Shown: piece by piece, positions 1-38,584 of the stretch | How the letters are laid out: each line of letters starts with the position of its first letter | How positions within the stretch are numbered: the first letter of the stretch is position 1 | Origin: Anaerolineae bacterium | Lineage (GTDB): Bacteria; Chloroflexota; Anaerolineae; B4-G1; SLSP01 | DNA length: 38,584 nt | Assembly: GCA_018055515.1 (NCBI GenBank) | Contig: JAGPHL010000001.1 | Location: forward strand, 1 to 38,584 | Direction: 5' to 3' | Notes under the pieces: generated by a model | What the model was told of the DNA's origin: nothing | Seen by the model: the letters and a program-made list of their open reading frames with translations, nothing else | Database searches by the model: none | Translations under genes and position numbers: made by a program

Positions 1-852
1 CATCACCTCATAGGCATGGAAGGTCTCGGAGAGCAAATGCACCGTCCGGTCCAACAGCTCCCGCAGGTCAGTCGCCAGAGCAATGACGGCGTCGAGTTCC
101 TCCAACATCATCAAATTGCGGGAGAAGTATTCCGCCTCAGCGGTGCGCTCGCGCGCCTGCAATTCCAGCGCCGCCAGGTGACGCTGGAAAGCACTCATGG
201 CCTTTTCAAATTCTGCTCGCGTTGCCGAGAGATGGCCCAAAACGTCTCCCAACAGCGGCATACACATGCCCAACAGCAGCACTACGAACAGGGGAATAGC
301 ACGCCGGACCTCGGCAGCTGCTTCCCCGGGCGGCACATAAACGCCGGCCTCTTCCAAGGCGAAAATCCCCGCCCCCAACAGGATGGCCCCCAGAAACAGG
401 CCGTACGTCACCGTGCGGGAAAGGAAACTCACAGCAATCACCATCGGCCACACGAAAAATACCCACAGGCTGGAGCGCGACCCCCCTCCTGTGAGGATCG
501 CCAGCGCCACCAACACGAAGACGAAGGGCACATAAGCCGCAGCGACAGGACGATAAGTGCCCCGCCTGTTGAAGAACAGCCCCAGACCATGCCCCACCAG
601 GCTCACACCGCCCAAAACAAGCAGCGGCGACGTCAAAGCGTGCATCCCCGCGAAGCACGCCGGCACCACGATCGAGGCAATGCCGCCCATCAGCAACGCA
701 AGGTTGAGGAGCGTCGCCATGCGCACTTCATCGCCGTTGGCGTCCCAAACACGGAGCCACCGCGCCAGCGCGGGTTGGGGATCCGTCTTCTTCCGCCGGG
801 GGAGCTGCACTTCCCGATCTGAGGGTTCCATCGTCACGCCATCCGTCGCCAT
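1..852 (-). CDS. Polytopic-membrane GAF-array sensor, N-terminal part only (gene runs off the left edge)
   Basis: It is absent from the ORF track because no stop lies in the window. The minus-strand ATG at 852-850 has SD GAAGGAG 6 nt upstream and sits 3 nt after the stop of the preceding gene. It opens a frame that stays open to nt 1: MATDGVTMEPSDREVQLPRRKK... The product has five hydrophobic helices (LLNLALLMGGIASIVVPACFAG, YVPFVFVLVALAILTGG, LWVFFVWPMVIAVSFL, YGLFLGAILLGAGIFAL, IPLFVVLLLGMCMPLLG). These are followed by a coiled coil (LAALELQARERTAEAEYF) and a GAF-type first helix (LDAVIALATDLRELLDRTVHLLSETF). The plan matches the genes at 4916 and 10954. Confidence 0.8.
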   Translation of the reverse strand, partial: MATDGVTMEPSDREVQLPRRKKTDPQPALARWLRVWDANGDEVRMATLLNLALLMGGIASIVVPACFAGMHALTSPLLVLGGVSLVGHGLGLFFNRRGTYRPVAAAYVPFVFVLVALAILTGGGSRSSLWVFFVWPMVIAVSFLSRTVTYGLFLGAILLGAGIFALEEAGVYVPPGEAAAEVRRAIPLFVVLLLGMCMPLLGDVLGHLSATRAEFEKAMSAFQRHLAALELQARERTAEAEYFSRNLMMLEELDAVIALATDLRELLDRTVHLLSETFHAYEVM

Positions 853-855
853 GGC

Positions 856-3800
856 CTACTCCTTCACTTCCAGTTCCACGGCCGCCCGACGCACGCCGAG
901 CGCCAGGCTGAGCTCGCGCAAGGCCCGTTCCAACAGCGATTCTACTTCCATTTCAGCGCGCACCCGTCCAGAGATGGCGCCAGCCAGCTGCTCGCGCGCC
1001 GCCCGCGCCCGAGTGTCTTCCAACAAGCGGGCCACCTCGAGCGCCTGCCCCAACCGTGAACCGATTTCTTCGAGGAGGGGGATCGCATCCGCAGCCAGCT
1101 GCTCCCCCCGCGAGCGAATGTTGAGCACGCCAATGACCTGCTCGCGCACACGGATGGGAAGGGCCAGGGTCGTGACCTCTCCCTCAGTTTCCATGCCGGC
1201 GGGAGATGGCTGCCGGTACACTACGGCGCGCCCCTCGCGCCAGGCCTGTTGCGCTTCGGGAGTGCGCTCGGTCGTCATTTCCAGGTCCACGCCGTCGTAG
1301 CGATACGCCCGCAGGCGCCGGGTGCGAGTGAGGTACTCGCGCCAGGAGTCCACCGTGTACGTTCCAATGGCCGCCTCGAGCTGGCGCACATTGCGGTCCG
1401 CTTCCGCCAGCAAGCGCGCGATCTCCAGCGCATTGGCCAGCTGGTCGGCCAGCGTCTGCAACATCGCCACGTCATCCGAACTAAAGCCCTCGGCAGCAAG
1501 GGTATGGATACATAACGCACCCAGCGTCTTTTCACCACGCACGAGGGGGAGGGCAACCTCGGTCACATGCCCATTCCCCTCCGCCGCCGTCAGCAAAGGA
1601 AGACTGACCTCCTCCGACAGCTGCGCCTCGCGCAAGGCCACGCTGCGCGCGGCCGGGCTCTCCCCCCCCAACAGCAATCGCAAGCCGGCCTGCAGATGCT
1701 CCATCGCGCGCTCGCCCACGGCCGCACGCAACAGCAACCAGTGGTGGGACTGTGGGTCATCCTCCGCGCCGGCTTCCTCTTGCAAAAAGAGCGCCACCCC
1801 CGGATAGCCCAGGCGCTCAGAAATTAAGGCAACGGCCTGCGTCAGCAGCTGCGAAACATCCAAAATCGCCGAGAGAGTACGGGAAATCAACGCCGCTTCC
1901 CGCAATTGCACGGCGCGCCGCTGCGCCTCATCCTCCATAGTCTTCAAGCGGGTCACGTTATAGGAGATGCCCACCAGGCCCATGATCTTGCCAGAAGCGT
2001 CGCGCATCGGGATCTTGGTCGCCAGGAACCAACGCGACTGCCCTTCGCGGTTATACATGTGCTCGAGCCGTTGTACGACCGCGACCCCGTCGCGCACGAC
2101 CCGCAGATCGTCTTCCCAGGCCGCCTGCGCACTCGGTCCCACAAAGAAGTCCAGGTCGGTCTTTCCGACAGCCGCTTCTGGATCCTCCACACCCAACGCC
2201 ATAGCCTGGGCCGGGTTGACGCGGGTAAAGCGCAGCTCGCTATCTTTGAAATACACCGAATCGGGGATGTTGTTGAGCAAAGTGCTCTGCTCTACCTCTT
2301 TGCGGGAAATCGTCTCCAGACGCACGCGGTTCTCCAAAGAGACCGCCGCCTGTCCGGCCAGGTTCAGCAGGACCCGCGTTTCCGAGGTGGAAAACTCGCG
2401 CGCCTTGCGATAAGCGGCCACCAACAGGCCCGTCCACTCGCCGCCAACAACCAACGGCACAAGCGCTAACGCTCCAGCCTTGAACCGCTCGCGGAAGAGC
2501 CGCCGCGTGCTGGTGCTCAGCTGGACATCCGCCGCCAGGTTGGGAATCCACAACGGAGCCTCCGGCCGCACCCTCTGGGCAGCATCCGCCAACGCCAGCA
2601 GGTAATGCGCGTCGAAAGCTTCAGGCGGCACTTCATTCGTCCAGCGCGCCAGCGGTGAGAAAGCCGACGGTGGCGCATCCGGCTGCCAGGGCCGGTCGAA
2701 GCGCTCCAGGCTCACGAAGGCGTCCGCATCCCCCAACGACGTGTAACGGCGCAGTACCTCCAGAATGGCCGCATAATCTGGACTGGCGCTGAGCTCGGCC
2801 GTCGCGCGATACAGCAGGTTCACCTCCTCGGCGTTGCGTTGACTCGCCTCGAACAGGCGGGCGTTCTCCAAAGCCACCGCCAGCTGATCGGCGATGATCA
2901 TCATCAAGGTCACGTCTTCCTCGGAGAAAGCCGCCTCGCGGGAGGACTGCACCGTCAATGCGCCGATGACTTGAGCGCCGCGACGCAGGGGGATGGCCAT
3001 TTCGGAGTGTGTGTCGGGCAACAGCGGGTTATCGAAACGTACCGCTTCGGCGCCAACATCGAGTGCGATGCGAGGACGGCCCTCGGCCACACAAACCCCG
3101 ATCATGGAAGTGCCGCCGACCTCCAGGCGATGGCCGGCCTCCAACATGCGGCGGCCCGCCTCACCGGTGCCCGCGCGCAACACCGCCCACCGTCCCTCTG
3201 CATCGGTGAGGAAAGCGCCCACGTAGTAATAATCGAAGCGCTCACGGATCAGTTCGACCGCGCGTTCGAGCAGTTCCTGCGGCTGCAGCAGCGAAGAAGT
3301 TGCCCGCGCCACCTCGGCCGCCGTCTGCAATTGAACCGCGCGCTGTTGCACTTCCTGGAAAAGGCGATTCGCCTCCAGCGCGTTGGCAACCTGCAGGGCA
3401 ATGGTCTGGAGCAGTTCCTGATCGGAGGGCGTGAAGAGATTCTCAAATTCATAGCTCTCGATCGCCATGACCCCCACGACTTTGTTGGCGGTGATGAGCG
3501 GCACGCCCAGCCACGAGAGCGCCTCGTCGCCTACCAGGCTCAGCCCCTGCGAGACCATGAAAGCGCGGTTTTCCTCCAGGTTGGCCAGATGCAGGGGAGT
3601 GCGATTGCGGATGATGTAGCCGGTCAGCCCCTGTTCCAGCTTGTGCTTGCGGGGCGCCTGCAATTGTCCGTGCGCCATCTGGAACGCCAGCGTCCACTCC
3701 TCACGCCCCTCTTCGTATGTAGCGATGAAGAAATCCTGGGTGTCGAAAAGCCGGCTGACCTGTTCATACGCCTCACGCAAAATGGCATCCAGGTCAGGCG

Positions 3801-4908
3801 CCTGCGCAAACGCCTGCTGCAGATCGGCGAGCACCGAGAGCTCTTTGATCCGCTTCTCCCGCTGCTCGAATAGCGTGGCATTCTCGATGGCCATGGCAAT
3901 CTGATCGGCCAGCATTTGCAACGCGGCGATGTCCTCCGTTGCAAACGCCGCCACGCGGTCGGATTGAATCGTCATGGCGCCGAAGATGTGCTGCTCGCGT
4001 CCGATGAGCGGCAAGGCCATCTCCGAATGGGTGTCGGGCAAGAAGGGATTGTCGAAGCGACGCGCTTCCTTGCCGACGTCCAACGCGATCCGCGCCTGTC
4101 CCTCCGCCACACACGCGCCGATCATCGAATGACCACCCACTTCCAGCCGGTGATGGGCCGCCAGCATCTGCGCCCCGGCCTCGCCCGACCCCGCGCGCAG
4201 CTCCGCCCATTTCCCGCTTCGATCCAGCAGGAACAGGCCCGCGTAGTACAGGCCGAACCGCTCCTGGATGGCGTCCACCACGCGCGGGAACATCTCCTCC
4301 AGCGAGAGGATCGAGCTGATGAGGCGCGTGACGTCTGCCCCCGCCGCCAACAGCTCCGCCTTGTGTTGCGCCTGCGCCAACAGCCGGGCGTTATGGATGG
4401 CCGCCGCGGCCTGTTCCGCCAGGGCCTCGATGAGGGCGATGTCCTCGGCCGTGAAATCGGGCTGCGACATGGTATTGACAGCGCTCAGGATTCCCAGGAC
4501 CTGCGCCTCGCGCACGATGGGCGCCACCAACAGCGAACCAATCCCCATCTCGGTGCGACGCCGCCGCACGTCCGGGGATTCACGCGGGTCGCCAATGACC
4601 ATGGCTTTGGCAGAAAATGCGATCTGGCGCTCCCGAATGGCCCAGCCGGCAAGCCCCTCGTTCAGCTCCGCGAAGCTGATGGGCACGATGGGCTCAGGGT
4701 CCGCGCCCGCCTTGGCCATGTGGGTGATGCGCTCAGCCTGCATGTCCACCGCAAAGAGCAACACCCGCTGCGCCCGCAACACTTCCGCCGCCCCATTGAC
4801 GATGGTTTGGAAGACTTCCTGGAGGTCGTGCTGGGCGATCACAGCGCGCGCGGCGCGATACAATACCTCTACATGGGCAGCCTGAGTTATCGCTTCGTCA
4901 CTCATCAT
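856..4908 (-). CDS. Soluble giant multi-GAF/PAS protein of the array (about 1350 aa), no output domain seen
   Basis: The ORF track gives 856..4974. I trimmed the start to ATG 4908 (MMSDEAIT) because TAAGGTGAAA (SD GGTGA) lies directly upstream and 4916-4918 is the upstream gene's stop. There is no TM segment. I count six to seven GAF-like blocks. Two are copies of the family GAF (RFGLYYAGLFLLD..LPDTHSEMALPL and RFDYYYVGAFLTD..LPDTHSEMAIPL). One clear block is of the SWLGVPL type. One PAS lies at nt ~1945-2280 (NNIPDSVYFKD..GLVGISYNVTRLK). The protein ends with the W-module (TVDSWREYL..LALPIRVREQVIGVLNIRS) and the family tail (EQLAGAISGRVRAEMEVESLLERALRELSLALGVRRAAVELEVKE). Confidence 0.9.
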   Translation of the reverse strand: MMSDEAITQAAHVEVLYRAARAVIAQHDLQEVFQTIVNGAAEVLRAQRVLLFAVDMQAERITHMAKAGADPEPIVPISFAELNEGLAGWAIRERQIAFSAKAMVIGDPRESPDVRRRRTEMGIGSLLVAPIVREAQVLGILSAVNTMSQPDFTAEDIALIEALAEQAAAAIHNARLLAQAQHKAELLAAGADVTRLISSILSLEEMFPRVVDAIQERFGLYYAGLFLLDRSGKWAELRAGSGEAGAQMLAAHHRLEVGGHSMIGACVAEGQARIALDVGKEARRFDNPFLPDTHSEMALPLIGREQHIFGAMTIQSDRVAAFATEDIAALQMLADQIAMAIENATLFEQREKRIKELSVLADLQQAFAQAPDLDAILREAYEQVSRLFDTQDFFIATYEEGREEWTLAFQMAHGQLQAPRKHKLEQGLTGYIIRNRTPLHLANLEENRAFMVSQGLSLVGDEALSWLGVPLITANKVVGVMAIESYEFENLFTPSDQELLQTIALQVANALEANRLFQEVQQRAVQLQTAAEVARATSSLLQPQELLERAVELIRERFDYYYVGAFLTDAEGRWAVLRAGTGEAGRRMLEAGHRLEVGGTSMIGVCVAEGRPRIALDVGAEAVRFDNPLLPDTHSEMAIPLRRGAQVIGALTVQSSREAAFSEEDVTLMMIIADQLAVALENARLFEASQRNAEEVNLLYRATAELSASPDYAAILEVLRRYTSLGDADAFVSLERFDRPWQPDAPPSAFSPLARWTNEVPPEAFDAHYLLALADAAQRVRPEAPLWIPNLAADVQLSTSTRRLFRERFKAGALALVPLVVGGEWTGLLVAAYRKAREFSTSETRVLLNLAGQAAVSLENRVRLETISRKEVEQSTLLNNIPDSVYFKDSELRFTRVNPAQAMALGVEDPEAAVGKTDLDFFVGPSAQAAWEDDLRVVRDGVAVVQRLEHMYNREGQSRWFLATKIPMRDASGKIMGLVGISYNVTRLKTMEDEAQRRAVQLREAALISRTLSAILDVSQLLTQAVALISERLGYPGVALFLQEEAGAEDDPQSHHWLLLRAAVGERAMEHLQAGLRLLLGGESPAARSVALREAQLSEEVSLPLLTAAEGNGHVTEVALPLVRGEKTLGALCIHTLAAEGFSSDDVAMLQTLADQLANALEIARLLAEADRNVRQLEAAIGTYTVDSWREYLTRTRRLRAYRYDGVDLEMTTERTPEAQQAWREGRAVVYRQPSPAGMETEGEVTTLALPIRVREQVIGVLNIRSRGEQLAADAIPLLEEIGSRLGQALEVARLLEDTRARAAREQLAGAISGRVRAEMEVESLLERALRELSLALGVRRAAVELEVKE

Positions 4909-4915
4909 TTTCACC

Positions 4916-6334
4916 TTATGCTGCGTCAGGCATCTCTTCAGCGCCAGTGGCAGGAGCGGTTGCGGGAGTCTCACCGGCGGCAGTCACCGGTTCAAGGAAG
5001 ACGGCCACCTCATCGAGATCCAAAATGCGCCCCAAATCCATGATGGCTTGCTGTAGCAACGCATCCACATCAAAGGAACGGCTGAAACGCCCGGAAAGGT
5101 CACCCAACACTTGCTGCCGCTGCGCCTGACGTTGGGTTTCCTCAACGAGGCGCAACGTCTCCAAAGTCTGACCTAGCTGATCCATGACCGACTCCACCAG
5201 CGCCAGGTCCTCCGCCGTCCAGGGGCTGCCATCGGTGCGCCGGGCGCTCAAGGCGCCGATGACCTCGTCGCGCACGGCGATGGGGACGGCAAGCTCGCCT
5301 CCCTCTACCACCGTACGTCGGCCCTGAGTCGCCTTCAGCATGGGCGGATTCCAGGCGGGAGATACTGCCTGGACCTCGCCGCCGCGGGCGTAGAAACCAC
5401 GACGCCCCGACCCAGACTCCAGGAACATCGTCCACGCTTCGCGAAGATAACGCTGCTGCACGGCGCGCAATTCATTCAGGGCAGTAATCAACGTCTCCAC
5501 CGTTCGGTTCAGCCGGCTGCCCAGCGCCAGCAATGCGGGATTCTCGATCCGCTTTGCCAGGTCCTCCATGTCCAGGCGCGCCTCGAAGTCGCCCTCTTCG
5601 ACGCGACTCAAAAAGGTGGTATACTCCTGGACGCTTGCCTGAAGCTGCTCCAGCGTCTCCTGGACCTGTTGGCGGGCCTCAACCTCGGCCTGAGCGGCGG
5701 TCTCGGCGCGTTCCAGGGCCTCAGAGAGCTCCTCACCGCGCCGATAGGCCGAGGCCAAGCTATCCTCGATGAGCCGGACAAAAACGGTCAGCAAGGCCAC
5801 CATACTCCCCAAAGAAAGGAGCATGATGCCGAGCGTCAACACCCGTTCGGCGGATGCAGACAGTGAGTAAGGAATCGCAATGCCACGCCCCTGCAACACC
5901 AGCCACACGGCCATTAGCACTACCACGCCCAGGGTCGAACCCAACGCCGCCCCGGGACCGCTTATCAATGCACTAATGACGATGAGAGGCGCAAAAGCCA
6001 GGGTAATAGGGCCCAGAGGGCCGCCCATGTAGTAACAAAGCGTCAGGAGGGTCAGACCACCGCCAATAAGGTAGGCCCTGGCCCCCCACTCCGTAGCGCC
6101 CCGGCGCAGGAGTCCCTGCACCAGCAACAACACCGCCGCATACCCGGCCAGGGATAGCACCACCGGCAGCGTCGGGAAATCCAGCACCAGGCGCCGGGCC
6201 CAAACGGCAAGCAAGAGCCCCGCTCCTAGCGCGTAGAGGGTCACGCGCGTCACAGCCGCTAACGTCTGGGCCTTGCGCGCCGCCGTCTGTTCCACCACCG
6301 CCGGCAATTTCGTGGGAGCGCCGAGACGTATCAT
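4916..6334 (-). CDS. Minimal array member: polytopic membrane domain, coiled coil and C-terminal W-module/tail, no canonical GAF
   Basis: ATGA overlaps the upstream gene at 6331-6334. The product has 5-6 hydrophobic helices, for example LYALGAGLLLAVWA and VLTLGIMLLSLGSMVALLTVFV. A long coiled coil follows (AETAAQAEVEARQQVQETLEQLQ). Then come the W-module (QRYLREAWTMF..LAVPIAVRDEVIGALSARRTDGSPWTAEDLALVESVMDQLGQTLETLRLVEE) and the tail (QQVLGDLSGRFSRSFDVDALLQQAIMDLGRILDLDEVAVFLEP). Confidence 0.88.
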   Translation of the reverse strand: MIRLGAPTKLPAVVEQTAARKAQTLAAVTRVTLYALGAGLLLAVWARRLVLDFPTLPVVLSLAGYAAVLLLVQGLLRRGATEWGARAYLIGGGLTLLTLCYYMGGPLGPITLAFAPLIVISALISGPGAALGSTLGVVVLMAVWLVLQGRGIAIPYSLSASAERVLTLGIMLLSLGSMVALLTVFVRLIEDSLASAYRRGEELSEALERAETAAQAEVEARQQVQETLEQLQASVQEYTTFLSRVEEGDFEARLDMEDLAKRIENPALLALGSRLNRTVETLITALNELRAVQQRYLREAWTMFLESGSGRRGFYARGGEVQAVSPAWNPPMLKATQGRRTVVEGGELAVPIAVRDEVIGALSARRTDGSPWTAEDLALVESVMDQLGQTLETLRLVEETQRQAQRQQVLGDLSGRFSRSFDVDALLQQAIMDLGRILDLDEVAVFLEPVTAAGETPATAPATGAEEMPDAA

Positions 6335-8574
6335 GCCTCCTCCTCCAACGTGTCAGACCCCTGACCTAGTTGCGCTCGCAGCTCCGCCGCTCCAAGCGCT
6401 TGACTCATGTCGCTCACAGCACGCTGCAACGCCTGTTCCACCGACGCGGCAGCCCGAATGTTGTCCACGATCTGGCGCACCAGGCGTTCGCGTTCGCTCC
6501 GGCGCAGGGTCTCCTCGAAGAGCCGCGCGTTATCCAGGGCCAACGCCGCCTGGGTCGCCAGGGCCTGCACGAGCTCCAATTCCTCCGGCGTCCAGGGGCG
6601 ATCGGCCGGCCGTTCCAATTCCAGCGTCGCCAGCACCTGATCGCGCAAGGTGATTTCTGCAGCAATGCGCTGGCCTTCGGGAGACGCGGGAGCTGCTGCC
6701 GGAGCAAGGGACGTCACCACCCCCTGTCCCTCGTAATGATACGCGAGCGGCGTGCGTCGGCGGCGCTCCGCCCAGGCTCTGCGCGTCTCCTCCCCAAGGG
6801 CGCGTTCCATGCGGGCCAGCGCCTCCTGGCTCTCCCTGAACAGCCGGGCGTTGTCCAATGCCAGCGCCAGCTGCTCCGCCATCGTCTGCAACACCGTCAC
6901 GTCCTCTTGCGTGAACGCCTCCGGCTCCGTGGATTGCACATCCAGGACGCCGATGACCTCACCGCGCGCCCGAAGGGGGAGCCCCATCTCCGAGCGGGTC
7001 TCTGGCAGATCGGGGTTGTTGAACCACACCGCGTCAGCGCCCACATCCAGGGCGATGCGAGGATGACCGGTCGCCAGAACCGCGCCGACAATCCCCACGC
7101 CGGCCTGGAGACGATGACCGCGCGCTAACATGCGCTTTCCACCTTCAGACGAAGCGGCGCGCAATTCGGCGTAGGTGCCATCGGGGCTGGCCACGAAAAT
7201 TCCTGCATGGTAGAAGCCAAAATGCTCCGAAATCAAGTTCACCATGGAGTCAAGCAGCTGTTCCTCGTCGCGGATTGAAGCCACATCACGCGCGACCTCC
7301 GCCGCCGCTTGCAGCTGTTGCGTACGCTTCCTTAAGTCGCGGGTGCGTTCAGCGACGCGCTCCTCCAGGGAGGCCCGCGTTTCTAGCAGCTCGGTATTGC
7401 TCACCCGCAACGCCGCTTCGATGCGGCGACGCCGCGCTGCGCTAAGGGATTGGGCCACGATGGTGACCAGCAACACCAGCCCCACCGCCGATACAGGCCA
7501 GATGATCTCGCCGTATTCCTCCAGGAAAGTGAGAGGGCGGTTGATCACCTCGCTATTCACCGGCAGCGTGCCCATGTCAATGCCAAAACGTTGTAACTGC
7601 CGATAGTCGAACATGTAGCGATTGGGGCTTTCCCACGCAATGGGGACATCGGCCGCCGAGGCCCCCGCCAGAAGCTGCTGGACCTTGAACGCTGCCGCCT
7701 CCCCCTGCAGGAAAGCGCTCGTCAATTTTCCCCCCACCAAACCGCGCCCCAGATAGGAATCCCACAGGCCATAAATCGGCGCCTTGGTATTGGCGTAGAT
7801 CAAGTCAATGGCTTCCTCGTAGGTGTAGAAATGCTGAGCGCGGTCACGGTTGAACAAGACCAGGAAGACCAGGTCGTCTTCGGTCAAAGCGCGCAACGCC
7901 GCTTCCAGCTCGGGCACGTCGGGATTCTCGTAATACACGAAGCTGACGCGATTCGCATAGCTCGCCGCGATCTCGTGAAACAGGCGCGAATACGCCACGC
8001 CTGTCGTCGTGCCGTCGTTGATGACGAGGATCTCGCGCGTCTGCGGGCGCTGCGCCAACGCCACGTCAAGTGTGGCCTTGATGTCTACCGTCATCACCAC
8101 GCCGGTGAAATACGCCCGAAGCCCTCCCAGCATCGTGTCCTCGAAGAGATTGACGCCGCAGAACACCACCGGCACTTCGGGGAAGAGGCGTTCATGGTAC
8201 TCCACCATGAAGTTGAAGGCCTCGTCATCGGTCACGACGATGGCGTCGAGGGGAATGGCGGCATATTTCTGCCGATAGAGTTCGTACAGACGCTCGAAAT
8301 ACGCGGCATCGGGAACGACGCGCTTGGCGTCCATGTATTCCAGGTATAACTCGACCGGCTGAGTCTCCGTATCCAGCACCGACTTGATTCCCTGTACCAG
8401 ATGATCGGTCCAGCTCAATCCCTGGTGATAGGAATTCAACACCAGGACGTTCTTGCGCGGCGCCTCCGTCGCCGTCTGTGCGGCGACGGGCCGATCTGGC
8501 CGAAGCCAGCCCACGCTCAACAAGCACAGCGCCAACAGCACCGCTCGAACCCGGAAACGAGGCTTATCTGCCAT
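6331..8574 (-). CDS. Array sensor: periplasmic-binding-protein-like domain, TM, signalling helix, GAF (FYH subtype), W-module, tail
   Basis: SD AGGAGA lies 7 nt upstream of ATG 8574. The product has an N-terminal signal anchor (AVLLALCLLSVGWL). The PBP-like extracytoplasmic sensor is marked by KNVLVLNSYHQGLSWTD. The TM is IIWPVSAVGLVLLVTIVAQSL and the signalling helix is LEERVAERTRDLRKRTQQL. The GAF reads HFGFYHAGIFV..LRAASSEGGKRML..WFNNPDLPETRSEMGLPL. The W-module is TRRAWAER..WTPEELELVQALATQAALALDNARLF and the tail is ERLVRQIVDNIRAAASVEQALQRAVSDMSQALGAAELRAQL. Confidence 0.9.
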   Translation of the reverse strand: MADKPRFRVRAVLLALCLLSVGWLRPDRPVAAQTATEAPRKNVLVLNSYHQGLSWTDHLVQGIKSVLDTETQPVELYLEYMDAKRVVPDAAYFERLYELYRQKYAAIPLDAIVVTDDEAFNFMVEYHERLFPEVPVVFCGVNLFEDTMLGGLRAYFTGVVMTVDIKATLDVALAQRPQTREILVINDGTTTGVAYSRLFHEIAASYANRVSFVYYENPDVPELEAALRALTEDDLVFLVLFNRDRAQHFYTYEEAIDLIYANTKAPIYGLWDSYLGRGLVGGKLTSAFLQGEAAAFKVQQLLAGASAADVPIAWESPNRYMFDYRQLQRFGIDMGTLPVNSEVINRPLTFLEEYGEIIWPVSAVGLVLLVTIVAQSLSAARRRRIEAALRVSNTELLETRASLEERVAERTRDLRKRTQQLQAAAEVARDVASIRDEEQLLDSMVNLISEHFGFYHAGIFVASPDGTYAELRAASSEGGKRMLARGHRLQAGVGIVGAVLATGHPRIALDVGADAVWFNNPDLPETRSEMGLPLRARGEVIGVLDVQSTEPEAFTQEDVTVLQTMAEQLALALDNARLFRESQEALARMERALGEETRRAWAERRRRTPLAYHYEGQGVVTSLAPAAAPASPEGQRIAAEITLRDQVLATLELERPADRPWTPEELELVQALATQAALALDNARLFEETLRRSERERLVRQIVDNIRAAASVEQALQRAVSDMSQALGAAELRAQLGQGSDTLEEEA

Positions 8575-8662
8575 AGACGCTCTCCTGAATAGACGGCATC
8601 GGAAATTGGCCAGCGCTGTCGTGACGTTCTCTGCGACTCTCAGCCCCCGCTGCCATCCGCGC

Positions 8663-10915
8663 TCACCCCTCTGATTCCACCACTTCGTCCGCTGCCAGCG
8701 GCTTCATGCGAATTGTGCCGGCGGCGCCGAGCACCTCGCCCAGCTCGCGGACGGTCGCCTGCAGCACAGTCTCCACGTCGCGGGAAGCGCGCAGCCGGTT
8801 AGAGATCTCCGCCACCAGCCGTTCGCGGAAAGCGCGGCGTTGCGATTCCTCATACAGCCGGGCGCTTTCCACCGCCACATTCAGCTGGTCTACCAGGGAT
8901 TGCAACAAAGCAATCTCCTCGGCAGTCCAGGTCGTGCCGTCCCGTTTGCGCCCGTCTATCACCCCGATGACCTGATTCCGCACCTGGATGGGGATCGCCA
9001 GCGTCACGCCAGAGTCCCCGGCGGCTATCTGTCCGGTGCGCAAGGCTTCCTGCATTTCTGGGCGCCAGGTCTCGCCGGCCGGGCGCGTCGCCACCCGATC
9101 GCTCACAAATCCCAGGTTGGATGCCGAGAGCAGCAACTGCTGCCACCCTTCGCGGGTCAACTCGCCGTAAGCCCGGCGCTCGGCCTCCAGGCTTGCCTGT
9201 ACCTGCGCAAACAAACGCGCGTTGCTGATGGCAATGGCGACCTGATCTGCCACTGTCTGCATCGTACTGATGTCCTCCGGTTTGAAGGCCGCCACACGCC
9301 GGCTCTGGATGGTCAGTGCGCCAATCACCTCGCCCCGCGCCCGTAACGGCAACGCCATTTCAGAGCGGGTTTCCGGCAAATACGGATTGTCGAAGCGCAC
9401 TGCGGCTTCACCGACGTCAAGCTGAATGTCGGCCTGCCCGGTCTCCACACAGCGGCCAATCATAGATTGGCCTCCTACCTGCAAGCGCCACCCTTGCGCC
9501 AGCATCTGCTGCCCGGCCTCGCCCGTGCCTGCGCGCAGCACCGCATATTCCTTCGCGGCGTCCAGCAGAAACAGCCCGGCGTAATACAGATCAAAACGCT
9601 GCTGCACCAGCTTGACCACTTCAGGCAGCAGCTCATCCAGTTCCACAATCTCAGTAGTGGCCCGCGACACCTCAGCCGCCGCTTCCAGCAAGGCCGCACG
9701 CTCCCGCAACTCGCCGGTGCGCTCCTCGACGCGCTGTTCGAGTAACGCTCGACTTTCCTGCAATTCACTCAAACTGTGGGTCAGCTCCAGTTCAGCGCGC
9801 CGACGGCGCAGGATATTGAGGATCAGCACCACAATCACCGCAGCCAAAATCACAAAGCTCAGGCCAACAATCCCTATCAGCTGCGCATATTGCTCAAAGA
9901 ATGAGAAAGGCTTGTTGAGAATAAAACTATCGGCGGGCAAAGCGGACTCGGGAATGCCCCAGCGCTGTAACTGTGCATAGTCGAACATGTAGCGCGCTGC
10001 CGGCGACTGCACCACCGGAATGTCCTCAGGGGATACACCGCTCAAAACGCGCAAGGCCAGCTGCGCCGCCCGTTCCCCTTCAGTCATGCCGCTGGTCAGC
10101 TTGCCGCCGACGATGCCATATCCCAGGCTGAAATCCCACAGCGCATAAACCGGCGCGGTGCTGTTGGTCGCCACCAGCGGCGAGAAAACATCGTACTCAA
10201 AGAAATTCCCGGCGCTGTCGCGCGAGAAAATCGTCAGCAGCACCAGGCTGTTGTCAGGCAGGCGCCGCAGCTGCTGCAACACGGCCTCCATCGTCATGTC
10301 CTCGAGATAAGTGAAGGTGATGTCGGGATAATCTTTCTCCAGGGCCACCAGCCGCTCATGGACCCGTCGCCCCGTCACAGTCGTGTCGTTCACCACGAAG
10401 ATCTGTCGGGTCTGCGGATGCAGCTTCAGCGCCAGGTCCACCGTCCCCGCCACATCGGCGATCTCACTCACGCCGGTGAAATTCTTGTGACCTGCCAGGC
10501 GGGTCACGTCGAAATAGTTAGCGCCGCAAAAGACCACCGGCACGCCGGGGAAGAGCTCGTTGGCGTATTGAAGCAGGAAGTCCAGCGCGGCATCGTCGGA
10601 AGAGATGATCAAATCGGGCTGTCGTGTGCCATATTTCACGCGGTAGAGCTGCGCCAGCTCCTCCAAATATGCCGGGTCATCTATCCGCTTCAGGTCCATA
10701 TATTCGACCCACAGGTCAATGTCCTCCCCGGCGGAGTTGAGGACGGTCTCGATGCCGCGAGTCACATCATCCGCGAATTTATAACCCCGGTGATAGGAGT
10801 TGAGGTACAACACCTCCCGACGCGGCACAATTTGCGATTGCGACAGAGCTCTGGCAGGTATCCACACCAGGCTGAGCACCATGCCGATGATCGCCAATCT
10901 ATGCAGTAGCTTCAT
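8663..10915 (-). CDS. Array sensor: periplasmic-binding-protein-like domain, TM, signalling helix, GAF (LYY subtype), W-module, tail
   Basis: The ORF-track start at 10957 is a TTG overlapping the upstream stop. I prefer ATG 10915, which has SD GGAGG 6 nt upstream and gives the signal anchor MKLLHRLAIIGMVLSLVWIPARA. The PBP-like sensor is marked by REVLYLNSYHRGYKFADD. The TM is IGIVGLSFVILAAVIVVLILNIL and the signalling helix is LEQRVEERTGELRERAALL. The GAF reads RFDLYYAGLFLLD..LRAGTGEAGQQML..RFDNPYLPETRSEMALPL. The W-module is TREGWQQL..LAIPIQVRNQVIGVIDGRK..WTAEEIALLQSLVDQLNVAVESARLY and the tail is ERLVAEISNRLRASRDVETVLQATVRELGEVLGAAGTIRMKP. Confidence 0.88.
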   Translation of the reverse strand: MKLLHRLAIIGMVLSLVWIPARALSQSQIVPRREVLYLNSYHRGYKFADDVTRGIETVLNSAGEDIDLWVEYMDLKRIDDPAYLEELAQLYRVKYGTRQPDLIISSDDAALDFLLQYANELFPGVPVVFCGANYFDVTRLAGHKNFTGVSEIADVAGTVDLALKLHPQTRQIFVVNDTTVTGRRVHERLVALEKDYPDITFTYLEDMTMEAVLQQLRRLPDNSLVLLTIFSRDSAGNFFEYDVFSPLVATNSTAPVYALWDFSLGYGIVGGKLTSGMTEGERAAQLALRVLSGVSPEDIPVVQSPAARYMFDYAQLQRWGIPESALPADSFILNKPFSFFEQYAQLIGIVGLSFVILAAVIVVLILNILRRRRAELELTHSLSELQESRALLEQRVEERTGELRERAALLEAAAEVSRATTEIVELDELLPEVVKLVQQRFDLYYAGLFLLDAAKEYAVLRAGTGEAGQQMLAQGWRLQVGGQSMIGRCVETGQADIQLDVGEAAVRFDNPYLPETRSEMALPLRARGEVIGALTIQSRRVAAFKPEDISTMQTVADQVAIAISNARLFAQVQASLEAERRAYGELTREGWQQLLLSASNLGFVSDRVATRPAGETWRPEMQEALRTGQIAAGDSGVTLAIPIQVRNQVIGVIDGRKRDGTTWTAEEIALLQSLVDQLNVAVESARLYEESQRRAFRERLVAEISNRLRASRDVETVLQATVRELGEVLGAAGTIRMKPLAADEVVESEG

Positions 10916-10953
10916 CCAATGCCTCCGTCCTCGTCCCACAGCCCAACCAGGCC

Positions 10954-12666
10954 TCAAGCATCCGGTGTCTTGGCATCCGCAGTCGCGCCGGGGACCAGCC
11001 GCACGATCATGTCCTCCAGGTCCAACGCCTGGCGCATCTCTTCAGCCGCCGTGCGCAACATGCGCTCCAGCTCCAACGTCTCGCGGATATGACCGCTCAC
11101 TTCACCGACCAGGCGCTCACGCGCAGCGCGCAGCTGGGTGTCCCGGTACAGCCGTCCACTTTCCAACGCCACACTCAATTGCTCGGCCAGGGTTTGCAAC
11201 AACGCCATTTCCGCCGACGTCCACATCGCGCCGCCGGGCTTGCGGCCGTCAAGGACGCCGATCACCTGATCCCGCACCTTGAGCGGCAGAGCGATCGCGC
11301 TGGGGTCCGTCTCATCCGTGACGATCTGTCCCGTTTGCAATGCTGCCGCCATGCGCGGCTCCCAAACGGCGGCGGGACGGACACCCGTCACATCGCTCAC
11401 ATAAGCCGGCTCCGCCCTCTGCCGTACCAGCTCCTGCCAGGCCTCCCGCGCGCGCGCCGCATACAGATGACGCTCAGCCGTCACACTTTCTTCCAATTGG
11501 CGCAGCAGATCGGCGTTATTGATGGCCACGGCCACTTGATCGGCAATGGCCTGCAGAATGCTGACGTCTTCCCGCGTAAAAGCCTGCGGGGTTTTGCTTT
11601 GCACATCCAAAGCGCCCAGGACTTTATTGCGCACGCGCAAGGGCAACGCGATCTCGGAGCGCGTTTCCGGCAGGTCGGGGTTGTTGAAGAAAGCGGCATC
11701 CTGCCCTACATCCTGGGCGATCCGCACCTCGCCGCGCGCTACAGCGGCCCCTACGATGCCCTCCGTCCCAATGGAGAGACGATGACCGCGCGCCATCATC
11801 CGCTTTCCCCCCTCGCTGGACGCCGCCCGGAGCACAGCCCAGGTCTCCGTGGAATCCACGAGAAAGATTCCGGTGTGATAAAAAGCGAATTGCTCACTGA
11901 TAATGTCCGTCACCCGCATCAACAACGATTGAGTGTCCTGCCGCACCGCCGCCATGGCTGCCGCGATGGCGGTCGTAGCGCCCAGGTAACTCGTCCGGCG
12001 CCCCAACTCGTCGGTGCGTTGGGCGACCAAAGCCTCGAGCTGCTCACGGCGCGTCTCCAATTCCAGGTTGGATTGACGCACACGAGTCAGAGATCCACGC
12101 AATTCCCGCAATGTCTGGTCCAGAGGCCCCACGATGAGCAACAGGCTCATCGTCAACACGGCCCAGGTAGAGATGTCCGAGATAAAAAAGACCTGAGGCA
12201 AGGATCCCCCCAACGCTCGGAAGACAGCCACTCCCAAATAAGCCACACTGCTGAGCACCGACACGATCAGCGCGGCCCCAACCCCCAATAACAGCCCGGC
12301 GATCGCTACCAGGCTCGCGCTGACAGCGACAAAGGGGTTGCCGTTCGTGCTCACGACGCCGGCTCCGGTAACGATAAGCCAAAATGTCGCCACCAACAAC
12401 AGATTGCCTTCGCGCACCCGGCCCTTTTGCAACAACAGTTTGCAGGCCAGCGCCACTAGAAACAAAAGCCCAAACGCGATGCAGGAGGCCACTTTTGCCG
12501 TAAAAAACAGGAGCGCCATGCACACGCCAAAAACGATCGCCACGAACATTCCCCCCAGCAGGGAATTCAACAGGCGGGCAACCCGCGTTTTCTCCTCATC
12601 GTCCTCAAAGACAGGCGCGGCCAGGAATGCTTTCAGCCGGTCCTTAAACCCCTTGTGCTCGCTCAT
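10954..12666 (-). CDS. Array sensor: polytopic membrane domain, coiled coil, GAF (FYH subtype), W-module, tail
   Basis: ATGA overlaps the upstream gene at 12663-12666. The product has about 6 hydrophobic helices. The coiled coil is RREQLEALVAQRTDELGRRTSYL. The GAF reads QFAFYHTGIFLVD..LRAASSEGGKRMM..FFNNPDLPETRSEIALPL. The W-module is AREAWQEL..IALPLKVRDQVIGVLDGRK..WTSAEMALLQTLAEQLSVALESGRLY and the tail is ERLVGEVSGHIRETLELERMLRTAAEEMRQALDLEDMIVRLVP. Confidence 0.9.
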   Translation of the reverse strand: MSEHKGFKDRLKAFLAAPVFEDDEEKTRVARLLNSLLGGMFVAIVFGVCMALLFFTAKVASCIAFGLLFLVALACKLLLQKGRVREGNLLLVATFWLIVTGAGVVSTNGNPFVAVSASLVAIAGLLLGVGAALIVSVLSSVAYLGVAVFRALGGSLPQVFFISDISTWAVLTMSLLLIVGPLDQTLRELRGSLTRVRQSNLELETRREQLEALVAQRTDELGRRTSYLGATTAIAAAMAAVRQDTQSLLMRVTDIISEQFAFYHTGIFLVDSTETWAVLRAASSEGGKRMMARGHRLSIGTEGIVGAAVARGEVRIAQDVGQDAAFFNNPDLPETRSEIALPLRVRNKVLGALDVQSKTPQAFTREDVSILQAIADQVAVAINNADLLRQLEESVTAERHLYAARAREAWQELVRQRAEPAYVSDVTGVRPAAVWEPRMAAALQTGQIVTDETDPSAIALPLKVRDQVIGVLDGRKPGGAMWTSAEMALLQTLAEQLSVALESGRLYRDTQLRAARERLVGEVSGHIRETLELERMLRTAAEEMRQALDLEDMIVRLVPGATADAKTPDA

Positions 12667-15071
12667 TCCGCTGTCTCCTGTGTTTCAGGCACCCCCAGGT
12701 GCACGACCAGGCGTTCCAGGCCCAGTCGCGCGCGCAATTCTTCAGCCGCAATGCGCAGCATCCGTTCCAGATCCAACGTCTCACGGATGCGTGCGGTGAT
12801 CTCGCCGACCAGACGTTCCTGCTGCGCCCGGCTTTGGCTTTCCTGATACAGGCGCGCGCTTTCCAAAGCCATGCTCAGCTGCTCGGTGATGGAAGCCACT
12901 ACCGCCAATTCCTCCGGCCCCCAGGCAGCCGCGTCCTGCGGCTTGCGCAGCCGCACCAGGCCTACAAGTTGCTCGCGAATTTGCAGGGGCAGGGCCACCG
13001 TCAGCGGGTCCTCGTGAATGGGCTGCGCGAAGGAAATCCCCGCGGACGCCAGCGGCGACGCTTCCAGGGGATGCACTCCCGCAGGATCACACCGATAGCC
13101 ACGTTCCGCACGCGCGCGCAGCGTCTCCAGCCACGCCTGTTGAGTCAAATCGCCATAGGCGCGACGCTCCGCTTCAAGCGCTTCTTGCGCCTGGGTAAAG
13201 AGCCGGGCATTATCAAGCGCCACCGCCACCTGATCCGCCATGATCTGCAAGACGGCAATAGCGCTCTCGTCGAAAGCCGCCGGCTGGTCGCTCTGCACGG
13301 AGATGGCCCCCAGCACCCGTCCACGCGAGCGCAGCGGCAGTGCCGCCTCCGAGCGCGTGTCCGGCAATTCCGACGTCGCCAGGCGCACCGCGTCTACCCC
13401 CACTTCCAGGGCGATACGCGGTTGGGCATGAGCGATACTCCAGCCAATCATGCCTTCGCCAATGCGAATGCGGTGCTGCCGGGCCAACATGCGGCGTCCG
13501 GCCTCACCCGTACCGGCGCGCAAGATCGCCCACTCGTGCGCGTCATCCGCCAAAAACAGGCCGACGTAATACAGGTTAAAGCTCTCCCGAATGAGCTCCA
13601 CGACCTGGTCCAACAGCAGTTCCACATCCAAAATCTGGTTCACGACGCGCGCTACCTCTGCCGTACCGGCGAGGTAGGTAGAACGGCGCGTCAGATCGCG
13701 GGTGCGTTCGGCGACCTGCGTCTCAAGGGACGCGATCAAGTCACGCAACCGCGTCGTCATTTGATTGAAGGACTGAGCCAGCATCCCCGCCTCATCCTGC
13801 CGGCGCACGTCCACCTGCAATTCCAGCTTGCCCGCGGCGATTTCCTGCGCCGCGACCGCCAGGCGGTTGATAGGGCCGGCGATAGATCGCGCCAGCAAGA
13901 TGCTAAGGCCAATCACCACCAACAAAATCAATGCGCCGACGCCGGCAAGCGTGCGCAACATATCGGTGCGACCGCTGCCCAGCACTTCCTGGTACGCCAG
14001 GATCTCATCCTCATAAGCGGTGATGCCGATGAGCCAGTTCCACGGCTCATAATAGACAAAGCGGCTGATGCGAACGTAGGGTCGCTCTTCATCAGGAGTC
14101 TGCCAGCGGTAGGACAGGGTGCCGATCTCACCCGGCTGTAACGCGAGTCCGGCATCAATGAGCTCCCGCGCGATGTAGCGTCCATCAGGATTAGGAGTAT
14201 CCCACATGTTGACCCCATCCAGTTGTCCCCCCTCAGAAACGATGTAAACGCCCCGCTCCTCGCCTGCCGCTCCCAACACGAAAGCGTAGCCGGAATCGCC
14301 GACCCTGGTATTCAAAATAGCCTGACGCAACGACTCCACGGCCTCACGCTTGACACCCACGTAGAGCATCCCAATGAGATTTCCCAATTCATCATAGATC
14401 GGTTCATAGGCCGCCAGGTACCAATCGCCGAACACATAGACGCTGCCACGGTAAGTCTCGCCGCGCAACACCGCCGCAATGACAGGGTCAGAAGCGCCAT
14501 CAGGGCTGACGGCGGGGATATACGTGCCGATCGCGCGGCGCCCATCCGGGGTCAAGACGTTGGTCGCTACGCGAAGCATGTCTCCCGCATCATTGATCCG
14601 CTGAAAAATGGCCGCCGTGCCACCCACCAGGTCTACAATGTCATCTACGACGGGGGTACGAACTTCAGGATTGGCGTTTTCGCCCAGCCACTCCCCGCCG
14701 ACCAACATCTGCGGCAGCCGCACGGGCACGGCCTGAAGTGTGTACTGATTGACCGCTGTCCAGGCTGTTGTCCTTTCTGTAGAGAACTCCGCCGACCCCG
14801 CCTGTTCCAGAACATACCGCGCCGTGTTCAGATTCGCGTTGACTTGTCGCTGCACCGTCTCATCTTGCGCGCGCACCATGTTATAGATGCCCAACACAAT
14901 ATCGCCCAGGTCATTCAAAGCCAGCCTGGCGGCCTCCTGGTCCACCCGCTGGCTGAACACACCGCTTTGCCAGGAAGCGATGCTCCACAAGGCCAGCGCC
15001 ATGATGAGCGCCCCTCCCACGCTCAGCAGGCCGATCTTGGCACCGATCCGCAAGTCACGCCAATTGGACAT
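12663..15071 (-). CDS. Array sensor: tandem Cache extracytoplasmic domain, TM, HAMP, GAF (LYY subtype), W-module, tail
   Basis: SD AAGGAG lies 7 nt upstream of ATG 15071. The first TM is IGLLSVGGALIMALALWSIA. Two Cache-type blocks follow: GTAAIFQRINDAGDMLRVATNV..YVFGDWYLAAYEPIYDELGNLIGMLYVGVKRE and DSGYAFVLG..YYEPWNWLIGITAYEDE. A second TM precedes the HAMP (IAGPINRLAVAAQEIAAGKLELQVDVRRQDEAGMLAQSFNQM). The signalling helix is LETQVAERTRDLTRRSTYL. The GAF reads SFNLYYVGLFLAD..LRAGTGEAGRRML. The W-module begins TQQAWLET and the tail is ERLVGEITARIRETLDLERMLRIAAEELRARLGLERLVVHLG. Confidence 0.9.
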   Translation of the reverse strand: MSNWRDLRIGAKIGLLSVGGALIMALALWSIASWQSGVFSQRVDQEAARLALNDLGDIVLGIYNMVRAQDETVQRQVNANLNTARYVLEQAGSAEFSTERTTAWTAVNQYTLQAVPVRLPQMLVGGEWLGENANPEVRTPVVDDIVDLVGGTAAIFQRINDAGDMLRVATNVLTPDGRRAIGTYIPAVSPDGASDPVIAAVLRGETYRGSVYVFGDWYLAAYEPIYDELGNLIGMLYVGVKREAVESLRQAILNTRVGDSGYAFVLGAAGEERGVYIVSEGGQLDGVNMWDTPNPDGRYIARELIDAGLALQPGEIGTLSYRWQTPDEERPYVRISRFVYYEPWNWLIGITAYEDEILAYQEVLGSGRTDMLRTLAGVGALILLVVIGLSILLARSIAGPINRLAVAAQEIAAGKLELQVDVRRQDEAGMLAQSFNQMTTRLRDLIASLETQVAERTRDLTRRSTYLAGTAEVARVVNQILDVELLLDQVVELIRESFNLYYVGLFLADDAHEWAILRAGTGEAGRRMLARQHRIRIGEGMIGWSIAHAQPRIALEVGVDAVRLATSELPDTRSEAALPLRSRGRVLGAISVQSDQPAAFDESAIAVLQIMADQVAVALDNARLFTQAQEALEAERRAYGDLTQQAWLETLRARAERGYRCDPAGVHPLEASPLASAGISFAQPIHEDPLTVALPLQIREQLVGLVRLRKPQDAAAWGPEELAVVASITEQLSMALESARLYQESQSRAQQERLVGEITARIRETLDLERMLRIAAEELRARLGLERLVVHLGVPETQETAE

Positions 15072-15126
15072 GGGTTATCTCCTTACCTTACCCGGCCATG
15101 CCAGAGCCTGTAGCAGCGGGCCAGGC

Positions 15127-16989
15127 TCACGCATCTTGCTGAGCTCCTGAGGCGCCGGTGATCCATTCGGGCCCCATGTAGACTTCCGCGGCCTCTAATG
15201 CCAGGGCGCGCTGCAATTCCTGCGCCGCCGTGCGCAAGATGGTGTCCACATCCAACGTGCTGCGGATGTGAGCAGTGATGTCTCCCAACAAGCGCTCGTT
15301 GGCGGCCCGGCGGCGGGTGTCCTCATACAGCCGGGCGCTTTCCAGCGTCACACCCAACCGCTCGGCCAGGACGTTGACCAGGTTCAACTCCTGCGAAGTC
15401 CAGGCGCCCCGCGCCTCAGGCTTGCTGAGACGCACCACGCCAATCACGGCATCGCGCGACTTGAGCGGCACCGCCAGGTTTTGCGCGTCCAGCTGCACGG
15501 GGTTGCCTGAACGCATTGCCTGCGCCATGTCCGGCTGCCAATCCGCCTCCAAATTCAGGATTCGACCATCGGACAACCCGACAAAACCGCGTTTTTCGCG
15601 CCCCATCTGCTCCCAGGCAGCGCGGGTCGCCACCCCCGACGCCGCGCGCAACGCCTCCAACGCCGATTGGGTCTCGGCGTACAACCGCGCGTTGTCAATC
15701 GTCACCGCGAGCTGATCGGCCATTACCTGCAAGACCGCCACCGCTGACTCATCGAAAGCGTTGAACTTGTCGTCCTGCACCGTCAGAGCGCCGATGACCT
15801 GGCCACGCGACCGCAACGGGATCGCCGCTTCGGAGCGCGTCTCCGGCAGCTCTGGGGTGATTTTGCGGACGGCGTCAGAAGCAGCTTGTGCGGCGATACG
15901 CGCCTCCGAATTGGCAACCGCCCAGCCAATCATGCCCTCGCCGACACGCAACCGATGTCCGCGCGCCAACATGATGCGCCCGGCCTCCCCGGTGCCCGCC
16001 CGCAACACGGCCCACTCGCCGCTCGCATCCACCAGAAACAGGCCCACGTAATACAGCTGAAAGCGCTCGCGGATGATTTCCACCGACTGCGTGAGCAGCT
16101 GCTCCACATCCAAAATCGCGGTCGCGGCGCGGCTCACGTCGGCCGCCGCGAGCAGGTAGGCCGAGCGCCGTTCCAAATCGCGAGTACGGTCGGCGACGCG
16201 CGCCTCGAGGTCCGCATACGAGGCAGCCAGCTCACTGGCCATGCGGTTGAAGGTCTGCGCCAGGACGCTCAGCTCATCCCTCCCGGCTACCGGAACCGTG
16301 GCGTGCAGGTCCCCCCGCGCAAAGGCCTCCGCCCCGGCCCGTAGCTCAGCCACCGGACGCGACAAACTGCGTTCGACCGCCAGGGCCAAAAGACCGGAGA
16401 TCAGCAACGCTGCGGCCACAACGCCGATGATCAGAAAGAGCCGCCGTTGCGATTGCGCCACCAATTCCGCGCTCGAGACAGTCAGCTGTTGATGACTCTG
16501 GGCCACGATGCGCTCGATCTGCACGCCGATGTCATTCCCCAGGCGCTGAGATTGGAATTCCAGCGAGGCCACGCGCGAAACATCCCCGCTCGCCCGCGCG
16601 GCCTGGATTTCCTGAATCAACGTCGCGTACTGCTGTAAATTGTCCCGGAGCTGGCGAATCTGCTGCTGCGTCGGGTCCTCCAGCAAGGCTTGCGCCTGGG
16701 CGAGATATTCCAGAGCCCGCGCCACATCATCGGCGGCCTCATAGGGCGCGGGGACGGCGTCGCGGAGATACCGCAGCAGGTTGGCGCGGGAGGAAGCCAC
16801 GCGCACCGCCGCGCTCAACAACAGACGCTCCGCCTGCGCGTTCACCTCGACCACTTGTTGCAGTTGGGCATTGAGGCTGTTATGATCGAAGATAAACACC
16901 GGCAGCAAAATCACCACCAGCAGGATCAACGCCACAAGACTACCAAAGATCCGCGGGCGGACCGAAAAGCGGCGCAGAAAATTAGTCAT
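15127..16989 (-). CDS. Array sensor: helical (4-helix-bundle-like) periplasmic domain, TM, HAMP, GAF (LYY subtype), W-module, tail
   Basis: SD GAGGA lies upstream of ATG 16989. The first TM is IFGSLVALILLVVILLPVFIF. An all-helical extracytoplasmic stretch of about 150 aa follows, then a second TM (LFLIIGVVAAALLISGLLALAV). The HAMP is LSRPVAELRAGAEAFARGDLHATVPVAGRDELSVLAQTFNRM. The GAF reads RFQLYYVGLFLVD..LRAGTGEAGRIML. The W-module is TRAAWEQM..LAVPLKSRDAVIGVVRLSK..WTSQELNLVNVLAERLGVTLESARLY and the tail is ERLLGDITAHIRSTLDVDTILRTAAQELQRALALEAAEVYMGP. Confidence 0.9.
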   Translation of the reverse strand: MTNFLRRFSVRPRIFGSLVALILLVVILLPVFIFDHNSLNAQLQQVVEVNAQAERLLLSAAVRVASSRANLLRYLRDAVPAPYEAADDVARALEYLAQAQALLEDPTQQQIRQLRDNLQQYATLIQEIQAARASGDVSRVASLEFQSQRLGNDIGVQIERIVAQSHQQLTVSSAELVAQSQRRLFLIIGVVAAALLISGLLALAVERSLSRPVAELRAGAEAFARGDLHATVPVAGRDELSVLAQTFNRMASELAASYADLEARVADRTRDLERRSAYLLAAADVSRAATAILDVEQLLTQSVEIIRERFQLYYVGLFLVDASGEWAVLRAGTGEAGRIMLARGHRLRVGEGMIGWAVANSEARIAAQAASDAVRKITPELPETRSEAAIPLRSRGQVIGALTVQDDKFNAFDESAVAVLQVMADQLAVTIDNARLYAETQSALEALRAASGVATRAAWEQMGREKRGFVGLSDGRILNLEADWQPDMAQAMRSGNPVQLDAQNLAVPLKSRDAVIGVVRLSKPEARGAWTSQELNLVNVLAERLGVTLESARLYEDTRRRAANERLLGDITAHIRSTLDVDTILRTAAQELQRALALEAAEVYMGPEWITGASGAQQDA

Positions 16990-16997
16990 ACTTCCAT

Positions 16998-17051
16998 CCT
17001 CAACACCTACTTAGACCTCAACACCTACTTAGACCTCAACGCCTACTTAGA
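16998..17051. repeat. Tandem repeat, 3 x 18 nt (cctcaacacctacttaga; third copy has one a->g change)
   Basis: I read it directly from the sequence. The copies lie at 16998-17015, 17016-17033 and 17034-17051. The block fills the spacer between the SBP gene stop (17043-17045, inside copy 3) and the next start (16989). On the coding strand each unit reads TCTAAGTAGGTGTTGAGG, which contains stop codons plus SD-like AGGTG/GAGG. Confidence 0.95.
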
Positions 17052-18065
17052 CGTTGCCGCTTCCCAGATGGCGTTCGTATAGACCTCTTCGGGCGGCACC
17101 GTAGCCTCCAAAACGCCATACCGTTGCAAGGTATCCACGACCCGCAACACGTCGGCGCGGTCCGTATACCCCACCGGGCGGATTTCGGACACTTTGACCA
17201 GTAAGGAGATCTCCCGCATCATGGCGAGCTGATGTTCCAGCGTCTGCATTCCGCTGAGGTCGTACTTCAACACAATCTCAGCCGCCTCGTTGGGATTGGC
17301 GATGGCGTATTCCCACCCGCGTAAGGAAGCGCGCACCATCCGCACGCACAGATCCGGATCCTGTTCCACCAGCGCCTTGGACGTGAAAAGCGTGTCCCCC
17401 GGAAAATCCAGACCGTAATCTGCATAGTCAATAACATTCAGCTCATTGACTGCTACGCCGCTTTCCAACACGGTGTGATACTCGTTGTAACTCATCGCCG
17501 AGGCCACATCCAACTCGCGGGAAAGGAAGGCGTCCATGCTGAACCCCTGCGAGACGAGGGTGTATTGGTCAGAGGCGATCCCCTGCTGCGCCATCAACGC
17601 GCGGAACTGCGCCTCCCAGCTTCCCAACCACACCCCCACCCGTTTGCCCACAAAATCAGCCGGCTCTTGAATCCCCGAATCACGGAAGGCCAGCAACAGC
17701 AGCCCATTCTTCTGTTGGATCTGCGCAATGCTGATGAGCGGTTGCCCCTGCTGGACCGCCACCGCCAGATCGGCGAGCATGGTGACGCCAAAATCAGCTG
17801 TGCCGCTCCCCACCGCCGTCACAGGAGAAATATCTGGCCCCCCGGGTCGAATGGTCACATCCAATCCTTCTTCGGTATACCAACCCTTGTCCAGAGCCAC
17901 ATAATAGCCCGCGAACTGAGCCTGCGAGAACCACAGCAGTTGCAAGGTCACCGGACGGGGCAGCTCTACCTTCGCGGCCGGCTGCCCGGTCGCCGTGCAA
18001 GCGCTCAACCATCCCAGCGCCAGGATGGCCAGCATCCCCTGTCTGAAAAGCGCCGTATGTTTCAT
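17043..18065 (-). CDS. Lipoprotein, ABC-type substrate-binding protein of the NMT1/THI5 (NitT/TauT-like) family, orphan
   Basis: SD GGGAGGA lies upstream of ATG 18065. The lipoprotein signal MKHTALFRQGMLAILALGWLSAC carries a lipobox (LSAC). The family pattern is TLQLLWFSQAQFAGYYVALDKGWYTEEGLDVTIRPGG..GTADFGV. No permease or ATPase genes are present anywhere in the window. Confidence 0.85.
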   Translation of the reverse strand: MKHTALFRQGMLAILALGWLSACTATGQPAAKVELPRPVTLQLLWFSQAQFAGYYVALDKGWYTEEGLDVTIRPGGPDISPVTAVGSGTADFGVTMLADLAVAVQQGQPLISIAQIQQKNGLLLLAFRDSGIQEPADFVGKRVGVWLGSWEAQFRALMAQQGIASDQYTLVSQGFSMDAFLSRELDVASAMSYNEYHTVLESGVAVNELNVIDYADYGLDFPGDTLFTSKALVEQDPDLCVRMVRASLRGWEYAIANPNEAAEIVLKYDLSGMQTLEHQLAMMREISLLVKVSEIRPVGYTDRADVLRVVDTLQRYGVLEATVPPEEVYTNAIWEAATSK

Positions 18066-18077
18066 GGCTGTCCTCCC

Positions 18078-21000
18078 TTAATCCCCTGCCGTCACCTGCT
18101 GGACTTCCTCCAGCGCTGGAGGAGTGCCCACGCGCAGCTCCACACGCTCCAGGCCCAATACCTGCTGCAGCTCGTGCACCGCCGCTTGCAGGACCGCGTC
18201 CATGTCCAGCTGCTCACGGATGCGCGCCGTCGTCTCGCTGATGAGACGCTCCTGCGCCGCCTGCTGTTGGGTCGCCTGATACAGACGGGCGCTTTCCAGC
18301 GACAACGTTACCTGCTCGGCAATCTGTTCCAGAAGCTCCAGCGTCTCCGGGGGGACCTCTTCGGCCTCAAACCGCACGTCGAGCACGCCGATGGTTTGCT
18401 CGCGCAAGCGCAGGGGCAAAGCGATCACCGCATGCGCCGCCTCGGGGGTCGCCGCGGACTCCGCCGGCAGGCCATAGCGCGTGATCACCGGCTGCTGCTC
18501 CGCCAAAGCCGTCTGCTCCTCCGGCGAAAGCGCCGGCGCCGGCTCTAGCCCTAGACGATAACGGTAACCGATGGTCTTGCCTATCGTCTCCAGGTACTCG
18601 CGCCACGACTCTTGCGTGTACCGGCCCTGCGCCGCCTCCAACGCGCGGACAGTGCGCTCCATTTCGTCCAACAGGCGCGCGGTCTCGATGGCATTGCCCA
18701 GCTGATCCGCGACCGTCTGCAACACCGCCAGATCCTCTTCGGAGAAGGCGGCCGGCTCCACCGATTGCAGGGTCATCGCGCCGATGGCCCGGCCCCGACT
18801 CCGCAACGGCACCGCCGCCTCAGAGCGCGTCTCAGGCAAGAGCGGGTTGTCGAAACGCACGGCCTCCGCGCCGACATCCAGGGCAATCCGCGCCTGATTC
18901 TCGAGGATGCATTGACCGATCATCGAAGCGCCGCCGACCTCCAGTTTGTGGCCACGCTCCAGCATGAGCTGGCCGGCTTCCCCCGTTCCGGCACGCAACA
19001 CCGCCCAACGCCCCGTTTCCTCCACCAGGAACAAGCCCACGTAGTAGTAACCGAAACGCTCCTCCAGCAAGTTCACAGCCTGGGTGATCAATTCCTGCAG
19101 GCTCAAGATGGACGAGGTAATCTGCGCGATTTCCGTCGCCGTGCGCAATTGCGCGGCGCGATAGCGCGTTTCGGCCACCAGGCGCCGCGTCTCCACGGCC
19201 CGGGCGGCCTGCTCCAACAGCCCCTCCACCAGGGCAATCTCGGCCTCCGTCCAGGGTTGAGCGCCCTGACGTTCCAGCCCCATCAAGCCGACGATCTCCC
19301 CATACAGCATCAACGGCGCCCCCAGGCTGTAGCCCGAATCGGTCGGCTGCTGCACCGATCGCGCCTCGGCCAGAGCCGCCGTCATCGCCGGCAGCCAGGG
19401 AGGCGCTTCCGCGCCCGCAGCGCTGTAGCTGTGCGTGGCGCCCGAAACGTCAGCGCTACGCCACGCCTCACGAATGTACTGGCGCTGCAACGCCAGCAAA
19501 TCCCGCAGCGCCGTCTCCGCTTCCTGGCGGGACGCCTCCAACGCTGCCTGCACCTCGGCCTGATGTTGAAGCAGCGACATGCGATAGATGCTGCCGCTGA
19601 ATTGCTCGCCGAGGCGATCGTAGATGGCGCCGTCGCGCGGGCCGAGCTCCAGAAGCATAACACCGAGGGATGTGTTCCGCGTCAACAGCGGCACGAGCAC
19701 CGCCGTGTACCGTTGCTGCTCAAGCCCCATCCCTTCCGGCAGCAATTGCCGCGCGGGGAACGCTATCGGCGGCTCCCAGGCATGGGCGCCATGTTCATGC
19801 TCATAGGAAAACGCCAGGTGCAGATGCTCCGCCGGCTCATTTTCGGCCGGATAAAGCGTCATGTAGGCGTGCCGGATGCCTAAGGCGGGGAAATAATGCT
19901 CTACCGGCGGCTGTAACTCCGACAAAGACAACACCGCCATGAGGGCGCGGTCGAATTCCTGAATGCGGGTCTCCTGGCGCTTGAGCGCCAGCTGACGATA
20001 CCCCTCCAGCCGCTGCACCTCCGCGCTGACCAGGACCCGCGCCTGCTGCAGCAGGTTCTCAGCATGAAGCAGCTGCGCGCGATCCACAAGGTGCGGCAGA
20101 GCAGCGCGCCGCAAGGCCGAGAGCGTCGTATGCCAGGCGGCCACCTCCGCGACAGGAACGACTTCCGCCGGTTGCGCCGCGGCCTGAATGCTGCGCAAGG
20201 CCTGGGTGCAGGCCGTCAGAAAACGGCTCGAAGTGCCGCTTGCCACATCTTCTCTGAAGGCCTGCCATACCGGCGCCGGCACGTTCACGGGCGCCGACAG
20301 CGTTTCCCAGGCCACCGGGAGCTCCGGCACGGCTGAGACGGGCGCCGCGGCTTGCTCCACCACCTCCAACTGACAGCCACACGAGCGCCGCAGCACCAGC
20401 TGCGTAGGAATATGGATGATGTCCGGGACCGGCCCGCCGCGAATCAGTGCCAGCACGGTCTCCGTCGCAATGCGCGCCGCGTCGGTGAAAGATTGCCGCA
20501 CCGTGGTCAACGGCGCTTCCAGAAACGGCGCGGCGTCCACGTCATCGAACCCCACCAGCGCGACGTCCTCCGGTACGCGCAGCCCATGGGCCTGCAGCAC
20601 GTCGAAGGCGCCAAAGGCCATGTCATCGTTCGCCGAGACCACTGCCTCCAAAGGCGCCCCGCGCGCGAGCAGCTCCTCCATCGCCGCCTGCCCCGTCACC
20701 CGCCGGTAATCTCCCCGCACCACCAACGCCGGATCGAGGGGCAAACCGTGACGCAACAGTACTTCCGTGTAAGCGCGGTAACGCTCCTCTGCCTCAAGTT
20801 GCCCCGCCGGCCCCTGAATAAACGCGATGCGCCGATACCCATGGACGGTGATCAAGTGCTCGACCGCTTCCCGCATCCCGCTGAGGCTATCCGGCAATAC
20901 CTGCACCACTCCCGGCAGCGGCAATGCGCCTCCCACCATCGGCAAGGGCGCAAAGCGGGCGCAGAAACGCGCCAGGTCCTCTGCCGCGAGAGCGTGCCCT

Positions 21001-21248
21001 AACGTCCCGCTGATGATCAAGCCATCAAATTTCTCGGGCCCGATCAGGTCGAAGACGACCGTCTGAGGAACGTTCCAACGCAGCTCGCCGCCCACCAGGC
21101 AAATGAGATTGACGTCCAGGGCCGCCGCGGCATCTGCTACCCCCAACAGGAAACCGTTCTCATAGCCATCGCGCAGCCAGGTGACCAACAGTCCAATCGT
21201 AGGGCGGGACGTTTGCTCGCGGATTTTATGCGTGTCCTGTGCTTCCAT
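18078..21248 (-). CDS. Soluble array member: LacI/RbsB-type ligand-binding domain without an HTH, unassigned region, internal W-module, GAF (LYY subtype), second W-module, tail
   Basis: SD GAGGA lies 7 nt upstream of ATG 21248. There is no TM segment. The PBP type-1 pattern is IGLLVTWLRDGYENGF..HGYRRIAFIQGP..VVSANDDMAFGAFDVLQAHGLRVPEDVALVGFDD, with no preceding helix-turn-helix. The internal W-module is QRQYIREAWRS..LGAPLMLYGEIVGLMGLERQGAQPWTEAEIALVEGLLEQAARAVETRRL. The GAF reads RFGYYYVGLFLVE..LRAGTGEAGQLML..RFDNPLLPETRSEAAVPL. The second W-module begins TQESWREYL and the tail is ERLISETTARIREQLDMDAVLQAAVHELQQVLGLERVELRVGTP. Confidence 0.88.
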   Translation of the reverse strand: MEAQDTHKIREQTSRPTIGLLVTWLRDGYENGFLLGVADAAAALDVNLICLVGGELRWNVPQTVVFDLIGPEKFDGLIISGTLGHALAAEDLARFCARFAPLPMVGGALPLPGVVQVLPDSLSGMREAVEHLITVHGYRRIAFIQGPAGQLEAEERYRAYTEVLLRHGLPLDPALVVRGDYRRVTGQAAMEELLARGAPLEAVVSANDDMAFGAFDVLQAHGLRVPEDVALVGFDDVDAAPFLEAPLTTVRQSFTDAARIATETVLALIRGGPVPDIIHIPTQLVLRRSCGCQLEVVEQAAAPVSAVPELPVAWETLSAPVNVPAPVWQAFREDVASGTSSRFLTACTQALRSIQAAAQPAEVVPVAEVAAWHTTLSALRRAALPHLVDRAQLLHAENLLQQARVLVSAEVQRLEGYRQLALKRQETRIQEFDRALMAVLSLSELQPPVEHYFPALGIRHAYMTLYPAENEPAEHLHLAFSYEHEHGAHAWEPPIAFPARQLLPEGMGLEQQRYTAVLVPLLTRNTSLGVMLLELGPRDGAIYDRLGEQFSGSIYRMSLLQHQAEVQAALEASRQEAETALRDLLALQRQYIREAWRSADVSGATHSYSAAGAEAPPWLPAMTAALAEARSVQQPTDSGYSLGAPLMLYGEIVGLMGLERQGAQPWTEAEIALVEGLLEQAARAVETRRLVAETRYRAAQLRTATEIAQITSSILSLQELITQAVNLLEERFGYYYVGLFLVEETGRWAVLRAGTGEAGQLMLERGHKLEVGGASMIGQCILENQARIALDVGAEAVRFDNPLLPETRSEAAVPLRSRGRAIGAMTLQSVEPAAFSEEDLAVLQTVADQLGNAIETARLLDEMERTVRALEAAQGRYTQESWREYLETIGKTIGYRYRLGLEPAPALSPEEQTALAEQQPVITRYGLPAESAATPEAAHAVIALPLRLREQTIGVLDVRFEAEEVPPETLELLEQIAEQVTLSLESARLYQATQQQAAQERLISETTARIREQLDMDAVLQAAVHELQQVLGLERVELRVGTPPALEEVQQVTAGD

Positions 21249-21257
21249 GCGCTGTCC

Positions 21258-22520
21258 TCACTCCAATGCCGCTGCGGATGTTTCCTGCGCGAGCGCCGCC
21301 AGCTGTTCGCGCGTTCCCAAGCGCGTGACTGCCGTCGTCGCGCCCATCAAGCGTCCCACTTCTTCCGTCACAATGCGCAGCACGGCTTGAATGTCTGCCG
21401 CGCCAATGATTTGCTCCGTAATCACGCGGACCCGCTGTTCCTGCAGCGCTTGCTGCTGCAACTGCTCGAAAAGCCGGGCGTTGTAGATCGCGTTGGCGAC
21501 GGGAACCGCCACAGCCTGAATCAATGCCAGATCGTGCTCGTCGAAAACGTAGGATTGGGTGTAGCTCTCAATCGCTAACACTCCCACTACCTGATTCAAC
21601 GCGATCAAAGGGGTACCCAACCAGGAATTTGCCTGCTGTCCCAGGTGCTCAAAACCGTGCTCACGACAGAAAGCCAGTTCTTCTTCGGCGGTGCGGAACA
21701 GCAGCGACCGGCGTTCGCGGATCATGTATCCCGTCAACCCCTCGTTCAACGGATATTCCCGGCCCACCAAACGCTCACCTTCTTGCACATCGAAAGCCGA
21801 AGACCAAATGCCGCGTTCCTCATCCACCACGGCGATGTAGAAACTGGAGACATCGAAGAGCCGTCCCAGCTGCATGTGAGCAGTATGGAATACCTCCTCC
21901 AGATCGTGGGTCACGGCCAGCGCCTGGCCGATCTCGTTGAGGACCAACATCTCCTGCATCCGGCGCGCCTGTTGCGCCGAGAGCCGTGCGTTTTCGAGGG
22001 CAGCCGCCGCCTGATTGGCAACGGTCATCAGCAGATCGCGCTCCCGTTCGCCATAGAGCCCCGGCGTGGTGTAACTCTGCACCGTCATCACGCCGATCAC
22101 GCGATCGCCTATCATCAAGGGCACTCCCAGCCAGGATTTCGCCCCCGTAATCCCCAGGATCCGCACTCCCAATTCGGTGATGCGCTCCATGGAGCTTTCT
22201 TCCAACAACAGCGGCGCCCGCGTCTGGATGACATATTCGGTCAGGCCGCCGCTCATCTTGCGGTAAGTGCGCTCGCCGCGCTCCACCCGTTGGCCCTCCG
22301 TCACGTCCAGGCAGAAAAAGAGCTCTTGCTTGAGTTCGTCATACAGGGCGATGTAGAAGTTCGTCGTGTCCATCAAGCGCGAGACGGCGCGATACACGCC
22401 CTCGACCACCTCTTCCATGCCCAGGCCGGCAGCAGTCAACGCCGCCATTTCCTGGATGACCGAAAGCGCTGTGCCCGCTGTCGTGTCGATCGAGCGCAGT
22501 TCGAACTCCTGTTCCATCAT
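21258..22520 (-). CDS. Soluble array member: two GAF domains plus family tail
   Basis: ATGA overlaps the upstream gene at 22517-22520. There is no TM segment. The two GAFs are of the SWLG[VT]PL type: KSWLGVPLMIGDRVIGVMTVQSY and NSWLGTPLIALNQVVGVLAIESY. The tail is EQRVRVITEQIIGAADIQAVLRIVTEEVGRLMGATTAVTRLGT. Confidence 0.9.
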   Translation of the reverse strand: MMEQEFELRSIDTTAGTALSVIQEMAALTAAGLGMEEVVEGVYRAVSRLMDTTNFYIALYDELKQELFFCLDVTEGQRVERGERTYRKMSGGLTEYVIQTRAPLLLEESSMERITELGVRILGITGAKSWLGVPLMIGDRVIGVMTVQSYTTPGLYGERERDLLMTVANQAAAALENARLSAQQARRMQEMLVLNEIGQALAVTHDLEEVFHTAHMQLGRLFDVSSFYIAVVDEERGIWSSAFDVQEGERLVGREYPLNEGLTGYMIRERRSLLFRTAEEELAFCREHGFEHLGQQANSWLGTPLIALNQVVGVLAIESYTQSYVFDEHDLALIQAVAVPVANAIYNARLFEQLQQQALQEQRVRVITEQIIGAADIQAVLRIVTEEVGRLMGATTAVTRLGTREQLAALAQETSAAALE

Positions 22521-24454
22521 GAGCTCACCTCCTCAGCCGCAGGCGCAACGGCGTCCGGCAACGTCACATGGACCGTGGCCTCGGCTACGCCAGGCAAACG
22601 TCCCAATTGCGCCACAGCCGTCTGCAACACCGTCGTCACGTCAAGCGAGCGCCGCAGCTGCGAGGCAATCTCGCCGGCCAGACGCTCCTGGCTCGCGCGA
22701 CGCTGCGTTTCCTGATGCAAACGCGCACTCTCCAACGCCTGCGCCAGCTCCTGAGCCGTCCGCGCGGCGAAGGAAATTTCCTCACTCGTCCAGGGCCGAT
22801 CAAGAGGACGGCGTACCTGCAACACGGCAAGTTCCAGCCCGGCAATCGTCACCGGCACCAACAGGGTGTTGTCTGTCAGCACTCGAGGCGCGGTCAGTGG
22901 CGCCGCAGGGACGCCCTCCCCACCCTTGTCCAACGCCTCCAGAGTCCGCGGCGTGTAACGATAGCCGCGCAGGCTGAGTTGTGTCATGAAATCTGACCAA
23001 CCGCGATGCAAGTCCTGGGCATAAGCACGCTGCAGCTCGCGCATGGCCTCCTGACGCTGAGCAAAAACCAGCGCGTTGGCAATGGCCACGGCGAGCTGAT
23101 CCGCCAGGATGGCCAGGGTACGGATATCCTCAGGGCGGAAGGCGCCCACGTCGCGGCTCTGCACGTCCAGAGCGCCGATCACCTGCCCACCAACAATCAA
23201 AGGCAACGCCATTTCGGAATGCGTCTCAGGCAGATCGGGGTTATCGAACCACACCATGTCCTCGCCAACATCCAGCGCGATACGCGGTCGTCCCGTCTGC
23301 GTGACGTAGCCCACGATGCCCTGCGCCCCGACCGCCAGCCGATGTCCGCGCGCCAACATCCGCTGCCCGCCTTCCGAGGAGGCAGCGCGCAACACCGCCC
23401 ACTCACGGCTCTCGTCCAGCAGAAAAATGCCGGCATGGTAGAAGCCAAACTGCTCCGGGATGAGCCGCACCGCTTGCCACAGCAGCTCGTCCAGGTCAAG
23501 GAGCGAAGCGGCGACGCGGCTGACTTCCCCCGTCGCCCGCAGGTAGGCCGCCTGACGTTCCAGATCGGCCGTGCGCGCCGCAATACGTTCCTCCAACGTG
23601 GCCACTAACTCACGCAGCTGCCGGGTCATCACATTAAAAGCATCCGCCAGCTGCGCCGCTTCTGCTTCGGGAGGCAAGGGGATCTCAAAATTCAAATCGC
23701 CGCCTGCGACCCGTTCAACTGCAGTGACCAGCGCGCCAAGATACGTCGTCAGATTGCGGCCCAATAGCCAGCCGCCGCCGGCAGCGAGCGGCGCCGCGAT
23801 CAGCAAAGCCAGCGCGCCCAGCCGTAGAAAGGCGGATTCCTGACCGCGCACGTTGGCGGCATCCAAATCCACGCACAAGATGCCCACCAGTGTGCCATCG
23901 GCGGTACGCAGCGGGGCATACGCCGAAAGCCAGGTCCCCCACTGATCCACATAGAAGTCCTCTTCGACCGCAGGGCCAGCCAGCGAACCGACCACTTGTC
24001 GCAAGAGCGGGCCGGCATCGTCATACACGCTGCCGGGCAAAGACACCTCTTCAGCCGATTCCTCGGCATCCGCCACAAAGTAAATCTTGCCATCCGCTCC
24101 CTGATGGACGATGTAGACAAAGCGCGCGTCGGTGATGCGGTCCCGCACCGCCCGCAGCTGCGCAACGACGGACTCATACAGCGGGCCGGTTTGCGGTTCA
24201 GCCGCGACCAGGCGTGCCACGGTCTCCACGTCCACGCTCAGCGCGGCGAGAGCCACCTCATCCCGAAGCCGCCCGCGGATTTCCCGGCTCAGATACGGGC
24301 CCACGGCAAAGCGTGCGACCCCCACGATGAAGCCCACCAGCAGCAACAAACTCCAGGCCGCAAAACCGACGGCGGCCCGCGTGCGCAAGCGGGGGCGCAC
24401 TTCGGGCTCTGGGGTCTGATCGCGCGACGGCGCGAAATCCGGCTTCACGCTCAT
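22517..24454 (-). CDS. Array sensor: single Cache/PDC-like domain, TM, HAMP, GAF (FYH subtype), W-module, tail
   Basis: ATGA overlaps the upstream gene at 24451-24454. The first TM is AAWSLLLLVGFIVGV. The Cache-like block is ARFVYIVHQGADGKIYFVADAEE..DQWGTWLSAYAPLRTADGTLVGILCVDLDA. A second TM precedes the HAMP (YLGALVTAVERVAGGDLNFEIPLPPEAEAAQLADAFNVM). The GAF reads QFGFYHAGIFLLD..LRAASSEGGQRML..WFDNPDLPETHSEMALPL. The W-module begins HRGWSDFM and the tail is ERLAGEIASQLRRSLDVTTVLQTAVAQLGRLPGVAEATVHVTLP. Confidence 0.9.
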   Translation of the reverse strand: MSVKPDFAPSRDQTPEPEVRPRLRTRAAVGFAAWSLLLLVGFIVGVARFAVGPYLSREIRGRLRDEVALAALSVDVETVARLVAAEPQTGPLYESVVAQLRAVRDRITDARFVYIVHQGADGKIYFVADAEESAEEVSLPGSVYDDAGPLLRQVVGSLAGPAVEEDFYVDQWGTWLSAYAPLRTADGTLVGILCVDLDAANVRGQESAFLRLGALALLIAAPLAAGGGWLLGRNLTTYLGALVTAVERVAGGDLNFEIPLPPEAEAAQLADAFNVMTRQLRELVATLEERIAARTADLERQAAYLRATGEVSRVAASLLDLDELLWQAVRLIPEQFGFYHAGIFLLDESREWAVLRAASSEGGQRMLARGHRLAVGAQGIVGYVTQTGRPRIALDVGEDMVWFDNPDLPETHSEMALPLIVGGQVIGALDVQSRDVGAFRPEDIRTLAILADQLAVAIANALVFAQRQEAMRELQRAYAQDLHRGWSDFMTQLSLRGYRYTPRTLEALDKGGEGVPAAPLTAPRVLTDNTLLVPVTIAGLELAVLQVRRPLDRPWTSEEISFAARTAQELAQALESARLHQETQRRASQERLAGEIASQLRRSLDVTTVLQTAVAQLGRLPGVAEATVHVTLPDAVAPAAEEVSS

Positions 24455-26181
24455 GCCTCTTCCTCCCCCTGCGCCAGCGGCGGCAAAGGCCCGGTGCCGG
24501 GCAACGCACTCGCCGGTGATGGCGACGGCGTGAGGGTCAACACCACCTCGCTCGCATCCAACGCCGCGCCCAGCTCGCCCACGCCATGACGCATGATCGT
24601 CTCCACATCAAAACTGGACCACATCAAATTCGCGACGTGCGTCAGCTGCTCCTGATACAACGCTTTACGTCGGCTATCACGCAGCAGGCGCACCGTGTCG
24701 AAAGCGCTTGCCAGCCGTTCGACCGCCGTCGTCGCCAGCAACAGCGTGTCCGCGTCCCAGGGTAGCGCCAGCTTGTCGCCCTGCGTCTTGCGGGTGAAGG
24801 CCACGTACCCCAACGTCGTCTCGCGCCAGATGAGGGGCGCGATCAACACCCATCCCCCTTCCCCCGCGGTGAGTTCTACGACGCGCGGTTGCCCCTCGGC
24901 CAGGGCCTCCGCCGCCAGCGCCTGGATGTTTGCCGGCGGCGCTTCACCCGCCTGAATCTCACGCACGCCCCCCTCGGCGTCCAACAGCGAGCGCCAGGAA
25001 GTGCCGGCCACCTGCGCATACAACGTGCGGAGTTCCCGGGCGCGCCCGGCGGTCTCGTCCAACAAGCGCAAAATGTTCAACGTCGCGGCCACCTGATCGG
25101 CGAGAATGCGGAAGAGGCGCACGTCTTCATCGGAAAAGGGCTCGCCGCTGCCGTAGATTCCCAGGACTCCCAGCAGTTCGCCGCCGAACAACAAGGGCAG
25201 CGCCGCTTCGGCACTGCGCAAGGGGAAACGCTCATCACCGACAGGGATAGCGGTTTCGGCCCTTCCCAGCTGCGCCACCCGCCCCGGCAACGAGTCCCCG
25301 CCGACGGGGAGTACCCACCCGGCGTCCACCAGGGCCTGTCCCTGCGCGCCTGCCGCCGCGACGAGCTCCAGACGCTCACCCCGGCTATCTACGAGGAAGC
25401 AATTGGCCTGATAAAGTTCAAAGGTCCGCACCAATTCTTGCACGAGCAGTTGCAGCAGTTCTTCTCGATTGCGGATACGCCCCAAGGTGCGCGCCAGGAG
25501 CGCCACCTGGTCCAGACGGGTCGCCTCGCGGCGCGCCCGCTGCGCGTCCTCCTGCGCTTGCAGCTGCAAACGGCGGGCGAGATCTGCATTGCGCTGCAAT
25601 TCCTCCATGGAACGGAACAGGAATTTCCGATACTCGTTGATGATCAGTCCCAGGACCAGCGTCACGGCGAAGGGCACAAAGAACTCCATCCCCCACGACC
25701 CCAGATCAGCGGGGTTTTGGGCTTGCAGGGGAAGCAACCGCCCGCGGGAGTAATTCCAGGCAATCACGGCGTAGCTGCCAATCGCCAGCGCCCCCCAAAG
25801 TCCCAACCCCTGGGGTCCCAGCAGCAAGGTCGCCAGCAGCGGCACCAACACCAGCAAGAGCCGTCCGGCACCCACCAGGCCGTTCTGCGCCAGAATGTAC
25901 ACGCCGATCAGCAACAGCAACAGCAAGACGACGTTGATGCGCAGCAGAGGGGGCAAGCCTTTGATAAAAGCCAGCGCCGCCAACACTCCGAACAATATCA
26001 GGATAATGGGGACTTGCCAGTAAAAGCCGCGACTGATGACGGCAGGAATCCAGAAAAAGAGCACCGCCACGCCGATGGCGACGGAAAACTGCAGCAACCG
26101 TTCAAGCAGCCAGTTGCGGAATTGCGCTTCCTGTTCCGCGAGCGCGTTCCCTAGTGGAGCGCCAGGTGTGCGTGATTTCAT
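24451..26181 (-). CDS. Array sensor: polytopic membrane domain, divergent GAF, W-module, tail
   Basis: ATGA overlaps the upstream gene at 26178-26181. The product has about 6 hydrophobic helices and a coiled coil (LQLQAQEDAQRARREA). The divergent GAF reads FELYQANCFLVDSRGERLELVAAAG..RSAEAALPLLFGGELLGVLGIYG. The W-module is AGTSWRSLL..VLIAPLIWRETTLGYVAF..WDADTLLLATTAVERLASAFDTVRLL and the tail is QEQLTHVANLMWSSFDVETIMRHGVGELGAALDASEVVLTLTP. Confidence 0.88.
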   Translation of the reverse strand: MKSRTPGAPLGNALAEQEAQFRNWLLERLLQFSVAIGVAVLFFWIPAVISRGFYWQVPIILILFGVLAALAFIKGLPPLLRINVVLLLLLLIGVYILAQNGLVGAGRLLLVLVPLLATLLLGPQGLGLWGALAIGSYAVIAWNYSRGRLLPLQAQNPADLGSWGMEFFVPFAVTLVLGLIINEYRKFLFRSMEELQRNADLARRLQLQAQEDAQRARREATRLDQVALLARTLGRIRNREELLQLLVQELVRTFELYQANCFLVDSRGERLELVAAAGAQGQALVDAGWVLPVGGDSLPGRVAQLGRAETAIPVGDERFPLRSAEAALPLLFGGELLGVLGIYGSGEPFSDEDVRLFRILADQVAATLNILRLLDETAGRARELRTLYAQVAGTSWRSLLDAEGGVREIQAGEAPPANIQALAAEALAEGQPRVVELTAGEGGWVLIAPLIWRETTLGYVAFTRKTQGDKLALPWDADTLLLATTAVERLASAFDTVRLLRDSRRKALYQEQLTHVANLMWSSFDVETIMRHGVGELGAALDASEVVLTLTPSPSPASALPGTGPLPPLAQGEEEA

Positions 26182-28103
26182 AGTTCCTCCTCCACCGGAG
26201 CGGCCGGAGGCGTCAGATTGACCAGGACGCCATCCACATCCACCAGCGTCTGCAATGCCCGCGCCGCTTTGGAAGCCAACATCGGCAGGTCAAAGATGTC
26301 CGCCAGCTGGTCCGAGAAGCCGCGCAACTGCTGTTCCATTTCCACCCGCTGTCGAGCGGAGCGCACCATCCGCAAGCGCTGTAAGGCGGCGCTTGCCAGT
26401 TCCAGCAGCTGTTCGTACAGCAGGGCTTCAGTCGGTTCGAAGGGATGCAAGGTGTTGAAGAGGACCCCCAGAATGCCAAGCAGGCGCCCCTCCTCGTGAA
26501 AAGGCACCCAGGCCAGGCTCCGCAATTGCCCCTGCGTCGCCAGGCGCGCCAGGGCGTTGAGATCGTCGGTCTTCCACCCCGACGCTTCAGGCGCGGCGAC
26601 ATCAGTGACCAGCAGCGGCTTCTCCGCCTGCAAGACTCCCGGGATCAACGCCTCCTCCGCAAACCAGCGCGCCCAGGGGAACTGCAGGCCAGGGAAACGG
26701 AGGTGTTCGCCGCGGAGCTCCGCCGTCAGCGTCGCGTAAGCGCCGTCCTCAGACGGAATCAGGAGAAAAGCCCGGTGGGGGAAAGTCTCCTGCACGGTCT
26801 CCAGAATGGCGGCGTAGACTTCCTCCTCGGTGCGGGCCTGGGCAAAACGCTGCACTAATCTGTAGAAGGGACTGGTGGCCTCCAGAATCGCGGCCTGATC
26901 GCGCACACGGGAGGCATTGGCGAGCGCCGTCGCCAGCAGCCCCGCCGCCAAATCCAGCACCTGCAGCTCATCCACGTCGAAGAAATCAGCCTCGAGGCTC
27001 TGTAAATCCAACACCCCCAGCGTGCGCTCGCCGTGCCGCAAGGGCAGCAAGGCCATCGAACGCGCCTCCCGTAAACGCCAGGGCTCCAGGGGATCATGGG
27101 CAGCGAAAATCCGCGAACGTCCCTGCTGCCACACTTCCCCCAGAAGCGTGCCGCGCACGGGCATCCGGAAGGCCTCCTGCATCAGACGCCGGCCCGCCTC
27201 CGACGAAGACGCCCGCAGGACTAACGCCTGGCCCTCCTCGTCCGGCAGATAAAGGCCGACGTGATGCAGCTCAAAAATCCTGGCGCAGACCTCGACGGCG
27301 CGGCTCAATAAGGGCACCAGATCGAGCAAGGAGCTCGTCTCAGAGGCAAAATCCAGGGCGCCTTCGAGCAGAAAGACACGCCGCTGCAGAGCGTAATTCA
27401 CCTGCTGGAGGTTTTGCGAACGGGCATTGACCTCAGCCTTTTCGCGCTCCACTGCGGCCACCCGCTCACGCACCGCGGTCATCGCGGCGGTGAAACGGGG
27501 CACGAGATAACGCTGGATCACGATGAGCATGGTGCTGAGCAACGCCAGCGAGACGATGTCGCTCACCAACGAGACCGGCACCGGGCCGACGAGCATGGGA
27601 TCGTTGAGCGGCGGCAACGGCCAGACTCCCCTCACCCCCAACATGCCCACCGTGAGAAGTGTGAGGCTGCTCAATGCCAGCGCTGCAAAACCCTGCGGGA
27701 CGCCGTAGAACAGGGAGGTCAGCAACGCCAACGCCATGAAGAACAGGCGGGCGTCTTCCTTCCAGCCAAAAACCAGCAGGTCCGCTAGACCCAGCACGTA
27801 GAGCAGCAGCAAAATCCCCCCTACCTGGAGGGCATAGGGCACTTTGCGCCAGAAGACCAGGACCAACACCAACAGGTAAGCCACACCATAGGCGACTATC
27901 AGGGTGAAATACCCCCGCAAATAAACGCCATAAGCGCTGAAGGCCAGCGCCAGCGGGCCGACGATCGCAGCGGCCACCAACAGGCCGTGCGCCAACTGCG
28001 CTCGCCAGCGTTGGACTTCCTGCAAGGTAACTTCCGCAATGGCTACCTGCGAGTTCTCCGCATCCTCCTGCGGTCGCGATTTTAGCTGTTCCCCACTCTG
28101 CAT
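26178..28103 (-). CDS. First gene of the array: polytopic membrane domain, two GAF-like domains, tail
   Basis: I trimmed the ORF-track GTG 28160 to ATG 28103 (MQSGEQLK), which has SD AAGGAG 5 nt upstream. The product has about 6-7 hydrophobic helices and a coiled coil. The first GAF reads IFELHHVGLYLPDEEGQALVLRASSSEAGRRLM..ARSMALLPLRHGERTLGVLDLQS. The second GAF-like block is RSLAWVPFHEEGRLLGILGVLF. The tail is EQQLRGFSDQLADIFDLPMLASKAARALQTLVDVDGVLVNLTP. Confidence 0.85.
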   Translation of the reverse strand: MQSGEQLKSRPQEDAENSQVAIAEVTLQEVQRWRAQLAHGLLVAAAIVGPLALAFSAYGVYLRGYFTLIVAYGVAYLLVLVLVFWRKVPYALQVGGILLLLYVLGLADLLVFGWKEDARLFFMALALLTSLFYGVPQGFAALALSSLTLLTVGMLGVRGVWPLPPLNDPMLVGPVPVSLVSDIVSLALLSTMLIVIQRYLVPRFTAAMTAVRERVAAVEREKAEVNARSQNLQQVNYALQRRVFLLEGALDFASETSSLLDLVPLLSRAVEVCARIFELHHVGLYLPDEEGQALVLRASSSEAGRRLMQEAFRMPVRGTLLGEVWQQGRSRIFAAHDPLEPWRLREARSMALLPLRHGERTLGVLDLQSLEADFFDVDELQVLDLAAGLLATALANASRVRDQAAILEATSPFYRLVQRFAQARTEEEVYAAILETVQETFPHRAFLLIPSEDGAYATLTAELRGEHLRFPGLQFPWARWFAEEALIPGVLQAEKPLLVTDVAAPEASGWKTDDLNALARLATQGQLRSLAWVPFHEEGRLLGILGVLFNTLHPFEPTEALLYEQLLELASAALQRLRMVRSARQRVEMEQQLRGFSDQLADIFDLPMLASKAARALQTLVDVDGVLVNLTPPAAPVEEEL

Positions 28104-28249
28104 GGCGCTCCTTCGAAAATAGAGAGCAGTGAGAAGAGAGCTGTCGCAGCCTCTGCTCACGGGTTATAGCTCACATGGTAACTGTTCAGCCACTGACTAA
28201 AAAACGGAAGATTTCCTGGCGACTGCTGAAGATTGAGAATCAGCTTTTG

Positions 28250-28276
28250 CCCCCTATCCCCTGGCCCCTTCCCCCC
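28250..28276 (-). other. G-quadruplex motif on the minus strand (G6-AA-G4-CCA-G4-ATA-G5)
   Basis: The plus strand has C-runs at 28250-54, 28258-61, 28265-68 and 28271-76. The motif overlaps the left arm of hairpin 1. Confidence 0.6.
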
Positions 28277-28295
28277 GCGCACGCGGGGGGAAGGG
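28266..28295. other. Perfect GC-rich hairpin 1 (14-bp palindrome cccttccccccgcg/cgcggggggaaggg), followed by T8 on the plus strand
   Basis: I checked base pairing position by position: 28266-28279 pairs with 28282-28295. The T-run lies at 28300-28307. Confidence 0.9.
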
Positions 28296-28309
28296 AAACT
28301 TTTTTTTGT

Positions 28310-28348
28310 GGGGTTTTGCAGGCGGGCGTAGCCCGCCTGCAAAACCCC
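28310..28348. other. Perfect hairpin 2 (18-bp stem ggggttttgcaggcgggc / gcccgcctgcaaaacccc, loop gta), followed by tattttttc on the plus strand
   Basis: I checked pairing position by position: 28310-28327 pairs with 28331-28348. T-tracts flank it on the plus strand on both sides, so the minus-strand RNA would carry A-tracts. Confidence 0.9.
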
Positions 28349-28360
28349 CTTATTTTTTCT

Positions 28361-28398
28361 CCCCCTCCCCAAGGGCACAGGCACCGTTGGGGAGGGGG
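28361..28398. other. Hairpin 3 (12-bp stem ccccctccccaa / ttggggaggggg, 14-nt loop)
   Basis: 28361-28372 pairs with 28387-28398. Its right arm is also part of the plus-strand G4 motif. Confidence 0.85.
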
Positions 28399-28410
28399 CT
28401 GGGGGAGGGG
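28389..28410 (+). other. G-quadruplex motif on the plus strand (GGGGAGGGGGCTGGGGGAGGGG)
   Basis: Four G-runs of 4, 5, 5 and 4 are separated by loops of 1, 2 and 1 nt. The plus strand is the template strand for minus-strand transcription. Confidence 0.6.
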
Positions 28411-28553
28411 CAAAAGCTACAGCTTACAAAGGTTCATCCATCGCCGTCGAGCTACCTGATGCCAGACTGAACTATGACCGCACATTATCATTTTTGAATG
28501 ATGTGCGCCAGCACATGGCGTCTCCCTCGAAAATAGCGAATCGGCGAGTCACT

Positions 28554-28593
28554 CACGTTCGCACCTTCGCACCTTCACACCTTCGCACGTGAC
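28554..28593. repeat. Tandem 8-nt repeat (caccttcg x3 core, degenerate flanking copies)
   Basis: The units read cacgttcg caccttcg caccttca caccttcg cacgtgac. The block ends 23 nt below the histidine kinase stop codon at 28616 (that is, downstream on the minus strand). On the coding strand the unit is CGAAGGTG, which is SD-like. Confidence 0.9.
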
Positions 28594-28615
28594 GGCTCAA
28601 CCTGTTCCAGCAATC

Positions 28616-31051
28616 TCAAAATTCCCGGTGTATTTCGCGACCTCTAGCGTCTTTTGTTTCCGCCACGGGCAGTGAAAACGTGAAGGTACTGCCCTTGCCA
28701 ACTTCGCTGTCCAGCCAGATCTGCCCCCCATGGAGCTCGACGAACTCCTTGCACAAGGCCAATCCCAGGCCCGCCCCCGCGGGTTGCGCGGCCTCCTCTG
28801 TGACGTCTCCTTCACCCGCCGGATTCGCCGCCGGGACATGCGCTTTTTCAAAACCGGAGAAGATCCGTTCACGGTCCTGGGGATAAATCCCCATCCCGGT
28901 GTCACGGACGCTCACGTAACTCATCTCATCATCAGACCAGGCGCGGATGCCGATCTCCCCCCGTCTGGTGAATTTGGCCGCATTGGAAAGCAAATGCAAT
29001 AAGACTTGTCGGATGCGGTCGGGATCGCCACGGATAGGCGCCAGTTGCGGCGAGATTTCATGGACCAGCTGCACGTCATGGCTCCGAATCATGGCGCTCG
29101 CTGTCGGCAACACGCTGAGGAGCAACTCCCGCAAGTCCACAACCTGGTAGCGAAGATCCAACAATCCTGCCTGAATCTCAGAAATGGTCAGAATATCGTT
29201 GATAAGGTCCAACAGCTGCTGGCTGTTGCTGTGAATGCGTTGCAGGTCAGCGGCTTGCTCCTCAGTCAACGGCCCATCGAAGCCCTTCAACATCAGCCGG
29301 GAAAATCCCAGAATGGAGTTGAGCGGGCCGCGGAGCTCATGCGACATATTCGCCAGAAAGCGCGCCTTGAAAGCCTCGTTGTCTTCGAGTTGCTGCGCCG
29401 CCAGACGTTCGCGTTCATAAGCGCGGGCATTCTCCAGAGCAATGGCGACCTGATTCGCCAGGTGCTCGAGCACCTTAACGTCGTCCTCCTGCAGGCTCTC
29501 GTACCCGGAGTTACGAACGGCCAACACCCCCAACACCCGCCGCTCCATCTGCAACGGCGTGCTGACATACGAAGTGATGCGGCGATTCCATTCCGGCTCC
29601 TCTCCATCGAGGGGCTCATGGATGACCTGCGAGCTGCTCTTCCGCAAGGCTCGCCCGATCACTGTGCCATCGCCAGCATGCACGATTTCCGGCCATTGGA
29701 TGCCTGCAGGACTGACGGCGTGCAGATGCGCTTCCGCCCCCCCCGGCTCCACCAGGTACACCGCGACGGAGACGTAGGAAAAACAATCACGGATACGATC
29801 CGCCACCCGCTCCAGCAGGGCCTGGGGATCTCGAATAGACGTCACCGCCTGGCTCACTTCCAGGCTGGCCTCCAACTGGATCGCGCGGCGTTGGATCTGA
29901 TAGTTGGCCTTCTGCAATAATTCAGTGCGGGCGACGACTTTGGCTTCCAGATCCTCGTAGAGCGATTTGAGCTCGCCCGCCATCTGGTTGAAGACATACG
30001 TGAGAATGCCGATCTCATCGCGGGACGCCACCGGCACGTGCTGATCGAGGTTACCCGCCGCCATCTCCAGCGCCGACTCGGTGAGCCGGATGACCGGACG
30101 AGTGATCTGACGAATCACGAGCGCCGAAATCACCGTCGTCAGCAGCACCACGGAGAGCAAACCACTGATCACCGTCGTCTCGATGAGCTCCGTAGGAGCC
30201 AGGACCTCGCTCTGCTCCTGCTCGACCAAAATCCCCACATCCGCCCCGGCAAGCGGGGAATAGGCGCCCACAACGGGGACCTCCGCCGCGTTGGCATACC
30301 AGGCGCTTGTCGCCGCTGCACCGGCCAGCGCGACGCAGCTGCCTTCAGGCAAAGCCGTCGCCGACGCGGTGGTCTGATCCCCCAGCCAGACGTGATCCCC
30401 CTGCACCAGATACACGCGCCCCGTCTGTCCCAGAGCTACATCCAGCTGCAGGTTCCGCCTCAGCACAGCGGGGTCAAAACAGAGCACGAGCACTTCTGCG
30501 GCCTCGGGAAAAGCAATAGCGACCGGCGCTCCAGCGCGCCCCTCCGGCGCCGCCGTGAAGGACTCACAAGGGGCAGTGGCCAGCGGCTCAGGCAAGGTGC
30601 ACTCCCCCCACACCTGTTGCTCCGCGTCGTGCGACCACAAAGCGCCCTGTAGTTCCGGCATCTTGCGCTGGACGGCAGGCCAGAAATCACTCGAGACGCC
30701 AGCAAGACCCGCGTCTCCCGTCGCCTCGAGGGCAGAACGGAACAGCAGCGCCCGAGCCTGCAACCACGATTCCAGATTTTCAGCTTTTAAGGTAGCAATT
30801 AACTGCAGTTTGTTGGTGGCTTCTTGCTGCAGGCTGATGCGGTTCTGAGCCACAATATACCAGCCAATCAGGGCGAAAGGCACAATCGTCAGCGCTAAAA
30901 AAGCCGTCAACAGCGTCCGTCCCAAACCGCCGCGCATGCCAGTCGTAGGCAACGCCCGCGCGGTAGCAGCTGTGAACGTCGCCTGAGGCGCAGAGGACGT
31001 TGAAGATGAGGGAGAACCCGGTGGTGCAAACGCTTTTACTCCGGTTCCCAT
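28616..31051 (-). CDS. Sensor histidine kinase: TM, Cache-like extracytoplasmic domain, TM, HAMP, GAF, HisKA, HATPase_c
   Basis: ATG 31051 overlaps the end of the upstream response-regulator gene by 16 nt, with GGTGAGGAGG upstream. The HAMP is ITRPVIRLTESALEMAAGNLDQHVPVASRDEIGILTYVFNQM. The H-box is ANMSHELRGPLNSI, the N-box LLSNAAKFT, the G1 box RDTGMGI and the G2 box GAGLGLALCKEFVELHGG. It lacks the W-module and tail of the array proteins. An alternative start at ATG 30937 has no SD. Confidence 0.92.
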   Translation of the reverse strand: MGTGVKAFAPPGSPSSSTSSAPQATFTAATARALPTTGMRGGLGRTLLTAFLALTIVPFALIGWYIVAQNRISLQQEATNKLQLIATLKAENLESWLQARALLFRSALEATGDAGLAGVSSDFWPAVQRKMPELQGALWSHDAEQQVWGECTLPEPLATAPCESFTAAPEGRAGAPVAIAFPEAAEVLVLCFDPAVLRRNLQLDVALGQTGRVYLVQGDHVWLGDQTTASATALPEGSCVALAGAAATSAWYANAAEVPVVGAYSPLAGADVGILVEQEQSEVLAPTELIETTVISGLLSVVLLTTVISALVIRQITRPVIRLTESALEMAAGNLDQHVPVASRDEIGILTYVFNQMAGELKSLYEDLEAKVVARTELLQKANYQIQRRAIQLEASLEVSQAVTSIRDPQALLERVADRIRDCFSYVSVAVYLVEPGGAEAHLHAVSPAGIQWPEIVHAGDGTVIGRALRKSSSQVIHEPLDGEEPEWNRRITSYVSTPLQMERRVLGVLAVRNSGYESLQEDDVKVLEHLANQVAIALENARAYERERLAAQQLEDNEAFKARFLANMSHELRGPLNSILGFSRLMLKGFDGPLTEEQAADLQRIHSNSQQLLDLINDILTISEIQAGLLDLRYQVVDLRELLLSVLPTASAMIRSHDVQLVHEISPQLAPIRGDPDRIRQVLLHLLSNAAKFTRRGEIGIRAWSDDEMSYVSVRDTGMGIYPQDRERIFSGFEKAHVPAANPAGEGDVTEEAAQPAGAGLGLALCKEFVELHGGQIWLDSEVGKGSTFTFSLPVAETKDARGREIHREF

Positions 31052-31458
31052 ACCTCCTCACCCGCTAAAATCCGGCGAACCTGCTCAGGGAAGCGGTCGG
31101 GATCCAGAGGCTTGCCAATAAAACCATCGAAACCCACCTGCCGGGCACGGTCCACAAAAGGCTGGGCGGTGTTGGCAGTGACCGCTACAATGGGCACATT
31201 CTTGAGCTGGGGATGAGCGCGTAAGGAGGCCAACGACTCGAAGCCGTCAGCATCGGGGAGCATCAAATCCATCAAAATGAGGTCAATTTCCCCCAGGGTC
31301 TCGGCGAACTCCAGCACTTTCCAACCAGAGGCTTTCCATTCGCATTTTTTGACCCCCAGGAAAGCCAGCAAGCGCGTCATCAGCAGGAAATTGTTGAAGT
31401 TATCCTCGACGATCAGGATAACCGCGTCCCATGGTTGTTTGGGCTTACCCTTCATCAT
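31036..31458 (-). CDS. Single-domain (CheY-like) response regulator, no output domain
   Basis: I trimmed the ORF track 31036..31560 to ATG 31458 (or 31455). This start is MMKGKPKQPWDAVILIVEDN, preceded by GGAGAG, and overlaps the upstream gene's 3-prime end by 14 nt. Receiver hallmarks are IVEDN, DLILMDLMLPDADG, VAVTAN and GKPLD. Confidence 0.88.
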   Translation of the reverse strand: MMKGKPKQPWDAVILIVEDNFNNFLLMTRLLAFLGVKKCEWKASGWKVLEFAETLGEIDLILMDLMLPDADGFESLASLRAHPQLKNVPIVAVTANTAQPFVDRARQVGFDGFIGKPLDPDRFPEQVRRILAGEEVWEPE

Positions 31459-31831
31459 AACTCTCCAGGTGCAGGAAACGTGCGATTTGCTCAGGCAGCA
31501 AGTCCACATCAATGGGTTTGGGGATATAACCGCTACAGCCCGCCGCCAGAGTTTTCTCACGGTCCCCGTGCATGACGTTGGCCGTCATGGCCACAATAGG
31601 CACCTGGCGCAGTTCAGGGATCTCCCGCAGGCGCCGCGTCAACGCATACCCGTCCATCTCCGGCAGATTCATGTCCACCAGAATGAGATCGGGAATCTCA
31701 CGCTGTGCAACCTCAAGACCCTGAAAAGCGTTGGCTGCCTCGATGACGGTGTATCCCTCAATCATGAGAATGCGGCGCACCAACAAACGATTGTCCGGGT
31801 TATCTTCCACATACAGAATCTTTGCGCCCAT
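31445..31831 (-). CDS. Single-domain (CheY-like) response regulator, no output domain
   Basis: I trimmed the ORF track 31445..31888 (TTG start) to ATG 31831 (MGAKILYVEDNPDN, SD GAGAGGGA upstream). A TGGTATAAT extended -10 sits at 31889-31897. ATG 31855 is a possible alternative start. Receiver hallmarks are YVEDN, DLILVDMNLPEMDG, VAMTAN and PKPID. Confidence 0.85.
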   Translation of the reverse strand: MGAKILYVEDNPDNRLLVRRILMIEGYTVIEAANAFQGLEVAQREIPDLILVDMNLPEMDGYALTRRLREIPELRQVPIVAMTANVMHGDREKTLAAGCSGYIPKPIDVDLLPEQIARFLHLESYDEG

Positions 31832-31888
31832 ATCGTCCCTCTCACTGGAAGTCATCCCGATTATACACCCTGAGAGCTTTCTTACCAA

Positions 31889-31897
31889 ATTATACCA
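31889..31897 (-). promoter_or_regulatory. Candidate extended -10 promoter element (TGGTATAAT) for the RR-RR-HK operon
   Basis: The minus strand reads CTTTTCTATGGTATAATTTGGTAAG. TATAAT is a perfect -10 with a TG at -15/-14. There is no good -35 (CTATTG at 17 nt). It lies in a 224-nt AT-richer spacer, about 55 nt upstream of ATG 31831. Confidence 0.4.
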
Positions 31898-32032
31898 TAG
31901 AAAAGGGGAAGCAATAGGATAACTGTTGTGTTAAGAGCGTGTGACACTCACCAAAAACTAACATAATCCGCTAACGCCGCAGGAGAGCAAGCACAATTTC
32001 CACCGCCAGGATCACCAACGCCCGTAAAATGT

Positions 32033-32060
32033 GACCCCCGGCGCAGGGGCGTCGGGGGTC
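32033..32060 (-). terminator. Possible weak intrinsic terminator after the dehydrogenase large-subunit gene
   Basis: The minus-strand RNA would read GACCCCCG-A-CGC-CCCU-GCG-C-CGGGGGUC (8+3 bp) followed by ACAUUUUAC. It lies 53 nt after the stop. The U-tract is only 4 nt, so confidence is low. Confidence 0.3.
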
Positions 32061-32112
32061 TCACGAACCAGCACAGCGATCAACGTGGCGAAATGTGCCC
32101 GGCGCTTCCCCA

Positions 32113-34494
32113 TCATGCCTTGCACGCCAGGTCCTCGTCCCCGTGAAGTGCCAGGTAAACCTTTTCCGCCGAGAGGGGCAGGTGATTGAAGCGCACGCCC
32201 AACGCATTGTACAGGGCGTTGGCGATAGCCGGCGCCGTCTGCACCATCACGTGCTCACCGACGCCGCGCGCGCCCCACGGACCATCCTCCAGCGGCGTCT
32301 CCACGATGTCGCCATGGATTTCGCGCGGCGCATCCAGCGCGGTCGCGATCTTGTAGTCCACGAAACTGGGGTTGCGCAGCCGCCCGTGCTCGTCGAAGAA
32401 CATGCCCTCGAAGGCAGAACTCAGGCCGTGCACAGCGCCTCCCTCGATCTGGGTCAGCACCAGGTCGGGGTTGATGGCCTTGCCCACGTCGTAGGCGCTC
32501 GCGATCTTGAGGACCTCAATCTGCCCGGTCTCAGTGTCTACTTCCAGCTCGACCGCCTGCGCCCCCACGGTGTAGTGGACGACGGCCCGCGCGCCCTGGC
32601 CGGTCTCCGGATCCAGGCCGGTCACGTAAGTGGGCATGAACTTCCCCGTGCCGACGATCGGCCCGCCCTGCCACCCCTCGAAATTCTCGTTCGGCAGGCC
32701 ATAGACCACCATCTTTTGAAGCGGCTGTTCCCGCTCCGATTTATAGGAGATCACCACGCCGTTTCTGATGTCCAGGTCCGCCGGGTCTTCGTTCCAGTAT
32801 TTGGCGACGATGTCAAGAATCTGCGCGCGCGCATGTTCCGCCGCCGCCTTCACCGCGTTGCCCATGGACCAGGTCAGGCGGCTCGCCACGGTCTGCCATT
32901 CGTAAGGGCTGTATTTGGTGTCCACGGGATTAGCCGAGACGCGCACCCACTCGAAGGGAATGCCCAGCGCTTCCGCCGCCATCTGCGCCGCGACCGTGAA
33001 GGCGCCCTGTCCGATCTCCTGCCCGGAGACATAGACGTTGAGCGTGGCGTCCTCGTTGAAGCGGACAATCGCCGAGCTACCGGGATTGGGCGGCATGGCC
33101 GGCGCCTTCCACATGATCGCCAGGCCCTTGCCCCGGCGTTTGTGCGGGGCGGAAGGGGCGCTCACCTGCCCCCACCCGATGGCAGCCTTCACCCGGTCAA
33201 TGCACTGCGGCAGATCCACGTTCGGCATGATCATGCCGGTGAGAATCACATCGCCAGGGCGGATGCAGTTCTGCCGTTTGAAGTCCGCCGGGTCCCTGCC
33301 GATGGCTTCGGCGAGCCGATCCAGCATCTGCTCCAGGCCCCAGTGGATTTCCGGCATCCCGAAGCCGCGCATCGCCGAGCCGATGGGATGATTGGTGTAG
33401 ACGCAGTAGGAATCCCCCTTGACGTTGGGGACATCATAGGGACCAGTGCAGGAATAGCCTGCGGCGCGGGCGATATTCACGCCGTAGTCGTTGTACGCGC
33501 CCCCGCCGAAGTAGTAGGCGAGCTCCATCGCCAGCAGGTTGCCGTCCTTGTCGCACCCGATCTTGTACTTGCCCACGAGGCTCTGGCGCACGTTGGTGGC
33601 GACGAACTCTTCCTCACGGCTCATCCGCACTTTGACGGGATGCCCCGGCACCGCTTTCGCCATGAGCACCACATTGGCCTCGATGGAGATGCCGGCCTTA
33701 CCGCCGAAACCGCCGCCAATGTAGGGTGAAATCACGCGCAGATTGCCGTGCGGGATGCCCAGGCTTTGCGCCACCAGATCGCGCTGTGCGAACGGCGATT
33801 GTGACGCCGACCACAACGTCACCTGCCCATCGGGATTCCATTGCGCCACCGCCACATGCGTCTCGATGGGGGCGTGCTGGATCTGCGGCAGGGTGTATGT
33901 GTCTTCAACGATCGCCGCACACTGCGCCCAGACTTCCTCAGAGACGCCGGCGTCACTCACCTGACCCTTGCGCAATTTGAAATGTTCGGAGATGTTGGTG
34001 CCGGGTTCAGGGAAGATGAAGTTGACGACCTCATATTGCCCCAGGTCCGGGTGGAGGAGCGGCGCGTCGGGCTGTGCGCCCGCATAGGGATCGAAAACCG
34101 GCGGCAGCGCCTCGTATTCGACCTCGACGAGCTTCGCCGCCTGCTCTGCAATCTCCTCGCTGACGGCGATCACGCCGGCGACCGACTCGCCGACATACCG
34201 CACCCGGTCATAGGCGAAGATGAAGCGGTCCTTGAGATACAGCCCCAGCCGCGTGGGATTGTCCTGACCGGTGACCACCGCCTTCACGCCGGGGAGGGCC
34301 AGGGCTTTGCTCACATCAATCTTTTTGATCAGCGCGTGGGCTATGGGGCTGTGCACGATCTTGCCGTACAGCAATGCCGGCCCGAAGTTCATGTCATCCA
34401 CATACTTTGCGGCGCCGGTCACTTTCTCAAACGCATCCACGCGCGGGACGCTTTTACCAACAGGATTTGAAGTTTGTTCATTCATAATCATCAT
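32113..34494 (-). CDS. Xanthine dehydrogenase/aldehyde oxidase family, molybdopterin-binding large subunit
   Basis: SD GGAGAG lies 8 nt upstream of ATG 34494. The product is 793 aa. The N-terminal a/b-hammerhead pattern is RVDAFEKVTGAAKYVDDM..GVKAVVTGQD. Molybdopterin-binding blocks include GGGFGGK and MRGFGMPE. A C-terminal GARGVGE block carries the family's catalytic Glu position. The substrate cannot be assigned by eye. Confidence 0.9.
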   Translation of the reverse strand: MMIMNEQTSNPVGKSVPRVDAFEKVTGAAKYVDDMNFGPALLYGKIVHSPIAHALIKKIDVSKALALPGVKAVVTGQDNPTRLGLYLKDRFIFAYDRVRYVGESVAGVIAVSEEIAEQAAKLVEVEYEALPPVFDPYAGAQPDAPLLHPDLGQYEVVNFIFPEPGTNISEHFKLRKGQVSDAGVSEEVWAQCAAIVEDTYTLPQIQHAPIETHVAVAQWNPDGQVTLWSASQSPFAQRDLVAQSLGIPHGNLRVISPYIGGGFGGKAGISIEANVVLMAKAVPGHPVKVRMSREEEFVATNVRQSLVGKYKIGCDKDGNLLAMELAYYFGGGAYNDYGVNIARAAGYSCTGPYDVPNVKGDSYCVYTNHPIGSAMRGFGMPEIHWGLEQMLDRLAEAIGRDPADFKRQNCIRPGDVILTGMIMPNVDLPQCIDRVKAAIGWGQVSAPSAPHKRRGKGLAIMWKAPAMPPNPGSSAIVRFNEDATLNVYVSGQEIGQGAFTVAAQMAAEALGIPFEWVRVSANPVDTKYSPYEWQTVASRLTWSMGNAVKAAAEHARAQILDIVAKYWNEDPADLDIRNGVVISYKSEREQPLQKMVVYGLPNENFEGWQGGPIVGTGKFMPTYVTGLDPETGQGARAVVHYTVGAQAVELEVDTETGQIEVLKIASAYDVGKAINPDLVLTQIEGGAVHGLSSAFEGMFFDEHGRLRNPSFVDYKIATALDAPREIHGDIVETPLEDGPWGARGVGEHVMVQTAPAIANALYNALGVRFNHLPLSAEKVYLALHGDEDLACKA

Positions 34495-34600
34495 GCTCTA
34501 TACTCTCCAGATTAGAGAACTTGCGACGGGTTGCCAGTCGGTCACGGGTCCGCAGGGGCCTTCTATCTCCACCTTGCTGCGCGTCGCTGACTACTCGTTC

Positions 34601-34670
34601 TTCCAGCATCCAGCCTCCAGCTTCCAGCCTCTAGCTTTCAGCTTCCAACACCGGGCTTCCAACCTCCAGC
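34601..34670. repeat. Degenerate tandem 7-nt repeat (ttccagc-like, 10 units)
   Basis: The units are ttccagc atccagc ctccagc ttccagc ctctagc tttcagc ttccaac accgggc ttccaac ctccagc. The block spans the stop codon of the 2Fe-2S subunit gene (34631-34633), about 12 of its C-terminal codons, and part of the spacer. Confidence 0.9.
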
Positions 34671-35110
34671 ACCGCATCCACAATCCGCACATAGCCGGTG
34701 CAGCGGCAGAGATTGCCCACCAGCGCCTCGCGGACCTCCTCCTCCGTAGGATGCGGGTTGCGCGCCAGCAGCGCCTTCGACGACATCAGCATCCCCGGCG
34801 TGCAAAAGCCGCACTGAATAGCGTTGTGCTCGATGAAGGCTTTCTGCAGGGGATGCAGGTCGCCGCCCCGGCTGAGGCCCTCCACCGTCTCGATCTCATG
34901 CCCCTCAGCCTCGACCGCCAGGACCAGGCAAGAATTGACCGGCGCCCCATCGAGCAACACTGTGCAGGCGCCGCATTCCCCATTCTCGCAACCGATTTTC
35001 GTGCCGGTCAACCCCAGCTGCTCACGCAGCACGCGCGCCAGCGTATAATGGGATTTCACGATGACGGGATAGGGTTCACCGTTGATATTCAAAGTAATTT
35101 CATGTAGCAT
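34631..35110 (-). CDS. Xanthine dehydrogenase family [2Fe-2S]-binding small subunit
   Basis: I trimmed the ORF track 34631..35149 to ATG 35110 (MLHEITLNINGEP), which has SD GAGGAG 6 nt upstream. The cysteine motifs are GCENGECGACTV and QCGFCTPG..CRCTGY. The last ~12 codons (LEVGSPVLEAES) are encoded by the 7-nt tandem repeat. Confidence 0.9.
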   Translation of the reverse strand: MLHEITLNINGEPYPVIVKSHYTLARVLREQLGLTGTKIGCENGECGACTVLLDGAPVNSCLVLAVEAEGHEIETVEGLSRGGDLHPLQKAFIEHNAIQCGFCTPGMLMSSKALLARNPHPTEEEVREALVGNLCRCTGYVRIVDAVLEVGSPVLEAES

Positions 35111-35126
35111 GGTTTGCTCCTCACTG

Positions 35127-35161
35127 ATGCGTACTTCGTAATGCGTCATGCGTCATGCGCA
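35127..35161. repeat. Tandem 7-nt repeat (atgcgtc-like, 5 units)
   Basis: The units are atgcgta cttcgta atgcgtc atgcgtc atgcgca. The block lies in the spacer between the FAD-subunit stop (35197) and the 2Fe-2S subunit start (35110). Confidence 0.9.
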
Positions 35162-35196
35162 GTGCTTGCAAATTCTTACGCAGCGCGCGAGTCGCA

Positions 35197-36054
35197 TTAC
35201 GCTAATCTCTCCAGCACGCCCTCAATCGCCCGCCGGGTGATGCGTCCCACCATGGCCTGGCGATACGCGGCGCTGGCGCGGACGTCGTCAATCGGGCAGC
35301 AAGCGTCAAACGCACAGTGCATCGCCCGCTCGATAGCGGCGGCGTCATGCCCGGCATTGAGCGCGGCCTCGGCCTCCGGCGCGCGGATGGGCGTGGGCGC
35401 GACGGCGCCCAGCGCCAGACGCCACTCATAACCGCCATTCCGGGGAGACGCCAGCGCCGCCACCCCCACAATGGCCAGATCGCCTGCCTTGCGACGGCTC
35501 AACTTCACATAGGTCCCCGCTGTCCCTTCCGGTAACGCGGGGATGAGCACCCCCACCAACAGTTCGCCTTTTTGGAGTACCGTCTTGCGCGGGCCGACGA
35601 AAAAGGACGCGATGGGCACACGCCGCTCGCCCTCGGGGCCGCGAATCAACGCCAGAGCTTCCATCACCAACAGCGCCGGCGCCGAATCCGCTGCGGGCGA
35701 GGCCGTACACAGATTGCCGCCGAGAGTGGCACGATTGCGGATCTGCTCGTTACCCATCGCCGCCGCCGCCTGCGCCAACAGATTCCAGGGCGTGCTGTTC
35801 ACCAGCGGGTGATGGATGAGCTCCGTCATCCGCACCGCCGCGCCCACGCGCAGCCCCTCCTCCGTCACCACGATATCACCCATGCCGGGCAATCCCTTGA
35901 TGTCCACCACCACATCGGGCTGCCACAGACCGTCACGGACCATGGGAATCAGATCCGTCGCGCCTGCCAGCGGCAACACCTTCTTCTCGGGTAGGAGCAA
36001 CCAGCGGAAGGCTTCCTCGAAAACTTCAGGTCGGTAATAGTCGAATGGTCGCAT
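35197..36054 (-). CDS. Xanthine dehydrogenase family FAD-binding medium subunit
   Basis: I trimmed the ORF track 35197..36114 (TTG start) to ATG 36054 (MRPFDYYRPE), which has SD AAGGAG 7 nt upstream. The CO dehydrogenase flavoprotein-like pattern is LAGATDLIPMVRDG..ATLGGNLCTASPAADS. Confidence 0.88.
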   Translation of the reverse strand: MRPFDYYRPEVFEEAFRWLLLPEKKVLPLAGATDLIPMVRDGLWQPDVVVDIKGLPGMGDIVVTEEGLRVGAAVRMTELIHHPLVNSTPWNLLAQAAAAMGNEQIRNRATLGGNLCTASPAADSAPALLVMEALALIRGPEGERRVPIASFFVGPRKTVLQKGELLVGVLIPALPEGTAGTYVKLSRRKAGDLAIVGVAALASPRNGGYEWRLALGAVAPTPIRAPEAEAALNAGHDAAAIERAMHCAFDACCPIDDVRASAAYRQAMVGRITRRAIEGVLERLA

Positions 36055-36075
36055 AGCACACTCCTTTGTGGAAGC

Positions 36076-36102
36076 CACAGAGGACACAGAAGTCACAGAG
36101 AT
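36076..36102. repeat. Tandem 9-nt repeat (cacagagga cacagaagt cacagagat)
   Basis: It lies in the spacer between the permease stop (36175) and the FAD-subunit start (36054). The same spacer holds a second direct repeat, ctgcgccctc, at 36127-36136 and 36150-36159. Confidence 0.9.
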
Positions 36103-36174
36103 CTTTCGCTTCAACCTCTGCGTTTTCTGCGCCCTCTGCAGCTCATTTACTGCGCCCTCAAGGGCTAACAGCTA

Positions 36175-37563
36175 TTAAAACTCGATATTCGCGCGTTCTT
36201 GGACGCCAAACTTTGACGGCGGAAGGATGAGGAACAGCGCGTTGAGCAAAATGCCGACAATGGCCGCGAAAACGATCGCCGGAATGCCATCCGGGAACAG
36301 GATTGGGACCTTAAACGGGAACAGCCCATTCGGCAGCGCCAGGTTGCCGCCGATACCCAGGACCAGGATCACAGCACCGATGGCCAGGTTCTTCGGGTCA
36401 AAGAGGTTGACCTTCTCACTCTGGAGCAACGCAATACCCTGCTTGCCGATCACGCCGAAGAGGTAGATCGCCAGGCCGCCGGTCACGGCAGTAGGAATGG
36501 TGTTCACCAGCGCGGCCAGCTTGCCGATGAAGCCCAACGCCATCGCGATGGCGCCGGCTGCCATCAAGACCGCCACGGAGTAGTTGCGGGTGATCGCCAT
36601 AAGCGAGTTGTTCTCACCGTAGTTGGTGCCCGCGCACCCGCCGAGCAAACCGTTGAGCATGTCATTGCAGCCATCCGCCACCAGGTTCAGGCCGATGAGC
36701 TTCTTGATCTCCACCGGCTTGCGCTTGAGGTCCTTCGCCAGCTGGTCAATGTAGAGGCTCATCTGATACAGGTGCGCGGTAGACTCCGGAATGGTAGCGA
36801 TAGCGATCAAGGCCACGCTGATCGCCATGCCCCAGGCCCGTCCGTCCCCAAAAGCCGGGAAGGTGAAATTCGGCACCCGAAGCCAGGCCGCCTTACCCAC
36901 AGGGGAGAAGTCCACAATGCCAAAGATGAGCGAGATGATATATCCCGCGACGGCGCCGAGGAGGATGGGCAACATCCCCAGCAGCCCCTTACCCTGCAAG
37001 TAAACGGAGAAAGCGATGGTGAGGATCAGGGTGATGAACGCCACGCCCCAGTTGGCCGAAGCCATGTTGAGGGCCGAACCCGCCAGCGCCAGGCCAATGA
37101 CGATCGCCACGTTGCCCGTCACGATCGGCGGCAGGGCCTTGTCCAACCGCTCCTTGCCGATGCGCTGAATCAACAGGCCAAACAGAATGTTGAACAGGCC
37201 CGTGCAGACGATGCCGACCTGCGCCAGGCGCACGCCATCGGGGCAGTACACCGTCGTGGGATCGTTGAAACAGGCGGGCGCGTACTTGGACATCACCGTA
37301 ATGACCACCGTGATGTAGCTGAAAGAGGAACCATAGTAGAGAGGAATCTTGCGCTTGGCGACCAACAGGGCAATGATCGTGCCCAACCCAGAAGCAAAAA
37401 GCGTGACGCCAACATCGAACTTAGTGAGGATCGCGACCAGCACCGTTGCGGGGAACATCGTCAGCACTTGCTGGAAGCCGAGGCTCAACATGGCGCCCCA
37501 ACCGGGGACATCCTCGGGCATGTAGCCCATGATTTTCGCTTCAGTCTCAGGTTTCTTGGCCAT
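36175..37563 (-). CDS. Nucleobase:cation symporter-2 (NCS2/NAT) family permease (uracil/xanthine-type)
   Basis: SD GAGGAG lies upstream of ATG 37563. The product is 462 aa and polytopic. The family pattern is LGFQQVLTMFPATVLV and the NAT-signature-like block is YGENNSLMAITR. Confidence 0.88.
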   Translation of the reverse strand: MAKKPETEAKIMGYMPEDVPGWGAMLSLGFQQVLTMFPATVLVAILTKFDVGVTLFASGLGTIIALLVAKRKIPLYYGSSFSYITVVITVMSKYAPACFNDPTTVYCPDGVRLAQVGIVCTGLFNILFGLLIQRIGKERLDKALPPIVTGNVAIVIGLALAGSALNMASANWGVAFITLILTIAFSVYLQGKGLLGMLPILLGAVAGYIISLIFGIVDFSPVGKAAWLRVPNFTFPAFGDGRAWGMAISVALIAIATIPESTAHLYQMSLYIDQLAKDLKRKPVEIKKLIGLNLVADGCNDMLNGLLGGCAGTNYGENNSLMAITRNYSVAVLMAAGAIAMALGFIGKLAALVNTIPTAVTGGLAIYLFGVIGKQGIALLQSEKVNLFDPKNLAIGAVILVLGIGGNLALPNGLFPFKVPILFPDGIPAIVFAAIVGILLNALFLILPPSKFGVQERANIEF

Positions 37564-37575
37564 ACGAATTTCTCC

Positions 37576-37650
37576 TCAAAAACTAGATAGGGAATGAAAT
37601 GCAAAAAACCAGAAAATGGCAGATGATTCGCAGTTATTTTCTATATCCAT
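37576..37650 (-). CDS. Possible 24-codon upstream ORF in the permease leader (MDIENNCESSAIFWFFAFHSLSSF)
   Basis: I translated this by hand. ATG 37650 is preceded by AAGGAGG, but only 1 nt away, which is a poor spacing. Its TGA stop (37576-37578) overlaps the permease SD (TGAGGAG). No other support exists. Confidence 0.2.
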   Translation of the reverse strand: MDIENNCESSAIFWFFAFHSLSSF

Positions 37651-37658
37651 ACCTCCTT

Positions 37659-37678
37659 ACACGATAGAACACGATAGA
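37659..37678. repeat. Direct repeat, 2 x 10 nt (acacgataga acacgataga) in the permease leader
   Basis: I read it directly. It lies about 100 nt upstream of the permease start, next to the hairpin at 37683-37716. It may be an operator. Confidence 0.85.
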
Positions 37679-37682
37679 GTGA

Positions 37683-37716
37683 GAGGCGAGAAAGGATCCT
37701 TCTCACTTCTCGCCTC
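37683..37716. other. Hairpin (10-bp stem gaggcgagaa / ttctcgcctc, 14-nt loop containing the palindrome aggatcct)
   Basis: 37683-37692 pairs with 37707-37716. It lies 17 nt downstream of the DUF35 gene stop. No U-tract follows on the minus strand. Confidence 0.8.
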
Positions 37717-37732
37717 GCACTTCCCAATCGGG

Positions 37733-38086
37733 TCAGCTCAACGGCTTGAATTTCAACCCGTAAACGGGCTCGCCGAAGACGTAACGCACCGGTCGCCACT
37801 CGGCCTTGAGGGTCATACCCGGCCGCAGATCAGCGCCATCGGGCGCGTCAATCTGCCCCATGGCCTTCACACCGTTTTCAAACTGCCCCACGCCAATGTA
37901 GAGGAAGCGTTCGTCGAAGCCCCACGGCAGATTGAAGATCTGCGTGTACGTCAGCAGCTTCACGTCGCCCTCGGGATGAATTTCATCAAACTCACGCTGC
38001 TTGCAGGTCAGGCAACGCTCGTGTTTGGGGTAGTGAATGCGCCCGCACTTCTTGCACTTGTAAGCTACTATCTGAATGTCACTCAT
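37733..38086 (-). CDS. Zn-ribbon plus OB-fold protein (DUF35 family)
   Basis: I trimmed the ORF track 37733..38134 (TTG inside a tandem repeat) to ATG 38086 (MSDIQIVAYKCKKCG), which has SD GGAG 7 nt upstream. The CxxC..CxxC ribbon is CKKCGRIHYPKHERCLTC. The following sequence is OB-like. Confidence 0.8.
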   Translation of the reverse strand: MSDIQIVAYKCKKCGRIHYPKHERCLTCKQREFDEIHPEGDVKLLTYTQIFNLPWGFDERFLYIGVGQFENGVKAMGQIDAPDGADLRPGMTLKAEWRPVRYVFGEPVYGLKFKPLS

Positions 38087-38116
38087 AGGTTTCTCCGTTT
38101 CAAGTTTTCCAGTAGT

Positions 38117-38148
38117 AAATCTGAAAATCTGCAAATCTGCAAATCACA
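38117..38148. repeat. Tandem 8-nt repeat (aaatctga aaatctgc aaatctgc aaatcaca)
   Basis: It lies in the spacer between the four-helix-bundle gene stop (38155) and the DUF35 gene start (38086). The ORF-track TTG start at 38134 lies inside it. Confidence 0.9.
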
Positions 38149-38154
38149 GAGAGC

Positions 38155-38571
38155 TCAGCGAAGTCTAGCGCTTGAAGCCTGAATTTCGGTGGTCAGCAAC
38201 GCGATGATCTCGCTGAACAAGTTCAGGCGATGGTCAAGCACCTCCGGTTTTAGCAGGGCTTTTGCGCGATAGTACCACCCTTTGCTCTCGCGAGCTGAGC
38301 CGAGCGCAATTCGCAAAAAGTACAGCCGGTCCCGGCCATACCCACGCCCTGAACCTTCCTCGATGTTTGCCGCGACCGAACCCGCACTGCGAATGAGCTG
38401 TTGTGCCACGGATTTCTTCAAAGGGTGCATCAACAATTGTTCACAATCCTGCCAGCACACATCGTAAGCAAATAAGGCTTTGCGGTAGCCGAAGAATTTC
38501 CACACCTCTTCTCTGGTGATCTGCTCCGGCACTGTGGCTGCCCAAGCCTCATAGTTGCTTAACCGCTCCAT
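38155..38571 (-). CDS. Four-helix-bundle protein (23S rRNA intervening-sequence protein family)
   Basis: The start is ATG 38571. The family pattern is QLIRSAGSVAANIEEGSGRGYGRDRLYFLRIALGSARESKGWYY. Confidence 0.8.
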   Translation of the reverse strand: MERLSNYEAWAATVPEQITREEVWKFFGYRKALFAYDVCWQDCEQLLMHPLKKSVAQQLIRSAGSVAANIEEGSGRGYGRDRLYFLRIALGSARESKGWYYRAKALLKPEVLDHRLNLFSEIIALLTTEIQASSARLR

Positions 38572-38584
38572 TTCCTCAAACTCT

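Follow-up and report, generated by a model that had tools for sequence, protein, structure and literature searches.

Two-component signalling is usually pictured as one sensor kinase per signal. In the stressosome, RsbR paralogs with variable N-terminal sensors co-assemble through a constant C-terminal domain and control a kinase, and solute-binding proteins (SBPs) are known as co-sensors from LuxP and TorT. Clusters of chemoreceptors are positioned by ParC and PpfA. Histidine kinases are known to be controlled by a class of accessory proteins (PMC12691602, PMC4160245). A precedent made of GAF alone is NreA, which switches the kinase NreB by binding to it (PMC12423327).

The locus described here is carried by a Chloroflexota (Anaerolineae) bacterium on contig JAGPHL010000001.1, and the whole stretch analysed, 38,584 nt, is referred to as the window. 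It belongs to an operon of ~45 kb encoding ~15 paralogous receptors, which have differing sensor heads, one constant GAF-plus-helix tail and no enzyme domain. An output-less sensor encoded together with a histidine kinase was found in the window, in the lineage of the window and in other MAGs. The same association of a GAF-fold-only, output-less sensor with a histidine kinase is seen in NreA-NreB-NreC, the nitrate receptor system of Staphylococcus carnosus. However, NreA is a single soluble GAF of ~150 aa with one ligand, whereas the array consists of ~15 large, mostly membrane-bound paralogs with separate inputs, tandem GAF domains and a conserved helical stalk that would interact with a kinase. 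QseG-QseE, CpxP-CpxA, LiaF-LiaS and the SBP-dependent kinase systems LuxP-LuxQ and TorT-TorS are alike in that extra sensing proteins modulate a kinase, but known accessory sensors are one or two proteins unrelated to the kinase, while the many paralogs of the array make up one large family derived from the kinases themselves.

The parallel with chemoreceptors drawn in a preliminary description of this DNA stands in logic only. A variable periplasmic or membrane sensor, TM segment, HAMP, long helical cytoplasmic part and many paralogs are common to both, as convergence on a kinase would be, and the ParA-like ATPases of related arrays recall ParC and PpfA. However, homology is not supported, the MCP signalling hairpin is absent, and MCPsignal, methylation helices and genes for CheA, CheW, CheR and CheB are all missing, the cytoplasmic module being made of GAFs. 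In the stressosome, the constant domain of RsbR is STAS and the kinase is the serine kinase RsbT, whereas the array has GAF domains plus a stalk, and histidine kinases. SpoIIAA-like small proteins adjoin arrays in only 6 related loci and none is in the window. The fold matches the tandem-GAF modules of PDE2A, CyaB2 and phytochrome GAF-PHY detected by Foldseek, in which two GAFs and a long helix form a signal-transmitting rod. In those proteins a catalytic domain follows covalently, whereas the array chain ends after α1-β1 of what would have been a further GAF. Literature searches on the array family, MASE11 and Anaerolineae GAF proteins found no description.

ORF analysis identified 13 paralogous genes and one lipoprotein SBP gene in a minus-strand run at 1-28103, as the preliminary description had reported. 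The five ATGA stop/start overlaps listed there (6331, 12663, 22517, 24451 and 26178) are all exact. The remaining gaps are 3, 7, 9, 12, 38, 53, 55 and 88 nt, in keeping with the 3-88 nt range given previously, and the SD site (GGAG/GAGG-type) that had been noted is present 5-12 nt 5′ of every array start. Coding density over the array is 99%, and the products total 8,933 aa, close to the ~9,000 aa first estimated. The proposed absence of an intergenic terminator was borne out, with terminator-like matches at no higher frequency than shuffled sequence gives, and every one of them within coding sequence. Folding of the four larger intergenic gaps was no better than that of shuffles, and an Rfam search of the array and the adjacent spacer for riboswitches or other RNA elements returned nothing at the gathering threshold. 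The array had been suspected to run past the left edge, and it does so on near-identical contigs. These carry, in order, the complete g00, a 586-aa member, a free SBP (345 aa), a 1492-aa member and a 2164-aa hybrid kinase (HK2164). The co-directional block is therefore real, but its true extent is ~18 genes and ~45 kb and not the 14 genes initially counted.

Comparison of the paralogs supports the design suggested at the outset, in which a variable sensor is joined to a constant cytoplasmic module. The constant C-terminus is composed of GAF-A, a compact GAF-B and a helix of ~65 residues, the stalk. All array genes are on the minus strand. The first gene, g13 (26178..28103; 641 aa), predicts a MASE11 membrane domain, a GAF, a complete second GAF and the stalk, and g12 (24451..26181; 576 aa) carries a MASE11 membrane domain and the constant module. 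In g11 (22517..24454; 645 aa), an ectodomain of ~160 aa, related to that of the upstream kinase HK-A, precedes HAMP and the constant module. The g10 product (21258..22520) is a soluble protein of 420 aa with two complete GAF domains and then the stalk. The g09 product (18078..21248), also soluble, is 1056 aa long and includes a LacI-type Peripla_BP_3 domain, a partial GAF, GAF-A, GAF-B and the stalk; no HTH accompanies its LacI-type ligand domain in Pfam or NCBIfam searches. The g07 gene (15127..16989; 620 aa) encodes a four-helix-bundle (TarH/NarX-like) ectodomain, HAMP and the constant module. A Cache_3-Cache_2 ectodomain (E = 2e-87), HAMP and the constant module make up g06 (12663..15071; 802 aa), and g05 (10954..12666; 570 aa) has four TM segments followed by the constant module.

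Two members, g03 (6331..8574; 747 aa) and g04 (8663..10915; 750 aa), share the architecture of an extracytoplasmic PBP (ABC_sub_bind), one TM segment, an S-helix, GAF-A, GAF-B and the stalk, with 43% identity between their N-terminal domains. The ATG start of g04 is that of the gene call in a related locus, L078. The g02 gene (4916..6334; 472 aa) predicts five TM segments, a coiled coil, GAF-B and the stalk, without GAF-A. The product of g01 (856..4908) is soluble and 1350 aa long, with five GAF, PAS, GAF, GAF-B and the stalk recognised by Pfam. It is paralogous to the terminal HK2164, though without the kinase part, at 52% identity over 337 aa and with PAS at the matching position. Only part of g00 is in the window (1..852), where a polytopic membrane N-terminus leads through an S-helix to the beginning of GAF-A; the full gene on the near-identical contigs (L079 and L084) encodes 582 aa. 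The remaining gene, g08 (17043..18065), predicts a free NMT1/SsuA-type solute-binding lipoprotein (Pfam NMT1, E = 6e-54; lipobox LSAC), the NCBIfam SsuA_fam match being weak. Its orthologs lie within arrays in 14 loci. As there are no ABC transporter genes nearby, g08 is presumed to be a sensory SBP, and transporter-less free SBPs such as g08 and the one beyond the left edge fit the LuxP/TorT pattern.

Pfam and NCBIfam assign only GAF, HAMP, PAS, Cache, 4HB (TarH), MASE11 and PBP domains to the 13 paralogs, and GAF profiles (PF01590/PF13185/PF13492) match 12 of the 12 complete ones (E = 1e-8 to 1e-94). The claim that no single product has a recognisable output domain was upheld by Pfam, NCBIfam, tblastn, hhalign and two AlphaFold models, all of which were negative. 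Pfam detected neither HisKA nor HATPase_c in any array product, and a conserved His was not seen in the tail. Likewise, a tblastn search of every frame of 1-28110 with the core of HK-A was empty, and the same search with the core and a REC domain excluded a kinase or REC hidden array-wide in other frames or by frameshift. MCPsignal (PF00015) is absent from the Pfam results, and NCBIfam MCP models match the HAMP region only, far below cutoff. GGDEF, EAL, HD-GYP, cyclase, SpoIIE/PP2C, AAA+ and HTH domains were not found in array products (Pfam, E ≤ 0.01), nor was STAS in the products of the window (Pfam). NCBIfam matches to NifA, NorR, FhlA and similar proteins cover their GAF parts only and are far below cutoffs.

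The stalk is homologous to a linker plus GAF α1-β1 (hhalign probability 83%, E = 1e-5), and the HMM segment of the tail recurs at each GAF-GAF junction of poly-GAF proteins. It is the orphan α1-β1 of a 'next' GAF. Two AF2 models of g05 (pLDDT 86 and 82) contain GAF-A, GAF-B and one long helix only. In both, the tail prolongs α5 in one helix of 65 residues, and the final ~20 residues lack structure. Foldseek with the AF2 model matched solely GAF and tandem-GAF proteins, with GAF structures on top. A degenerate DHp was ruled out, since hhalign against DHp aligns just 21 columns, which belong to GAF α5. A circularly permuted or split GAF-B completed by its own α1-β1 is rejected for the monomer by the two AF2 models, and also by g10 and g13, in which the second GAF is complete although the tail is retained. 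Across 300 family members, α5 and the tail are the best-conserved segments (2.4-2.6 bits/column versus 1.6 for the GAF-B core), which is how a shared interaction surface would be expected to look. The conserved face carries the pattern ARLY...ERL...LD...VxL. The orphan α1-β1 stalk would be a new type of transmitter element and is worth structural study.

No single product has a recognisable output domain, but the complete operon carries kinase and receiver domains at either end. The array is part of a two-component operon and not an output-less island, with REC-REC-HK upstream and a poly-GAF hybrid kinase downstream. Two single-domain response regulators, REC1 (31445..31888, minus strand) and REC2 (31036..31458, minus strand; start codon approximate), are followed by HK-A (28616..31051, minus strand), an 811-aa sensor histidine kinase with an ectodomain, HAMP, GAF, HisKA and HATPase (Pfam). 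Orthologs of REC1 are found at the head of arrays from other MAGs (E as low as 1e-55), and those of REC2 at the head of arrays in 13 loci. HK-A is a paralog of the HAMP-type members in which a kinase core replaces GAF-B and the stalk, and its TM2-HAMP-S-helix-GAF chassis is common to g07 (32% over 299 aa, E = 1e-31). At the downstream end, beyond the left edge, HK2164 has ~ten GAFs and two fused RECs, and the operon of the window lineage ends with this hybrid kinase and a small ferredoxin. Both flanking kinases are thus paralogous to array members, and the shared partner is therefore likely to be a cis-encoded kinase. A ThrC-like-REC output gene, which ends the array in L040, L063 and L075, is not present at the end of the array in this lineage, and no DNA-binding or enzymatic response regulator was found in its operon.

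HK-A is separated from the array by a 512-nt spacer (28104..28615; MFE -103 kcal/mol, z = -8.7) that includes three tandem GC-rich hairpins (~28259-28398) with A-runs between them on the minus strand. Because of this hairpin-rich spacer, co-transcription of HK-A and the array is doubtful in this genome. In the relatives L013 and L033, unlike in the window, the kinase directly abuts the first array member.

A genome search with a profile of the constant region, called for in the preliminary description, identified kinases or RECs, SBPs and ParA-like ATPases among the co-occurring genes. Arrays of this kind lie at over 70 MAG loci of Anaerolineae/Thermoflexales, and free SBPs and ParA-like ATPases frequently accompany them. 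The query for the genome scan was an alignment narrower than the full 23-sequence set. Family architectures are taken from the analysis of loci, the initial homolog search having given short fragments only. An exhaustive profile search yielded 10,741 clusters at E ≤ 1e-30, but these are mostly poly-GAF giants and the figure counts the GAF subtype and not the sensor-only family. The upstream REC-REC-HK arrangement recurs in L013, L033, L043, L064, L068 and L070, and a poly-GAF hybrid kinase is at the downstream array end in L040, L050, L063, L067 and L075. Orthologs in other MAGs are 62-77% identical with gene order kept, compared with just ~35% between paralogs. Each paralog has its own ortholog at this level, and hence every receptor is individually retained. 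These values, together with DNA repeats that are merely 60-80% identical, rule out recent tandem amplification.

The findings suggest a new form of accessory-sensor two-component signalling, undescribed so far, in which many receptors feed few kinases. Our tentative reading, which may quite possibly be correct, is that the array encodes kinase-less co-sensors that act on the flanking kinases via the conserved GAF stalk. Each paralog would sense its own signal via a distinct N-terminal module (a fused PBP, double Cache, four-helix bundle, MASE-type membrane domain, PAS/poly-GAF or cytoplasmic LacI-type PBP), and free lipoprotein SBPs may assist some members. The signal would pass through HAMP or an S-helix to the constant GAF-A, the compact GAF-B and the ~65-residue helical stalk, which itself would neither catalyse a reaction nor bind DNA. 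Members would then dock, by their stalk and GAF surfaces, on same-type GAFs of the operon's kinases, HK-A and, above all, HK2164. Docking would shift the balance of kinase and phosphatase activity towards the receivers, namely the two CheY-like RECs upstream and the two RECs fused to HK2164. The analysis establishes the anatomy, the absence of output domains, the conserved stalk, the synteny with kinases and their paralogy with the sensors; docking as such, which way control runs and what the cell finally does are inferred. The stalk could instead address a partner of the kinds embedded in related arrays, such as a ParA-like ATPase, a SpoIIAA-like protein or one of the ThrC-like-REC fusions that occur in 4 loci. 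A more elaborate arrangement, which appears somewhat unlikely, would be a multi-receptor array specific to filamentous Anaerolineae, with ~15 kinase-less receptors per operon side by side and their orphan α1-β1 stalks docked on the tandem GAFs of a scaffold, a giant poly-GAF hybrid kinase. In some lineages it would be positioned by ParA-like ATPases and have an unusual threonine-synthase-like-REC output, making it a histidine kinase analogue of the chemoreceptor array or stressosome.

GAF-A is strongly conserved among paralogs with unrelated input domains, and genes other than kinases are embedded in related arrays, with ParA-like ATPases in 16 loci (with overlapping start and stop codons) and SpoIIAA-like pairs in 6. 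These features would fit a receptor lattice that is independent of kinases, a higher-order cluster resembling a chemoreceptor array or stressosome in logic, held together by GAF/stalk contacts and with output to ParA/MinD-like ATPases, STAS-like proteins or a common small ligand bound in the invariant GAF-A. However, ParA-like and SpoIIAA-like genes are absent from the window and its extension, and array ends, where visible, are most regularly flanked by kinase or REC genes; such a lattice is unlikely. It is rather unlikely that the members are decoys, each pairing with a kinase protomer to give half-kinases under the control of the sensor-only partner, the stalk merely capping the dimer. HK-A is indeed paralogous to g07 and g11, and HK2164 to g01, over exactly the dimer-forming helices and GAFs, and kinases and members are encoded in one operon with translational coupling. 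However, chassis identity is just 25-35%, which is low for specific pairing with 15 different partners, and the best-conserved part, the orphan α1-β1 tail, would be left unexplained. Although the proteins stop inside a GAF, after β1, as truncated ones might, it is highly implausible that they are functionless, decaying relics of histidine kinases that lost the catalytic core, given 392 intact ORFs with an identical end point across ~75 loci, the ortholog identity and preserved order, the tail as the best-conserved part and the dense coding with SD sites and coupled stops.

In the co-sensor reading that we favour, sensing appears to be split from phosphorylation on a large scale, with dozens of individually conserved receptors built on one non-catalytic GAF-stalk module. 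Receptors with PBP, Cache, 4HB, MASE, PAS and LacI-type inputs are encoded between few kinases in operons of up to ~45 kb, and their convergence on these kinases, if real, would integrate many signals in a compact way. It would also assign a function to thousands of Chloroflexota entries named 'GAF domain-containing protein'. Anaerolineae are abundant in digesters, sediments and activated sludge, and their physiology is poorly understood. If the reading is true, these organisms would become more tractable, as the input domain of each receptor would hint at what is monitored.

The left 28.1 kb of the window is an unbroken run of minus-strand genes, g00 to g13, numbered from the left edge, at which g00 (1-852, minus strand) is cut. 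All but g08, counting the partial g00, are mutually paralogous (13 genes). The g08 product (17043-18065, minus strand) is a solute-binding lipoprotein of NMT1/SsuA type whose lipobox reads LSAC, and the gene layout thus bears out the head-to-tail array of 13 paralogs and one solute-binding protein (SBP) of the preliminary description. The five ATGA stop/start overlaps reported there (6331, 12663, 22517, 24451 and 26178) are exact, the remaining spacers are 3-88 nt, and a GGAG or GAGG site lies 5-12 nt upstream of every start. The array is 99% coding and its products total 8,933 aa, near the first estimate of ~9,000 aa. Terminator-like matches within the array all fall inside coding regions and are not commoner than in shuffled sequence, in keeping with the earlier view that there is no convincing internal terminator, and in the four longest internal spacers predicted folding does not exceed that of shuffles. 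An operon structure is predicted from gene spacing. The g08/g07 spacer (16990-17042) contains three tandem copies of the 18-nt unit AAGTAGGYGTTGAGGWCT, each including an SD-like GAGG.

Domain content was assigned using Pfam and NCBIfam, and topologies from hydropathy. In g03 and g04, a fused extracytoplasmic PBP domain (ABC_sub_bind) precedes a TM segment, while HAMP follows Cache_3-Cache_2 (E = 2e-87) in g06, a TarH/NarX-like four-helix bundle in g07 and an ectodomain of ~160 aa in g11. The input is MASE11 in g12 and g13, and polytopic membrane domains of other kinds in g00, g02 and g05. A cytoplasmic LacI-type Peripla_BP_3 domain without HTH is found in g09, five GAF, a PAS and a further GAF domain in g01, and two GAF domains in g10. 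Pfam and NCBIfam predict only input and transmitter domains in the array products, with no HisKA, HATPase, GGDEF, EAL, HD-GYP, cyclase, PP2C, MCPsignal, STAS, AAA+ or HTH. NCBIfam matches to NifA, NorR, FhlA, PtsP, MadS and similar proteins cover GAF parts only and are far below cutoffs. In tblastn searches, the neighbouring kinase core and a REC domain matched no array frame, and the original claim that output domains are missing from the array products stands.

Alignment of the C-terminal 400 aa of these sensor-only proteins (members) reveals a shared module, as the proposed constant cytoplasmic C-terminus implied. It comprises, in order, an S-helix with an ERT motif, a full GAF (GAF-A; RAGTGEAG...FDNPxLPETRSE.ALPL), a linker helix (ERRAYG..T.EAW), a short GAF-B and a conserved tail (ALESARLY..TQRRA..ERL..EI...IR..LD.E..L..A..EL...LG.....V.L.). 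AlphaFold2 models of the 365-aa constant module of g05 (pLDDT 86) and, from a deeper alignment, of its C-terminal 177 aa (pLDDT 82) are mutually consistent; both are monomers, dimers and complexes being outside their reach. GAF-A is canonical and is followed by a ~50-residue helix and a compact four-stranded GAF-B, whose alpha5 runs on as a single ~65-residue helix; the final ~20 residues are unstructured in both models. Foldseek searches of the PDB returned GAF and tandem-GAF proteins only, including PDE2A, CyaB2, phytochromes and fRMsr, and profile and structure comparisons of the C-terminal region give GAF and no enzymatic or DNA-binding output.

Two other identities for the tail were considered. 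A degenerate DHp is rejected, since comparison with the DHp of the local kinases in hhalign brought only 21 columns, those of GAF alpha5, into alignment. A permuted element completing GAF-B is not supported by the monomer models, and the second GAFs of g10 and g13 are complete with the tail still present. The tail aligns with the GAF-A linker, alpha1 and beta1 (hhalign, probability 83%, E = 1e-5), and its HMM segment also matches every GAF-GAF junction in poly-GAF proteins, supporting its prediction as the start of a further GAF. Each member thus ends in a stalk, a long helix bearing an orphan GAF alpha1-beta1. Information content across 300 family members is 2.6 bits/column for alpha5, 2.4 for the tail and 1.6 for the GAF-B core, making the stalk the most constrained part of the member.

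Upstream of the array are two single-domain response regulators, REC1 (31445-31888) and REC2 (~31036-31458), and HK-A (28616-31051), an 811-aa kinase with an ectodomain, HAMP, GAF, HisKA and HATPase. HK-A and g07 share 32% identity across the 299 aa of TM2-HAMP-S-helix-GAF (E = 1e-31), and g11 resembles HK-A through the ectodomain. HK-A is a paralog of the HAMP-type members; past GAF alpha5 it carries a kinase core, whereas the members carry GAF-B and the stalk. Unlike in relatives, where the upstream kinase abuts the first member, HK-A is separated from the array by 512 nt (28104-28615), and may be transcribed separately in this genome. This spacer contains three very stable hairpins (28255-28400; MFE -103 kcal/mol, z = -8.7), which are tandem, GC-rich and perfect with A-runs between them on the minus strand. 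In plus-strand orientation these are canonical terminators, each hairpin being followed by a T-run; no plus-strand gene for them to terminate is evident, and Rfam gave no match. Possible identities are a mobile palindromic element, a site for RNA processing or stabilisation, or a block on antisense transcription. A short tandem repeat of GTGCGAAGGT / GTGAAGGT units (28560-28600) lies a short way past the kinase stop codon.

The right flank (32113-37563) holds ordinary genes of purine-catabolism type on the same strand. They predict the MoCo (32113-34494), [2Fe-2S] (34631-35149) and FAD (35197-36114) subunits of a xanthine-dehydrogenase/aldehyde-oxidase-type molybdoenzyme and a xanthine/uracil permease (36175-37563). 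A member of the four-helix-bundle 23S rRNA-intervening-sequence protein family is at the right edge (38155-38571).

The suspected continuation past the left edge is seen on contigs encoding an identical g01 protein and on their close relatives. There, complete g00 (582 aa) is followed by a 586-aa member, a free SBP (ABC_sub_bind, 345-352 aa), a 1492-aa HAMP/poly-GAF member ending in the stalk, a cytoplasmic 2164-aa hybrid kinase (~ten GAFs, PAS, HisKA, HATPase and two REC), a small ferredoxin and opposite-strand genes. This order is identical in a relative of 67-76% identity. The g01 protein is 52% identical to the 2164-aa kinase over 337 aa, with PAS at the matching position, and is its kinase-less paralog. 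The full unit is thus REC-REC-HK, the spacer, 15 sensor-only proteins with 2 SBPs, and the poly-GAF hybrid kinase. Past the spacer, the co-directional block is ~45 kb.

A genome scan with one genome per species found the family in at least 327 encoding stretches. The best 77 loci are confined to Chloroflexota MAGs (Anaerolineae, Anaerolineales, Thermoflexales/Thermoflexia and some labelled Chloroflexia), and all related sequences are from MAGs or metagenome contigs. An exhaustive profile search gave 10,741 clusters at E <= 1e-30, a figure that counts the GAF subtype generally, poly-GAF kinases included. In the best 77 loci, 392 ORFs have the tail, which in ~340 of them ends within 30 residues of the C-terminus, and most 20-kb loci contain 5-10 members head to tail. 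Each window paralog has its own ortholog in other MAGs (L002, L023, L041, L021), at 62-77% identity and in conserved order; paralogs share ~35% in the constant module, and DNA repeats are only 60-80% identical, indicating that the array is old and each receptor individually retained.

Where array ends are visible, REC-REC-HK, REC-REC or REC head the array in nine related loci (L013, L033, L043, L064, L068, L070, L040, L055, L075), and poly-GAF (hybrid) kinases end it in five (L040, L050, L063, L067, L075). In all of the latter but L067 (4/5), a threonine-synthase-like PLP enzyme scoring below the ThrC equivalog cutoff follows (L040:13871-15658, L063:17480-19180, L075:17197-18948, also L050:9529-10023). 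It is complete with a C-terminal REC in L040, L063 and L075, a predicted enzyme-type response regulator of unusual kind, and has an N-terminal zinc-ribbon-like DUF7129 in L063 and L075. Free SBPs among array genes belong to many families (NMT1, ABC_sub_bind, Peripla_BP_4/5/6, SBP_bac_1/8/11) and come without transporter genes. In one MAG of the same species group, gene calling splits the free ABC_sub_bind SBP of 345-352 aa into two ORFs of 206 and 175 aa (L085:3984-5233), possibly through a frameshift or assembly error.

The members, which belong to the GAF superfamily, are conserved, intact and mostly membrane-bound, join diverse sensors to a constant non-catalytic GAF-GAF-stalk module, and have genes placed between those of histidine kinases to which they are paralogous and which carry the same GAF type. 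We tentatively favour a role as co-sensors of the operon's kinases, bound via the stalk or GAF surface. A signal would travel from HAMP or the S-helix along the GAF rod and into the stalk. Binding of the stalk or a GAF surface to GAFs of the kinases, with the ten GAFs of the 2164-aa kinase as the most attractive target, would then set kinase/phosphatase activity with respect to the CheY-like receivers and the fused ones. There are precedents: NreA, a protein made of GAF alone, binds the kinase NreB and switches it (PMC12423327), and histidine kinase accessory proteins are a recognised class (PMC12691602, PMC4160245). There is also a fair, if minority, chance that members and kinase form a distinct supramolecular receptor-kinase array.

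A receptor lattice independent of the kinase, addressing ParA-like or STAS-like partners or binding a common ligand, is unlikely. ParA/MinD-like P-loop ATPase genes, often overlapping adjacent receptor genes, lie inside related arrays at 16 loci (for example L033:10747-11508, L026:13391-14146, L019:13779-14558), which calls to mind chemoreceptor clusters, whose position is set by ParA-like proteins. Pairs of SpoIIAA-like genes (~120-aa, PF11964, STAS-fold) occur at 6 loci, at the borders of some arrays (L006:19377-20149, L008:17868-18589, L010:15756-16498, L059:12076-12794). Neither these ATPases and pairs nor the ThrC-like-REC fusion occur in the window or its leftward extension, and no DNA-binding or enzymatic regulator is found in this lineage's operon. 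Mixed dimers of a member and a kinase protomer, which are paralogs in the case of HK-A and g07, are less probable still. That the members are functionless relics is contradicted by their conservation and is scarcely credible.

The members failed every test of membership among histidine kinases, chemoreceptors, RsbR proteins of the stressosome and the other classes that bear an output. The parallel with chemoreceptors drawn in the preliminary description survives as a loose likeness in logic, as for RsbR paralogs, and not as membership, MCPsignal being absent. Database names are "GAF domain-containing protein" only, and full-text literature yielded no description of the family or of GAF-protein arrays in Anaerolineae, and no function for MASE11-GAF proteins. 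In logic the members resemble the accessory sensors of two-component systems, and they are rated a variant of accessory-sensor two-component signalling.

Follow-up and report, generated by a model that had tools for sequence, protein, structure and literature searches.

Bacterial receptors are usually classed by their output, as kinases, MCPs, cyclases or DNA-binding proteins. The locus described here raises the question of how a long series of receptors signals when none of these outputs is present. The window, the whole stretch of 38,584 nt analysed from an Anaerolineae bacterium (contig JAGPHL010000001.1), carries 13 co-directional genes on the minus strand (1..28103), all with the same C-terminal module, and the sensor operon spans ∼39 kb and encodes at least 15 sensor proteins. 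Existing annotation of the family consists only of "GAF domain-containing protein". Spacing within the array is tight, with five 4-nt overlaps, four gaps of 3–12 nt and a widest gap of 88 nt. The features are as follows.

g0, 1..852, minus strand: 5' part only, running off the window; polytopic membrane module, coiled coil and start of GAF-A
g1, 856..4908, minus strand: soluble; seven GAF stretches, PAS_4, GAF-A and C-module (Pfam)
g2, 4916..6334, minus strand: 5-TM module, coiled coil, W-linker, mini-GAF and tail, without full GAF-A
g3, 6331..8574, minus strand: periplasmic ABC_sub_bind-like domain, TM, S-helix and cassette
g4, 8663..10915, minus strand: periplasmic ABC_sub_bind-like domain, TM, S-helix and cassette
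g5, 10954..12666, minus strand: unnamed polytopic membrane module, S-helix and cassette; no Pfam family
g6, 12663..15071, minus strand: Cache_3-Cache_2, HAMP, S-helix and cassette (Pfam)
g6 sub-parts, minus strand: GAF-A 13191-13676; W-linker 13005-13190; mini-GAF 12837-13004; tail 12666-12833
g7, 15127..16989, minus strand: four-helix-bundle (TarH) sensor, HAMP, S-helix and cassette (Pfam)
g8, 17043..18065, minus strand: stand-alone NMT1/THI5-type solute-binding protein (NMT1 E 6e-54), without cassette
g9, 18078..21248, minus strand: LacI-type Peripla_BP_3, ∼330 unannotated aa, extra half-GAF, GAF-A and C-module
g10, 21258..22520, minus strand: soluble GAF-GAF-tail protein with GAFs other than the GAF-A subtype
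g11, 22517..24454, minus strand: ∼165-aa periplasmic domain, HAMP (E 8.5e-10), S-helix and cassette
g12, 24451..26181, minus strand: MASE11 membrane module and cassette
g13, 26178..28103, minus strand: MASE11, divergent GAF-A, full second GAF and tail; first gene of the array
Gap, 28104..28615, no strand: 512 nt between kinase gene and array, with two strong hairpins (28266-28295 and 28310-28348)
Membrane histidine kinase, 28616..31051, minus strand: sensor-TM-HAMP-S-helix-GAF-HisKA-HATPase_c (Pfam), S-helix evidence LEAKVVARTELL
Single-domain response regulator, 31036..31560, minus strand: Response_reg E 1e-19, overlapping the kinase gene by 16 nt

Diverse inputs and absence of output domains

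Pfam and NCBIfam searches detected no HisKA, HATPase, MCPsignal, GGDEF, EAL, HD-GYP, cyclase or DNA-binding domain in the 13 array genes. HisKA/DHp and HATPase_c gave no match at E ≤0.01, MCPsignal was not matched in the array genes and NCBIfam MCP models matched only the sensor/HAMP part of g6. No array member has an output of the kinase, MCP, cyclase or DNA-binding kind.

The initial annotation described one cassette behind at least seven types of input, and this was confirmed, seven input kinds being verified by Pfam profiles with g11 as a candidate eighth. The tandem Cache predicted in g6 was confirmed as a Cache superfamily member (Cache_3-Cache_2, E 2e-87, 293.6 bits) and is followed by HAMP, and the cytoplasmic LacI-type fold of g9 was recovered as Peripla_BP_3 (E 1e-29) in a protein without signal peptide or TM segment. 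The helical bundle of g7 is marginally supported, TarH scoring 26.4 bits against a cut-off of 25.2 in addition to HAMP. The binding-protein-like inputs proposed for g3 and g4 are borderline, at threshold level: the NSYH motif is present, and ABC_sub_bind (PF04392, cut-off 25.9 bits) scores 25.6 and 28.2 bits, respectively, when the periplasmic part is scanned alone, both genes falling under the cut-off in full-length scans. Orthologs of g4 with the same input occur in three related loci (L014, L026 and L007), with cassette identities of 64–69%. PAS plus additional GAFs, claimed for two genes, applies to g1, with PAS_4 and seven GAF stretches, but not to g10, which has two GAFs and no PAS. Three g1 GAFs are of cassette type A (187–240 bits) and five internal GAF-GAF junctions match the half-GAF+tail profile. 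The single Cache/PDC assignment of g11 was not confirmed, sCache_3_3 matching only 28 residues at E 0.058 and 14.2 bits against a cut-off of 28.8.

Polytopic membrane inputs were also found where predicted. MASE11 (PF20969, cut-off 27.3 bits) scores 39.9 bits in g12 and 57.6 bits in g13, while g0, g2 and g5 contain 4–7 TM-like segments each (∼6–7 in g0) and match no Pfam family. The complete g0 ortholog in L052 (583 aa, 99% identity) has the C-module at its end. g2 and g5 have one unnamed membrane module in common, which an iterated local HMM detects in 54 family genes; this module and the split-GAF tail described below are candidate new domains. The inputs of 39 other loci are classic receptor inputs (Pfam; 135 inputs), comprising HAMP (63), dCache_1 (38), MASE11 (21), sCache_3 (8), Cache_3-Cache_2 (7), Peripla_BP (6), dCache_3 (6) and HisKA_7TM (5). 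For sensor engineering, the family is a naturally occurring collection of exchangeable inputs joined to a single transmitter.

The GAF cassette and its tail

The GAF had been regarded as the constant part of these proteins. This is correct for the (mini-)GAF and tail, as every member has an apparently pocket-less mini-GAF, replaced by a full second GAF in g10 and g13, and a ∼60-aa tail; it is not correct for the full GAF, which is absent from g2, while g10 has other GAF types. GAF-A of g3–g7, g9, g11 and g12 covers positions 1–133 of the GAF profiles (PF01590/PF13185) at E 1e-15 to 1e-26, and AF2 models it as a canonical GAF with pLDDT >90. GAF-A is a distinct subtype, its profile scoring 179–255 bits in typical array members vs 92 in g13, 35–39 for the g10 GAFs and 74 for the GAF of the adjacent kinase. 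In the mini-GAF only positions ∼90–133 match the GAF profile (91–133 in g2, at residues 348–391); AF2 predicts five strands between two helices, the pocket-forming helices being missing, and Foldseek aligns ∼55 residues at E ≥0.02. The AF2 cassette models, which are monomers from shallow alignments with pLDDT 79–81, show the order GAF-A, 53-aa helix, five-strand mini-GAF, 47-aa helix, cap helix and disordered end. The tail aligns to α1-β1 of GAF-A and appears to be the beginning of another GAF, its first helix and strand, which breaks off at a precise point. The mini-GAF+tail profile also matches GAF-GAF junctions in multi-GAF proteins.

Foldseek matches of the cassette include the tandem-GAF regulatory segments of PDE2A (1mc0), PDE5 and CyaB2 and phytochrome modules. 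As in these tandem GAFs and in phytochrome GAF-PHY, two GAF folds, the second reduced, are carried on long helices and lead into an exit helix, which usually drives an effector. In contrast, no effector follows the exit helix of the array cassette, and the sensor is the N-terminal receptor domain rather than the cassette. The array cassette also has no motif of the NKFDE type (N-K...F...D-E), the signature of cNMP-binding GAFs of PDE/CyaB2 type: by inspection, the pattern is not in the family consensus of 231 cassettes, which are not classified as cNMP-binding GAFs.

The suggestion that the GAF acts as a transmitter agrees with the position of the cassette. A canonical S-helix, LExxVxxRTxxL, directly precedes GAF-A in six window genes (g3–g7 and g11; LEERVAERTRDL in g3) and in 107 of 231 family genes. 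Using the definition LExxVxE(R/K)Tx(E/D/Q)L (PMC8199190), HAMP, motif and GAF are present in g6, g7 and g11, and motif and GAF in g3, g4 and g5. This corresponds to the sensor-TM-HAMP-S-helix-GAF layout of NarX/NarQ, in which the GAF-like domain is regarded as the transmitter (PMC8199190), and NarQ is the top NCBIfam partial match of g6. The array proteins share with NarX/NarQ the order of these elements and a reduced GAF as transmitter, but have a second reduced GAF and the truncated-GAF tail instead of DHp/CA, and their inputs are not NarX-type nitrate sensors. The family also lends itself to testing whether GAF domains serve as relays or docking modules.

GAF-A, complete and highly conserved, could bind a ligand. 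An alternative, which we consider unlikely, is that the members are autonomous receptors in which the cassette is itself the output, the input controlling whether GAF-A binds or releases a ligand, such as a nucleotide second messenger or metabolite, or the binding of a non-kinase target. This is consistent with the canonical fold of GAF-A, with its strongly conserved loop motifs G.G and NP.LP.TRSE.ALPL (231 cassettes) and with ligand-binding GAFs, for example cAMP-bound Lcd1 and fRMsr, among the top Foldseek matches. However, mini-GAF and tail are retained without GAF-A in g2 and in 26 of 280 family genes, and GAF-A therefore cannot be a universal output. The conserved motifs, moreover, also occur in ordinary multi-GAF kinases, and the location of GAF-A between the S-helix and another long helix is that of a relay.

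Selection and inheritance of the array

As the tail resembles a GAF cut after its first strand, the genes might be evolutionary debris, either decaying kinases or multi-GAF proteins without a kinase core, or artefacts of fragmented MAGs or frameshifts. This is hardly credible. All parts are under purifying selection, dN/dS being 0.08–0.21 overall, with values for the mini-GAF and tail mostly ≤0.15. In 266 genes from about 45 species the protein is truncated at one point, give or take a few residues, and tail residues are conserved. No gene lacks a start, an N-terminal membrane or signal segment or a stop of its own, and the independent assemblies L001, L051, L052 and L053 show the same structure. 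Decay is effectively refuted by the low dN/dS, fixed truncation point, conserved tail and intact genes. The array proteins constitute a large, conserved and selected family in which standard inputs and transmission elements end in a truncated GAF without output.

The array had further been proposed to arise by duplication and N-terminal swapping. Inputs have indeed been replaced on a conserved cassette: in 74 of 119 comparisons within a locus, a cassette is closest to a paralog with another class of input. Among the window genes, g6 (Cache) and g7 (4HB) form a mutually closest cassette pair, and GAF-A of the two MASE11 genes, g12 and g13, is only 27% identical. The array is, however, neither local nor recent. 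Most window cassettes are 50–69% identical to counterparts in other species vs 44–53% within the window, and, across genomes, a cassette is closest to one of its own input class in 101 of 122 comparisons. Thus, duplication and swapping are ancient and the array has been stably inherited, the paralogs being older than speciation and the inputs having been swapped long ago.

Related loci and a putative shared kinase

Co-directional arrays of 3–12 such genes are present in 47 of 50 related loci, each from a distinct species-level Chloroflexota MAG, and the GAF-tailed sensor family comes in operons of 10 to 17 genes. In 11 loci the array is immediately followed by a gene for a ParA/MinD ATPase. 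Overlapping ParA, a complete soluble multi-GAF HisKA-HATPase kinase is encoded next in five of these (L013, L020, L022, L025 and L037), four of the kinases also having REC; a cut multi-GAF ORF is next in four and the locus ends in two. In L041 a short array is followed, after ∼5 kb, by a ParA-hybrid-kinase pair, and the order in L012 is kinase, ParA, array. All ten post-ParA kinases or ORFs have the mini-GAF/junction at their start and most have a GAF-A-type domain (E 1e-45 to 1e-66). The ATPase was assigned from the AAA_31/CbiA profile and the deviant Walker A KGGxxK[ST], AAA_31 scoring 154.6 bits and Walker A reading SNEKGGVAKTT. Subfamily cut-offs were not reached for ParA_partition (99 vs 180 bits), bacterial MinD (57 vs 213) or BcsQ (88 vs 158). 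Threonine-synthase-like–REC proteins come next in four of the ParA-kinase loci. The pair is recurrent but not universal, being present at roughly one in two of the array ends that can be interpreted. Its absence from the other half fits the autonomous receptors considered above, for which the kinase and ParA genes would be unrelated or loosely connected neighbours.

Since a transmitter without a catalytic part must have protein contact as its output, we favour, tentatively and at somewhat less than even chances, a reading in which receptors that lack a kinase feed into a common GAF kinase in the manner of chemoreceptor arrays. Inputs that are periplasmic (Cache, 4HB, binding-protein-like), membrane-embedded (MASE11, unnamed polytopic) or cytoplasmic (LacI-type, PAS, GAF) would act via HAMP and/or the S-helix on a shared dimeric helical-GAF transmitter of GAF-A, long helix, pocket-less mini-GAF, long exit helix and truncated-GAF tail. 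The likeliest contact partner would be a GAF-containing histidine kinase built of the same modules, in many relatives probably the soluble hybrid kinase whose gene comes straight after the array, with the mini-GAF/junction again at its N-terminus; this docking is suggested by the modules in common and by gene order. Many signals would thereby enter one phosphorelay, with downstream REC proteins that include the threonine-synthase-like enzyme. The receptor-kinase complex would be organised or positioned by ParA/MinD, whose gene lies between those of array and kinase, just as the ParA-like ParC/PpfA position chemoreceptor arrays (PMC11407121). The GAF-A likeness of kinase and sensors may reflect common descent only.

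Also akin to the array proteins are the giant multi-GAF kinases of Chloroflexota and Cyanobacteria, which share the GAF subtype and junction sequence of the array (6–21 junction matches to the C-module profile per protein). Multi-GAF proteins also occur as array members, namely g1 and a 1523-aa gene in L052. The kinases identified among such proteins, those after ParA in relatives, end in HisKA-HATPase(-REC), whereas array members stop inside the GAF repeat and lack a kinase core. Given these modules in common, the members could instead be modulators, kinase-less paralogs that enter mixed dimers or oligomers, among themselves or together with GAF kinases, as dominant-negative (anti-kinase) or scaffolding subunits and tune rather than convey signals. 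Long helices typical of parallel dimers, and translational coupling suggestive of co-assembly, are compatible with this role. We rate it as quite improbable, as the input of each member is intact, selected, diverse and ligand-binding, which a pure inhibitor would not need, and soluble and membrane members occur together.

Convergence on a shared kinase, if correct, would be a many-to-one integration of signals comparable to that of chemoreceptor arrays but made from different parts. Like MCP arrays (MCP-CheW-CheA), the system has interchangeable inputs (Cache, 4HB, PAS, HAMP) on a constant non-enzymatic cytoplasmic module, a linked ParA-family ATPase gene and, as proposed here, a common histidine kinase. 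Unlike them, its constant module is GAF-based without MCPsignal, its receptors are encoded in one long translationally coupled operon and its kinase is a HisKA-type hybrid; no CheA, CheW, CheR or CheB gene was seen in the loci examined, and array formation by GAF receptors is entirely hypothetical. A more specific version, which we regard as rather doubtful, is a second, GAF-based receptor array, separate from chemotaxis in its origin and specific to filamentous Chloroflexota. Receptors and dedicated binding proteins would dock by the mini-GAF/split-GAF tail on one soluble hybrid kinase, with a dedicated ParA ATPase for positioning, and a threonine-synthase-like PLP enzyme would be controlled by phosphorylation. 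The receptors in such an array would number dozens, transmembrane and soluble, all kinase-less.

That arrays in relatives often precede a ParA-type ATPase and a kinase of the same GAF parts suggests an undescribed many-sensors-to-one-kinase signalling system. If true, this would account for thousands of proteins annotated as "GAF domain-containing protein" in Anaerolineae, organisms abundant in digesters, sediments and wastewater.

For the array of the Anaerolineae bacterium itself, a kinase partner of this type is inferred from its relatives. The ParA-kinase pair was not found in the window nor in the 10 kb beyond (L052/L053), the end of this array lying outside the sequence so reached. The only kinase visible in the window is the membrane HAMP-GAF kinase (28616..31051), which has a front half as in array members but a full kinase core; the 512-nt hairpin gap separating it from the array is probably a transcription-unit boundary. 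L011 and L014 likewise have a GAF kinase immediately upstream of their arrays.

Stand-alone binding proteins, common in relatives, and FIST proteins are embedded in the arrays, and some receptors probably partner such binding proteins. g8 is located inside the array directly upstream of g7, and an NMT1 gene occupies the same position in L003.

Gene order and input domains of the array

All large open reading frames of the window, whose GC content is 58-65%, lie on the minus strand, and in the direction of transcription the following features are observed.

32113-37563, minus strand: xanthine/uracil permease and three-subunit xanthine-dehydrogenase-type enzyme, first in transcription order
31036-31560, minus strand: single-domain response regulator
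28616-31051, minus strand: membrane kinase with HAMP, GAF, HisKA and HATPase_c domains (Pfam), overlapping the response regulator gene
Kinase gene to g13: gap of 512 nt, containing two strong hairpins
28103 down to 1, minus strand: array of thirteen tightly packed family genes, g13 to g0
17043-18065, minus strand: g8, an NMT1/THI5 solute-binding protein (Pfam), the non-family gene embedded in the array

Five gene pairs of the array overlap by 4 nt and four are separated by 3-12 nt, the largest gap being 88 nt. The hairpins upstream of g13 (28266-28348) are near-perfect and GC-rich with stems of 13 and 18 bp; T-runs occur on the plus strand only, and the gene strand carries A-runs before and after each. 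A short GTGCGAAGGTG-like repeat is present just past the kinase stop (28560-28600). These elements could represent an antisense-transcription terminator, a REP-like element or a regulatory structure. Rfam detected no RNA family in the window, and a sigma-70 scan of the 512-nt gap found no promoter. The xanthine-dehydrogenase-type operon, located upstream of the array on the same strand, is complete, encoding Moco, 2Fe-2S and FAD subunits.

The initial annotation had proposed that at least seven kinds of input are fused to one cytoplasmic cassette, and full-length and separate scans with Pfam profiles bear this out with corrections.

Input domains of the window genes (Pfam)
g0, g2, g5: polytopic, 4-7 TM-like segments, no Pfam family
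g1: PAS_4 and seven GAF stretches, confirmed
g3, g4: ABC_sub_bind, 25.6 and 28.2 bits, respectively (cut-off 25.9)
g6: Cache_3-Cache_2 and HAMP, E 2e-87
g7: TarH four-helix bundle and HAMP, 26.4 bits (cut-off 25.2)
g9: cytoplasmic Peripla_BP_3, E 1e-29
g10: two GAFs, PAS absent
g11: periplasmic domain of ~165 aa, sCache_3_3 hint only, E 0.058
g12, g13: MASE11, 39.9 and 57.6 bits, respectively (cut-off 27.3)

Thus PAS with additional GAFs, assigned previously to both g1 and g10, holds for g1 but not for g10, and the single Cache/PDC domain assigned to g11 is reduced to a hint. An unnamed membrane module lacking a Pfam family is common to g2 (residues ~15-190) and g5 (residues ~25-185). Of 280 family genes, about 54 have it by iterated HMM search, a frequency like that of dCache_1 or MASE11, and it is a candidate for a new MASE-type sensor domain. 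In g9, the ~330 residues (~300-630) that separate the LacI-type domain from an additional half-GAF gave zero profile matches.

Anatomy of the constant part

Alignment and profile searches resolve the constant part, from N to C terminus, into an S-helix (motif LExxVxxRTxxL in g3-g7 and g11), a complete GAF (GAF-A), a linker of ~60 aa with an invariant Trp, a half-GAF (mini-GAF) in which the Pfam GAF match is confined to profile positions ~90-133, and a tail of ~60 aa without a Pfam match even at E 10. The half-GAF and tail together are termed the C-module. GAF had been proposed as the constant element, which is correct with respect to the (mini-)GAF plus tail but not the full GAF-A: since GAF-A is missing in g2, as it is in 26 of the 280 family genes, and a full GAF replaces the half-GAF in g10 and g13, the element common to every member is the (mini-)GAF and tail. 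W, R, L and P positions are invariant in the cassette, and its alignments show no conservation of His, Asp or Cys of a kind that would point to catalysis.

The tail is the inter-GAF helix plus α1-β1 of a further GAF, cut off, as hhalign places it, weakly (E 1.5e-4), on the opening helix and strand of GAF-A, the half-GAF and tail profile matches five GAF-GAF junctions inside g1, and similar junctions are matched in multi-GAF proteins. Exhaustive HMMER searching of 1.84 billion representatives with the 181-position profile yielded 14,234 at E ≤1e-30, the best matches being multi-GAF proteins of 1100-3950 aa in which profile positions ~64-172 are matched six to twenty-one times per protein. The giant proteins dominating this search (P0033-P0182) are up to 3952 aa long, with as many as 21 GAF junctions in succession. 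That the tail might be a small output domain, ANTAR-like or other, was rejected, as Pfam has no match at E 10 and the residue pattern corresponds to the N-terminus of a GAF. A circularly permuted fold, with the tail completing the mini-GAF, is not supported by either AF2 monomer model, the terminal strand being unpacked on the mini-GAF in both, although dimers could differ.

In the AF2 cassette models (pLDDT 79 and 81), GAF-A has the canonical fold and is joined by a helix of 53 residues to the mini-GAF, which has five strands and lacks the helices that form the pocket; an exit helix of 47 residues, a short cap helix and a disordered terminus follow. With the C-module alone Foldseek returned just partial GAF matches of ~55 residues (E ≥0.02); the whole cassette matched single GAFs and, along its length, tandem-GAF regulators (PDE2A, PDE5 and CyaB2) as well as phytochrome GAF-PHY modules. 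By profile score GAF-A forms a subtype of its own, array members reaching 179-255 bits compared with 92 for g13, 74 for the GAF of the adjacent kinase and 35-44 for the other GAFs of g1 and g10. The earlier expectation that the constant regions are closer to each other than to unlinked GAFs is thereby partly upheld, the comparison covering GAFs of the window.

Array conservation and the history of input swapping

Scanning GTDB species representatives with the g6 cassette identified 50 loci, nearly all in MAGs of Anaerolineae or other Chloroflexota, one of them (L001) 96% identical to the window. In 47 of the 50, a local HMM search detected runs of 3-12 genes that point the same way and each carry a C-module at the C terminus, the family numbering 280 genes including twelve of the window's own. 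Two loci (L019 and L028) overlap on one contig, giving an array of at least 38 kb. In L052, 99% identical to the window, the array extends beyond g0. There g0 is complete at 583 aa, and after it come a member of 632 aa, a binding protein resembling ABC_sub_bind, a multi-GAF member of 1523 aa and one more ORF with GAF-A/junction, cut by the locus end. This extension brings the array to no fewer than 15 complete members in about 39 kb. A contig search with g2 returned a single 7.4-kb contig. Chloroflexota-type arrays were also observed in Phycisphaerae/Phycisphaerales MAG bins (L002, JAGPEO010000064.1; L031, JANQEQ010000064.1), a placement probably due to erroneous binning; L002 shares 96% identity with L001, an Anaerolineae contig.

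Single-sequence phmmer proved too insensitive, leaving 198 of the 280 inputs unlabelled; iterated HMMs and a Pfam census were used instead. Over 135 input regions from 39 loci the census detected HAMP (63), dCache_1 (38), MASE11 (21), sCache_3_2 (8), Cache_3-Cache_2 (7), Peripla_BP_3 (6), dCache_3 (6) and HisKA_7TM (5), plus PAS, 4HB, 7TMR-DISM and others. Family inputs are thus the standard repertoire of kinases and MCPs.

Duplication with N-terminal swapping, as initially proposed, is borne out as history: in 74 of 119 cases the closest paralog of the same locus has another input, and in the window the g6 (Cache) and g7 (4HB) cassettes are reciprocal nearest neighbours. Similarly, the g3 cassette is nearer to g11 and g5 than to g4, and GAF-A identity between the MASE11 genes g12 and g13 is only 27%. 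The swapping is ancient, the array having since been inherited as a unit, because most window cassettes find their best match in other species (50-69% identity versus 44-53% among window paralogs) and, in 101 of 122 labelled cases, the closest cassette from another locus belongs to the same input class (chance expectation 0.23).

Truncated ends might suggest relics or assembly artefacts; however, protein ends fall a median of +1 residue from the C-module profile end (10th-90th percentile -7 to +10, n=266), tail positions are conserved over 231 cassettes, and dN/dS relative to L001 is 0.08-0.21 per gene (GAF-A 0.07-0.10; mini-GAF and tail mostly ≤0.15). The array genes are therefore functional, and pseudogenes or artefacts are effectively refuted as an explanation. 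The C-terminal end is hydrophilic, with D/E enriched about 2-fold.

Companion genes and a possible shared kinase

Pfam and profile scans of the 13 array genes gave zero matches to HisKA, HATPase_c, MCPsignal, GGDEF, EAL, HD-GYP, cyclase, phosphatase or DNA-binding domains, and homologs are named only "GAF domain-containing protein" in databases. The non-cassette ORFs inside or just after arrays (n=50) are mostly stand-alone ligand-binding proteins, of which g8 is one: ABC_sub_bind (8), Peripla_BP_6 (6), NMT1 (3), SBP_bac_1 (3), Phosphonate-bd (2) and SBP_bac_8/11, with FIST (4) also represented. This suggests that adjacent membrane members may sense via binding proteins. The four FIST N+C domain proteins and many binding-protein families are interleaved with sensor genes, for example in L004, L010 and L008.

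A ParA/MinD-type ATPase (AAA_31, 154.6 bits; KGGVAKTT motif), scoring under all NCBIfam subfamily cut-offs, is present in 15 loci, directly after the last array gene in 11 (gap -96 to +166 nt), within the array in two and at its head in one (L012). In L041 it lies ~5 kb beyond a short array. A complete multi-GAF HisKA-HATPase_c kinase, overlapping ParA, is the next gene in L013, L020, L022, L025 and L037; a REC probe matched all of these except that of L025. L041 has an equivalent pair of ParA and hybrid kinase, and Pfam detects PAS_4, GAF, HisKA, HATPase_c and REC in the kinases of L022, L037 and L041. In L016, L035, L036 and L040 ParA is followed by a multi-GAF ORF that runs off the locus end, with no kinase core in the visible part, and L023 and L029 stop at ParA. 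All ten post-ParA ORFs start with the conserved helix MSKKQINNRLDKLF, separated by a ~40-aa spacer in six and a longer insert in four from a mini-GAF/junction closely resembling the C-module of the sensors; eight also contain a GAF matching the GAF-A profile (E 1e-45 to 1e-66). ParA followed by kinase occurs at roughly half of interpretable array ends. In the window, L011 and L014, a GAF kinase closely precedes the array.

As an S-helix precedes the cassette and long helices run through it in the models, the cassette occupies a relay position with relay geometry. This transmitter position, S-helix then GAF, resembles that in NarX/NarQ, where the GAF-like domain is regarded as acting purely in transmission (PMC8199190). 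Because the cassette ends without an effector, output would have to pass through protein contact, for which the most economical partner would be the linked kinase made of the same GAF-A and mini-GAF/junction modules. The location of the ParA gene, flanked by array and kinase, is reminiscent of ParC/PpfA, by which chemoreceptor arrays, both transmembrane and cytoplasmic, are positioned (PMC11407121). That kinase-less receptors converge on a shared GAF kinase is the reading favoured here, at somewhat less than even confidence; docking, a role for ParA and such a kinase serving the window array are inferred parts of it. Autonomous ligand control by GAF-A is unlikely, and modulatory or dominant-negative hetero-oligomers are slightly less probable again.

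Searches of the accessible literature library found no description of such an architecture. All parts are known domain types and receptor proteins with modular inputs are already known as a kind, and we consider it rather doubtful that the arrays constitute a distinct GAF-based receptor-array system.

Downstream of ParA-linked hybrid kinases, a threonine-synthase-like PLP enzyme is fused to a C-terminal receiver, an unusual output of which we know of no description.

L020: 10252-11940
L022: 18913-20694
L037: 17582-20984
L013: 19925-21013

These fusions score 252-257 bits against an equivalog cut-off of 303.

Follow-up and report, generated by a model that had tools for sequence, protein, structure and literature searches.

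GAF domains are among the commonest sensory domains, and canonical GAFs hold their ligand pocket between β1 and β4. At the GAF-to-GAF and GAF-to-PHY junctions of tandem-GAF proteins (PDE2A/5A/6, CyaB2, phytochromes, Cph2), the chain runs from β4-β5-α5 through a long helix into α1, as in the proteins described here. However, the second GAF is complete in those proteins, whereas here it ends after β1 and the protein stops 3-35 residues on. Kinase-less or accessory sensors are known to act through a partner histidine kinase, as in RetS-GacS, and chemoreceptor arrays feed one CheA.

In the window, the whole 38,584-nucleotide stretch of Anaerolineae DNA that was analysed, 12 complete minus-strand genes close with one succession of elements: first a GAF-like block, then the 48-aa tail, and finally a short acidic or Pro-rich stub. 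The β4-β5-α5 block is found in 12/12 members and the W-motif in ten, and in all 12 the tail is followed by 3-25 residues before the C-terminus. This is the three-element C-terminus of the original prediction (W-motif domain, half-GAF-like block, tail); its ten quoted W-motifs all occur in the translations, and the other regions that it listed are the C-terminal ends of 11 other genes. Its count of 13 complete members becomes 12, the thirteenth gene starting at ~850 and continuing past the window start. Positions 8663-9190 (minus strand) hold the last 174 aa and the stop codon of g4, in which a signal/TM segment is followed by an ABC_sub_bind-like periplasmic domain, a TM segment, a coiled linker, a full GAF (aa 419-587), the W-module and the tail.

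8663..10957, minus strand: g4, 764-aa sensor without an output domain (ORF list, translation, Pfam)
9125..9184, minus strand: g4 W-helix AERRAYGELTREGWQQLLLS, predicted α1 of a small C-terminal GAF-like domain (AF2 helix 2-21)
8843..9187, minus strand: g4 W-module, aa 591-705 (AF2, Foldseek, couplings)
8843..9013, minus strand: g4 "half-GAF" block β4-β5-α5, SGVTLAIPIQVRNQVIGVID...ESARLYEES (Pfam GAF, hhalign)
8699..8842, minus strand: g4 tail, aa 706-753, in three pieces (hhalign, PDB profile matches, AF2, couplings)
8786-8842, minus strand: g4 tail, connector helix, continuous with α5
8729-8776, minus strand: g4 tail, α1'
8699-8725, minus strand: g4 tail, strand-like segment
8666..8698, minus strand: g4 acidic stub LAADEVVESEG, probably disordered (stub composition in relatives)
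8663-8665, minus strand: g4 stop codon
868..1011, minus strand: tail of g1 (1372 aa; multi-GAF, PAS; tail HMM i-E 4.5e-15)
4991..5134, minus strand: tail of g2 (472 aa; W-module only, without a full GAF; tail HMM i-E 3.4e-19)
6364..6507, minus strand: tail of g3 (tail HMM i-E 1.5e-16)
10993..11136, minus strand: tail of g5 (tail HMM i-E 4.9e-22)
12693..12836, minus strand: tail of g6, a Cache-HAMP-GAF sensor and the second AF2 target (tail HMM i-E 6.6e-21, AF2)
15172..15315, minus strand: tail of g7 (tail HMM i-E 1.2e-22)
17043..18065: NMT1-like binding protein inside the array, GAF-free (ORF)
18126..18269, minus strand: tail of g9 (tail HMM i-E 4.4e-20)
21315..21458, minus strand: tail of g10, a soluble GAF-GAF-tail protein, after a complete GAF (tail HMM i-E 2.2e-9, g10 being left out of the training set; Pfam)
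22562..22705, minus strand: tail of g11 (tail HMM i-E 3.9e-20)
24529..24672, minus strand: tail of g12, MASE11-GAF-W-module (tail HMM i-E 4.9e-18, Pfam)
26211..26354, minus strand: divergent tail of g13, MASE11-GAF-GAF-tail (alignment; tail HMM only i-E 0.16)
28616..31051, minus strand: g14, HAMP-GAF-HisKA-HATPase histidine kinase without a tail, just upstream of the array (Pfam, synteny)
31036..31560, minus strand: g15, single-domain receiver upstream of kinase g14 (Pfam Response_reg, synteny)

In g9, phmmer finds a second, internal W-module at aa 592-724, with a full GAF after it. In the 12 tail proteins, Pfam detects nothing besides input domains, HAMP, PAS and GAF; HisKA and HATPase_c are confined to g14. 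The tail proteins are not sensor histidine kinases, and enzymatic output is absent from the same polypeptide. In L001, the locus of the 98 %-identical relative, the tail also closes the ORF that follows the g1 homologue.

The tail is homologous to the connector helix, α1 and β1 that open phytochrome/CBCR-type GAFs. Aligned with hhalign to the full-GAF profile, it covers columns 1-46 (probability 86 %, E 5e-6). A PDB profile search with the tail returned 8w26 (residues 10-54, i-E 4.6e-7), 6oap, 6bhn (3-42), 2lb5, 3oov and 3e0y, and these matches (i-E 4.6e-7 to 3.2e-6) sit at the N-termini of GAF chains, at the extreme N-terminus in 8w26, 6oap, 6bhn and 2lb5. Both searches bear out the earlier proposal that the tail corresponds to the helix and first strand with which a GAF opens. 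In g1 and g9, phmmer alignments cross GAF-to-GAF junctions. With the tail by itself as query, Pfam (E up to 10) yielded a chance coiled-coil match and nothing else, and NCBIfam gave generic GAF-part matches far under the cut-offs. We also considered mimicry of DHp/HisKA by the tail hairpin ("RIRESLD" resembling "HELRTPL"), which was rejected because the histidine is not conserved and no profile matches: His occupies the candidate position only in g5 (GHIRE) and g7 (AHIRS), with R, N, Q, L or F in the other members, and the Pfam search (E up to 10) gave no HisKA match to the tail.

Contacts were taken from coevolution rather than from AF2 model coordinates. An mfDCA was computed on 437 sequences (Meff 380). 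Tail-internal pairs make up 52 of its 100 strongest couplings, and none of the 100 joins α1' or the strand to the W-module; a pair of that kind first appears at rank 101. With size-matched genuine GAFs of the same loci, thinned to Meff ~405, the equivalent couplings number 18-30 per 100, and the first stands at rank 1-4. The tail pairs 146-158, 150-158 and 142-160 correspond to GAF pairs 30-42, 34-42 and 26-44; these tail-internal couplings, which may be intra- or inter-chain, reproduce the GAF α1-β1 contacts. Therefore, the tail resembles a helical hairpin that stands on its own, with an extended segment added, and it continues α5. Profile homology and the same local α1-β1 contacts together identify it as a GAF N-terminal segment.

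The AF2 models of g4 (pLDDT 83.7, pTM 0.61; helices H89-134 and H138-153) and g6 (pLDDT 88.9, pTM 0.69) agree with each other. In both, α5 and the connector form one continuous helix pointing away from the core, and neither of the two monomer models has a DSSP strand in the terminal segment. Residues 151-160 of the g6 model, which comprise the end of α1' and most of the strand-like segment, are predicted at pLDDT 92 with no sheet partner. Foldseek superposed ~91-95 residues of the g6 model on phytochrome GAF-PHY, PDE5, CyaB2 and Cph2 (best rmsd ~2.5-3.1 Å); judging from its length, the aligned segment is probably the β4-to-α1' junction.

Related loci were gathered with an 8-sequence alignment. 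In 68 Anaerolineae/Thermoflexales loci, as many as 10 genes for output-less sensors form an array and all point the same way. In those loci that show the beginning of the array, one HAMP-GAF histidine kinase lies upstream, accompanied in several such loci by receiver genes, and the REC-HK-array order of the window recurs. This synteny suggests a functional linkage between arrays and kinase, which does not in itself establish the tail as the mediator. The conservation of the tail extends beyond the window: more than 500 relatives in Anaerolineae genomes share the 48-residue end-piece, ~110 metagenomic homologues retain tail and stop, and 409 ORFs across the 68 loci terminate in the tail, against 27 non-terminal matches. 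Among the best 150 representatives from a library of 1.84 billion proteins, 33 are tail-terminated. In a further homologue search, the one match that carried a name again came from Anaerolineae. The stub, in 533 relatives, has a median length of 13 aa, is rich in E/G/P/D/S and carries a net negative charge in 82 %. Some matches are "proteins" of 89-120 aa, which on reading the sequences look like gene calls from internal Met codons.

We propose, with a probability of about 0.55, that the tail is a self-contained C-terminal GAF-start element whose hairpin is buried by pairing and caps a dimeric helical spine. In this arrangement the tail extends α5 of the last GAF-like domain into a single helix of ~45 residues, after which the chain reverses into a second helix, α1'. 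A short extended segment then runs antiparallel along α1' to the connector-helix end, and the chain finishes in a disordered acidic/Pro-rich stub. The hairpin has lost the α5 and β-sheet partners that a true GAF offers; therefore, its exposed face would most likely be buried by its counterpart in a second chain. Paired tails could form a small bundle of helices, perhaps with their strands paired too, at the end of the spine. The sensors have no enzymatic output and their arrays stand directly behind one HAMP-GAF kinase and receiver(s), and thus the cap would be the most plausible surface between sensors or to the kinase. The data show the homology of the tail, its autonomy, its lack of docking on the W-module, its conservation and the synteny, whereas dimerisation and signalling through the cap are inferred from them. 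In these sensors, which lack any enzyme domain, the tail is the only candidate output surface.

A less probable arrangement is that the orphan α1'/β1' is donated to another protein, either an array paralogue or the co-encoded HAMP-GAF kinase. The tail is incomplete by itself and highly conserved over 12 paralogues, many genomes place as many as 10 array sensors behind a single kinase, and such donation would escape single-family DCA, which is blind to contacts with a different protein. However, no acceptor was found: the GAF of the g14 kinase and all full GAFs own their α1/β1, as the W-module owns its β1, and the absence of tail-to-W-module pairs from the top 100 couplings argues against homomeric trans-donation onto the W-module. 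We regard donation as unlikely; if true, it would physically connect many sensors that have no kinase of their own within a single heteromeric complex for signalling. It is similarly tentative that the orphan GAF start would serve as a docking/output module by which a dozen or more kinase-less sensors with different input domains join each other and the single HAMP-GAF kinase, giving a chemoreceptor-array-like two-component system, with many sensors on one kinase, specific to Anaerolineae/Thermoflexales. The docking contact might then be complementation by helix and strand, or else a helical bundle of mixed origin.

The tail could also be a relic of a lost C-terminal GAF with a passive role, such as capping α5, and contribute to neither signalling nor oligomerisation. 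By sequence it cannot be told apart from the beginning of a GAF, and in giant multi-GAF proteins each GAF-to-GAF junction is matched by the module profile. Conversely, the tail ranks among the most conserved segments of the module (>500 sequences) and retains coevolving α1-β1 contacts. Furthermore, all C-termini examined (window, homologues and tail-terminated representatives) stop 3-35 aa past the strand, and none of the complete ones ends directly after α5. This makes a relic rather improbable.

The original prediction raised a permuted or split GAF, and a cis circular permutation, in which the tail folds back and gives α1/β1 to the W-module, would fit the order of elements. It would also account for the Pfam GAF models matching only the β4-β5-α5 block of the W-module (profile 88/91-133 of 133). 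The W-module alone scores 28.6 bits for PF01590, with PF13185 and PF13492 under cut-off, and only over profile positions 88-133; no whole-model Pfam GAF match exceeds the gathering score. With hhalign, the block aligns with columns 112-169 of the window's own full GAFs (98.7 % probability, E 2.8e-16), and the first 58 residues of the W-module have no sequence match to GAF. The W-module is nevertheless predicted to be a complete small GAF-like fold, with the W-helix as α1 and its own β1. In the AF2 models of g4 and g6, α1, short β1-β3, one short helix, β4-β5 and α5 follow each other in GAF order. The leading Foldseek matches listed are all GAF/PHY or tandem-GAF chains, at weak scores (best E 8.5e-4, TMq <= 0.56). 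The couplings 29-80 and 25-80 (β1-β5), 3-113 and 8-110 (W-helix to α5) agree with an own α1 and β1 in the AF2 W-module; the coupling 65-77 also fits a GAF fold.

As in canonical GAFs (PF01590/PF13185/PF13492), the predicted α/β fold has α1 and α5 on one face, and it shares the coupling-supported β1-β5 contact, the β4-β5 hairpin and a C-terminal third that matches the profiles. Unlike them, the W-module has ~115 rather than ~150 residues, much shortened β1-β4 segments, no whole-domain Pfam match, and a Trp in α1 (W15) that does not vary among the 37 sequences aligned in A1.

Fold-back in cis thus appears very improbable: the β1 slot adjoining β5 is filled by W-module residues 25-34, tail and W-module share 0/100 couplings against 18-30 in matched genuine GAFs, and the predicted α5-connector helix leads away from the core without strand pairing. 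In addition, the tail occurs behind ordinary complete GAFs (g10, g13 and many representatives) and other GAF variants as well as behind W-modules. On this reading, nothing in W-module and tail is split or circularly permuted. Regarding the converse idea, that an ordinary complete domain is followed by a simple linker helix, the first half holds, since the preceding domain is predicted to be complete, but the tail goes beyond a simple linker and is among the best-conserved segments. A literature search on circularly permuted GAFs returned engineered biosensors only, and no publication on a GAF that is split or permuted in nature was found. An artefact (truncated genes, pseudogenes, read-through or recoding into a full GAF), suggested only by the odd look of a domain cut after 45 residues, is rejected on the same stop position in 409 ORFs of 68 genomes and on several stop codons that overlap the next gene's start (ATGA junctions); moreover, a fresh N-terminus begins downstream, in a different frame and with TM segments.

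In many Chloroflexota genomes the arrays follow a single kinase, which raises the question of how sensors without an output domain signal; among the titles and abstracts that a literature search returned, none was relevant to output-less GAF sensors in Chloroflexi. The tail is a conserved, autonomous GAF fragment that serves as a protein terminus, and no matching Pfam or NCBIfam model covers it. Defining it sets many proteins now labelled only "GAF domain-containing protein" apart as a class that can be recognised, that of sensors with no enzymatic output. If the tail is a sensor-kinase interface, it would represent a new route for integrating many inputs into one two-component pathway.

The closest sequence relatives of the tail are the N-termini of phytochrome/cyanobacteriochrome-type GAFs (8w26, 6oap, 6bhn, 2lb5, 8k9o, 6ozb), with which it has the signature RERL..I...IR.SLD.E.IL.T.V.E.R..L..DRV.V in common. 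In those proteins the segment runs on into a full GAF, which binds bilin, whereas nothing follows the array tail and its couplings are internal only. In its logic, the array resembles RetS-GacS and chemoreceptor-CheA systems, with many sensors, diverse input domains and one co-encoded kinase. Unlike RetS-GacS and chemoreceptors, the array sensors lack any DHp, CA, MCP-signal or CheW-like domain; all that they share at the C-terminus is the orphan GAF start, and its interaction is putative.

The genes g13 to g1 form a co-directional, tightly packed run on the minus strand (28160 to 856 in the ORF list), and the stop codon overlaps the next start at several junctions. Twelve of them encode sensor-type proteins of 420–1372 aa. 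According to Pfam, their N-terminal inputs are diverse (ABC_sub_bind, Cache_3-Cache_2, TarH, Peripla_BP, PAS and MASE11) and are followed by HAMP and/or at least one full GAF domain; no Pfam enzymatic output domain was found in any of the 12. The remaining features, the first three assigned by Pfam, are:

17043–18065, minus strand: NMT1/THI5-like periplasmic binding protein gene, within the sensor array
28616–31051, minus strand: HAMP-GAF-HisKA-HATPase kinase (g14), immediately upstream of the array
31036–31560, minus strand: single-domain receiver (g15)
1–850, minus strand: incomplete 13th sensor gene, starting at about 850 and cut by the window edge

The incomplete gene encodes an N-terminus with several TM segments and then the first part of a full GAF. 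By eye, this N-terminus resembles MASE11 (PF20969), a recently defined membrane sensor domain matched in Pfam by the N-termini of g12 and g13 (24451–28160). The GTG start listed for g1 (4974) lies within the end of g2, giving a 59-nt overlap (4916–4974), compared with 4 nt (ATGA) for other neighbors; g1 probably starts further downstream. By eye, the translations upstream of the receiver gene (32113–37563, minus strand) look like three xanthine-dehydrogenase/CO-dehydrogenase-type molybdoenzyme subunits and a nucleobase-type permease; they appear unrelated to the array.

The last 215 aa can be aligned across the 12 sensors and include a 48-aa tail, which in ten of them follows a W-module of about 115 aa, from the W-helix to α5 (residue numbers are module positions; primes denote tail copies of GAF elements). 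The helix with the conserved Trp occurs in 10 of the 12, exactly those whose W motifs were quoted in the original prediction, and W15 is invariant in a 37-sequence module alignment. All 12 carry the β4-β5-α5 signature LAxPIxVRxQVIGV...WTxEE..LL..L..QL..ALESARLY, the tail signature (Q)RRAxRERLxxEIxxRIRxxLDxExxLxxAxxELxxxLGxxxxxVxL, and a stop 3–25 residues beyond the tail. Thirteen complete members had been counted previously; we found 12, and the edge-cut gene probably explains the difference. Pfam GAF models match the C-terminal region only at profile positions 88/91–133. The tails of g5 (~11080–11095) and g7 (~15255–15270) have an H-box-like His in an xHIRxxL motif, which is absent from the other ten tails and from the family consensus.

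With a profile built from the window's 14 full GAFs as the reference, hhalign aligned residues 59–115 to β4-β5-α5 (98.7%, E 2.8e-16) and the tail (116–163) to columns 1–46, comprising the connector helix, α1 and β1 (86%, E 5e-6); residues 1–58 did not match this profile. In a profile search of PDB sequences, the tail matched the very start of phytochrome/cyanobacteriochrome-type GAFs of known structure (8w26 10–54, i-E 4.6e-7; 6oap; 6bhn 3–42; 2lb5; 8k9o; 6ozb; 3oov; 3e0y). phmmer alignments of the g4 module cross the GAF-to-GAF junctions of g1 uninterrupted. They also cover an internal W-module of g9 (aa 592–724; window 19077–19475), including YIREAW; this W-module is followed by a complete GAF instead of the tail and gives a natural "untruncated" W-module-to-GAF junction. 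The hhalign, PDB and phmmer matches mark the tail, judged by sequence comparison, as a genuine GAF start, in agreement with the predicted opening helix and strand.

AF2 models were obtained for the g4 module with the 37-sequence alignment (pLDDT 83.7, pTM 0.61) and for the g6 module, which has a canonical tail, with 65 sequences (pLDDT 88.9, pTM 0.69). Both show the same element order:

W-helix: g4 2–21; g6 2–21
Short strands and helix: g4 E27–29, E34–36, H43–51; g6 E27–30, E33–36, H41–44, E53–56
β4-β5 hairpin: g4 E62–69, E72–80; g6 E59–66, E69–77
Long helix: g4 89–134; g6 87–131
Second helix: g4 138–153; g6 136–151

In the g6 model, residues 151–160 (the end of α1′ and most of the strand-like segment) have a pLDDT of 92, and DSSP assigns the terminal segment no β-partner. 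The leading Foldseek matches listed were all GAF/PHY or tandem-GAF chains, with weak scores. About 91–95 residues of the g6 model superpose on phytochrome GAF-PHY, PDE5, CyaB2 and Cph2 chains, the best at about 2.5–3.1 Å. Since the aligned length equals the span expected from β4 to α1′, this superposition may represent a tandem-GAF junction. From the element order and the GAF/PHY matches, we predict that the W-module is a minimal but complete GAF-like domain in which the W-helix acts as α1, and that the tail imitates the opening elements of a "next" GAF.

The original prediction had instead raised the question of whether the W-module and tail form a split or circularly permuted GAF. We pooled 533 tail-terminated sequences from related loci, homologues and the window, and analyzed the 437 with a complete W-module by mean-field DCA (Meff 380 at 80% identity). 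The top 100 couplings at a separation of at least 6 were distributed as follows:

Within the W-module: 43 of 100
Within the tail: 52 of 100
Connector helix to W-module: 5 of 100
α1′/strand to W-module: 0 of 100 (the first at rank 101, z 3.0)

DCA recovered the β4-β5 hairpin (65-77, 63-80), β1 beside β5 (29-80, 25-80, 34-80) and the W-helix against α5 (3-113, 8-110), in line with AF2 secondary structure and GAF topology. The control, the same DCA on 1380 genuine full GAFs of these related loci, gave strong α1/β1 couplings to α5, β5 and β2 (e.g., 29-155, z 11.7). Even at 420 sequences (Meff ~405, six replicates), α1/β1-core pairs made up 18–30 of the top 100, the first at rank 1–4, versus none for the tail. 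A circularly permuted GAF is not supported, because the tail does not dock on the W-module and also follows complete GAFs. The same lack of couplings argues against a split GAF in cis and against donation of the tail to the W-module of a same-protein partner (homomeric swap).

The tail-internal couplings (146-158, 150-157/158/159, 142-156/160, 140-163, 136-164, 137-156) run the terminal segment antiparallel along α1′, back to the connector helix end. They coincide with the real-GAF α1-β1 pairs 30-42, 34-42 and 26-44 (+116), and the tail locally retains GAF-start geometry. Two strong couplings, 5-92 (z 4.4) and 154-162 (z 5.9–6.1), both within about nt 8702–9175 in g4, are inconsistent with these helices and an extended terminal segment in a monomer; contacts between chains, alignment effects or indel artefacts around column 160 could account for them.

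The tail is also kept far outside the window, as a family signature. The tail and stop are retained in about 110 metagenomic proteins, the few named ones from Anaerolineae/Chloroflexi MAGs. Scanned species-representative genomes yielded 68 loci, exclusively from Anaerolineae/Thermoflexales/Chloroflexota MAGs, in which the tail is terminal in 409 ORFs versus 27 non-terminal tail-HMM matches. The closest relative (L001, 98% identity) is probably the same genome or a very close one. The tail is among the most conserved segments of these proteins and their common C-terminus. The stub beyond it (median 13 aa in the 533 sequences) is rich in E/G/P/D/S and net negative in 82%. In a 1.84-billion-protein representative library, the module profile matched giant multi-GAF proteins at all of their GAF-to-GAF junctions, with as many as 21 stretches in one protein and 13,378 proteins reaching E < 1e-30. 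α5 and the tail form the C-terminus of 33 of the 150 best representatives, preceded by W-modules, ordinary GAFs or other GAF variants. About one-fifth of these 150 end in the orphan tail and have no output domain. The giant proteins among P0095–P0244 of this library are up to 3,952 aa long and contain about 20 matches to the GAF junction.

In each of the 68 loci, the genes that end in the tail all point the same way and take up the locus. A histidine kinase precedes the array wherever the upstream boundary is visible (L012, L018, L023, L032, L047, L051, L053, L057), with receiver genes upstream of it in L018, L023 and L053; L026 has receivers and no kinase match. The window order g15-g14-g13...g1 matches this receiver-kinase-array order, and an NMT1-like gene lies within the arrays of 16 related loci. 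The layout is operon-like and conserved: behind the receiver(s) and a single HAMP-GAF histidine kinase comes a co-directional array of kinase-less sensors with differing inputs. The array in the window has at least 13 sensors; elsewhere, as many as 10 tail-terminated ORFs lie within 20 kb.

In real GAFs, the control couplings indicate that the connector helix and α1 are buried by α5 and the sheet; such partners are missing for the tail. As the best reading, we propose that the tail hairpin and strand would pair with their counterparts in a second chain. The paired tails could cap a dimeric helical spine, and this cap might provide the surface for contacts with other sensors or the kinase.

Neither the tail nor the W-module as a unit is covered by a Pfam or NCBIfam model. 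The circularly permuted GAFs met in a literature search were engineered biosensors only. The nearest known counterparts are tandem-GAF junctions and the N-termini of phytochrome/CBCR GAFs; here, in contrast, the second domain stops after β1 and the protein ends. The element can be described as a conserved orphan GAF start, a putative cap, on output-less sensors within a conserved many-sensors-one-kinase gene array.
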